Positions 1 through 25,935 of a stretch of 25,935 nt of DNA are shown here, in pieces. The notes below the pieces were generated by a model that searched no databases, had not been told where the DNA came from, and saw only the letters and a list, made by a program, of their open reading frames with translations. Position numbers and translations under genes: made by a program. Numbering within the stretch: the stretch's first letter is position 1; the number at the start of each line of letters is the position of its first letter. Origin of the DNA: Patescibacteria group bacterium (GTDB lineage Bacteria; Patescibacteriota; Microgenomatia; CAYGWK01); NCBI GenBank assembly GCA_049322615.1, contig JBMORX010000004.1, positions 1 through 25,935 on the forward strand. Reading direction: 5' to 3'.

Positions 1-1
1 A

Positions 2-118
2 GACAATTGGGTGGTATACTATAATCAGGTGAGACCACACCAAGCTCTTGGCTATTTAACACCTTACCAGTATTATCAAAAAGATATGAGAAAGGAGGAT
101 TGTCTCAAAAGTATGTAA
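2..118 (+). CDS. 3' end of a DDE (rve/integrase-core type) transposase, truncated by the window edge
   Basis: Frame 2 reads DNWVVYYNQVRPHQALGYLTPYQYYQKDMRKEDCLKSM*. The YN-x-x-RPH-x-x-LGY-x-TP block is the typical C-terminal signature of IS3/IS481-type rve transposases. Stop TAA is at 116-118. Confidence 0.6.
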   Translation, partial: DNWVVYYNQVRPHQALGYLTPYQYYQKDMRKEDCLKSM

Positions 119-131
119 CCAGAACAACATC

Positions 132-160
132 TTGACATCGTGGTTTAAATAGTGTAAATT
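132..160 (+). promoter_or_regulatory. sigma70-like promoter TTGACA-17 nt-TAAATT
   Basis: TTGACA at 132-137, a 17-nt spacer, TAAATT at 155-160. It lies just upstream of the DUF2292-like ORF. Confidence 0.35.
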
Positions 161-203
161 GCCTCTTATCATCTGCTCATCTGCCTTCAAGATGAGTTTT
201 AAA

Positions 204-371
204 ATGGCTAAGAAATCCAAAATTAAAGCCAATCCCTTAATTGATGACGTTCTTCGGGCTTTAAATGAACTCGGCGGTTGGGGAAGCGTGGAAATTTATG
301 TCCAGAATAGCAAGGTAACCCAGATAACAAAAAGAGCCATTAAGAAAACCAATCATCGTTTAAATTTGTGA
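204..371 (+). CDS. DUF2292/YezD-like small protein (start uncertain: ATG 192 or 204; the ORF track starts at TTG 159)
   Basis: ...LNELGGWGSVEIYVQNSKVTQITKRAIKKT resembles the YezD/DUF2292 core (GSV-x-I-x-VQdGKV-x-QI-x-x-x-E-x-K). Recognised from memory, no search run. Confidence 0.5.
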   Translation: MAKKSKIKANPLIDDVLRALNELGGWGSVEIYVQNSKVTQITKRAIKKTNHRLNL

Positions 372-383
372 AAATTGGGTCTT

Positions 384-473
384 CCCTCCTGACCTTACCG
401 TTCGAACCCGTCAAACGGGTCTCACGGAGCGGTCTTAGGAGGGTGCGGGGCAATTAGTTTACATAATTGCCCC
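384..473. other. two consecutive stem-loops directly after the DUF2292-like stop
   Basis: Hairpin 1 (384-443): CCCTCCT/AGGAGGG + GACC/GGTC + CCGT/ACGG + ACCCG/CGGGT, apical loop TCAAA. Hairpin 2: GGGGCAATT (447-455) / AATTGCCCC (465-473). No T-run follows either. Confidence 0.5.
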
Positions 474-600
474 TTGACAAACACCCTTAAATATTATAGT
501 CTGGTTTTGTAAATCTCAATAAAAGTCTTATAGCAAAAATATTATAAGACTGCTGACCGCTAACGGAAGCACCCTTCGATAAACTCAGGGTGCCTTTTTA
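474..600 (+). ncRNA. candidate small RNA or long 3' UTR segment ending at an intrinsic terminator
   Basis: TTGACA at 474-479 with only a mediocre -10 (TATAGT 495-500, 15-nt spacer). Internal 9-bp hairpin AGTCTTATA (524-532) / TATAAGACT (543-551). Terminator at 569-600. No credible ORF. Confidence 0.3.
569..600 (+). terminator. rho-independent terminator
   Basis: GCACCCT (569-575) / AGGGTGC (587-593), 11-nt loop, then CTTTTTA. Confidence 0.6.
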
Positions 601-692
601 AATTTAATATGAGGGTAGGCCCTTCGACATATCTCAGGGCAAGCAATATGGAGAAGGTAAATCATTATACAAATCAGATTTTGGAAATCATT

Positions 693-727
693 AACCAGCC
701 AATGTGGATAACTAGGCTGGTTTTTTG
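693..727 (+). terminator. rho-independent terminator
   Basis: AACCAGCC (693-700) / GGCTGGTT (715-722), 14-nt loop. T6 run at 721-726. Confidence 0.55.
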
Positions 728-732
728 TCCCA

Positions 733-816
733 CTTCGCCTTTCGGCTTCGCGGGACAATCCCGCCGAAGCCTCTTGCCGTCGCGAAGCCTCGCTATGGCG
801 AAGCGCGGTGGCGAAG
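733..816. repeat. GC-rich nested inverted repeat (palindromic element)
   Basis: CTTCGCC (733-739) pairs with GGCGAAG (797-803). GGCTTCGCG (744-752) pairs with CGCGAAGCC (781-789). An extra GGCGAAG sits at 810-816. It contains CCCGCCGAAGCCT (760-772), which recurs at 1533-1545. Confidence 0.6.
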
Positions 817-950
817 GCGGATGAGTTGAAAATTACTTTTAATTAGAATTACCGCCTAGTTAAGGCTTTGGCGAGATAAAAGGAGGCTTGCCCCTCTGAA
901 GCTCGCCGACGCCGAGGGCTATGGCGAGCGAAAGGGGGTGAAAAATAAAT

Positions 951-1476
951 ATGTTGAAGAAAGTTGCTGCTTTAGCAGGCGCAGGCGCGTTGCTTTTGGG
1001 CATGGTTGTTCCAGTTCTTGCCCAGGATGGTTTGGATTTGGCCTGGGTTGAGAATAGTGCTGTAGCTATCAGTGAGACTGGCGGTAGGGAATTATGCTAC
1101 CGCTGATGGGTGGTATAACGGCGCCAATGCCGGTAGCGGAAGTGGTGACCGCTGGATGTCAACCGGCGGTGCCAGTTCTTACGCCGGAGCTTTGGTGGTG
1201 GCTAACACCCACATTGGTTGCGGATATTGTGATTATGATTATTTCTTCCATTGGGACGACGCTTATGTTGATAACTCCGCCGGGGCTATGAGTGATACTG
1301 GTGGAAATAGTCAGAGTAATTCAGCTTTGGCAGAGGGATGGTACAACAGCGCTAATGCCGGCAGTGGCAGCGGTGATCGCAGTATGAGCACCGGTCCTGC
1401 CAGCTCCACGGCTCGTGCCTGGGTAATTGTGAACACTCACTGGACCGGAGGTTACGGGTATCCAGTTGGTGATTAA
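951..1476 (+). pseudogene. secreted two-repeat protein (paralog of the surface-protein repeat module) split by a +1 frameshift near 1086
   Basis: SD GGGGGTG lies 8-9 nt before ATG 951. Signal peptide MLKKVAALAGAGALLLGMVVPVLAQDG, then ...VENSAVAISETGG, ends at TGA 1104-1106. The sequence continues in frame +1 (ORF 1072-1476) as GNYATADGWYNGANAGSGSGDRWMSTGGASS... The second repeat, VDNSAGAMSDTGGNSQSNSALAEGWYNSANAGSGSGDRSMSTGPASS, shows the two frames are one repeat unit. Confidence 0.6.
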
Positions 1477-1487
1477 CGTGGGTGAAA

Positions 1488-1507
1488 CATTGACTAACTA
1501 GTCAATG
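1488..1507. repeat. 20-nt perfect palindrome CATTGACTA-AC-TAGTCAATG
   Basis: Read directly from the sequence; 9-bp arms. Confidence 0.7.
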
Positions 1508-1529
1508 GTTAGAAAGGCTTTCGAAGATG

Positions 1530-1561
1530 GGGCCCGCCGAAGCCTAGGCGGAGGCGGGCCC
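1530..1561. repeat. GC-rich hairpin element
   Basis: GGGCCCGCC (1530-1538) / GGCGGGCCC (1553-1561). Shares CCCGCCGAAGCCT with 760-772. Confidence 0.6.
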
Positions 1562-1573
1562 AGAAAGCCAAGA

Positions 1574-1618
1574 GAAATAAACAAATTTCAAATAAACAAA
1601 TAAACAAATTGCAAATGA
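1574..1618 (+). repeat. six tandem 7-8-nt (C/G)AAAT-initiated units running into the surface-gene start codon
   Basis: GAAATAAA | CAAATTT | CAAATAAA | CAAATAAA | CAAATTG | CAAATGA. The ATG at 1615 lies inside the last unit. Confidence 0.7.
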
Positions 1619-4362
1619 TAAATAAAAAATTATTTGGAAAAATTTTAAGCCTGATTTTGGTTTTCCAGTTATTGGTTAACCCTGCTTTAGTCAGGGTGGT
1701 TTTTGCTGAAGAAATAGTTGAGCCAACTCCTACGCCTGAATCTACAATCACCACCGGCGACCCTTCGGCAAGCTCAGGGCAAGCTGCTCAATCATCAATT
1801 GAGACTGGCAATGCCTCTTCTGAAGCCTCGGTCCAGACTACCGCTAATACCAATCAAGACACCCTTCCTGGAGAAATTACCACCCCTCCTGGAGATTGCA
1901 CGCCCCCAGAGGGAGAAACTTCTTGTCCAACTGATGTCACCATTTCTAATGATAATTCTGCCCAAGTTTCCGATTCCACTGGCTCAACGGCAACAACCGG
2001 AGAAAATCAAATCACTGGTTCTTCTGGAGACACGACCATCTCAACCGGCGACGCCACCGCTTCGGGAACGATTGAAAATGAGATTAACTCAAACACGGTT
2101 ATCCTTGAACCCAGCCCAACCCCCTCCATTGAACCCGAAGCTCTGACCGCGTCTGACGCGGTCACGGTTACAGTTGAGAATAATAATGAGGGAACAGTTC
2201 AAAATGAGGCTAATATTAACGCCTCAACCGGAGAAAATTTAGCCAGTGAAAATCTTGGTGACGCTCAAATTGAAACCGGTGATGCCCTGGCTTTGGCAAA
2301 TCTTTTAACTCTTTTAAACACCAACATTTTAGGTTCTAATTTTGAAGTTCTTTTACTTAATCTTTTGGATGGAGAAACTGGAGATGGTTCGACAAGCTCA
2401 CCACAAGATATCGACTTGAATGAACTTTGGAAGAAACTTCAGGAACTTCAGGGTTCGAATTCTTTGGTTTTGGCTGGCGAGATATCAGGTTTACAGATTT
2501 TAGTCCAAAACCAAAATCAGGCGGATTTAGAAAATAATGTTAATGTTTCGGCTGGGACCGGAGAAAATCAGGCGAATGAAAATAACAACGCCGGGATCGA
2601 GACTGGTGATGCTACCGCTTTGGCAAATGTTACTAACGTAGTCAATACCAATATTTTAGGTTCAAATTTCTTTTTTGGCGTCATTAATATTTTGGATGCA
2701 GATGGGAATTTGATTTTACCCCGACCGGAAAGATTTGGTTCGACAAGCTCACCACAGGGTGCTTCTGGGCAGACCTCAGCGGTGTTTGAAAATGACAACC
2801 AGGCAGAAATTACCGATCAAGTTGGGGCTTTGGCAGAAACTGGAGCAAATGAGGAAAACGGAAATGGGGGTGACAACTTAATAGTCACTGGCAATGCCAT
2901 TGCCCACGCCAACAGTTTTTCTTTGGTTAACTTAAATATTTTCCGCAATAATTGGTTTTTCTTAATTATAAATAATTTAGGCAATTGGCAAGGGAAAATT
3001 TTTGGCTGGTCAGCCCCCGAGGCAGTGGAGGAACCAAGTGTTGGTAGTCAAGTCTATCAATTAGGACTTAACCCGGAGAGTCAAACTGGGGAAAATGGAG
3101 TTGAATCAGAGAATTTTTCTACTCCTTTAAGTTTTCAAAATCAAAATCAAGCCAGGGTGAGAAATAATATTCAAACCTCTGCCTCAACTGGAGAAAACCA
3201 GGCAAGCCAAAATCAAGGTAATGCCTCAATTCAAACTGGCAATGCCCGGTCTTTGGCAAATCTTTTTAATTTGGTTAATTTAAATATTTTAGGCGGAAGG
3301 TTCTTTATGGGGATAGTTAATATTTTAGGCGATTGGTCAGGCTCAACCATTTTTGCTTATCCGGATGTGGCGGTAGGACTTTCGGCCGAGACTAGTCAGG
3401 TGACTCCTGGAGAAACTCTTCAGTACATTTTAAGTTATAAAAATCTGGGATACGATGAAGCCCAAGGTGTCAGGCTTGGTTTGGAGTTACCCGAAGGCTT
3501 AAGTTATCTGAGCGATACGAGTGGGTTGAGCGCGGTGGTTTCTGGGCAAAACCTTTCTTGGAGCTTGGGGCAGCTGGGAGCGGGTAAAGAGGGGAGTTTT
3601 ACCATTATGGTTAAAGTTAACTCTGATTTTAGCTTTGAGGAGCCAGTCTCTTGGCTTTCAAAATTTATCCCCAAAGCCTATGCGGCCGAAAATGAAAAAG
3701 AAAAAAGTGTGGTCGTTAATGTTCAGATTAGCACTTCGGATCCTGAGTCAAACAGCAGTAATAATTCCTCCTCAACGACAACCATGGTTTATCTTCCTCA
3801 TCAAGAAGGGGGTGTGGACCCCCGCCAGCCGGTTTTGGAGATTTCTGCTTGGAATAATGTCAATGAGTTTGTTTATCCTGGAGATACGGTCACTTTTGAA
3901 ATTACCGTTAAAAACACAAGTGATGTTTCCTCCTATAATACTCGGTTAATCCAAAGACTCTATAATGGTGTGCCCGAGGATTTTGGTACGGCTGAATTTG
4001 ATTTAGGAACAATTGAGCCAGGGAAGGGCGGAAAACTTTCTTTTGGCTTAAAATTAGCTGATGATGGTTTACTTCCTGCCGGTCCTTATTACACCATTGC
4101 CCAAGCTTTTGGCAATGCTCCAAATGGAAACGAGGTTTCTTCAAATGAATCAAGAACTAATTTTGAGATAAAAGTTAAAAATATTTCCTCTTTGCTACCT
4201 GAAGCCAAGGCGGTTGAGGCAAAAGAAGGAGTCTTAGGTAGCGGGACGGCTGCCAGTTGTCCAAAAACTGAAGATATCCTCCCTTACGTTTTGCTTTTGC
4301 TTTTATCATCAGGTTATATTATTTCCTGGGCAAAACCAAGACTGAAGAAGGGAGTGAAATAA
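1615..4362 (+). CDS. large secreted cell-surface protein: signal peptide, five ~55-aa degenerate repeats, two DUF11/CARDB-like Ig-fold segments, C-terminal TM helix plus basic tail
   Basis: Signal peptide MINKKLFGKILSLILVFQLLVNPALVRVVFA. Repeats of the type VQNQNQADLENNVNVSAGTGENQANENNNAGIETGDATALANVTNVVNTNILGSNFFF. TPGETLQYILSYKNLG...GSFTIMVKV and YPGDTVTFEITVKNTS...GKLSFGLKL resemble DUF11. C-terminus is ...LPYVLLLLLSSGYIISWAKPRLKKGVK. ATG 1615 is preferred over the track's TTG 1609. Confidence 0.9.
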   Translation: MINKKLFGKILSLILVFQLLVNPALVRVVFAEEIVEPTPTPESTITTGDPSASSGQAAQSSIETGNASSEASVQTTANTNQDTLPGEITTPPGDCTPPEGETSCPTDVTISNDNSAQVSDSTGSTATTGENQITGSSGDTTISTGDATASGTIENEINSNTVILEPSPTPSIEPEALTASDAVTVTVENNNEGTVQNEANINASTGENLASENLGDAQIETGDALALANLLTLLNTNILGSNFEVLLLNLLDGETGDGSTSSPQDIDLNELWKKLQELQGSNSLVLAGEISGLQILVQNQNQADLENNVNVSAGTGENQANENNNAGIETGDATALANVTNVVNTNILGSNFFFGVINILDADGNLILPRPERFGSTSSPQGASGQTSAVFENDNQAEITDQVGALAETGANEENGNGGDNLIVTGNAIAHANSFSLVNLNIFRNNWFFLIINNLGNWQGKIFGWSAPEAVEEPSVGSQVYQLGLNPESQTGENGVESENFSTPLSFQNQNQARVRNNIQTSASTGENQASQNQGNASIQTGNARSLANLFNLVNLNILGGRFFMGIVNILGDWSGSTIFAYPDVAVGLSAETSQVTPGETLQYILSYKNLGYDEAQGVRLGLELPEGLSYLSDTSGLSAVVSGQNLSWSLGQLGAGKEGSFTIMVKVNSDFSFEEPVSWLSKFIPKAYAAENEKEKSVVVNVQISTSDPESNSSNNSSSTTTMVYLPHQEGGVDPRQPVLEISAWNNVNEFVYPGDTVTFEITVKNTSDVSSYNTRLIQRLYNGVPEDFGTAEFDLGTIEPGKGGKLSFGLKLADDGLLPAGPYYTIAQAFGNAPNGNEVSSNESRTNFEIKVKNISSLLPEAKAVEAKEGVLGSGTAASCPKTEDILPYVLLLLLSSGYIISWAKPRLKKGVK

Positions 4363-5186
4363 TGATAACGAGAAAAAGATTAGGACAGTTATCAGAAATA
4401 ATAATTTTGCTTTTTGCCATTTCTGTTTGGCTTTTTTCTCTTTACAAAGTTCTTTCCTATGTGGCTTCTTTGAATTTTAAAATATTTGGGATTTCTTTTG
4501 AGCAAAACTTTCTTTGGGAATATCCATTTCCTAAAAACCCGCCTCTTCCCCCAGAACCACCTCCACCTCCTTGTCCGCCACCGCCATGTGTCAGTCCAAC
4601 ACCGACTCCGACGCCTCCGGAGCTAAGTCCCACTCCTGCACAACCAACACCGACACCAACGATTCCATTTCAACCTACTCCGACACCCACGACACCACCG
4701 CCAGTGGGAGGCGAGGGTGGAGTTGGCGGACCAGCTGGTCCACCGGTTTGCGGTGCCCAGACTCCACAGGCACCAAACCTTAAAAGCGTCACCTCGGTGG
4801 GAGCAGGAGAGGTTGAGCTTATTTGGGACCCGGTTGAACCAGCGACTCACTACAGCATAAGTTATGGTCCCTCTTCAGGAAATTATCTTTATGGAGTAGA
4901 TAATGTTGGCAAAGTCACTTCTTTTAAAGTGGGAGGGTTAGGAAGTGGGAGATACTGTTTTACCGTCCGGGCGGTTAATGACTGTGCTCCGGGAGAACTT
5001 TCTAATGAAAGATGTACTGGCGAGGTTTTGGGCAAAGTTTTGGGAGTTTCTACTTTGGGAGTAACTGGGAGCTTTACTGAGACACTTTTGCAGATTTTGT
5101 TTATAATTGGGAGTATATGCCTCGGCACAGGAATAAAACTTTTTCCCGCCTCGCCGCAAGGCGGGCCCGCCAAAAGGCGAGTTTAA
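4362..5186 (+). CDS. membrane-anchored Pro/Thr-rich linker plus fibronectin type III domain protein with C-terminal TM helix and basic tail
   Basis: SD GGGAGTG upstream; start overlaps the previous stop (TAATG). N-terminal TM, then PPLPPEPPPPPCPPPPCVSPTPTPTPPELSPTPAQPTPTPT... FN3-like APNLKSVTSVGAGEVELIWDPVEPATHYSISYG...RYCFTVRAVN. Tail is LGVTGSFTETLLQILFIIGSICLGTGIKLFPASPQGGPAKRRV. Confidence 0.85.
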   Translation: MITRKRLGQLSEIIILLFAISVWLFSLYKVLSYVASLNFKIFGISFEQNFLWEYPFPKNPPLPPEPPPPPCPPPPCVSPTPTPTPPELSPTPAQPTPTPTIPFQPTPTPTTPPPVGGEGGVGGPAGPPVCGAQTPQAPNLKSVTSVGAGEVELIWDPVEPATHYSISYGPSSGNYLYGVDNVGKVTSFKVGGLGSGRYCFTVRAVNDCAPGELSNERCTGEVLGKVLGVSTLGVTGSFTETLLQILFIIGSICLGTGIKLFPASPQGGPAKRRV

Positions 5187-5704
5187 TTTTAATTTTCTTT
5201 GGTGTTATCTGCTTCGGAGTAATTTTCTCTCTCCGGGCTTATCAAGAAGCGAGACAAAAAATCCTTTCTTTCTCTGAAGTTCCAAAATTGGCAGAAGAAG
5301 CGCCAGAGGAGCTTTTTCCAACCCAAATCTTAATTCCCAAGGTAAGAATTAATCTTTCGGTTTTTCCCTCAAAAGCCAGTGGCGTGTCTTGGGAAATTTC
5401 CGAAAAAGGTGCTTCCTACCTCCTTGGGTCAGGGATTCCCGGAAGGATTGGAAATGTCATAATCTATGGTCATAATAAAAGAAATCTTTTTGGTCCGATA
5501 AGGTGGCTTAAGCAGCAGGATGAAATAAAAGTCGTCAACAAAAAAGGAGAGGAATTTATCTATAAGATTAGGGAAACAAAAATAGTTTCTCCAAACGAAG
5601 TTTCGGTTTTGGCTCCTACCGAAGAACCAACTCTAACTCTATATACCTGTACCGGTTTTATGGATAGCCAGCGTTTTGTTGTTATCGCCAAGCCTTCTTC
5701 TTGA
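5117..5704 (+). CDS. sortase family transpeptidase
   Basis: N-terminal TM (LILIFFGVICFGVIFSL). Catalytic His in NVIIYGHN, Cys in TLTLYTCTG (TLxTC motif), Arg in SQRFVV. SD GGGAG lies 4 nt upstream. Overlaps the previous gene by 70 nt. Confidence 0.9.
   Translation: MPRHRNKTFSRLAARRARQKASLILIFFGVICFGVIFSLRAYQEARQKILSFSEVPKLAEEAPEELFPTQILIPKVRINLSVFPSKASGVSWEISEKGASYLLGSGIPGRIGNVIIYGHNKRNLFGPIRWLKQQDEIKVVNKKGEEFIYKIRETKIVSPNEVSVLAPTEEPTLTLYTCTGFMDSQRFVVIAKPSS
5141..5181. repeat. GC-rich palindromic element inside the FN3/sortase coding overlap
   Basis: CCCGCC (5145-5150) / GGCGGG (5160-5165). 12-nt perfect palindrome GGCGGGCCCGCC (5160-5171). CTCGCC (5150-5155) / GGCGAG (5176-5181). Confidence 0.7.
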
Positions 5705-5992
5705 GTTATCTTCCTGGGCATGATTATAATCAGGGGGTTGGAACGGAAGTTGTGAGGTTGTTTTTTCACCCTGAGTTTTTTTATATATTGGAGACTGAAT
5801 AACATAACCTTTACTGTCAAGATAAGTCTTGATATGGGGAAAACCCAGCCACAAAAATATTAGTAAGAAAATAAATGCAAGAATAGTTAAAACTCTTTTT
5901 GCTGTTTTACGTGGAGTTCTGCCAGTAATTTTTTGATAAAATGGATTCGCACAGACATCGTAGGTCCGACCTGCTTTCTTAGATATCAACAC
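5639..5992 (-). CDS. doubtful small single-TM hypothetical protein (GTG start)
   Basis: 117-aa ORF with a plausible TM (RVLTILAFIFLLIFLWLGFP). It has a GTG start, no SD, a 66-nt antisense overlap with the sortase 3' end, and a plus-strand terminator-like hairpin inside it. Confidence 0.25.
   Translation of the reverse strand: MLISKKAGRTYDVCANPFYQKITGRTPRKTAKRVLTILAFIFLLIFLWLGFPHIKTYLDSKGYVIQSPIYKKTQGEKTTSQLPFQPPDYNHAQEDNSRRRLGDNNKTLAIHKTGTGI
5730..5782 (+). terminator. possible terminator of the sortase operon (large-loop hairpin plus T7)
   Basis: TCAGGG (5730-5735) / CCCTGA (5769-5774), then G + T7 (5776-5782). The loop is long, so this is weak. Confidence 0.35.
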
Positions 5993-6020
5993 TTGACATT
6001 AAGTGTTAAATCTGTACAAT
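5993..6020 (+). promoter_or_regulatory. near-consensus sigma70 promoter TTGACA-16 nt-TACAAT
   Basis: TTGACA 5993-5998, TACAAT 6015-6020. No plus-strand ORF follows. Confidence 0.5.
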
Positions 6021-6027
6021 ATACTTA

Positions 6028-6094
6028 AAGGTTCCTGCTTGGCGATAAGAGCCCTCGGGCTCTTCCGAAAGGATAGCCAGGCAGGTCATTTTTT
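6028..6094 (+). ncRNA. candidate ~65-nt structured small RNA (three-helix fold plus U-tract), convergent with the DUF3800 gene
   Basis: P1 is 6034-6043 / 6076-6085 (10 bp). P2 is AGAGCC (6048-6053) / GGCTCT (6058-6063), loop CUCG. P3 is TCC (6064-6066) / GGA (6071-6073), loop GAAA. T6 at 6089-6094. The 6039:6080 pair is U-G on the plus strand but A-C on the minus strand. Confidence 0.45.
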
Positions 6095-6785
6095 AATAGT
6101 ACACCGTCGTTCCTCTTCTGAAAATAGGGAATTCGCTTTTAATTTTGTCCTTAATTTCGTTATAAGGTCTTAGTTCGTTTCTTTCGTTTTTAACATAGAC
6201 TGCCCAGCCACAATAATCGGCAATTTGACAGTTAATATCTGCTCTTGCTTGGTGAAAATAGACATGGAATGGTTTTTGGAAATGTTGTTTAAGATAGGAT
6301 TTGAGGGTTTTCAAAATAATTTGTCGTTTGCTCTTAGTAAAAATGGCATCGAGCACCACAATAATTTGGTCAATATCAGAATTGTCATACCTTCTAAATA
6401 CGTACTGTAGTAAAGTTTGACAAACCGTTCGATAAAATTCAGCCTCCACCTCTCTTGTTATTAGTCGCCCCCTTTTAGTATATTCCTCTATATAAAGACT
6501 TGGGTTTGCTTTATTTTTCTGGGCTACTACCGAATCAACAATACAATCGTTCAACTGCTTGATTAAGTCATAGACTTTATCCCGGACAACCTGTTCATCT
6601 TCGGTTGCATGGAAGCTTTCTTTATCTATGCCGTCTGATAAAAGTTGATAGCGGGCTTTTAAAAAATTACCTCGCTGTATTAAGGGTGTTAGTGTCGAAA
6701 CGCTTGTTAAAACAAAATATTTTGTCCCAGCGGACGAAAAGTCAAAGTTTCCTGACTCGTCAATAAAAATAAAAAGATTTTCCAT
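6093..6785 (-). CDS. DUF3800 domain protein
   Basis: MENLFIFIDESGNFDF... (N-terminal DESG motif) and ...ADINCQIADYCGWAVY (C-terminal Q-x-A-D motif) are the two hallmark DUF3800 blocks. ATG 6785 is preferred over the track's GTG 6794. Confidence 0.8.
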   Translation of the reverse strand: MENLFIFIDESGNFDFSSAGTKYFVLTSVSTLTPLIQRGNFLKARYQLLSDGIDKESFHATEDEQVVRDKVYDLIKQLNDCIVDSVVAQKNKANPSLYIEEYTKRGRLITREVEAEFYRTVCQTLLQYVFRRYDNSDIDQIIVVLDAIFTKSKRQIILKTLKSYLKQHFQKPFHVYFHQARADINCQIADYCGWAVYVKNERNELRPYNEIKDKIKSEFPIFRRGTTVYY

Positions 6786-6931
6786 ATGGACCACACAAGC
6801 TCAATTTATAAAATAAATACCCCACGAAAAAAGGGCAGGGCGATTTAAATTTTAGCAAAAATTGATCCGTAAATCTAGAAACAAGCTTGTTTTATTCACC
6901 TGATTTTTAGAAGTTAACTTACGAGACAGCG

Positions 6932-6960
6932 TTGATTTTGCATAACGAGCTTTCTATAAT
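6932..6960 (+). promoter_or_regulatory. sigma70 promoter TTGATT-17 nt-TATAAT, ending 6 nt before ATG 6967
   Basis: TTGATT 6932-6937, TATAAT 6955-6960, GAAGTT, then ATG. Confidence 0.6.
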
Positions 6961-6966
6961 GAAGTT

Positions 6967-7854
6967 ATGTTGCTTGCCCATCTAAAGCATTTTTTTCTAC
7001 CCCAGGAATCCAATAATTTCCGGGCGAAAATTCTCCACCACCAGTCTTTAAGTTATTTTTCGGTTCTCTTTTTGGCTTTTCAACTTGTTCTTTCGACTAT
7101 TCTTTTGGTAAAACCGGTGGTTTTAGGCTACGCCTCCCAGATTTCTCCGGAAAAAGTAATTGAGCTGACAAACCAGGAGCGAGCCAAGGTTGACGCTCCA
7201 GCCTTAAAACTTAATTCTCTCTTAAATGAAGCCGCTCAAAGAAAAGCCGGAGACATGTTTGCTTTTGATTACTGGGCTCATTCCTCCCCTTCGGGCAGAG
7301 ATCCCTGGACATTTTTTAAGGAAGTAGGCTACCGCTATCTTTATGCTGGGGAAAATTTGGCTCGGGATTTTTCCTCACCCGAGGCGGTGGTTTCCGCCTG
7401 GATGGCTTCGCCAACCCATCGAGAGAATATTTTAAATCCTAAATATCAAGAAATAGGAATTTCCGTAGTTGACGGAACCCTGGGGGGGACAGAAACAACT
7501 TTGGTGGTTCAATTTTTTGGCACCCCAGTTTCTCCAGTGCCGGTGGCGAAAAAACCAGAAGTGGTCACGCCTGAAGTAGAAAAACCTCAACCTTTGGTTT
7601 TTGAAATTCCCGCTGGGACGCCGATTTTATCTCGGGCAACCGGAAAAGAGAAGGCTTTGACTAATCCGTTTTTGCTAACGAAAAATTTAGGCATAGGTAT
7701 TTTAGGAATAATCGTCGGAGTGATGATTTTGGATGGAGCGATTGTTTTTCGCAGAAAAACCTGGCGGCTTTCTGGAAGATCACTGGCTCACACCATATTT
7801 TTGACCGGAGTGATTTTGATAATCATTTTATCAACTCAAGGAGCAATTTTGTGA
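6967..7854 (+). CDS. CAP/SCP (YkwD-like) domain protein with N- and C-terminal TM segments
   Basis: ELTNQERAKVDAPALKLNSLLNEAAQRKAGDM...WAHSSPSGRDPW...YAGENLARDF...AWMASPTHRENILNPKYQEIGISV matches the CAP domain. Hydrophobic N-terminus and C-terminal TMs. Confidence 0.85.
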   Translation: MLLAHLKHFFLPQESNNFRAKILHHQSLSYFSVLFLAFQLVLSTILLVKPVVLGYASQISPEKVIELTNQERAKVDAPALKLNSLLNEAAQRKAGDMFAFDYWAHSSPSGRDPWTFFKEVGYRYLYAGENLARDFSSPEAVVSAWMASPTHRENILNPKYQEIGISVVDGTLGGTETTLVVQFFGTPVSPVPVAKKPEVVTPEVEKPQPLVFEIPAGTPILSRATGKEKALTNPFLLTKNLGIGILGIIVGVMILDGAIVFRRKTWRLSGRSLAHTIFLTGVILIIILSTQGAIL

Positions 7855-8102
7855 GAGAGAATATTATTCACTATCTAGTTTTACTGGTCATTTTGGATTT
7901 AGCCATTGCCGCCTTTTTTCTTTTTTCTTTTAACAGGGGATATCAGGCAGCGGTGGTCGTCGCCATGGGAGTTTTATATATTATCTGGGGAACTGTTCAC
8001 CATCTTCTCTCCGAGGATTTTCATCTCAAGGTTGTCTTGGAATACGTTTTAATCGCCCTTCTTGCCAATTTAGTCATTCTTTCCCTTCTTTTCCGCGCCT
8101 AA
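7851..8102 (+). CDS. small three-TM membrane protein, hypothetical
   Basis: GTGA start/stop overlap with the upstream gene. SD AAGGAG lies 8 nt upstream. Three hydrophobic helices. Confidence 0.6.
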   Translation: MRENIIHYLVLLVILDLAIAAFFLFSFNRGYQAAVVVAMGVLYIIWGTVHHLLSEDFHLKVVLEYVLIALLANLVILSLLFRA

Positions 8103-9535
8103 TCTCCTTTAACCACGGCTAAAGGGACAAGTTTGACGATTTTTCGAGTTATTCCTGCCTCAACCAGAGTTTCCACGACATCTTCGATATTTTTATAGGC
8201 GCCGGGGGCTTCATCAGCGATTTTGTGAAAAGGAAGATTATAAATGATTGAGCCCATACTCGTTTCAAATTGGTCTTTGGAAATAGTCCTAAAAGCCTCT
8301 TTTCGGCTCATTAGCCTGCCGGCGCCATGATTGACAGAAAAAAAGGTTTCCGAGGCTTTGGGGGTGCCGACGAGAACGTAGGAGGGTGTTCCCATGCTTC
8401 CGGGAACAATTGCCGGATGACCGGTGGCGAGATATTTCTGGGGATTTTTCGGGTGCCCAGCCGGAAGCGCCCTCGTCGCCCCTTTCCGGTGAATTAACAA
8501 CTTCCCACTTCCCACTTCTTTCTTCGCACTTCCCGCCGTTTCCCATTTGGCAATGTTATGGGCAACGTCATAAACGAGACTGAATTTAATGCCTGGGAAG
8601 AACCCTGTTAGTAAATTCTCAAGTTCAAACATAATCAGTTGACGATTGGCAAAAGCAAAATTAACTGATGCAGCCATGGCGCAAAAATAGTTTTGTCCTT
8701 CTGGAGTTTCAATTGGCAAAGCAGCCAAGCCTTTTCTTGGGATTTCCATTTTGTATTTATCCCTGGCATTCCAAAAAATTTCCGTATAATCAACACAAGT
8801 CTGGTGCCCTAAGGCGCGGGAGCCACAATGAACCATAAAACAAATCTGGTTTGGGGAAAGTCCCCAAGTTTTGGCAATTTCTGGGTCGGAGATTTCTTCA
8901 ATTTTTTGGAATTCAATAAAGTGATTTCCCGAACCCAAAGTGCCGACTTCCCGATCTGCTCTTTTTAAAGCCCTGGGAGTTAAGGCTTCATATCTTGCCT
9001 CTTTCAATCTTCCGCCTTCCTCAATAGACTGAAGATCTTCTGGTTTGCCATATCCCTGATTTACCACAAATTCCGCTCCGCCTAAAACTACGTCTTTAAG
9101 GGTAATTCTGGGGGGAAGGGCTCGTCTTTCACCACCTAAACCAATGGGAATTTCTCGCTCGATCTTGTGGATTAGGGTGCGCAGAGTCTCCGGAGAAAAA
9201 GTTTTTTCGTTATAACTTAAATTTGTACTGATTAGCCTTACCCCACAGTTTATATCCATGCCAACGGCGCCAACCGAGATAAGACCAGTGGTTGCCATCA
9301 CTCCGCCAATAGGCAGACCAAAACCTTCGTGGATATCAGGCATGCCCACCACTGGGGAGATAACGCCAGGCAACATCGCGGCTTCAGCCAGCTGAAGCAA
9401 AGATAAATCCTGCTTAATCTGTTCAAGCATCTGGGGCTTTAAGTAAATTACTGCCTCAACCTTCATCCCAGGAATTTTTTCAATTCGGTATTTGTTGACG
9501 CCGACTTTTTCAAGTTTAATTTCTGGAAGTTCCAT
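8099..9535 (-). CDS. rtcB: RNA-splicing ligase RtcB (3'-phosphate/5'-hydroxyl RNA ligase)
   Basis: 478 aa with DIHEGFG, MDINCGVR, GSGNHFIEFQ, HCGSRALGHQ, HRKGATRA and VNHGAGR blocks, typical of RtcB. Confidence 0.95.
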   Translation of the reverse strand: MELPEIKLEKVGVNKYRIEKIPGMKVEAVIYLKPQMLEQIKQDLSLLQLAEAAMLPGVISPVVGMPDIHEGFGLPIGGVMATTGLISVGAVGMDINCGVRLISTNLSYNEKTFSPETLRTLIHKIEREIPIGLGGERRALPPRITLKDVVLGGAEFVVNQGYGKPEDLQSIEEGGRLKEARYEALTPRALKRADREVGTLGSGNHFIEFQKIEEISDPEIAKTWGLSPNQICFMVHCGSRALGHQTCVDYTEIFWNARDKYKMEIPRKGLAALPIETPEGQNYFCAMAASVNFAFANRQLIMFELENLLTGFFPGIKFSLVYDVAHNIAKWETAGSAKKEVGSGKLLIHRKGATRALPAGHPKNPQKYLATGHPAIVPGSMGTPSYVLVGTPKASETFFSVNHGAGRLMSRKEAFRTISKDQFETSMGSIIYNLPFHKIADEAPGAYKNIEDVVETLVEAGITRKIVKLVPLAVVKGD

Positions 9536-9542
9536 AATTTTA

Positions 9543-9551
9543 ATTTTAACA
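9543..9551 (-). promoter_or_regulatory. extended -10 (TGtTAAAAT), 7 nt upstream of the rtcB ATG
   Basis: Minus strand reads TGTTAAAAT-TAAAATT-ATG(9535). Confidence 0.45.
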
Positions 9552-9578
9552 CATTTTCTGGCATAACCACGTTTGACG

Positions 9579-9587
9579 TGGTATAAT
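9579..9587 (+). promoter_or_regulatory. extended -10 (TGgTATAAT), 9 nt upstream of ATG 9597
   Basis: TG 9579-9580, TATAAT 9582-9587. Confidence 0.55.
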
Positions 9588-9596
9588 ACGCCTTAT

Positions 9597-10091
9597 ATGC
9601 AGCTTATTTTCAACAACCCAACTAAGGGAAAATTAACTACCGACCAGGTGGTTTCGGAAATTGTGGATTTTATTGGTGAGGACAAGAAAGTTTCTTATTC
9701 CTTGGTCATCGGGACTGATTCTCAAGAAAAACGCCTAAATGGACTAAGGGAGATTGATTTTGTTACCGCCGTAGTTATTCATCGTCACGGAAAAGGGGGC
9801 AGATATTTTTGGACTAAAAGCAAAAAGCAAAAAATCTATTCTCTTCGAGATAAAATTTATGCCGAGACTCTGGCTTCGCTTGAATTAGCCCAAAACTTGG
9901 TTCCACTTCTTAAAAATTCTCTTCATCCCTTGGCTCCTTATGATTTGGAAATCCACATTGATGTTGGCGAGGTCGGACCAACCAGGGAAATGATTAAAGA
10001 GGTGGTCGGGATGGTCGCCGGTAATGGTTTTACCGCTAAAACTAAGCCCGAAAGTTACGGCGCCTTTGTGGTCGCCGACAAACACACATAA
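9597..10091 (+). CDS. YkuK/DUF458-like RNase H-fold protein
   Basis: ...SYSLVIGTDSQ...VTAVVIHRHGKGGRYF...IHIDVG...VVADKHT matches my recollection of the YkuK family. ATG 9597 is preferred over the track's TTG 9573, which sits inside the promoter. Confidence 0.7.
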   Translation: MQLIFNNPTKGKLTTDQVVSEIVDFIGEDKKVSYSLVIGTDSQEKRLNGLREIDFVTAVVIHRHGKGGRYFWTKSKKQKIYSLRDKIYAETLASLELAQNLVPLLKNSLHPLAPYDLEIHIDVGEVGPTREMIKEVVGMVAGNGFTAKTKPESYGAFVVADKHT

Positions 10092-10105
10092 TAAAATTTC
10101 AAAAT

Positions 10106-10834
10106 ATGAAAGGCGTGGTTTTGGCTGGCGGTTTGGGAACAAGACTTTATCCTCTGACATTTGCCATTAATAAACATCTCCTTCCTGTTTTTGACAAGCC
10201 CATGGTTTTTTACCCAATTGAAACCCTAGTTCGGGCAGGAATTAAGGAGGTGATGCTCGTGGCCAGTGGACCTCACTCTGGTCACTTTATTAGCGTTTTA
10301 AAAAATGGAAAAGAACTAGGACTTAAGCATTTAGAATACGGTTATCAGAATGATGCCATCGGAGGAATTGCCGATGCTTTATCTGTTTGCGAAGATTTTT
10401 CTGATGGAGGTTCGTTGGTAGTAATTCTTGGCGATAACACCACCGATGCGGATATTGGCCCAGCAGTTCGGCGCTTCAAGGACGGAGCAGTGATTTTTTT
10501 GAAAAAAGTCTCTGACCCCGGCCGCTTTGGGGTGCCGGTTTTTGATAAAAAAGATAATAAAAAGATTATTAAAATTGAAGAAAAGCCCCAAAAACCAAAA
10601 TCGCCTTATGCTGTTACCGGTCTTTATATTTATGATAACAAGGTTTTTAACTATATAAGAAAATGTAAGCCATCTCCAAGAGGACAACTAGAAATAACTG
10701 ATGTTAATAATTTTTATATTAAAGAAGGGAAATTGCGCTGGGAAGAACTGAAAGGTTTTTGGTCTGACGCAGGTACTTTTGAATCACTTTTTAGAGCCAG
10801 CCAATATTGGGCGAAAAAGAAGGGAGTAAAATGA
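10106..10834 (+). CDS. sugar-1-phosphate nucleotidyltransferase (short RmlA/RfbA-like)
   Basis: MKGVVLAGGLGTRLYPLT...NKHLLPV (G-x-G-T-R-L signature); 242 aa. Confidence 0.85.
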   Translation: MKGVVLAGGLGTRLYPLTFAINKHLLPVFDKPMVFYPIETLVRAGIKEVMLVASGPHSGHFISVLKNGKELGLKHLEYGYQNDAIGGIADALSVCEDFSDGGSLVVILGDNTTDADIGPAVRRFKDGAVIFLKKVSDPGRFGVPVFDKKDNKKIIKIEEKPQKPKSPYAVTGLYIYDNKVFNYIRKCKPSPRGQLEITDVNNFYIKEGKLRWEELKGFWSDAGTFESLFRASQYWAKKKGVK

Positions 10835-10846
10835 AATTTCAAAAAT

Positions 10847-10903
10847 CCCTAGGTTTGAACCTAACCAACACCCGGTGTTTACTAGGTAGAAACATAAGGA
10901 AAA
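10847..10903 (+). repeat. left flanking repeat with palindrome AACACCcGGTGTT
   Basis: ccctaggtttgaacctaaccAACACCCGGTGTTtactaggtagaaacataaggaaa is about 80 percent identical to 11607-11663. Confidence 0.8.
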
Positions 10904-10912
10904 TGACCTTTA

Positions 10913-11584
10913 TTATTCTTCTAGAGTAAGGTGTTTAATTTTCTGAAGTTCTTTTTGATATTCTGCTTGGTTCAAGACGAACTCCTTGTAACTGTTTTTG
11001 GTTTTGAAGAAAGAAAGAATATCTTTGGGATCAACGAACTCATGCCTATTTTGATTTATATAATCTGAGAAGGACGACCACTGATAGTTTTCTAGGCCAT
11101 CGTTTTCTATCAAATAAGCAGAGACGGGATTAAGGTGAATATATCTTGAGACATGAAGAAATTGTTCGTCAGTTTCTATTCTGACTGCTTTAAACATTGA
11201 TTGAAAAAGTCCACCAGCGCGTTTATATTTGGTGTTGAAATAGCGGGCATAACTATTTTGAAAATTTCTCATAAAAGTAGAAATTCCATTTTCCACATTT
11301 TGCTTTAAAAGAAAATGGCAATGATTAGGCATAAGACAAAAGGTACTGATTTCTGTAAGGATTTTATGTTTTCTCAAATTTTTAAGAAAGTTTTCTTTAT
11401 CTTCTTTAGGAAGGCGTTTATAATGAGAGAAACTAAGCGGAGGTTTAATATAGCGGTAGAAATCAATAATCTCTAGTGCTCTTTGATAATCTCGAGTCTC
11501 TTTAAATACTGGAATCTGGGCTATGCTCCGATTAACCACATGATAAATTTCGTTAGTTGCGAAAATAGTTTTTCTGTATGGCAT
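10913..11584 (-). CDS. IS200-like / REP-associated tyrosine (Y1, HUH) transposase
   Basis: HUH motif in CLMPNHCHFLL. Catalytic Tyr context HVSRYIHLNPV. 223 aa. Confidence 0.85.
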   Translation of the reverse strand: MPYRKTIFATNEIYHVVNRSIAQIPVFKETRDYQRALEIIDFYRYIKPPLSFSHYKRLPKEDKENFLKNLRKHKILTEISTFCLMPNHCHFLLKQNVENGISTFMRNFQNSYARYFNTKYKRAGGLFQSMFKAVRIETDEQFLHVSRYIHLNPVSAYLIENDGLENYQWSSFSDYINQNRHEFVDPKDILSFFKTKNSYKEFVLNQAEYQKELQKIKHLTLEE

Positions 11585-11606
11585 ACCCTAATCTTAGAGA
11601 AAATTT

Positions 11607-11663
11607 CCTTAGGTGTCAACCCAGTAAACACCCGGTGTTTGTTAGGTAGAAACATAGGGAATT
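11607..11663 (+). repeat. right flanking repeat with palindrome AAACACCcGGTGTTT; touches the trmD stop codon
   Basis: ccttaggtgtcaacccagtAAACACCCGGTGTTTgttaggtagaaacatagggaat. Confidence 0.8.
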
Positions 11664-12382
11664 TAGTGGTTTTTAGGTTTTTTGAGCAGAAGGTCTGGCC
11701 GAAGTTTTTTGGTTTTTTCTAGAGATTTTTGTTTTCGCCAGTCGGCGATTTTTTTATGGTTGCCAGAAAGAAGAATTTCTGGTACTTTCCAGCCCCTATA
11801 ATTTTCTGGTCTGGTATAATGGGGAAATTCAAGTAGTTTCTCCTTGTTAAAATGATTTAAATCATTTAAACAAAACGATTCTGATTTTGTTGCCTCTGGC
11901 TTTTCTAAAACGCCTGGAATCAGTCTGACGACGGTGTCGACGACAACCATGGCTGGCAGTTCGCCACCAGTTAAAACATAATCGCCAATGGAAATCTCTT
12001 CATCAACCAAGTGTTCTCTAACTCGGTCATCCACTCCTTCGTAATGGCCACAGATTAGGATTAGATTACTAAGTTTTGAAAATTCACGAGCCATCTGTTG
12101 ATTGAAAAGTCTTCCGGATGGAGAGAGTAAAATTATTTTTGAATTTTTCTTTGTCATTTTTAATTCTTCTAGGGCTTTATAAATAGGCTCAACCATTAAA
12201 ATCATTCCTGTGCCTCCACCATATGGCCGGTCATCAACCGTTCCTCTTTTATCTTTTGCCCAGTTTCTTAAATTATGAATTTTAATCTCAACTAAACTTT
12301 TTTCTTGAGCTCGCTTGACAATAGATTCCTCAAACGGTCCTTTAAACATTTTTGGAAATAATGTTAAGATATCAATTTTCAT
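11663..12382 (-). CDS. trmD: tRNA (guanine37-N1)-methyltransferase TrmD
   Basis: [13 protein letters not shown]...[13 protein letters not shown]...[13 protein letters not shown]...[14 protein letters not shown] are classic TrmD blocks. Confidence 0.95.
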
Positions 12383-12391
12383 CTAAATTTA

Positions 12392-12417
12392 ATTTTACCA
12401 TAGGACTGTGCTATATT
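12392..12417. promoter_or_regulatory. back-to-back extended -10 elements in the 41-bp trmD/ugd divergent gap
   Basis: Minus strand: TGgTAAAAT (12400-12392), 9 nt before ATG 12382. Plus strand: TGcTATATT (12409-12417), 6 nt before ATG 12424. Confidence 0.5.
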
Positions 12418-12423
12418 TAAACC

Positions 12424-13707
12424 ATGAATTTGGCGGTGATTGGCGCTGGCTATGTTGGTTTGGTGACGGCTGCGGTTTTTGCCGATTTTGGCAACAAGGT
12501 TTGGGTTGTAGAAAGAGAGAACGATAAGATTGAAAAGCTTTCCCGAGGAAAAATTCCCTTTTACGAACCTGGATTAGAGAGATTGATTATCAAAAATATT
12601 AAAACTGGGCGGCTTAAATTTACCTTGAGTTATCGAGAGGCTATCCCTGACGCCGAAGTAATCTTTGTCTGTGTGGGCACCCCAAATAGAAATGGCGAGA
12701 TCGATTTGAATGATGTTCATTCAGCCACTAAATCTATCGCCAAGAATCTTAAAAAACCAGCGATTATTGTTATTAAAAGTACTGTCCCACCAGGAATAAA
12801 TAGCAAGTTAGAAAAATGGATGAAAAAATACACTAAGGTGAAGTTTGACATAGCCTCGGTACCCGAGTTTTTGCGGGAAGGTAAGGCTCTTGAAGATACT
12901 CTTAATCCTTATCGAGTAGTGATTGGGGCAGAGAAAAAATCAGTTGTCGATAAGTTGCTTAAACTTCACCACCCAATTTCTGGAGAAAGATTAATCTGCA
13001 CTCCCGCCAGCGCTCAACTGGTTAAATATGCCTCAAACGCCTTTCTGCCAACAAAAATTTCTTTTGCCAACGCCATTTCTGTTCTTTGTGAGAAATTCGG
13101 GGCTGATGTCAATAAGGTTATGGAGGGGATGGGTTTGGATAAGCGTATTGGACCAGATTTTCTGAAAGCGGGATTAGGTTACGGCGGTTCTTGTTTCCCA
13201 AAAGATATCGCGGCATTAATCAATTTAGCCAAAAAGGCAGATTATGATTTTAGAATTTTAAAAGCAGTTCAAGACACAAATCAGGCCCAGATTGATTATT
13301 TCCTTAAAAAGGTGATTCGGCTCTGTGGCGGTTCGGTTAAAGGAAAAACAATTGTTGTTCTAGGCTTAGCCTTCAAACCGGAGACTTCGGATATGCGCGA
13401 GGCACGTTCGATTCCAATTATTAGGAGATTAAAAAAAGAAGGAGCCAGAATTCGAGCGTGCGACCCGGTGGCAGCAAACGAAGCGAAAAACATTATTAAA
13501 GGGGTTAAATTTACCAGGGATCCCTATGATGCTTTAAAAGGGGCAGAAGCTTTGCTTTTAGTTACCGAATGGGACGAGTACCAAAATTTAGATTTTAAGA
13601 AAGTTAAAAAACTAATGAGAACTCCAGTTGTAGTTGATGGCAGAAATATTTATAATCGAAAGCGGTTAGAAAAATTAGGTTTTACTTATGAGGGGATAGG
13701 ACGATGA
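12424..13707 (+). CDS. ugd: UDP-glucose 6-dehydrogenase
   Basis: N-terminal GAGYVGL Rossmann motif and catalytic Cys block GYGGSCFPKD; 427 aa. Confidence 0.95.
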   Translation: MNLAVIGAGYVGLVTAAVFADFGNKVWVVERENDKIEKLSRGKIPFYEPGLERLIIKNIKTGRLKFTLSYREAIPDAEVIFVCVGTPNRNGEIDLNDVHSATKSIAKNLKKPAIIVIKSTVPPGINSKLEKWMKKYTKVKFDIASVPEFLREGKALEDTLNPYRVVIGAEKKSVVDKLLKLHHPISGERLICTPASAQLVKYASNAFLPTKISFANAISVLCEKFGADVNKVMEGMGLDKRIGPDFLKAGLGYGGSCFPKDIAALINLAKKADYDFRILKAVQDTNQAQIDYFLKKVIRLCGGSVKGKTIVVLGLAFKPETSDMREARSIPIIRRLKKEGARIRACDPVAANEAKNIIKGVKFTRDPYDALKGAEALLLVTEWDEYQNLDFKKVKKLMRTPVVVDGRNIYNRKRLEKLGFTYEGIGR

Positions 13708-14858
13708 AAGCTGTAATTATCATTCCCACTTATAACGAGCGAGAAAATATTGGAAAATTGATTGAAATACTAGAAGAGGTTTTTAAAAGGGCAAAGGGTT
13801 GGGAGATGGGAATTTTGGTGGTTGATGGGAATTCTCCCGATGGAACAGCTAAGATAGTAGAGGAAAAAGCTAAGCAATTTCCTAATGTCAAACTTCTTTT
13901 AGAAGAAAAAAAAGGTGGTTTGGGGGCGGCTTATCTTCGAGGAATGGATTATGCCTTTAAACATTTAGGAGCTGATTTGGCGTTTGAGTTTGATGCCGAT
14001 TTTTCCCATGATCCCCAAAAAATTCCTGAATTCTTAGAAAAGGTTGATCAAGGGGCGGATTTTGTCCTTGGTTCCCGCTATATCAAAGGCGGTTCGATAC
14101 CAGCCAATTGGGGTCTACATCGGAAGTTTTTAAGTGTGATAGGTAACTTGGTAATTAATCTGGTGATGTTGAGTTTTTCCCCTCGAGACTGGACAACGGG
14201 TTATCGGGCGATTAGAAAATGGGTTTATGAAAAGATAAAAGACAGAATTGATGAATTTAGGGGCTATACCTTTCAAATTTGTTTTTTATACAATGCCCGA
14301 CGTGTTGGAGCAAAAATTGCCGAAGTCCCTATCCATTTCGTTGACAGGGAAAAAGGGAAATCAAAAATGCCGGGAATAGAATATATGGCTCATACTTTAT
14401 TTTTTATCATCAAGAGTCGTTTGCTAGAAATTTTGACTCCTCGTTTTCTGAAATTTGCGGTCGTTGGGTTTGTCGGTTACTTAATTAATGCGGTTGGTTT
14501 GGAGTTTTTTTACCGCTTAGGAGTTCGTCCTGGTCCAGCAGCGGCTTTGGGAGCAGAACTGGCAATAATTTCTAATTTTACTTTAAACAATCTTTGGACC
14601 TTTGCGGAAAAGCAAATTTCGGGTCTTAAAAACATTCTTTGGAAATTTTTCCAGTTTAATCTGACCTCGTTTGGGGCGGTTATAATTCAGGGGGTGGTGG
14701 TTGGAGTTTTAGCTTTTCTCTTTGGCGATGCCTGGCGGCAGATTTATTTAGTTATTGCCATTGGTTTCTTCGTTTTCCCTTATAATTATTCAATGTACAA
14801 TATCTTCATCTGGAAAACCTGGAAGCTATCATGGTTAAAGGGTAAAGGAGGTTGGTGA
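13704..14858 (+). CDS. GT2 polyprenyl-phosphate glycosyltransferase (Dpm1/GtrB-like) fused to a C-terminal GtrA-like domain
   Basis: IIIPTYNERENI, VVDGNSPDGT and FDADFSH are GT2 blocks. The C-terminal FLKFAVVGFVGYLINAVGLEFFY...ISNFTLNNLWTF is GtrA-like. ATGA overlap with ugd. Confidence 0.85.
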   Translation: MKAVIIIPTYNERENIGKLIEILEEVFKRAKGWEMGILVVDGNSPDGTAKIVEEKAKQFPNVKLLLEEKKGGLGAAYLRGMDYAFKHLGADLAFEFDADFSHDPQKIPEFLEKVDQGADFVLGSRYIKGGSIPANWGLHRKFLSVIGNLVINLVMLSFSPRDWTTGYRAIRKWVYEKIKDRIDEFRGYTFQICFLYNARRVGAKIAEVPIHFVDREKGKSKMPGIEYMAHTLFFIIKSRLLEILTPRFLKFAVVGFVGYLINAVGLEFFYRLGVRPGPAAALGAELAIISNFTLNNLWTFAEKQISGLKNILWKFFQFNLTSFGAVIIQGVVVGVLAFLFGDAWRQIYLVIAIGFFVFPYNYSMYNIFIWKTWKLSWLKGKGGW

Positions 14859-14888
14859 TGCAGCGCGTTAGGGATCGGTCGGTAGGAA

Positions 14889-14940
14889 ACGTAACCCATC
14901 GACTTAACCGTACCGCGCAATCTCACCTTAACCGATTTAC
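14889..14940 (+). repeat. left direct repeat flanking the four-helix-bundle gene
   Basis: acgtaacccatcgACTTAACCGTACCGCGCaatctcaccttaaccgatttac. The 17-nt core at 14902-14918 is identical to 15380-15396. Confidence 0.75.
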
Positions 14941-14968
14941 GAATCCCTTTAAAGTGTGGGGGTACCAT

Positions 14969-15385
14969 ATGGGAGAAAAACCTAGAATAGTTAGTTTTAA
15001 AGACCTGGAAGTTTATCAGAATACTTATAAGGCGGGAATTATTGTGATGAAGAGAATTGTTCCAAAACTTCCTGATTCGGAGAAGTACGATCTTAAAGAT
15101 CAACTTTCTCGTTCCGTAAAAGCAATTCCTCGTTTAATCGCCGAAGGATACGGCAAGCGCCATCAAAGGTCAGGTTTTCAGAAATATTTAGATGACGCTA
15201 TTTCCGAATGTAACGAAACAGTGGTAAGTTTGGAACAATGCCGAGACATCTACGATATAGAGCCAGAACTTTGTGGAGAATTAGTTAATGTTTATGACAA
15301 ATCTGCGCGTCAATTATTTAAATTAGCTGAAGCTTGGGATAAATTTAAAGATCGCCGTCGCCAGCGACGTAACCAAACTACTTAA
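14969..15385 (+). CDS. four-helix-bundle protein (23S rRNA intervening-sequence protein / Avd family)
   Basis: FKDLEVYQNTYKAGIIVMKRIVPKLPDSEKYDLKDQLSRSVKAIPRLIAEGYGKRH...YLDDAISECNET matches the TIGR02436/PF05635-type family. ATG 14969 (G-rich SD 7 nt upstream) is preferred over the track's 14852. Confidence 0.8.
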   Translation: MGEKPRIVSFKDLEVYQNTYKAGIIVMKRIVPKLPDSEKYDLKDQLSRSVKAIPRLIAEGYGKRHQRSGFQKYLDDAISECNETVVSLEQCRDIYDIEPELCGELVNVYDKSARQLFKLAEAWDKFKDRRRQRRNQTT

Positions 15386-15430
15386 CCGTACCGCGCTGCT
15401 TCACCTTCACCGAAACCATAACCGATTCAC
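15367..15430 (+). repeat. right direct repeat flanking the four-helix-bundle gene
   Basis: acgtaaccaaactACTTAACCGTACCGCGCtgcttcaccttcaccgaaaccataaccgattcac. It spans from the cassette stop (15383-15385) to the stop of the minus-strand GT-C gene (15427-15429). Confidence 0.75.
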
Positions 15431-16629
15431 AAATATGGTGTCCAGTCGGCGACTGGGGCAGTGTTGTGAAGAATAAAGTTAATGGCGTAAAGATAGATTG
15501 GGATTAGAATAAAGAAGAAAGCGATTTTGAATTCTTTTTTCTCTAAGAAAGGCGAGAAGGCGAGAAGGTAAAAGGGTGCCAGCGGTAGACTATAGCGAGA
15601 TAAATCACGGTGGGCGACAAACAAGGTAGCGGTAAAAAATACCAGGGCAAAAGTAGCTAAATCATAAAGTTTTTGTTTAAATAATAAAACCACGGTTAAA
15701 GCCCCAAAAAGATAAATAAAAATCATATCTTCAAGCCAAAAGTCTCCTAGCCAATTTCTGCCGGTAACAAATGACTGGAGAGGTGGAAAAACTAGGTGGA
15801 AATTATCGCCCGAGTGAAAATAAGCCAGAAAATCACCGGTTTGAATTTTATAGAACCAAAAAACAGGGAGGATAGAAAGAGGAATTAGGAATAAGGGTAG
15901 GAGGTTAAACCAGGTTATCTTGTGACACAAACAGACGCTATAGCGTGATTTTGTGTCAGTGGGGCGATGGTTTAAATAATGGTAGCCTAGGTAAATAAGA
16001 TAAGCGACAAAAAGTAAAATTCCCGGAGTTTTAGTTATCTGGGCAATGGCGCCAAAAAGCCCAGCCAGGAAAAAGTCAAGAGTAACGCTTTTATATTTTA
16101 AAAAAAGATTGCTTTCTTTTTTTTCAAAAGCGCTTTTGAAAAAATAAAATGAGGCTAAAATAGCAAAAATAAAAAGAGGTTCGGGTGAGCCAATTGAGCG
16201 GACAACCAGCCAGCGAGCAGGAAGAAAAAGAAATAAGAGAGAAAGAAAGAAGGACGAGGCAGGAGTGGAGAGATTAAATTTCTTGACAAATAAATAAAAC
16301 ATCGAGACCGCCAAAATAGTCGTAAACAGAGTTACTGAAAGCATCGCCCAGGTGCCAGGAAGAAAAAGGTTAAAAAACTTGATAAGTAAGGGATAACCTG
16401 GAAGATGGGCTGGATAATATTCAAGGGGAAGTGGCAAAGAAAAAGAAGTTCCGATTAAAGTCTTATTGTACAAAGTTTTAGCCACAATAATATAATTTGG
16501 ACCATCATAATTGGCAAAAACGGAAAGCATCCCCTTGCCTAGTCCTAAAGAAAAAGGAAACCAGACCAGAAGAGTGGAAAAGATAGTAGTAAGACCTAGG
16601 AGTAAAAGATCTTTTGCGGTTTTCCTCAT
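15427..16629 (-). CDS. polytopic membrane protein, putative GT-C glycosyltransferase (PIG-V/PMT-like)
   Basis: At least 10 hydrophobic helices, with ANYDGPNYIIVAKTLY in the first external loop. ATG 16629 (MRKTAKDLLLLG...) is preferred over the track's 16794 because a -10-like TACAAT lies 6 nt upstream. Confidence 0.7.
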   Translation of the reverse strand: MRKTAKDLLLLGLTTIFSTLLVWFPFSLGLGKGMLSVFANYDGPNYIIVAKTLYNKTLIGTSFSLPLPLEYYPAHLPGYPLLIKFFNLFLPGTWAMLSVTLFTTILAVSMFYLFVKKFNLSTPASSFFLSLLFLFLPARWLVVRSIGSPEPLFIFAILASFYFFKSAFEKKESNLFLKYKSVTLDFFLAGLFGAIAQITKTPGILLFVAYLIYLGYHYLNHRPTDTKSRYSVCLCHKITWFNLLPLFLIPLSILPVFWFYKIQTGDFLAYFHSGDNFHLVFPPLQSFVTGRNWLGDFWLEDMIFIYLFGALTVVLLFKQKLYDLATFALVFFTATLFVAHRDLSRYSLPLAPFYLLAFSPFLEKKEFKIAFFFILIPIYLYAINFILHNTAPVADWTPYL

Positions 16630-16800
16630 GACCTTATTGTATACCACTCTGTTTTGATTTTGCAAAAAGTGGTATATACCTACCGTAGCTTTCAAATGAG
16701 AGTTTGGTTTGACTTTCCAATCAAAACTACTTTCCAAAATCAAAACTCCGTTAGGTATAACCCCTTGCAATTTGAAAGCAGAGGGGTATAGCACAAAATA

Positions 16801-16809
16801 TGATATAAT
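16801..16809 (+). promoter_or_regulatory. extended -10 (TGaTATAAT), 11 nt upstream of ATG 16821
   Basis: Read directly from the sequence. Confidence 0.5.
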
Positions 16810-16820
16810 TTTCTAGAAAG

Positions 16821-17519
16821 ATGGAAAAATTACCCGAGTTGTCTGTTTTTTTTCCTGCCTATAACGAGGAAAAAAATATCAAGGAAACAGTTTCCAAAGC
16901 CACTAAAATTTTACCAAAAATAGCCTCAAAATACGAAATTATTATCGTTGATGATGGCTCAACTGATAAAACCGGAGAAATTGCCGATAAAATTGCCAAA
17001 GATAATAAATCTGTTAGGGTGGTTCATCATCATCCGAACCGAGGCTATGGGGCGGCTTTAAAATCTGGTTTTTCAAAAAGTCGATACTCCTGGGTAGCCT
17101 TTACCGACGCCGATGGTCAATTTGATTTTTCAGAAATTGAGAACTTTTTGCCTCTTACTAGAAAAGCCGATCTTATCTTGGGATACCGAATAAAAAGGGC
17201 TGATTCGATTGTGAGGAGGATTTACACTTTTGGTTGGTTTGCAATCGCCCGGCTTCTTTTAGGATTGGATGTTAAAGATTATTCTTGCGGCTTTAAATTG
17301 ATAAAAAAAGAAGTTTTTGAGGCGGTTCAACCACTTGAAGGCGAGGAGAAGGTAACCCAAATTGAGCTTTTGGTAAAAGCAGAACGTCTTGGATTTAAGT
17401 TTGCCGAAGTTGGTGTTTCCCATTATCCCAGAAAATTTGGTCAGCAAACGGGAGCTAATTTGAAAGTCGTGGCTAAAAGCATTATTGATCTGGTTAAACT
17501 TTGGCAGAAGTTAAGATGA
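16821..17519 (+). CDS. GT2 family glycosyltransferase (polyprenyl-phosphate hexosyl synthase-like, GtrB/ArnC type)
   Basis: SVFFPAYNEEKNI, IIVDDGSTDKT and FTDADGQF; 232 aa. Confidence 0.9.
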   Translation: MEKLPELSVFFPAYNEEKNIKETVSKATKILPKIASKYEIIIVDDGSTDKTGEIADKIAKDNKSVRVVHHHPNRGYGAALKSGFSKSRYSWVAFTDADGQFDFSEIENFLPLTRKADLILGYRIKRADSIVRRIYTFGWFAIARLLLGLDVKDYSCGFKLIKKEVFEAVQPLEGEEKVTQIELLVKAERLGFKFAEVGVSHYPRKFGQQTGANLKVVAKSIIDLVKLWQKLR

Positions 17520-19039
17520 TGAAAGAAATTTTCCGTAAATGGCGGGCGTATCTGCCTATTTTTATAATTCTTCTGATTGCTTCAATTTTGCGATTATACC
17601 GAATCTCTGACTATATGACTTTTTTGGGAGATGAAGGAAGGGATGCGCTTGTGTGGTTGCGAATGGTTAGGGATGGGAAATTCACTTTAATAGGACCAAT
17701 GACATCGATTGGTAATATGTATTTAGGGCCACTGTATTATTATTTAATGCTTCCATTTTTCGTTTTATTTTTCTTGAGCCCCGTTGGTCCGGCAGTCGGG
17801 GTAGCCCTCTTTTCCTTAGCGACAATTTTCCTGCTCTGGTGGATAGGGAGAAAGTGGTTTGATGAAAAAGTGGGATTAATTGCCGCCCTTCTCTACGCAA
17901 TTTCGCCGGTGGTAATTATTTACTCCCGTTCTTCTTGGAATCCTAATGTCATGCCATTTTTCTCACTTTTGACAATTTGGGGAGTTTGGCAGTTTTGGCA
18001 AAAGGGAAATTTCTTTTGGCTTCCTGGAGTGGGAATTACTTTATCATTTGCTCTTCAGTCTCACTATTTGGGTCTTTTACTTATTCCTGTTGTTTTGGCC
18101 TTTCAGACAGTTACCCTCTTGAATCTCTTTAAAAAAAAGCAAGAACTTAAAAAATTTATTTTGCTATTTGCTATTTGCTATTTGCTATTTGCTATTTTAA
18201 CCATTCTCCCATTGGTTTGGTTTGATCTTCGCCACAATTTTTTGAATTACCAATCTTTCCATAAATTTTTTACAGAAAGGCAAACAACCGTTAACTTGAA
18301 AATATACAAAGCCATTCCCAATCTTTGGCCGTTGTGGGAAATGATGGTAACGAGGTTACTGGTGGCCAAGGAAATTGTCTGGGGCAAGATAACGGCGCTA
18401 GGTTTAATCCTGGGAGCAGTTCTTTTCCTTTGGAGGTCCGACCTCCTAAGAGGTCGGACCTCTTCAGGCAGAAGAGCTCTGGTTTTAATTTTAACCTGGT
18501 TGGTGGTGGGCTTTTTGGGAATGGGACTTTACAAACAACATATTTATGATCACTATTTTGGTTTTCTTTTCCCAGCCTTGTTTCTTTTGGCTGGCGTAGT
18601 TTTAGGAGAACTCTTAAGTCAGAAAAAAATTAGGAAAGTCGCCTTTGTCATTTGTTTATTGTTATTGGTTATCCTCAATTTTAAAAACTCTCCCTTGAGA
18701 GATCCGCCCAATTTTCAACTGAAGAGAGTTCGGGAAGTTGATCAAAAGATAATGGTTGAATCGGAAAATTTGCCCTTTAATTTGGGTTTAATTGCTAAAC
18801 AAAACTATGACGCAGGCTATAGCTTTTTCCTGGAGCTCTGGCGAAGAAAGCCGGTGGCAATTGAACCACTCAAGGCTAAGGAGACGATTACCGGGCAACT
18901 CTTTGTTATTTGCGAAGACCCAGTTTGTGAACCAATAAACCATCCAAAAGCGGAAATTGCCAATTTTGGTTGGAGTAGAATCGATAAGGAGTGGGAAATA
19001 GCTGGAGTTAAATTATTCAAATTAGTCCATACCCAATGA
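17516..19039 (+). CDS. GT-C membrane glycosyltransferase (ArnT/PMT_2-like)
   Basis: ATGA overlap with the upstream GT2 gene. TM1 is followed by FLGDEGRDALVWLRMVRDGKF (acidic loop). Many TM helices plus a C-terminal soluble domain. Confidence 0.85.
   Translation: MMKEIFRKWRAYLPIFIILLIASILRLYRISDYMTFLGDEGRDALVWLRMVRDGKFTLIGPMTSIGNMYLGPLYYYLMLPFFVLFFLSPVGPAVGVALFSLATIFLLWWIGRKWFDEKVGLIAALLYAISPVVIIYSRSSWNPNVMPFFSLLTIWGVWQFWQKGNFFWLPGVGITLSFALQSHYLGLLLIPVVLAFQTVTLLNLFKKKQELKKFILLFAICYLLFAILTILPLVWFDLRHNFLNYQSFHKFFTERQTTVNLKIYKAIPNLWPLWEMMVTRLLVAKEIVWGKITALGLILGAVLFLWRSDLLRGRTSSGRRALVLILTWLVVGFLGMGLYKQHIYDHYFGFLFPALFLLAGVVLGELLSQKKIRKVAFVICLLLLVILNFKNSPLRDPPNFQLKRVREVDQKIMVESENLPFNLGLIAKQNYDAGYSFFLELWRRKPVAIEPLKAKETITGQLFVICEDPVCEPINHPKAEIANFGWSRIDKEWEIAGVKLFKLVHTQ
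18161..18197 (+). repeat. perfect heptanucleotide tandem repeat (TTGCTAT) x5 inside the coding sequence
   Basis: ttgctat ttgctat ttgctat ttgctat ttgctat tt encodes LLFAICYLLFAIL. Confidence 0.95.
18433..18462. repeat. perfect 13-bp GC-rich inverted repeat with a 4-nt loop inside the coding sequence
   Basis: GAGGTCCGACCTC-ctaa-GAGGTCGGACCTC encodes WRSDLLRGRTSS. Confidence 0.95.
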
Positions 19040-20514
19040 GATCGTTTAAAAATTGGTTGCAGAATCACCTAACTTATTGTTTGTTGGCAGTTATTTTGGT
19101 GGCTGCCCTTTTTTTACGAATTTATAAACTCGACCAACTTTTGGGTTTTTACTATGACCAAGGACGCGATGCCTTGGTTGTCTGGCGACTAATCCACGAA
19201 GGAAAGTTTTTCCTTGTGGGTCCGGTGACGGGGATTGAGGGAGTTTTTTTGGGACCGTTTTATTATTATTTGATTGCCCCTTTTTATTTTCTTGGTGGAG
19301 GATCTCCAGTTTTTGTCGCCGCAGTTTTGAATCTTTTCTCTGTTTTCGGTATTTACCTACTTTATCTAGTAGCTAAAGAATTCTTTGATAGAAAAGTGGC
19401 TGTTTTAGGGTCGTTTTTTGTTGCCTTTTCTTATAGTCTTGTTGTTTTTTCTCGCTGGTTGTCTCATCCTCCACTTTTGCCTACCTTTAGTCTACTAATC
19501 ATTTATGCTTTTTTGCAGATTTATCGAGGGCAAGAAAAATGGTGGTTAGGGGTTGGGCTTATTGAGGGCTTATGTTTACAACTTGAGGCGGCTGCTGCCG
19601 TTTTTTTCCTTCCTACGATTTTGATTTTTTATTTTTGGCAAAGAAAAAGAACAAATTTTCTAATAATTGCCGCTTCCTTGTTGCTCTTTTTGTTAACTTT
19701 GGCTCCCCAAATTATTTTTAACTGGCGCCACCAAGGAATTCTTCAAGAGACTTTTCGAAAATTTTTGGTGAGTGAAAAAAGTTTTTCTCTACCACTTTTT
19801 GAGTTAGCAAGACAGCGACTGGTTACTTATTTTGATGTTTCCTTTTCTAGGTTTTTTTATGCCCAAAAAAACTTAAGTATTGTCTGGTTTTTGACTTTAT
19901 TGGTTTTAGGATTTTTGAAAAGAAGAGAAATTTTTACTGGAGAAAGGAGAATACTTGCGTTTTGGCTTTTAGTGCCATTGGCTGGCTATCTTTTCTACCA
20001 AGGAAACTATGGATATTTCTGGGATTATTATCTTTCTGGGGTCTGGTTAGTGTTTATTATTTTGGTTGCCTTTTTGCTTGTGAGTTTTTGGCCAAAAATT
20101 TGGGGAAAGTTAATATTTTTCCTGTTTTTGGCATCTTTTCTTTACGTCAATTTCGCCCAGTTTTTAATTTATTATCGAATAGGAATTGGGATTATTCTTC
20201 GTGATCAACTCGCGGCTATCGATTGGATTTATCAGGATGCCAAAAGTACGGATTTTAATGTTGATATTTATGTGCCGCCAGTGATCCCTTATGCTTATGA
20301 CTATTTATTCAAGTGGTATGGAACCGGGAAGCACGGTCAAGAACCGCTAGAGAAAAGGACGTCGCTTTTGTATACTTTATACGAGATTGACTCATCCCAT
20401 CCAGAAAGACTGGAGTCCTGGCTTACTAGGCAAAAAGGAATTGGGAAAACAATTTATGAGAAGTCATTTGGTGGAGTAACGGTCCAAAGGCGTGAAAGGA
20501 TGGAGTCAAAGTGA
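19036..20514 (+). CDS. GT-C membrane glycosyltransferase, tandem paralog of 17516-19039
   Basis: ATGA overlap. YYDQGRDALVVWRLIHEGKFFLVGPVTGIEGVFLGPFYYYL parallels FLGDEGRDALVWLRMVRDGKFTLIGPMTSIGNMYLGPLYYYL in the upstream gene. Confidence 0.85.
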   Translation: MRSFKNWLQNHLTYCLLAVILVAALFLRIYKLDQLLGFYYDQGRDALVVWRLIHEGKFFLVGPVTGIEGVFLGPFYYYLIAPFYFLGGGSPVFVAAVLNLFSVFGIYLLYLVAKEFFDRKVAVLGSFFVAFSYSLVVFSRWLSHPPLLPTFSLLIIYAFLQIYRGQEKWWLGVGLIEGLCLQLEAAAAVFFLPTILIFYFWQRKRTNFLIIAASLLLFLLTLAPQIIFNWRHQGILQETFRKFLVSEKSFSLPLFELARQRLVTYFDVSFSRFFYAQKNLSIVWFLTLLVLGFLKRREIFTGERRILAFWLLVPLAGYLFYQGNYGYFWDYYLSGVWLVFIILVAFLLVSFWPKIWGKLIFFLFLASFLYVNFAQFLIYYRIGIGIILRDQLAAIDWIYQDAKSTDFNVDIYVPPVIPYAYDYLFKWYGTGKHGQEPLEKRTSLLYTLYEIDSSHPERLESWLTRQKGIGKTIYEKSFGGVTVQRRERMESK

Positions 20515-21269
20515 ATCCCTATCTTTCAGTCATTATACCTTGTTATAACGAAGAGGATAACCTTAAAAGGGGTGTTCTTCTTGAGGTGGAAAACTTTTTG
20601 ACTAGGCAGCCTTACGAAAGTGAAGTCATTGTTTCAGACGATGGTTCCCTAGATGGAAGTTTAGAGTTGGTAGAGGCTTTTGTCAAAAAACATCCAAGGT
20701 TTAGACTTCTTAAAAATCCTCATAAGGGAAAACCATTCGCCGTTTTCGCCGGAGTGATAGTGGCTCAAGGAGAGATTACCCTTTTTACCGATATGGACCA
20801 GTCAGCTCCAATTTCTGAAATTGATAAACTTTTGCCCCATTTTCAGCAGGGATTCCAGGTAGTCATTGGCTCCCGAGGAAAAGAGCGGAAGAGATTTTCT
20901 TATTACAGAAAAATTATCTCTTGGGGATTTCGTTTTGCCAGAAGATTAGTTTTTCTTCGGGGAATTATCGATACCCAATGTGGATTTAAAGCTTTTAAAA
21001 CTGATGCAGGGAAAAAAATTTTTGAAAAAATGCAAATTTTCAAAGAGAAGGGAAAAGCAGCAGGCTGGAAAGTTGGAGCTTGGGATGTTGAGTTTTTATT
21101 TGTGGCGGAAAAACTAGGATATAGGACAAAAGAAGTTCCCGTCTCCTGGGAAGATAAAGACATAGCCGCAGGAAAGAAAAGAAATTTTCTTAAAGAGTCA
21201 AAAGAAATGCTTTTTGAAATTCTAAGAGTAAAACTGAATGATTTGAAAGGGAAATACGATACAAATTAA
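20511..21269 (+). CDS. GT2 family glycosyltransferase (polyprenyl-phosphate glycosyl synthase-like)
   Basis: GTGA overlap plus SD GGATGGAG. SVIIPCYNEEDNL, IVSDDGSLDGS and FTDMDQS. Confidence 0.9.
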   Translation: MNPYLSVIIPCYNEEDNLKRGVLLEVENFLTRQPYESEVIVSDDGSLDGSLELVEAFVKKHPRFRLLKNPHKGKPFAVFAGVIVAQGEITLFTDMDQSAPISEIDKLLPHFQQGFQVVIGSRGKERKRFSYYRKIISWGFRFARRLVFLRGIIDTQCGFKAFKTDAGKKIFEKMQIFKEKGKAAGWKVGAWDVEFLFVAEKLGYRTKEVPVSWEDKDIAAGKKRNFLKESKEMLFEILRVKLNDLKGKYDTN

Positions 21270-21278
21270 AAATTAAAA

Positions 21279-22799
21279 ATGAAAAATTTAAAATTACAAT
21301 TTAAAATTAAAAATTTTATATCGGAATGGAAATTGACAATAGTCTTTGGGTTGATGATTATTACTTTGTTTTTTGCTCTACGCCTTATTAATTTGACGAT
21401 TCTTCCTATTTTTGCCGATGAGGCGATTTATATTCGTTGGTCTCAAGTAATGCGGGTCGAACCGACTTTACGATTTCTTCCTCTTTCTGACGGAAAACAA
21501 CCTCTTTTTATGTGGTTAACCATTCCCTTTTTAAAATTTTTCCCTGATCCGTTGGTTGCCGGAAGAATGGTCTCTATTTTGGCTGGGTTTGCTACCATGG
21601 TGGGAATATTTTTACTAACACTTCAATTATTCAAATTACGGATAGCTCTGTTGGCGAGTTTACTTTATGCGGTTTCCCCTTTTACTGTTTTCTTTGACCG
21701 AATGGCTTTGGTTGACTCACTACTTTCTATGTTTGGAATTTGGGTTTTGTATTTTGGAATTTTGCTCACGAGATACCAGCGACTTGATTTAGCGATGATA
21801 ACAGGGATGATATTGGGGGCAGCTCTCTTAACAAAATCTCCGGCGACATTTTTTGCTATTCTTTTACCGGCAACAGTGATACTTTTGTCATTTAAATTAA
21901 AAAAAGATTTAATTGTTCAATTAATTAAAGTGGTAGGTTTATGGTCGGTGGTTTACTTTTTTGCTTATGGTTTGTATAACATCCAGCGCCTGGGTCCAAA
22001 TTTTCAAATGATTGCTCTTCGGAATAAAGACTATGTCTTTTCCCTAAGTCATCTTCTTACTAATCCTTTAGACCCATTTCAGTTTCATCTTGCCGAAATT
22101 TGGCAGTGGTTTGGCACACTTTTAACCTGGCCCATATTCTTAGTTAGTTTAGCGGGTATTTTTCTGGCTTTAAGAAAAAATCTAAAACCAGCCCTTTTGC
22201 TTTTGCTGTGGTTGACAGTTCCCCTGCTTGTCCAAGCCGAATTTGCCAAAGTTTTCACTGCCCGCTATATTTTGTTTTCCGTGCCAATCCTTTTAGTTTT
22301 TTCTGCCTTGGGATTATCGTTAGGAAGGCTTCTTTTTTGGTTAATTATTTTAATTTTCCCTTTATATTTTGATTTTTTGCTTCTAACTGATCCTTCAAGG
22401 GCGCCTCTCCCCAGGCGGGAAAGAGCCGGTTATCTTGAGGAGTGGACAGCCGGAACTGGGATTAAGGAGGCAGCCTACTATCTTAAAGAACAGGCAAAGA
22501 CAAGAAAAATATTAGTGGGGACAGAGGGTTACTTCGGCACTCTTCCAGATGGTTTACAAATGTATCTTGAGCGCATCCCAAATATAACAGTTGTCGGCAT
22601 TGGTCTTTATCCAGAAAAAGTTCCAGATTCACTTATCTCTGGTTTGACTGATAATGAGGTTTATCTTTTAATTAACAATGAAAGACTTGCCCTTAAACCG
22701 GAAGAGCATAATCTTACCTTGGTGGCTAATTATCCTAAGGCAAAAAGACCGAACGGAACTCATCAGTCCTTACTTCTTTTTCTGGTAAAATCGCGTTAG
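21279..22799 (+). CDS. GT-C membrane glycosyltransferase (ArnT/PMT_2-like)
   Basis: TM1 then PIFADEAIYIRWSQ (DE loop motif). Polytopic, with a C-terminal soluble domain. Confidence 0.85.
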   Translation: MKNLKLQFKIKNFISEWKLTIVFGLMIITLFFALRLINLTILPIFADEAIYIRWSQVMRVEPTLRFLPLSDGKQPLFMWLTIPFLKFFPDPLVAGRMVSILAGFATMVGIFLLTLQLFKLRIALLASLLYAVSPFTVFFDRMALVDSLLSMFGIWVLYFGILLTRYQRLDLAMITGMILGAALLTKSPATFFAILLPATVILLSFKLKKDLIVQLIKVVGLWSVVYFFAYGLYNIQRLGPNFQMIALRNKDYVFSLSHLLTNPLDPFQFHLAEIWQWFGTLLTWPIFLVSLAGIFLALRKNLKPALLLLLWLTVPLLVQAEFAKVFTARYILFSVPILLVFSALGLSLGRLLFWLIILIFPLYFDFLLLTDPSRAPLPRRERAGYLEEWTAGTGIKEAAYYLKEQAKTRKILVGTEGYFGTLPDGLQMYLERIPNITVVGIGLYPEKVPDSLISGLTDNEVYLLINNERLALKPEEHNLTLVANYPKAKRPNGTHQSLLLFLVKSR

Positions 22800-22817
22800 A
22801 CGCGGTAAAATGAGCGT

Positions 22818-24515
22818 ATGTTCAAGAAGACCCTCCTCTGGATGATTTTAGTTTTATTTTTGTCGGTTTTTTCTTTCAAGTCTCTTCTTGGCCCGGGTTA
22901 TTTTCCGATGCATGATGATCTTCAGATAGGCCGGCTTTATCAAATGGATTTATGTATAAAGGATGGTCAAATTCCTTGCCGTTGGGTCCCGGATATGGGT
23001 TTTGGCTATGGTTATCCTTTATTTAACTACTACCCGCCATTTCCGTATTATGCTGCAGAAATATTTCATTTAGTTGGTTTTAGTCTGATTGACTCGATTA
23101 AGATTCTTTTTATCTTGGGACTTGTCTTCTCTGGAATTTTTGCCTATCTTTTGGGAAGTCAGTTATGGGGAAAATATGGTGGTTTAGTAGTGGCTGTTTT
23201 TTATATTTATGCTCCATATCATGCGGTTGATGTTTATGTCCGAGGGGCACTAAATGAGTTTTGGGGATTGGTTTTCTTTCCGGCAATTTTTTGGGTGGTT
23301 TACAAAATTATCAAGGAAGAAAAGAAAATTTATGTAGCAACTTTAGCGCTATTTTTTGCCTTGCTACTTTTGTCTCATAATTTAATGGCTTTCTTCTTTG
23401 CTCCTGCGGTGGCAGCGTGGGGTATATTTTTACTTTGGTATCTTAAAAAACCCTGGAAAATCTTAATCCAACCTGCTCTAGGGGGAATTTGGGGAGTGGG
23501 TTTGGCGGCTTTTTTTACCTTACCGGTTATCTTTGAACAAAAATTTGTCCACGTTGAGACAATGTTTATTGGTTATTTTAATTATCTGGCGCATTTTGCG
23601 ACCATTAATCAGCTCTTTTTTAGTCGCTTTTGGGGTTATGGTCCATCAGTCTGGGGGACGGAGGATGGCATGCCTTTTCCTATTGGTCATTTACATTGGA
23701 TTATCGCTACTATTTCTTTAATTATTTTTACCTTTTTGTGGTTTAAGAAAAAAATAACTATCCATTACTATTTACTGTTCACTATTTACTATTTACTATT
23801 TTTAGGAACTGCCTTTTTAGCTCACCAGCGTTCCACATTTGTCTGGCAGGCTGTTCCGTTTTTGGCTTCAATGCAATTCCCATGGAGATTTGTGGGAATC
23901 TCCTCATTTTTTGCCACAATTTTAGCAGGGAGCATTTTTGTCTTAATTAAGACTGAGAACAAAGCCACAATTTTAGCCGTTTTAATGGTTCTGGCAGTTG
24001 TTGGGCTTAATTATTCCTTTTTTCAACCAGAAAAAATTTTAAATATTACTGACGAGGAGAAACTTTTTTCCGCTAAAGGTTGGTACAAACTCCAAACCGA
24101 TGCTATTTTTGATTACCTACCAATTTATGCCGAAAAACCTCCGGGTGAGAAGGCACCAGATCAGCCTTGGTTTGAAGAAGGCAAAGGAGAAATCAAAAAC
24201 TTTAAAAAAGGGACTAATTGGCAAAAATTTGAAGCTAACGTGGACTCCGATAAAGCCACGATAAGATTGCCTCTTTATGATTTTCCAGGAATGAGAGTGT
24301 GGGTGGACGGAAATGAGGTAAAGATTAATCATGATAATTTTCTGGGCTTAATCACCTTTCAAGTACCACCTGGCACTCATCAATTTTCAGCCCGTCTGAC
24401 CAACACCCCTGTCCGCACCGTTTCTAATTTAATTTCCCTGATTTCTTGGTTAGAGATAGTAGGATTTATGATAAAATGCAAGTATGGCAGAATTGACAAG
24501 CGGACCGGAAATTGA
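22818..24515 (+). CDS. large polytopic membrane protein, GT-C-like (resembles the COG5617 / PTPS-related / YfhO-type membrane glycosyltransferase class)
   Basis: N-terminal TM then GYFPMHDDLQIGRLYQMDLCIKDGQIPCRWVPDMGFGYGYPLFNYYPPFPYY. More than 10 TM helices and a C-terminal beta-rich domain. Family assignment is from memory. Confidence 0.65.
   Translation: MFKKTLLWMILVLFLSVFSFKSLLGPGYFPMHDDLQIGRLYQMDLCIKDGQIPCRWVPDMGFGYGYPLFNYYPPFPYYAAEIFHLVGFSLIDSIKILFILGLVFSGIFAYLLGSQLWGKYGGLVVAVFYIYAPYHAVDVYVRGALNEFWGLVFFPAIFWVVYKIIKEEKKIYVATLALFFALLLLSHNLMAFFFAPAVAAWGIFLLWYLKKPWKILIQPALGGIWGVGLAAFFTLPVIFEQKFVHVETMFIGYFNYLAHFATINQLFFSRFWGYGPSVWGTEDGMPFPIGHLHWIIATISLIIFTFLWFKKKITIHYYLLFTIYYLLFLGTAFLAHQRSTFVWQAVPFLASMQFPWRFVGISSFFATILAGSIFVLIKTENKATILAVLMVLAVVGLNYSFFQPEKILNITDEEKLFSAKGWYKLQTDAIFDYLPIYAEKPPGEKAPDQPWFEEGKGEIKNFKKGTNWQKFEANVDSDKATIRLPLYDFPGMRVWVDGNEVKINHDNFLGLITFQVPPGTHQFSARLTNTPVRTVSNLISLISWLEIVGFMIKCKYGRIDKRTGN
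23766..23801 (+). repeat. heptanucleotide tandem repeat, 5 units (3 perfect ACTATTT plus 2 degenerate), inside the coding sequence
   Basis: TACTATT TACTGTT CACTATT TACTATT TACTATT encodes YYLLFTIYYLLF. Confidence 0.85.
24469..24477 (+). promoter_or_regulatory. extended -10 (TGaTAAAAT), 6 nt upstream of the flippase ATG, embedded in the 3' end of the preceding gene
   Basis: TG 24469-24470, TAAAAT 24472-24477, GCAAGT, ATG 24484. Confidence 0.4.
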
Positions 24516-25935
24516 CCTTGAAACGGTTAAAGATAGGGCGGTTAAAGGGGTGATTGCTTTAACCGGTCGGACCTTCTTTCTTCAAGTAATTTCTTTCTTT
24601 GGTTTTTTCTTTTTAACCGTTTTTTTGGGGAGAGCGGACATTGGATTTTTCTTTGCTGTTTCGGAATTGGTCGCCATTCTGGGTTACTTTTCTGACATTG
24701 GTTTGGCGGCAGCTTTAATTCAAAAAAAAGAAAAACCATCTTTGGAGGATATTCGTAGTACTTTTACTATTCAACAGGCATTGGTTTTAGTCCTGGTCGG
24801 TTTGGTTTTTATTCTTACCCCATGGCTGAGGTTTTTTTATAATATTAGTCAATCTGGAATCTGGTTACTTTGGGCACTGACGGTTGGTTTCTTTCTGGCG
24901 TCATTAAAAACAATCCCTTCGGTTCTTTTAGAAAGAGACTTACGTTTTGATCTTTTGGTAGTAGTAGAAATCGTCGAATCTCTTCTCTTTTATGGGATAG
25001 CGGTTTTCCTTGCCTGGAGGGGTTTTGGTGTTATCAGCTATGCTTGGGCAGTTCTGACAAGAGGAGTAGTTGGCGTGATTTTAATCTATATTTTTTCACC
25101 CTGGCGCATTGGTTTTGCTTTTGAACTTGATTCTTTAAGACATCTGTTGCGTTTTGGCGTTCCCTATCAAGCCAATACTTTTTTGGCGGTTGTTAAAGAC
25201 CGTTTGATGAATGTCTTTTTATGGAAAATTATTGGCGCAGAAGGAGTGGGAATTTTGGGTTGGGCGCAAAAATGGGCGCAAATGCCTTTGCGTTTTATTA
25301 TGGACTCGGTAATGAAGGTGACATTTCCCGCTTATGCGAGAATGCAGGAGGAAAAGGAGGAGTTAAAGAAAGCGATTGAAAAAACTTTATATTTTATCTC
25401 TCTTTTGACTTTTCCGATGTTGGTTGGCATGGTTTTCTTAGCCAAGCCTCTAGTGTATCTGATTCCGAAATACGAAAAATGGGGGGTGGCTTTGTTGGCT
25501 TTGACTTTTTACGCCGCAAACAGCGTCTGGGCATCGGTGACGACTCCTTTAACTAATGCCCTGGCGGCAGTCGGTAAAATCAGAACAGTTTTTAAATTGA
25601 TGGTTATGTGGACAGTTTTAACCTGGATATTTTTTCCACTTTTGGCTATCAAATATGGCTATGATGGTGTTGCCTTAGCTTCTGCTTTGGTCGCCACGAG
25701 TTCAATCGTTGCTATCTTGGTGACCCGAAAAATTATTAGATTTGATTTTTGGCAGAGCATCAAAAAGCCGTTCTTTGCCAGTTTTATTATGGGAATTTTG
25801 CTTTTGCTTTTAACACCTTATTTAGCTAAAGATATCTTAGGAGTTACGCTCTTGGCAGTTTTCGGGGGTGTTTTCTACTTCGGTTTAATCTATCTCCTCG
25901 CTGGGCAGGAATTTATAACCGCTTTGCCAAAACCC
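24484..25935 (+). CDS. Wzx-like oligosaccharide/polysaccharide flippase (MOP superfamily), 3'-truncated by the window edge
   Basis: Open frame from ATG 24484 to the window end (484 codons). It is absent from the ORF track because it has no stop. MAELTSGPEIDLETVKDRAVKGVIALTGRTFFLQVISFFGFFFLTVFLGRADIGFFFAVSELVAILGYFSDIGLAAALIQKKE... and ...WAQKWAQMPLRFIMDSVMKVTFPAYARMQ are typical of polysaccharide biosynthesis (Wzx) proteins. Confidence 0.85.
   Translation, partial: MAELTSGPEIDLETVKDRAVKGVIALTGRTFFLQVISFFGFFFLTVFLGRADIGFFFAVSELVAILGYFSDIGLAAALIQKKEKPSLEDIRSTFTIQQALVLVLVGLVFILTPWLRFFYNISQSGIWLLWALTVGFFLASLKTIPSVLLERDLRFDLLVVVEIVESLLFYGIAVFLAWRGFGVISYAWAVLTRGVVGVILIYIFSPWRIGFAFELDSLRHLLRFGVPYQANTFLAVVKDRLMNVFLWKIIGAEGVGILGWAQKWAQMPLRFIMDSVMKVTFPAYARMQEEKEELKKAIEKTLYFISLLTFPMLVGMVFLAKPLVYLIPKYEKWGVALLALTFYAANSVWASVTTPLTNALAAVGKIRTVFKLMVMWTVLTWIFFPLLAIKYGYDGVALASALVATSSIVAILVTRKIIRFDFWQSIKKPFFASFIMGILLLLLTPYLAKDILGVTLLAVFGGVFYFGLIYLLAGQEFITALPKP

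Follow-up and report, generated by a model that had tools for sequence, protein, structure and literature searches.

A probable multi-component transmembrane glycosylation locus in a Microgenomates bacterium

Gene content and organization of the cluster

The window, by which we mean the whole stretch of 25,935 nucleotides analysed here, comes from a tiny-genome bacterium of the Microgenomates/CPR (Patescibacteria). It contains a tightly packed cluster of three predicted lipid-carrier sugar-loading GT2s, five predicted membrane GT-Cs and one flippase (Table 1). Open reading frame calls placed every gene where the original prediction had put it, including the Wzx-type flippase at the end of the cluster. 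Across modules 1 to 3, in the window and in its relatives, the gene content ratio is three GT2s to four or five GT-Cs. The window showed no initiating phosphoglycosyltransferase, polymerase or ligase, and the cluster has no gene for a small GtrA/SMR-type flippase that would serve GT2b or GT2c.

Table 1. Features of the cluster and its upstream flank, with positions in the window.
Feature	Position	Strand	Assignment and evidence
RmlA-like gene	10106..10834	+	Sugar-1-phosphate nucleotidylyltransferase; NTP_transferase PF00483 2e-50
ugd	12424..13707	+	UDP-glucose 6-dehydrogenase; 3 UDPG_MGDP_dh Pfam domains; TIGR03026 447 bits vs cut-off 190
GT2a	13704..14858	+	Polyprenyl-phosphate hexose synthase with C-terminal four-helix GtrA-like TM domain; PF00535 86.8 bits, PF04138 49.8 bits
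23S-rRNA-IVP gene	14852-15385		Inside "module 1"
Small GT-C	15427..16629	-	GT-C of 400 aa without soluble domain; family Pfam, AF2, Foldseek
Divergent intergenic region	16630..16820	.	191 bp, between small GT-C gene and GT2b
GT2b	16821..17519	+	TM-less polyprenyl-phosphate sugar synthase catalytic domain, 232 aa; PF00535 113.7 bits
GTC1	17516..19039	+	PMT_2/PMT-type GT-C; PF13231 40.5 bits, PF02366 31.4 bits, both above cut-off
GTC2	19036..20514	+	GT-C, old paralogue of GTC1; PF13231 41.6 bits
GT2c	20511..21269	+	TM-less polyprenyl-phosphate sugar synthase catalytic domain, 252 aa; PF00535 84.9 bits
GTC3	21279..22799	+	PMT_2-type GT-C; PF13231 50.1 bits
GTC4	22818..24515	+	PTPS_related/YfhO-like GT-C; family Pfam, AF2, Foldseek
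Wzx	24484..25935	+	Wzx/MOP-family flippase; PF13440 174.6 bits, PF01943 86.4 bits, NF007773 MOP flippase 151 bits

The predicted ATGA/GTGA start-stop overlaps were seen on sequence inspection at 13704, 17516, 19036, and 20511, each of 4 nt. They join the ugd stop to the GT2a start (ATGA), couple the GTC1 start to GT2b (ATGA), and place the GTG start of GT2c over the GTC2 stop. Wzx overlaps the 3' end of GTC4 by 32 nt. The genes from GT2b through Wzx probably form a single translationally coupled operon. The small GT-C gene converges on GT2a and is transcribed away from GT2b. The promoters of both transcription units probably lie between it and GT2b; the weak sigma-70-like matches in this region, at 16772-16799 (+) and 16665-16636 (-), are consensus matches only.

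Both ugd and the nucleotidyltransferase expected upstream of the cluster were present. The latter scored 233 bits against TIGR01207 rmlA, under the cut-off of 361; it is kept upstream in many relatives' loci and likely supplies an NDP-sugar. The gene ugd was found in just 4 of about 80 related loci, and it is therefore accessory and not the head of the pathway.

Predicted sugar-loading GT2s and membrane GT-Cs

By sequence, the nearest relatives of all three GT2s are polyprenyl-phosphate sugar synthases (P. furiosus DPMS, ArnC, and GtrB), which agrees with their predicted GtrB/Dpm1-like nature. The best PDB relatives of GT2b were ArnC (2e-15), DPMS (9e-14), and GtrB (1e-11), and those of GT2c were DPMS (1.8e-15), GtrB (1.4e-10), and ArnC (5e-10). 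GT2a aligned with PDB entry 5mlz from residue 1 to residue 340, TM domain included (E 1.3e-43), and was weakly similar to AglJ (NCBIfam). It had been described as a GT2::GtrA fusion; both domains were detected, but the protein is better read as homologous over its full length to archaeal type-III dolichyl-phosphate mannose synthase (DPMS; P. furiosus). GT2a is the only one of the three with a GtrA-like domain; no hydrophobic segment was found in GT2b, and no TM segment in GT2c.

The DxD motif was invariant in all three GT2s (55-71 orthologues each; 55/55 for GT2c), as were the counterparts of the dolichyl-phosphate-binding arginines R117 and R131 of PfDPMS. The GSR and YRKIIS motifs of GT2c correspond to the DPMS lipid-phosphate site. 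The GT2a motifs are conserved in 70 orthologues. The window's copy may have altered or reduced activity, because it carries Ser at the metal-binding Gln position of DPMS and Gln at the position of the phosphate-binding Lys178.

All five polytopic proteins are GT-Cs, GTC1-3 by Pfam and the small GT-C and GTC4 by family Pfam together with AF2 and Foldseek. A fold check had been set beforehand; Pfam, AF2 and Foldseek gave GT-C, and the prediction stood. The small GT-C had no Pfam match of its own, while 28 of its 43 relatives matched PMT (PF02366). Its AF2 model (pLDDT 86.3, pTM 0.89) returned GT-Cs in all of the top 28 PDB matches (AglB, Pmt4, PglB, ArnT, ALG9, EmbB, and PimE). The PMT_2 score of GTC4 itself was just 17 bits and not significant; in its family 41 of 42 relatives matched PTPS_related (PF10131), 24 PMT_2 (PF13231), and 13 YfhO (PF09586). 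The top 34 PDB matches of its model (pLDDT 87.2, pTM 0.90) were all GT-C. Neither protein had a sequence match in the PDB, and the TM-scores of their Foldseek matches were modest (0.4-0.55). The GTC4 model also predicts an extracytoplasmic beta-sandwich domain at about residues 451-527, before a final TM helix (531-556). Profile-profile comparison linked GTC1-4 together: GTC2 matched GTC1 at 27% identity (BLASTP 7e-35, hhalign 100%), and hhalign gave 98.4% for GTC3 against GTC1.

An acidic motif after TM1 had been predicted for every GT-C candidate. All five were confirmed directly after TM1, with an Asp that was invariant or nearly so (35-83 orthologues per orthogroup). The motifs were NYDGP in the small GT-C (Asp42; D42 in 83/83 orthologues), FLGDEGRD in GTC1 (D39 and D43, each in 68/69), YYDQGRD in GTC2 (D41, Q42, G43, R44, and D45 in 35/35), FADEAIY in GTC3 (D47 and E48, each in 47/48), and MHDD in GTC4 (D33 and D34 in 48/48). 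This conservation within each orthogroup suggests that the five enzymes are catalytically competent.

Conservation across Microgenomatia

The order GT2a / small GT-C / GT2b-GTC1-(GTC2) / GT2c-GTC3-GTC4 / Wzx recurs in Shapiro-, Woese-, Collier-, Blackburn-, and Daviesbacteria, and is shared by at least five candidate phyla of Microgenomatia. The original prediction, which could also have failed on gene order in relatives, thus held here as well. This kind of system is already known; the layout is unusually large and is kept across the whole class. Adjacency was observed in 61/70 loci for the small GT-C and GT2b, 60/65 for GT2b and GTC1, 40/52 for GT2c and GTC3, and 25/39 for GTC3 and GTC4. The small GT-C alone was found in 319 species-level genomes, and GTC2 in only about half of the relatives. 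In three relatives (L083, L088, and L058) GT2b and GTC1 are seamlessly fused into one protein. The fusions place a cytoplasmic GT2 directly before TM1, so that the DE loop of GTC1 must face outside; they give independent support to the pairing of GT2b with GTC1 and to this topology.

The cluster had been called triplicated. Three modules are indeed present, but they are not three copies: pairwise identity among the GT2s is only 25-31%, and with GTC1 and GTC2 at 27% these sequence distances indicate that the triplication is ancient, not recent, and that the paralogues predate the class. Beyond the equivalent of the window, relatives' loci run on with two to three cytoplasmic GT2s, a GT4, a DAGK_prokar gene (undecaprenol-kinase-like), and a PAP2 phosphatase.

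Proposed pathway and alternative explanations

In GtrABC and CsbB/GtcA/YfhO-type systems a GT2 makes a polyprenyl-phosphate sugar, a flippase moves it, and a GT-C with an acidic residue in its first loop transfers the sugar outside. The core of the original prediction was that GT2-made lipid-phosphate sugars would be used outside by GT-Cs in three neighbouring modules, and the sequence and structure tests all agree with it. We consider it quite probable that the locus serves multi-component transmembrane (extracytoplasmic) glycosylation. Systems with three or more components are known elsewhere: the genomes of L. lactis and B. subtilis each have three GT-A/GT-C pairs, and a Wzx-type flippase belongs to the S. 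pyogenes system (PMC8035078; PMC11127046).

In the proposed pathway the three diverged GT2s would each load a different sugar from a nucleotide sugar onto polyprenyl phosphate at the cytoplasmic face. The lack of membrane anchors in GT2b and GT2c counts against this explanation; these two probably dock on their GT-C neighbours. The second step, in which the lipid-phosphate sugars would cross the membrane, is the least certain. Classical substrates of Wzx proteins are diphosphate-linked oligosaccharides, and the conserved Wzx behind GTC4 may serve another substrate than the lipid-phosphate sugars. The GT2a product may cross via its own GtrA-like TM domain, by analogy with the possible self-flipping of type-III DPMS (PMC12992685) proposed for the P. 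furiosus enzyme. The GT2b and GT2c products may cross via Wzx, a role proposed for GacK in S. pyogenes, or via the partner GT-C itself. The latter route is reported for H. hispanica Agl23, which sits with the GT2 Agl22; the purified GT-C-like protein moved a lipid-linked oligosaccharide across the membrane in liposomes and is reported to be a flippase rather than a transferase (PMC11182771). In the third step, as fold and conserved residues suggest, the five GT-Cs would use the Asp in the first outside loop to pass sugars to acceptors. The GT-Cs outnumber the donors, and each donor is therefore probably used for two or more linkages or acceptors. For the acceptor we lean towards a cell-envelope glycan, made as a lipid-linked precursor by the downstream cytoplasmic GT2/GT4 enzymes seen in relatives and exported by Wzx; our remaining belief is divided between surface proteins and a lipoglycan.

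A less probable but serious alternative is that the GT-Cs do not decorate but act one after another to assemble a major envelope lipoglycan or wall polysaccharide, backbone and branches alike, from lipid-phosphate sugars, much as mycobacterial MptA/B/C, Emb, and Aft build LM/LAM and arabinogalactan from polyprenyl-phosphate mannose and decaprenyl-phosphate arabinose. On this view the locus would encode a central envelope pathway that is probably essential. Decoration modules of the Gtr type are typically variable and accessory; this cluster is kept class-wide beside housekeeping genes at only about 40-45% identity. The surplus of GT-Cs (4-5) over donors (3) and the further PMT_2 or PTPS_related genes in relatives point the same way, as does GTC4, which matches AftD, AftA, and EmbB and whose outside beta-sandwich resembles carbohydrate-binding domains and, by Foldseek, accessory domains of glycoside hydrolases. 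An essential system of the assembly type, B. anthracis GtsABC, is cited as a precedent (PMC8035078). However, a synthase for a lipid anchor or primer was not found, Foldseek matches to AglB, STT3, and PMT were equal to or better than those to Emb and Aft, and Wzx and the downstream cytoplasmic glycosyltransferases are in keeping with a conventional lipid-PP-linked repeat unit to which decoration is added afterwards.

It is rather unlikely that PMT-like GT-Cs here glycosylate (O- or N-linked) secreted or surface proteins such as S-layer proteins, pilins, or sortase substrates with Pro/Thr linkers, as in actinobacterial Pmt and the archaeal AglD/AglS/AglR and Agl22/Agl23 steps. GTC1 passes PF02366, as do many relatives of the small GT-C, and the DE motif occurs in GTC1 and GTC3. 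The top Foldseek matches were the oligosaccharyltransferases AglB, STT3, and PglB, plus Pmt4, GT2a is closest to archaeal DPMS, and Wzx weakly matched an "O-glycosylation flippase" model (114 bits vs cut-off 720). Yet PMT_2/PMT matches are also common to ArnT and to the wall-polymer GT-Cs GtlB, CsdD, and GacL (PMC8035078), and a Pfam search of the GT-Cs and their relatives detected no PMT_4TMC or MIR domain and neither the WWDYG motif nor the C-terminal domain of the STT3 type. The sortase-locus proteins at 1615-5186 had been proposed as Ser/Thr/Pro-rich acceptors. The fn3 protein (4362-5186) does have a long PTPTPT linker; the DUF11 protein is rich in Ser/Thr/Asn. Nothing ties these proteins to the cluster: rtcB, an RNaseH-like gene, a transposase, and trmD, housekeeping genes among them, stand in between, neighbourhood conservation resembles general synteny, and no protein substrate is directly linked to the cluster.

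We also regard as improbable that some GT-C-like proteins are flippases or scramblases, not transferases, for the products of adjacent TM-less GT2s, following Agl22/Agl23 logic. GTC1 might, for example, flip the product of GT2b and GTC3 that of GT2c, which would leave the transfer to GTC2, GTC4, and the small GT-C. The Agl23 liposome result, the GT2b::GTC1 fusions, the missing dedicated small flippase, and the two GT-Cs in each of modules 2 and 3 are consistent with such roles. GTC1-3 also match TIGR03663, the "flippase activity-associated protein Agl23" model, but at 43, 36.5, and 31.7 bits these scores are far under its cut-off of 126, and PMT_2 scores are equally good. In GTC1 and GTC3 neither the loop-1 Asp (with Glu) nor the GRD after it varies, as expected of active transferases. 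If GTC1 only flips, the many relatives lacking GTC2 would have a module 2 without a transferase. Flipping and transfer are, moreover, not mutually exclusive.

Very unlikely is an ArnT-like addition of sugars (e.g. uronic-acid-derived via ugd) to a membrane glycolipid or lipid anchor that would alter surface charge: ugd is directly upstream and translationally coupled to GT2a, ArnC is the best solved relative of GT2b, and ArnT is among the Foldseek matches, but ArnT was never the top match, ugd is missing from nearly all relatives with the cluster, ArnA, ArnB, and ArnD homologues are absent, and CPR bacteria of the class Microgenomatia are not known to make lipid A.

The Wzx gene, cut at the window end, holds 484 codons there; the Wzx proteins of relatives are 485-494 aa long.

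Organization and conservation of the cluster

By sequence and structure, the cluster comprises three polyprenyl-phosphate sugar synthase-like GT2 enzymes (GT2a, GT2b, and GT2c), five polytopic proteins with a GT-C fold (GTC1 to GTC4 and a small GT-C), and one MOP flippase. Acidic residues on the outside are conserved, the genes are tightly packed as in an operon and keep their pairing, and fusions occur naturally in relatives. The core of the original prediction, in which GT2 enzymes make lipid-phosphate sugars that GT-C proteins transfer outside the membrane, was supported by sequence, structure, and synteny. Every gene it named was recovered in our ORF list at identical coordinates, and families were assigned with Pfam and NCBIfam models (see the table). 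The predicted 4-nt start/stop overlaps were present in ugd/GT2a, GT2b/GTC1, GTC1/GTC2, and GTC2/GT2c, and GTC4 and Wzx overlapped by 32 nt. The Wzx gene, which is cut at the window end, belongs to the Polysacc_synt_3/Polysacc_synt family; its product also matched PF01943 (86.4 bits) and scored 151 bits against NF007773, below the equivalog cut-off of 273. The small GT-C gene and GT2b are separated by a divergent intergenic region of 191 bp, and a promoter scan of the window placed weak promoter-like sites facing in opposite directions there (16.6-16.8 kb). Promoter and terminator scans of the window were otherwise uninformative, and Rfam and tRNA scans of it were empty.

Coordinates of features in the window and, where a locus handle (L number) is given, in related genomic loci
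Feature	Position	Strand	Family evidence or content
ORF with internal repeat	1072-1476		no Pfam match
Sortase locus	1609-5704	+	DUF11 protein, fn3 protein, sortase
DUF3800 gene	6093-6794	-	
CAP/RtcB block	6967-10091		CAP-domain protein, small ORF, RtcB, RNaseH-like (PF04308)
RmlA-like nucleotidyltransferase	10106-10834	+	PF00483, 2e-50
IS200-like Y1 transposase	10913-11584	-	PF01797
ugd, nucleotide-sugar 6-dehydrogenase	12424-13707	+	TIGR03026, 447 bits vs. 190
GT2a	13704-14858	+	GT2 domain and GtrA_DPMS_TM domain
23S-rRNA-IVP gene	14852-15385	+	PF05635
Small GT-C (400 aa)	15427-16629	-	no Pfam or NCBIfam match
Divergent intergenic region	16630-16820		
GT2b (232 aa)	16821-17519	+	plain GT2 domain
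GTC1	17516-19039	+	PMT_2 above cut-off; PMT also passed
GTC2	19036-20514	+	PMT_2 above cut-off
GT2c (252 aa)	20511-21269	+	plain GT2 domain
GTC3	21279-22799	+	PMT_2 above cut-off
GTC4	22818-24515	+	PMT_2, 17 bits only
MOP/Wzx flippase	24484-window end	+	PF13440, 174.6 bits (cut-off 23)
GT2b::GTC1 fusion	L083:7765-9978	-	
GT2b::GTC1 fusion	L088:3988-6207	+	
GT2b::GTC1 fusion	L058:8562-9947	-	
Two chimeric ORFs	L069:3682-7668		
Large post-Wzx protein	L006:13876-16890		
Large post-Wzx protein	L087:13153-16260		
Large post-Wzx protein	L088:14478-16277		

The small GT-C family was present in 319 species-level genomes, and the best 80 of these were compared, including Shapiro-, Woese-, Collier-, Blackburn-, and Daviesbacteria. 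The cluster order recurred across these Microgenomatia relatives as trmD<, GT2a>, small GT-C<, GT2b>, GTC1>, (GTC2>), GT2c>, GTC3>, GTC4>, Wzx>, and it persisted while orthologue identity dropped to about 40-45%. The small GT-C gene adjoined GT2b in 61 of 70 loci, GT2b adjoined GTC1 in 60 of 65, GT2c adjoined GTC3 in 40 of 52, and GTC3 adjoined GTC4 in 25 of 39; local gene order is very stable in this lineage, so that gene neighbourhood by itself says little about function. GTC2 was absent from about half of the related loci, and in L009 and L015 the three GT2 genes were grouped together with all parts retained. Orthologues across the class shared 40-70% identity with their window counterparts, as compared to 25-31% among the window's own paralogues, and the modules therefore predate the class. 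Three modules are indeed present, as originally described, and a recent tandem triplication is rejected on the low identity of the paralogues. The role of ugd as an integral first step was likewise rejected, because only four related loci carry the gene. The window ugd, identified as a UDP-glucose 6-dehydrogenase, exceeded the cut-offs of the three UDPG_MGDP_dh domain models PF03721, PF00984, and PF03720 and fell below those of the TuaD and AglM equivalog models, so that its exact substrate is not fixed. Related complete chromosomes measure 0.98 and 1.08 Mb, making the guess of a very small genome reasonable, and the 13.5-kb region corresponds to about 1.3% of a ~1-Mb genome.

Between GT2a and the small GT-C gene we observed a 23S-rRNA-IVP gene (four-helix bundle) that was absent from the original prediction and whose true start is probably an ATG near 14969. 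At this position relatives carry nothing, a gene of the HIT family (L003), or an opposite-strand IVP gene (L010), which suggests that the gene is a mobile or variable element inserted into an otherwise fixed cluster. The IS200-like transposase gene is flanked by the RmlA-like gene and trmD, a position at which relatives carry an NAD-dependent sugar epimerase/dehydratase gene that is missing there in the window genome. In many relatives the CAP/RtcB block keeps its synteny with the cluster. Many cluster-bearing MAG records (L007, L014, L018, L019, and others) share the flanking trmD/CAP/RtcB synteny and are titled "uncultured Gammaproteobacteria", "Pseudomonadales", "Bathyarchaeia archaeon", "Clostridia bacterium", or "Nevskiaceae"; these titles are evidently wrong taxonomic labels.

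Active sites and folds of the glycosyltransferases

Orthologues of each protein were taken from the 80 related loci and aligned. The closest solved relatives of all three GT2s were polyprenyl-phosphate glycosyltransferases: dolichyl-phosphate mannose synthase (DPMS) of P. furiosus (PfDPMS, PDB 5mlz) for GT2a (E = 1.3e-43, spanning catalytic and TM domains), ArnC for GT2b (2e-15, followed by DPMS and GtrB), and DPMS for GT2c (2e-15, followed by GtrB and ArnC). The DxD motif was invariant in all three, as were the counterparts of R117 and R131, which hold dolichyl phosphate in PfDPMS. Judged from these sequences, GT2a, GT2b, and GT2c are predicted to be polyprenyl-phosphate sugar synthases. Hydrophobic segments are absent from GT2b and GT2c, which both stop where the TM domain of GT2a starts.

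The alignment of GT2a with PfDPMS (PDB 5mlz/9ep0) takes in the catalytic domain, the interface helices, and the four TM helices of the GtrA-like domain, and most GT2a orthologues (n = 70) retain DxDxQH, SR, R131, S135, K178, N248, and N277. In type-III DPMS, the DADxQHPP motif (residues 89-96) binds the metal and the donor diphosphate, and Arg117 (SRY), Arg131, Ser135, and Lys178 bind the lipid phosphate; the definition of the type also includes an Asn248/Asn277 polar pocket, a gating Phe338, and a four-helix GtrA-like TM domain (PMC12992685). The window GT2a reads DADFSHDP at the first motif, with Ser101 for Gln93 and Asp103 for Pro95, and its orthologues carry Gln in 69/70, His in 60/70, and the first Pro in 48/70. 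At the lipid-phosphate site S124-R125-Y126, R140, and S144 were kept and Gln191 replaced Lys178 (orthologues: R 70/70, R 70/70, S 56/70, and K 58/70). Both pocket asparagines were kept (N262, 68/70 orthologues; N291, 69/70), and the alignment to 5mlz stops short of Phe338. Because two motifs fail (Ser101 in place of Gln93 and Gln191 in place of Lys178), the window GT2a was not filed as a type-III DPMS, and this copy may handle donor or metal differently or be less active. The presence of ugd showed no correlation with unusual GT2a active-site residues. The "GT2::GtrA fusion" of the original prediction does contain a PF04138 domain (49.8 bits), and the protein is better termed a bacterial homologue of type-III DPMS. 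According to a 2026 survey, type-III DPMS is limited to hyperthermophilic archaea (PMC12992685). Unlike PfDPMS, GT2a belongs to bacteria known from metagenomes of presumably mesophilic groundwater or sediment, and its carrier would be a bacterial polyprenol. Its Microgenomatia orthogroup suggests a bacterial branch of type-III DPMS-like enzymes, which would thus extend beyond hyperthermophilic archaea.

The acidic residue expected directly after TM1 was an invariant or near-invariant Asp in every GT-C, with 35-83 orthologues each: D39 in GTC1 (68/69, with E40 in 55/69 and D43 in 68/69), D41 in GTC2 (35/35), D47 in GTC3 (47/48, with E48 in 47/48), D33 and D34 in GTC4 (48/48 each), and D42 in the small GT-C (83/83). 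No usable match came from direct PDB sequence searches, whether the query was GTC1, GTC4, the small GT-C, or either of two family profiles, and for the small GT-C and GTC4 even family profiles yielded no PDB sequence match; fold comparison was therefore used. Each of these two proteins has thousands of homologues. Among the aligned relatives of the small GT-C, 28/43 matched PF02366 PMT and 9/43 matched PMT_2. GTC4 had no family match of its own at E<=0.01; its relatives (n = 42, at 49-73% identity) matched PF10131 PTPS_related (41, best 9e-15), PMT_2 (24), YfhO PF09586 (13), and STT3 (6). We take the PMT, PMT_2, PTPS_related, YfhO, and STT3 families all to be GT-C.

AlphaFold2 models from the relatives' alignments were confident, with pLDDT 86.3 and pTM 0.89 for the small GT-C and pLDDT 87.2 and pTM 0.90 for GTC4. 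Foldseek comparisons with the PDB returned only GT-C enzymes among the first 28 (small GT-C) and the first 34 (GTC4) matches, spanning AglB, STT3, PglB, Pmt1/2/4, ArnT, ALG3/9/12, DPY19, EmbA/B, AftA/D, and PimE, with TM-scores of 0.4-0.55 overall. The GTC4 model contains an extracytoplasmic beta-sandwich (residues ~451-527) followed by a final TM helix, and by Foldseek this domain resembles the accessory beta-sandwich domains of glycoside hydrolases. Profile-profile comparison linked GTC1-4 at 95-100% probability (50% for the GTC3/GTC4 pair), and the small GT-C was linked weakly (65% to GTC3). Both models thus match GT-C structures, and the alternative that these proteins lack a GT-C fold fails because family Pfam matches, models, Foldseek matches, and profile links agree.

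Narrower identities were not assigned. PF02366 PMT was passed by GTC1 only (31.4 vs. 22.7 bits, with D39-E40); GTC3 has the loop DE but a PMT_2 match only, and GTC2 has DQ. The PMT and PMT_2 models also match ArnT-like and wall-polymer GT-Cs. A Pfam search at E<=0.01 found no PMT_4TMC or MIR domain in the five GT-Cs, and for this reason none of them was filed as a GT39 PMT. Nor was any filed as Agl23, the flippase activity-associated family of TIGR03663; with an NCBIfam cut-off of 126 bits, GTC1 scored 43.1, GTC2 36.5, and GTC3 31.7.

GT2b and GTC1 form a single seamless ORF of 738-739 aa in L083 (Daviesbacteria), L088, and L058, the last being broken by masked bases. The layout is GT2 domain, short linker, TM1, and then FLGDEGRD. 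L088 and L058 are closer relatives of the window than L083. These fusions support functional pairing, and the acidic loop faces outside because the fused NDP-sugar-using domain must be cytoplasmic. Given the ATGA overlap of GT2b and GTC1 in the window, a 1-nt change could create such a fusion. In L069, two ORFs each join about the first 110 GT2 residues to about the last 350 GT-C residues, pairing GT2b with GTC1 and GT2c with GTC3. They were not counted as fusions owing to their internal deletions and a gene order inverted relative to every other locus; L069 is likely an assembly problem, the alternative being a decayed cluster.

Relation to known systems, flipping, and acceptor

In its logic the cluster follows known transmembrane glycosylation systems of three or more components (PMC11127046, PMC8035078) and is not mechanistically surprising. 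Such systems are GtrA/GtrB/GtrC in Shigella and Salmonella phages and CsbB/GtcA/YfhO, GtlA/GtlB, CsdAB/CD/EF with CflA, and GacI/J/K/L in Gram-positives. As in these, the gene of a GT-A-fold GT2 lipid-phosphate sugar synthase adjoins a PMT_2 or YfhO-type GT-C gene and the loop-1 acidic residue is present; for S. pyogenes, a Wzx-type flippase (GacK) has been proposed. Three GT-A/GT-C pairs per genome are found in L. lactis and likewise in B. subtilis (PMC8035078, PMC11127046). In contrast to the 1:1 ratio of these systems, the window has three synthases and five GT-Cs (3:5, or 3:4) in one ~12-kb locus with largely coupled translation, two of its synthases lack the usual C-terminal TM helices, a free-standing GtrA/GtcA gene is absent from the cluster, and some relatives fuse GT2 and GT-C. 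Unlike variable or phage-borne decoration modules, the locus is class-wide and lies beside housekeeping genes.

The archaeal Agl steps that use Dol-P-hexose outside the cell (AglD/AglR/AglS of H. volcanii and Agl22/Agl23 of H. hispanica) also bring together a GT2 Dol-P-hexose synthase, a GT-C-like membrane protein, and a Wzx-like protein. The resemblance is weak (AglJ model 66 bits, Agl23 43 bits, all far below family cut-offs), and in contrast to those steps the host is a bacterium and no AglB/STT3 oligosaccharyltransferase was found. The open-access literature searched contained no description of this cluster in Microgenomates, CPR, or Patescibacteria, an absence that is not proof.

In the scheme we propose, each GT2 would make a distinct lipid-phosphate monosaccharide, these would be flipped across the membrane, and the GT-Cs would pass the sugars to extracytoplasmic acceptors. 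Of these steps, flipping is the least secure. It could be performed by the TM domain of GT2a itself, in the way that was proposed for PfDPMS and its product in a crystallographic study of 2026 (PMC12992685). Alternatively, the Wzx protein could serve, a Wzx-type flippase having been proposed for Und-P-GlcNAc in S. pyogenes (PMC8035078). As a third option, the GT-C partners could do the flipping: in liposomes, a lipid-linked glycan was translocated by H. hispanica Agl23, a GT-C-like member of TIGR03663 that is encoded beside the GT2 Agl22 (PMC11182771). Within the cluster, the GtrA-like domain is confined to the GT2a C-terminus, the Wzx/MOP protein closes the gene series, and there is no free-standing small flippase ORF. 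Flippase identity is still open for multi-component glycosylation systems (PMC11127046), and the natural GT2b::GTC1 fusions could inform both sugar passage from synthase to GT-C and the role of GT-Cs in flipping.

Directly after Wzx, relatives encode a large conserved protein of about 600-1045 aa (599-1035 aa in L006, L087, and L088) without a credible Pfam match even at E<=1, which could be the missing polymerase, a ligase, or another GT-C. Further on follow two or three ~300-aa GT2s, a GT4, a methyltransferase, DAGK_prokar (which we take to be the undecaprenol kinase family), a PAP2 phosphatase, and more PMT_2 genes. The window stops short of these genes. Their combination is that of a locus for an envelope polysaccharide built on a lipid carrier, and mainly because of it we lean slightly towards an envelope glycan as the acceptor, by decoration or true assembly. 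Surface proteins are improbable acceptors; the sortase-locus proteins had been put forward as candidates, and that link found no support beyond general synteny. The remaining probability falls to a lipoglycan, a lipid, or another acceptor.

A more far-reaching but doubtful reading is that Microgenomatia with their ~1-Mb genomes keep a dedicated, probably essential outside-membrane assembly line that builds the main envelope glycopolymer. Few lipid-phosphate sugar donors would supply four to five GT-Cs that build and do not merely decorate, a type-III-DPMS-like enzyme would flip its own product, and GT2::GT-C fusions would hand the donor to or through the partner. If true, the assembly line would be a functional analogue, in an unrelated lineage, of mycobacterial and corynebacterial LM/LAM and arabinogalactan synthesis (Ppm1 with MptA/B/C, PimE, EmbA-C, and AftA-D). 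The two have in common many GT-Cs supplied outside the membrane by few polyprenyl-phosphate sugar donors, a TM-less GT2 catalytic domain paired with a membrane partner, and GT-Cs with outside carbohydrate-binding-type domains, and EmbB, AftA, AftD, and PimE were among the Foldseek matches. They differ in that sequence-level orthology and the decaprenyl-P-arabinose pathway (DPPRS, DprE1/E2) are lacking here, and the window genes are clustered whereas the mycobacterial genes are scattered.

CPR/Patescibacteria are uncultured, ultra-small, and mostly episymbiotic, and to our knowledge almost nothing has been established experimentally about their cell envelope. Since its order is kept class-wide and it occupies more than 1% of a ~1-Mb genome, the 12-kb locus is a strong candidate for making or finishing the main surface glycan of Microgenomatia. 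It would help in the study of host attachment and phage receptors and in labelling the cells with lectins or antibodies, and the cluster offers CPR envelope biology a starting point that is well defined, conserved, and testable.

Surface proteins and the window start

The sortase locus encodes a 917-aa DUF11 protein, rich in Ser, Thr, and Asn and ending in a TM segment and a basic tail; a 274-aa fn3 protein, which has a long linker of Pro and Thr and ends in LGVTG, a TM segment, and a basic tail; and a sortase. The LGVTG end may be a non-canonical sorting signal. Genes for fn3, sortase, and CAP proteins recur upstream in several relatives. Bases 100-1070 of the window contained no ORF of at least 80 aa, no Rfam family, and no tRNA; the ORF that follows is Gly/Ser-rich and has the internal repeat GWYNxANAGSGSGDRxMSTG in two copies. 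Bases 2 to ~85 (frame 2) read DNWVVYYNQVRPHQALGYLTPYQYY, apparently the C-terminus of an rve-type transposase whose gene is truncated where the window begins.

Follow-up and report, generated by a model that had tools for sequence, protein, structure and literature searches.

Is a perfect heptanucleotide repeat in the middle of a predicted surface-glycosylation gene a genetic switch? This question is raised by a 25,935-nt stretch of Patescibacteria DNA (the window), for which an initial annotation proposed that slipped-strand changes in the repeat turn a glycosyltransferase ON and OFF. Simple-repeat phase variation is textbook knowledge for host-adapted pathogens. Patescibacteria (CPR) cells, which are thought to be attached to other microbes, have numerous surface-glycosylation genes whose roles are unknown. 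In the open-access literature we found no paper on simple-repeat phase variation in this group.

A perfect heptanucleotide tract inside an open reading frame

Tandem Repeats Finder (TRF) reports the tract as (TTTGCTA)x5.4, with a period of 7 over 38 nt, 100% matches and no indels. It is the same repeat that was initially described as five TTGCTAT units at 18161-18197, read in another register. Among perfect tandem repeats with a unit of 1-9 nt, this tract is the longest of the window, the runner-up spanning 21 nt. Its 31 consecutive lag-7 matches are far above chance expectation: as a rough estimate, the chance per position is about 0.26^31, or about 0.4^31 in T-rich helix-coding sequence. The five units also exceed the cut-off of at least three that has been applied to heptamers as candidate phase-variable repeats in Haemophilus influenzae (PMC2651432).

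The repeat is uninterrupted and lies 42% of the way into the gene, where it is translated in frame with ORF 17516-19039 as LLFAICYLLFAIL. The encoded residues fall inside a predicted helix (residues 208-240) and its hydrophobic segment (209-239), in agreement with the helix-coding position given in the initial annotation. The unit length of 7 nt is not divisible by three. In silico, five units yield a product of 507 amino acids (aa), and alleles with 3, 4, 6 or 7 units yield products of 231, 225, 238 or 232 aa, respectively; with 2 or 8 units the reading frame is kept. Both earlier predictions, that a change of one or two units truncates the enzyme and that a change of three does not shift the frame, are therefore borne out. 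The two stop codons that end the shifted frames lie at or shortly after the end of the tract (Table 1).

Table 1 Positions of the tract, its genes and related features in the window
Feature	Positions	Strand	Details
Upstream GT2 gene	16821..17519	+	Pfam Glycos_transf_2
Predicted GT-C (ArnT/PMT-like, GT39-type) glycosyltransferase gene carrying the tract	17516..19039	+	Pfam, AF2 model, ArnT match
Perfect heptanucleotide tract, (TTTGCTA)x5 + TTT	18160..18197	+	Encodes LLFAICYLLFAI(L), residues 216-228
TAA stop	18198..18200	+	Read with 4 or 7 units, giving 225 or 232 aa
Codons of conserved PLVWFDLRH motif	18212..18238	+	Mostly invariant columns in ortholog alignment; anchor for the homologous site
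TGA stop	18223..18225	+	Read with 3, 6 or 9 units, giving 231, 238 or 245 aa
Paralogous GT-C gene 2	19036..20514	+	ATG overlaps stop of repeat-bearing gene (ATGA)
A/T-rich period-7 array, AAATTAA-like	21263..21316	+	7.7 copies, 82% matches
Second, imperfect heptamer tract, TTACTAT x5.3	23765..23801	+	3 mismatches, 21 nt perfect

The tract lies in a predicted surface-glycosylation gene

The repeat-bearing protein passes the Pfam gathering thresholds for PF13231 PMT_2 (40.5 bits, cut-off 26.1) and PF02366 PMT (31.5 bits, cut-off 22.7). An NCBI protein (P0001) is 100% identical to it, and is given there as 512 aa from a TTG start at 17501. The top Foldseek matches to an AlphaFold (AF2) model (pLDDT 85, pTM 0.87) are ArnT, AglB, OST/STT3, PglB, ALG12 and Pmt4, with E values down to 1e-8, and the closest structure is ArnT 5f15 (TM-score 0.63/0.60). 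Sequence identity to ArnT is only 12-13%, the likeness being one of predicted fold and of the Pfam PMT_2/PMT assignments, and searching PDB sequences by profile with the repeat-bearing protein gives no match, so that placement among known structures comes from fold comparison. By profile and modelled fold, the product is a polytopic GT-C fold glycosyltransferase of the ArnT/PMT-like, GT39/GT83 type. We know of no such repeats in ArnT. A motif that is invariant across 30 orthologs, FLGDEGRD (residues 36-43), is the putative acidic motif of the first extracytoplasmic loop, with a predicted topology and a putative catalytic role.

The ATG ATG start of the gene overlaps the TGA stop of the upstream GT2 gene (ATGATGA), which makes translational coupling of the two likely. 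The overlap at the other end of the gene likewise makes GT-C gene 2 a possible target of polarity when the first gene is truncated. The overlapping GT2 gene and a nearby GT2-GtrA fusion suggest that the putative sugar donor is polyprenyl-phosphate-linked. Other members of this surface-glycan locus encode a sortase, a sortase substrate, a DUF11 surface protein, UDP-glucose dehydrogenase, a nucleotidyl transferase and sugar-nucleotide enzymes, along with GT2/GtrA proteins and GT-C proteins from a total of four GT-C genes. The annotation of the locus predicts that the GT-C product acts on a surface structure.

Orthologs preserve the repeat at the nucleotide level

An ortholog in assembly GCA_022868865.1 (L082) carries the identical five-unit tract between different flanks. 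The two genes share 56% of protein residues, 61% of nucleotides and 41% of third codon positions, yet they match perfectly over 44 nt that include the whole tract, and exact matches elsewhere in the gene reach no more than 17 nt. All of the approximately 14 tract codons are synonymously identical between the two, an outcome with a chance of about 1e-6 by rough estimate, even if the peptides are equal.

Variants of the repeat occupy the same 38-nt span in other orthologs. Specifically, L001 has a perfect 14-nt period in which TTTGTTA and TTTATTG alternate, five units are present in degenerate form in L084, and L083 carries three that are perfect. These regular, unit-wise differences require duplication and loss of units, rather than point mutation. 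The length of the helix is constant in the 30 aligned orthologs and across 85 loci.

Searches for additional alleles returned little. The protein collection searched holds no conspecific sequence, its next match having 70% identity, and a search of JGI metagenomes for at least two TTTGCTA units near the PLVWFD codons yielded one distant ortholog only, L083. Querying with the protein segment 120-231 brought up only short fragments, none of them an informative allele; the index seems to prefer subjects of similar length. Exact matching of the whole protein, translated from either of its two starts, retrieved no contig.

A period-7 hot spot in the GT-C gene family

The GT-C gene family carries a period-7-specific hot spot at the position of the tract. 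At 85 orthologous loci, the 135 nt upstream of the conserved PLVWFD motif were examined for perfect tracts with a period of 7 and a length of 20 nt or more. Such tracts are present at 9 loci, with 0.0 expected from codon shuffles. Indeed, 300 codon shuffles of these homologous regions gave no stretch of 13 or more consecutive lag-7 matches. Tracts of the same class are rare elsewhere (3 in 605 kb): one lies in the other 114 kb of these genes and two lie in 491 kb of flanks. All periods from 4 to 12 other than 7 together account for only two tracts in the 135-nt region, and the frame-neutral periods 6, 9 and 12 are not enriched, which is the opposite of the expectation for insertions that are merely tolerated. 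The hot-spot units vary by lineage, and include TTTGCTA, TCTGCTG, CTATACG, GGAAATT, AATACGC and ATCACCT.

A random distribution of heptamer tracts had been named beforehand as an outcome that would speak against a switch. The distribution is not random: 24 of 26 period-7 arrays (TRF score of at least 40) in 647 kb fall in GT-C-homologous DNA, which makes up 47% of that sequence.

Other period-7 tracts also occur in the window. The imperfect heptamer tract is part of GT-C gene 4 (22818-24515), where it codes for HYYLLFTIYYLLF in the helix that follows an FKKK loop. The similarity of this tract to the first, pointed out in the initial annotation, is real (TTACTAT versus TTGCTAT) and involves another GT-C gene; a resemblance also suggested to an array at 1575-1631 is not meaningful, as that array has a period of 8/23. 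The HYYLLFTIYYLLF peptide is absent at the homologous helix in all 150 representatives of the gene 4 family, and conservation of the gene 4 tract is thus not supported at the protein level. The A/T-rich array takes in the stop codon of a GT2 gene, the following spacer and codons 1-13 of GT-C gene 3, and similar A/T-rich arrays are present at the N-termini of the orthologs L064, L003, L013 and L078.

Truncated orthologs at the hot spot

Six truncated orthologs were inspected, among which one has a clean heptamer-unit change, three have homopolymer or ambiguous 1-nt indels, one has an 8-nt deletion and one is an adapter artefact. The clean case, a metagenomic ortholog from sample ERZ27247850 on a 622-kb contig (L086), is split at the hot spot into two ORFs, one of 228 aa and one of 287 aa. 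Its (TTTTCTC)n tract measures 38 nt, versus 45 nt in the in-frame orthologs counted (L011 and L019), and it is therefore a natural allele that is short by one unit. Addition of one unit in silico gives an ORF of 518 aa with a helix peptide resembling that of L019. The C-terminal half of L086 is divergent, with 37% identity to its best relatives, and the gene could be a dead pseudogene instead of a reversible OFF state.

The other five give no evidence of heptamer slippage. L089, which ends in an Illumina adapter, is an artefact. L087 has an indel in an A-run (its ‘contig_’ name hints at a long-read assembly, which is a guess), in L090 a T5 run has become T4, and L088 has an 8-nt deletion just past MSPL. 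L091 is an ambiguous case that lacks 1 nt in a region of T6 runs. These breaks indicate that ordinary decay or assembly error also disrupts the GT-C family.

A single open frame is found at 84 of 84 full-length orthologous loci, a best-match set that hence holds little information on the frequency of OFF alleles. Sampling was biased in both directions, with ON alleles preferentially recovered by full-length searches and OFF alleles by searches for fragments.

A candidate frameshift switch and its alternatives

The ortholog tracts, the hot spot and the split L086 gene fit a contingency-type switch with recurrent heptanucleotide slippage. On the sequences at hand, we consider the odds evenly balanced that the tract is a slippage-prone frameshift switch of a surface-glycosylation enzyme. 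If this model is correct, the five-unit allele would encode the full GT-C transferase (ON), and strand slippage during replication would add or remove one 7-nt unit, perhaps at a rate relevant to a population. The four-unit allele would then stop at the TAA at 18198 and the six-unit allele at the TGA at 18223. Truncation would remove the C-terminal half of the enzyme and possibly lower expression of the translationally coupled GT-C gene downstream, until a second slip re-established five units. The encoded helix would be intolerant of length change, leaving the five-unit state as the sole ON state, and recurring cycles of loss and gain would keep the tract perfect and its units homogenised.

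The structural premises of the switch initially proposed hold, and its function gains substantial indirect support from the L082 tract, the variants at the same site, the hot spot, L086 and the enrichment in GT-C genes. Several findings weigh against a switch. Five units are few compared with the 13-38 copies at hmw promoters (PMC2651432), and the rate of slippage may be low. The tract lies mid-gene, and phase-variable repeats are commonly near the 5′ end (PMC3315296). Moreover, both perfect TTTGCTA alleles, those of the window and L082, have exactly five units.

A broader proposal, which we hold tentatively and at less than even confidence, is that Microgenomates (CPR) keep lineage-wide heptanucleotide repeats at fixed positions of GT-C genes as a contingency system for surface glycans, with the helix tract held at a single ON copy number and kept perfect through loss-gain cycles. 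The fixed positions in this proposal are the mid-gene boundary between loop and helix, the N-terminal tails and later helices.

A less likely but still plausible explanation is that the repeat is a mutational by-product with no switching role. Slippage would in this case operate on evolutionary time scales, the tract would be tolerated since the helix need only be hydrophobic and the gene is dispensable, and frameshifts would be rare, plain loss-of-function alleles or pseudogenes. The small and equal number of units in the two perfect alleles and their mid-gene position suit this explanation, as do the homopolymer indels behind other frameshifts in the T-rich region and the rather divergent C-terminal half of L086. 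Also consistent with it is the fact that the periodic peptide is missing from P0002-P0005, the orthologs with the highest overall identity (66-70%). However, neutral tolerance predicts periods of 3, 6 and 9, whereas period 7 dominates, and a neutral 38-nt tract is not expected to be nucleotide-perfect between genes that have diverged to 41% identity at third positions. Furthermore, approximately 340 kb of non-GT-C flanks hold no comparable arrays, so that there is no general mutational bias towards 7-nt repeats.

Selection at the protein level is improbable. Under this explanation, the helix and loop would need a seven-residue periodicity to function, for instance in packing of the helix, and codon bias would produce the DNA periodicity as a by-product. 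Many orthologs do show a loose seven-residue pattern in the helix, such as NFALCALNFALL or F..C...F, and, averaged over the family, lag-7 nucleotide identity is higher there (0.37-0.41) than elsewhere (0.25-0.30). Such selection does not account for the identical synonymous codons of the window and L082, or for peptides that differ wholly by lineage (LLFAICY, IRYTLYA, KLEIGNF, NTQYAIR and SPITYHL). In addition, tracts reach into loops and N-terminal tails, and the unit is perfect in all three frames, which points to a process at the DNA level.

Rather less probable still is a split-enzyme switch, in which the N-terminal half ends and the C-terminal half is re-initiated, to give two polypeptides that assemble or an altered N-terminal fragment. 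In L086 the two ORFs overlap at TAATG, which contains the stop codon of the N-terminal one and the ATG of the C-terminal one, and the latter is intact over 287 codons. However, the TAATG overlap is not conserved, as the Leu codon before the Met varies in relatives, and the next in-frame ATG past the tract of the window gene comes as late as residue 276.

We give almost no credence to the idea that errors in assembly or sequencing generated the repeat or gave it a wrong size. Short tandem repeats are prone to mis-assembly, and the adapter-terminated relative is a case of artefact, but the ORF of the window is intact and matches orthologs without gaps at the helix, an independent assembly (that of L082) has the same tract between different flanks, and a tract of 38 nt fits within a typical short read. 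The 7-nt spacing, the location inside a coding helix and the lineage-specific units led us to reject a regulatory protein-binding site or an iteron.

Comparison with known phase-variable systems

A heritable and reversible switch, if true, would suggest fluctuating selection on CPR surfaces, exerted by phage, host-cell recognition or grazing. The lineage-wide proposal, if true, would describe the first contingency-locus family in ultra-small, uncultivated and probably episymbiotic bacteria. Its design would be unusual: the switch would sit within a transmembrane helix and be retained among genes of only about 45-57% identity. A frameshift-prone repeat that has a fixed site in a transmembrane helix and lineage-specific units is an instructive example of concerted evolution in which length is strictly constrained.

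The gtrABC operons for O-antigen glucosylation in Salmonella and its phages have phase-variable expression (PMC2909390). They resemble the present locus in module logic, combining a polyprenyl-phosphate-sugar GT2 (GtrB), a GtrA flippase or GtrA-like domain and an integral-membrane transferase (GtrC) that modifies a surface glycan. Switching of gtr is epigenetic and depends on DNA methylation at the promoter, in contrast to repeat slippage inside the transferase gene.

The contingency loci of H. influenzae include tetranucleotide repeats in LOS transferase genes and heptanucleotide repeats at hmw1A/hmw2A. They share with the window tract the presence of perfect non-triplet repeats in surface-structure genes, and one in-ORF tract with a frameshift, (AATTTTG)14, has been described (PMC2651432). 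In H. influenzae the tracts are mostly far longer, with 13-38 copies at hmw, differ from strain to strain and are located in promoters or close to 5′ ends, whereas the window tract has five units, is mid-gene and is conserved in copy number.

Phase variation of pglE, a Neisseria glycosyltransferase gene for protein glycosylation, occurs via a heptanucleotide repeat, and here, too, a 7-nt unit lies inside the ORF of a surface-decorating glycosyltransferase, such that a change in unit number shifts the frame (PMC7157529). The Neisseria enzyme is of a soluble type, its host-adapted source is a pathogen, and its switching has been demonstrated. The window gene differs in that it encodes a predicted polytopic GT-C protein of an uncultivated Patescibacteria bacterium, whose closest homologs place it among Microgenomates, its tract codes for a transmembrane helix of fixed length for which a single copy number would be ON, and its switch is a prediction. 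Repeat slippage is an already known switching mechanism, and the initial interpretation of the window tract is partly supported.

A perfect heptanucleotide tract in a GT-C gene

The perfect repeat that the initial annotation placed within a GT-C glycosyltransferase gene (window 17516–19039) is confirmed by the sequence, which reads five TTTGCTA units followed by TTT at window 18160–18197, and by Tandem Repeats Finder (period 7, 5.4 copies, 100% matches, zero indels). By our own scan, no other perfect tandem repeat of 1–9-nt units in the 25,935-nt window is as long as these 38 nt, the runner-up spanning 21 nt. The tract lies in frame with the open reading frame (ORF) and encodes LLFAICYLLFAIL. 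In silico tract editing also bears out the proposed frame-shift arithmetic: with four units translation stops at TAA (18198) after 225 aa, with six it stops at TGA (18223) after 238 aa, and three and seven units yield 231 and 232 aa, respectively; with two or eight units the frame is kept.

For both PMT_2 and PMT the ORF scores above the Pfam gathering threshold, and it is 100% identical to the NCBI protein 'MAG: ArnT family glycosyltransferase [Patescibacteria group bacterium]'. A sequence profile of the protein found no match in the PDB. An AlphaFold model made with 30 orthologues as input (pLDDT 85, pTM 0.87) has ArnT as its best structural match (TM 0.63), followed by AglB, OST/STT3, PglB, ALG12 and Pmt4. 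Residues 216–228 fall within predicted helix 208–240 and hydrophobic stretch 209–239.

Tracts at the same site in orthologues

Exact look-ups of the window protein returned no same-species sequence. Among about 5.8 billion protein cluster representatives, the next protein after the identical one is only 70% identical, and a search of JGI metagenomes for the unit beside the conserved downstream motif found one distant contig and nothing conspecific. The helix is free of insertions and deletions in an alignment of 30 orthologues.

We inspected orthologue DNA directly upstream of the conserved PLVWFDLRH codons (PL motif). The identical (TTTGCTA)x5.4 tract recurs, between diverged flanks, in locus L082 (GCA_022868865.1). 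The L082 gene and that of the window share 56% protein, 61% DNA and 41% third-codon-position identity, and their perfect match over the tract extends for 44 nt, compared with 17 nt for the next-longest exact match. Three perfect units and one TTTACTA make up the tract of locus L083, and the five units of L084 are degenerate (CTGCTGT, CTGCTGT, CTGCTAT, TTGCTAT and TGGCTAT). In L001, TTTGTTA and TTTATTG alternate with a perfect 14-nt period that covers precisely the same 38-nt span. A neighbour-joining tree (120 orthologues, helix masked) places the five tract-bearing genes in five different clades, and the periodic peptide is absent from the relatives with the highest overall identity. Independent point mutations are excluded as the source of these differences by their unit-wise regularity, every unit or every second unit being changed alike. 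Such regularity requires unit duplication and loss with net length unchanged.

A family-wide hot spot for period 7

A further 80 orthologous loci were fetched from species-representative genomes (all Microgenomates-type MAGs), the homologous site was mapped by tblastn, and perfect tandem repeats of periods 4–12 with at least 13 lag matches were counted. Across 85 loci, the 135-nt regions just before the PL-motif Pro codon add up to 11.5 kb and hold nine period-7 tracts, one period-5 tract and one period-6 tract. The rest of the orthologous genes (114 kb) hold one period-7 tract and their flanks (491 kb) two; orthologues of the next GT-C gene (window 19036–20514), which have the same architecture and are present in most flanks, served as a negative control. 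Codon shuffles of the hot regions give an expectation of 0.0 loci with a lag-7 run of at least 13 matches, and of 0.04 loci with runs of at least 10, against 11 observed. Family-average lag-7 identity peaks at 0.37–0.41 at the hot spot versus 0.25–0.30 elsewhere, and lag-14 identity peaks in the same place. The units vary by lineage (TTTGCTA, TCTGCTG, CTATACG/ACGCTAT, GGAAATT, AATACGC and ATCACCT) and encode unrelated peptides, in loop and helix.

Tandem Repeats Finder arrays (score at least 40; 647 kb, of which GT-C-homologous DNA makes up 47%) give the same picture. GT-C-homologous DNA accounts for 24 of the 26 period-7 arrays; one exception actually lies in a GT-C N terminus and the other is the weak rtcB tract to which the initial annotation had pointed. 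The random distribution of heptamer tracts that would have counted against the initial annotation's reading is therefore not what is observed. Periods other than 7 show no GT-C bias in this set. The window tract is, in our judgement, very probably a product of recurrent heptanucleotide slippage at this hot spot.

Out-of-frame alleles

Searching with the first 231 residues of the protein yielded fragments, of which six on longer contigs were inspected. In one of them, L086 from a 622-kb ENA contig, the break falls exactly at the hot spot and leaves two ORFs, of 228 and 287 aa. Its tract, flanked by the loop codons AAAAAG and by ATGTCGCC, reads TTTTTTCTC TTTTCTC TTTTCTC TCTTTCTC TATTTTA and spans 38 nt, versus 45 nt in the in-frame orthologues counted (L011 and L019); protein alignments have zero gaps at the hot-spot helix. 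Insertion of one TTTTCTC unit produces a single 518-aa ORF, 44% identical to the window protein, in which the restored helix reads FFLFSLFSFLSFSIL, similar to the L019 helix. Judged by its sequence, L086 is a natural minus-one-unit allele, which by itself does not demonstrate reversibility. The stop codon that ends its N-terminal ORF shares bases with the ATG that opens the C-terminal one (TAATG, L086 3680–3692), and the halves might be produced as separate polypeptides; this overlap is not conserved among relatives.

The five other truncated orthologues were rejected as clean heptamer changes, their breaks being an A-run indel, a T5 to T4 change, one missing nucleotide among T6 runs, a deletion of 8 nt and, in L089, a contig that stops in adapter. 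The gene family is therefore also disrupted by ordinary indels or assembly error. The Illumina adapter sequence (AGATCGGAAGAGC...) at the end of L089 (3160–3192), a contig from a public ENA metagenome, has given rise to a spurious truncated GT-C entry among the collected proteins.

A candidate frameshift switch

The best-supported reading of the tract is a slipped-strand frameshift switch, in which five units would be ON and four or six OFF; we judge its prospects of being correct to be about even. Repeated cycles of unit loss and gain would keep the tract perfect, make its units evolve in concert and fix its length. The main rival, a possible but rather less than probable account, accepts that slippage is real but holds that it is too rare to matter, leaving the tract as a tolerated by-product in a dispensable gene. 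Period 7 outnumbers periods 6, 9 and 12, which leave the reading frame intact; insertions that were merely tolerated would be expected to show the reverse. The observation behind the ON/OFF switch proposed in the initial annotation stands, and its interpretation is supported in part.

If the frameshift switch operates, its effect may reach beyond one gene. The tract-bearing gene overlaps the upstream GT2 gene at its start (ATGATGA, window 17516–17519) and the next GT-C gene at its stop (ATGA, 19036–19039), which suggests translational coupling of all three along the operon; truncation may thus reduce expression of the next gene as well.

Further arrays and the surrounding locus

The 5′ ends of GT-C genes also hold period-7 arrays (see table). 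The unit of the second window tract had been described as nearly the same as the main one, and indeed differs by one base. This tract encodes HYYLLFTIYYLLF in the first helix after the FKKK loop of a distant GT-C paralogue, a peptide found at the homologous helix in 0 of 150 family representatives. In L011 (3502–3663), the loop before the hot-spot helix consists almost wholly of tandem repeats, in the order (AATACGC)x3, a 24-nt unit twice (RSQALLT/RSQALLI) and a CTTTTCG-type array in the helix.

By its gene content, the locus is a surface-glycan neighbourhood, with a DUF11 surface protein followed by an fn3 protein and a sortase, a nucleotidyl transferase, a UDP-glucose dehydrogenase, a GT2–GtrA fusion, two small GT2 genes and four GT-C genes. 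The likeness drawn between the heptamer unit and an array at 1574–1618 does not hold, as that array is unrelated and has a period of 8/23. At the minus-strand position equivalent to that of the 455-aa ORF, L001, L084 and L086 have unannotated ORFs of 366–387 aa, and L083 has a 383-aa PMT-family ORF instead.

Repeat arrays and other features of the window and of orthologous loci (L numbers)
Feature	Position	Copies and matches	Context
AAATTAA-like period-7 array	window 21263–21316	7.7 copies, 82% matches	GT2 stop, spacer and first 13 codons of GT-C gene 3 (MKNLKLQFKIKNF)
Second heptamer tract, TTACTAT	window 23765–23801	x5.3, 3 mismatches, 21 nt perfect	gene 22818–24515
N-terminal-tail heptamer arrays	L064 2935–2967; L003 5232–5262; L013 2940–2968; L078 2890–2916		orthologues of tract-bearing gene and gene 3
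Period-7 array	L032 2926–2950		directly upstream of ATG
(AAATTAC)	L018 4082–4112	x4.4, perfect	later in orthologue of tract-bearing gene; encodes loop (QEITNYKLQITNF)
(TTTTTGC)	L086 4141–4166	x3.7, perfect	later in orthologue of tract-bearing gene; helix VFAFCFLLF before NFK.SPL motif
Period-8/23 array (AAATAAAC; AAATAAACAAATTGCAAATAAC)	window 1575–1631	AAATAAACAAATTGCAAATAAC x2.6	start of 917-aa DUF11 surface-protein ORF (1609–4362)
IS200-like Y1 transposase ORF	window 10913–11584, minus strand		between nucleotidyl-transferase gene and trmD; just upstream of glycosylation cluster
455-aa ORF, no Pfam match	window 15427–16794, minus strand		between GT2–GtrA gene and GT2/GT-C pair

Comparison with known systems

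The mechanism proposed here is that of classical contingency loci. Among the closest cases are the Neisseria glycosyltransferase gene pglE, which carries a heptanucleotide repeat (PMC7157529), and the heptanucleotide repeats of H. influenzae, where candidates need at least three units and an (AATTTTG)14 tract lying within an ORF, with a frameshift, has been described (PMC2651432). Salmonella gtr operons are phase variable with a module logic like that of the window locus, but their switching is epigenetic (PMC2909390). Phase-variable repeats typically occupy N-terminal positions (PMC3315296). Our literature search found no paper joining phase variation or simple repeats with Patescibacteria/CPR, and one that mentions both only in passing. 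In contrast to pglE, H. influenzae and gtr, the window tract resides in a CPR host and in a GT-C membrane enzyme, encodes a transmembrane helix in mid-gene, permits a single copy number and occupies a site that is conserved, with changing units, across genes about 45–57% identical.
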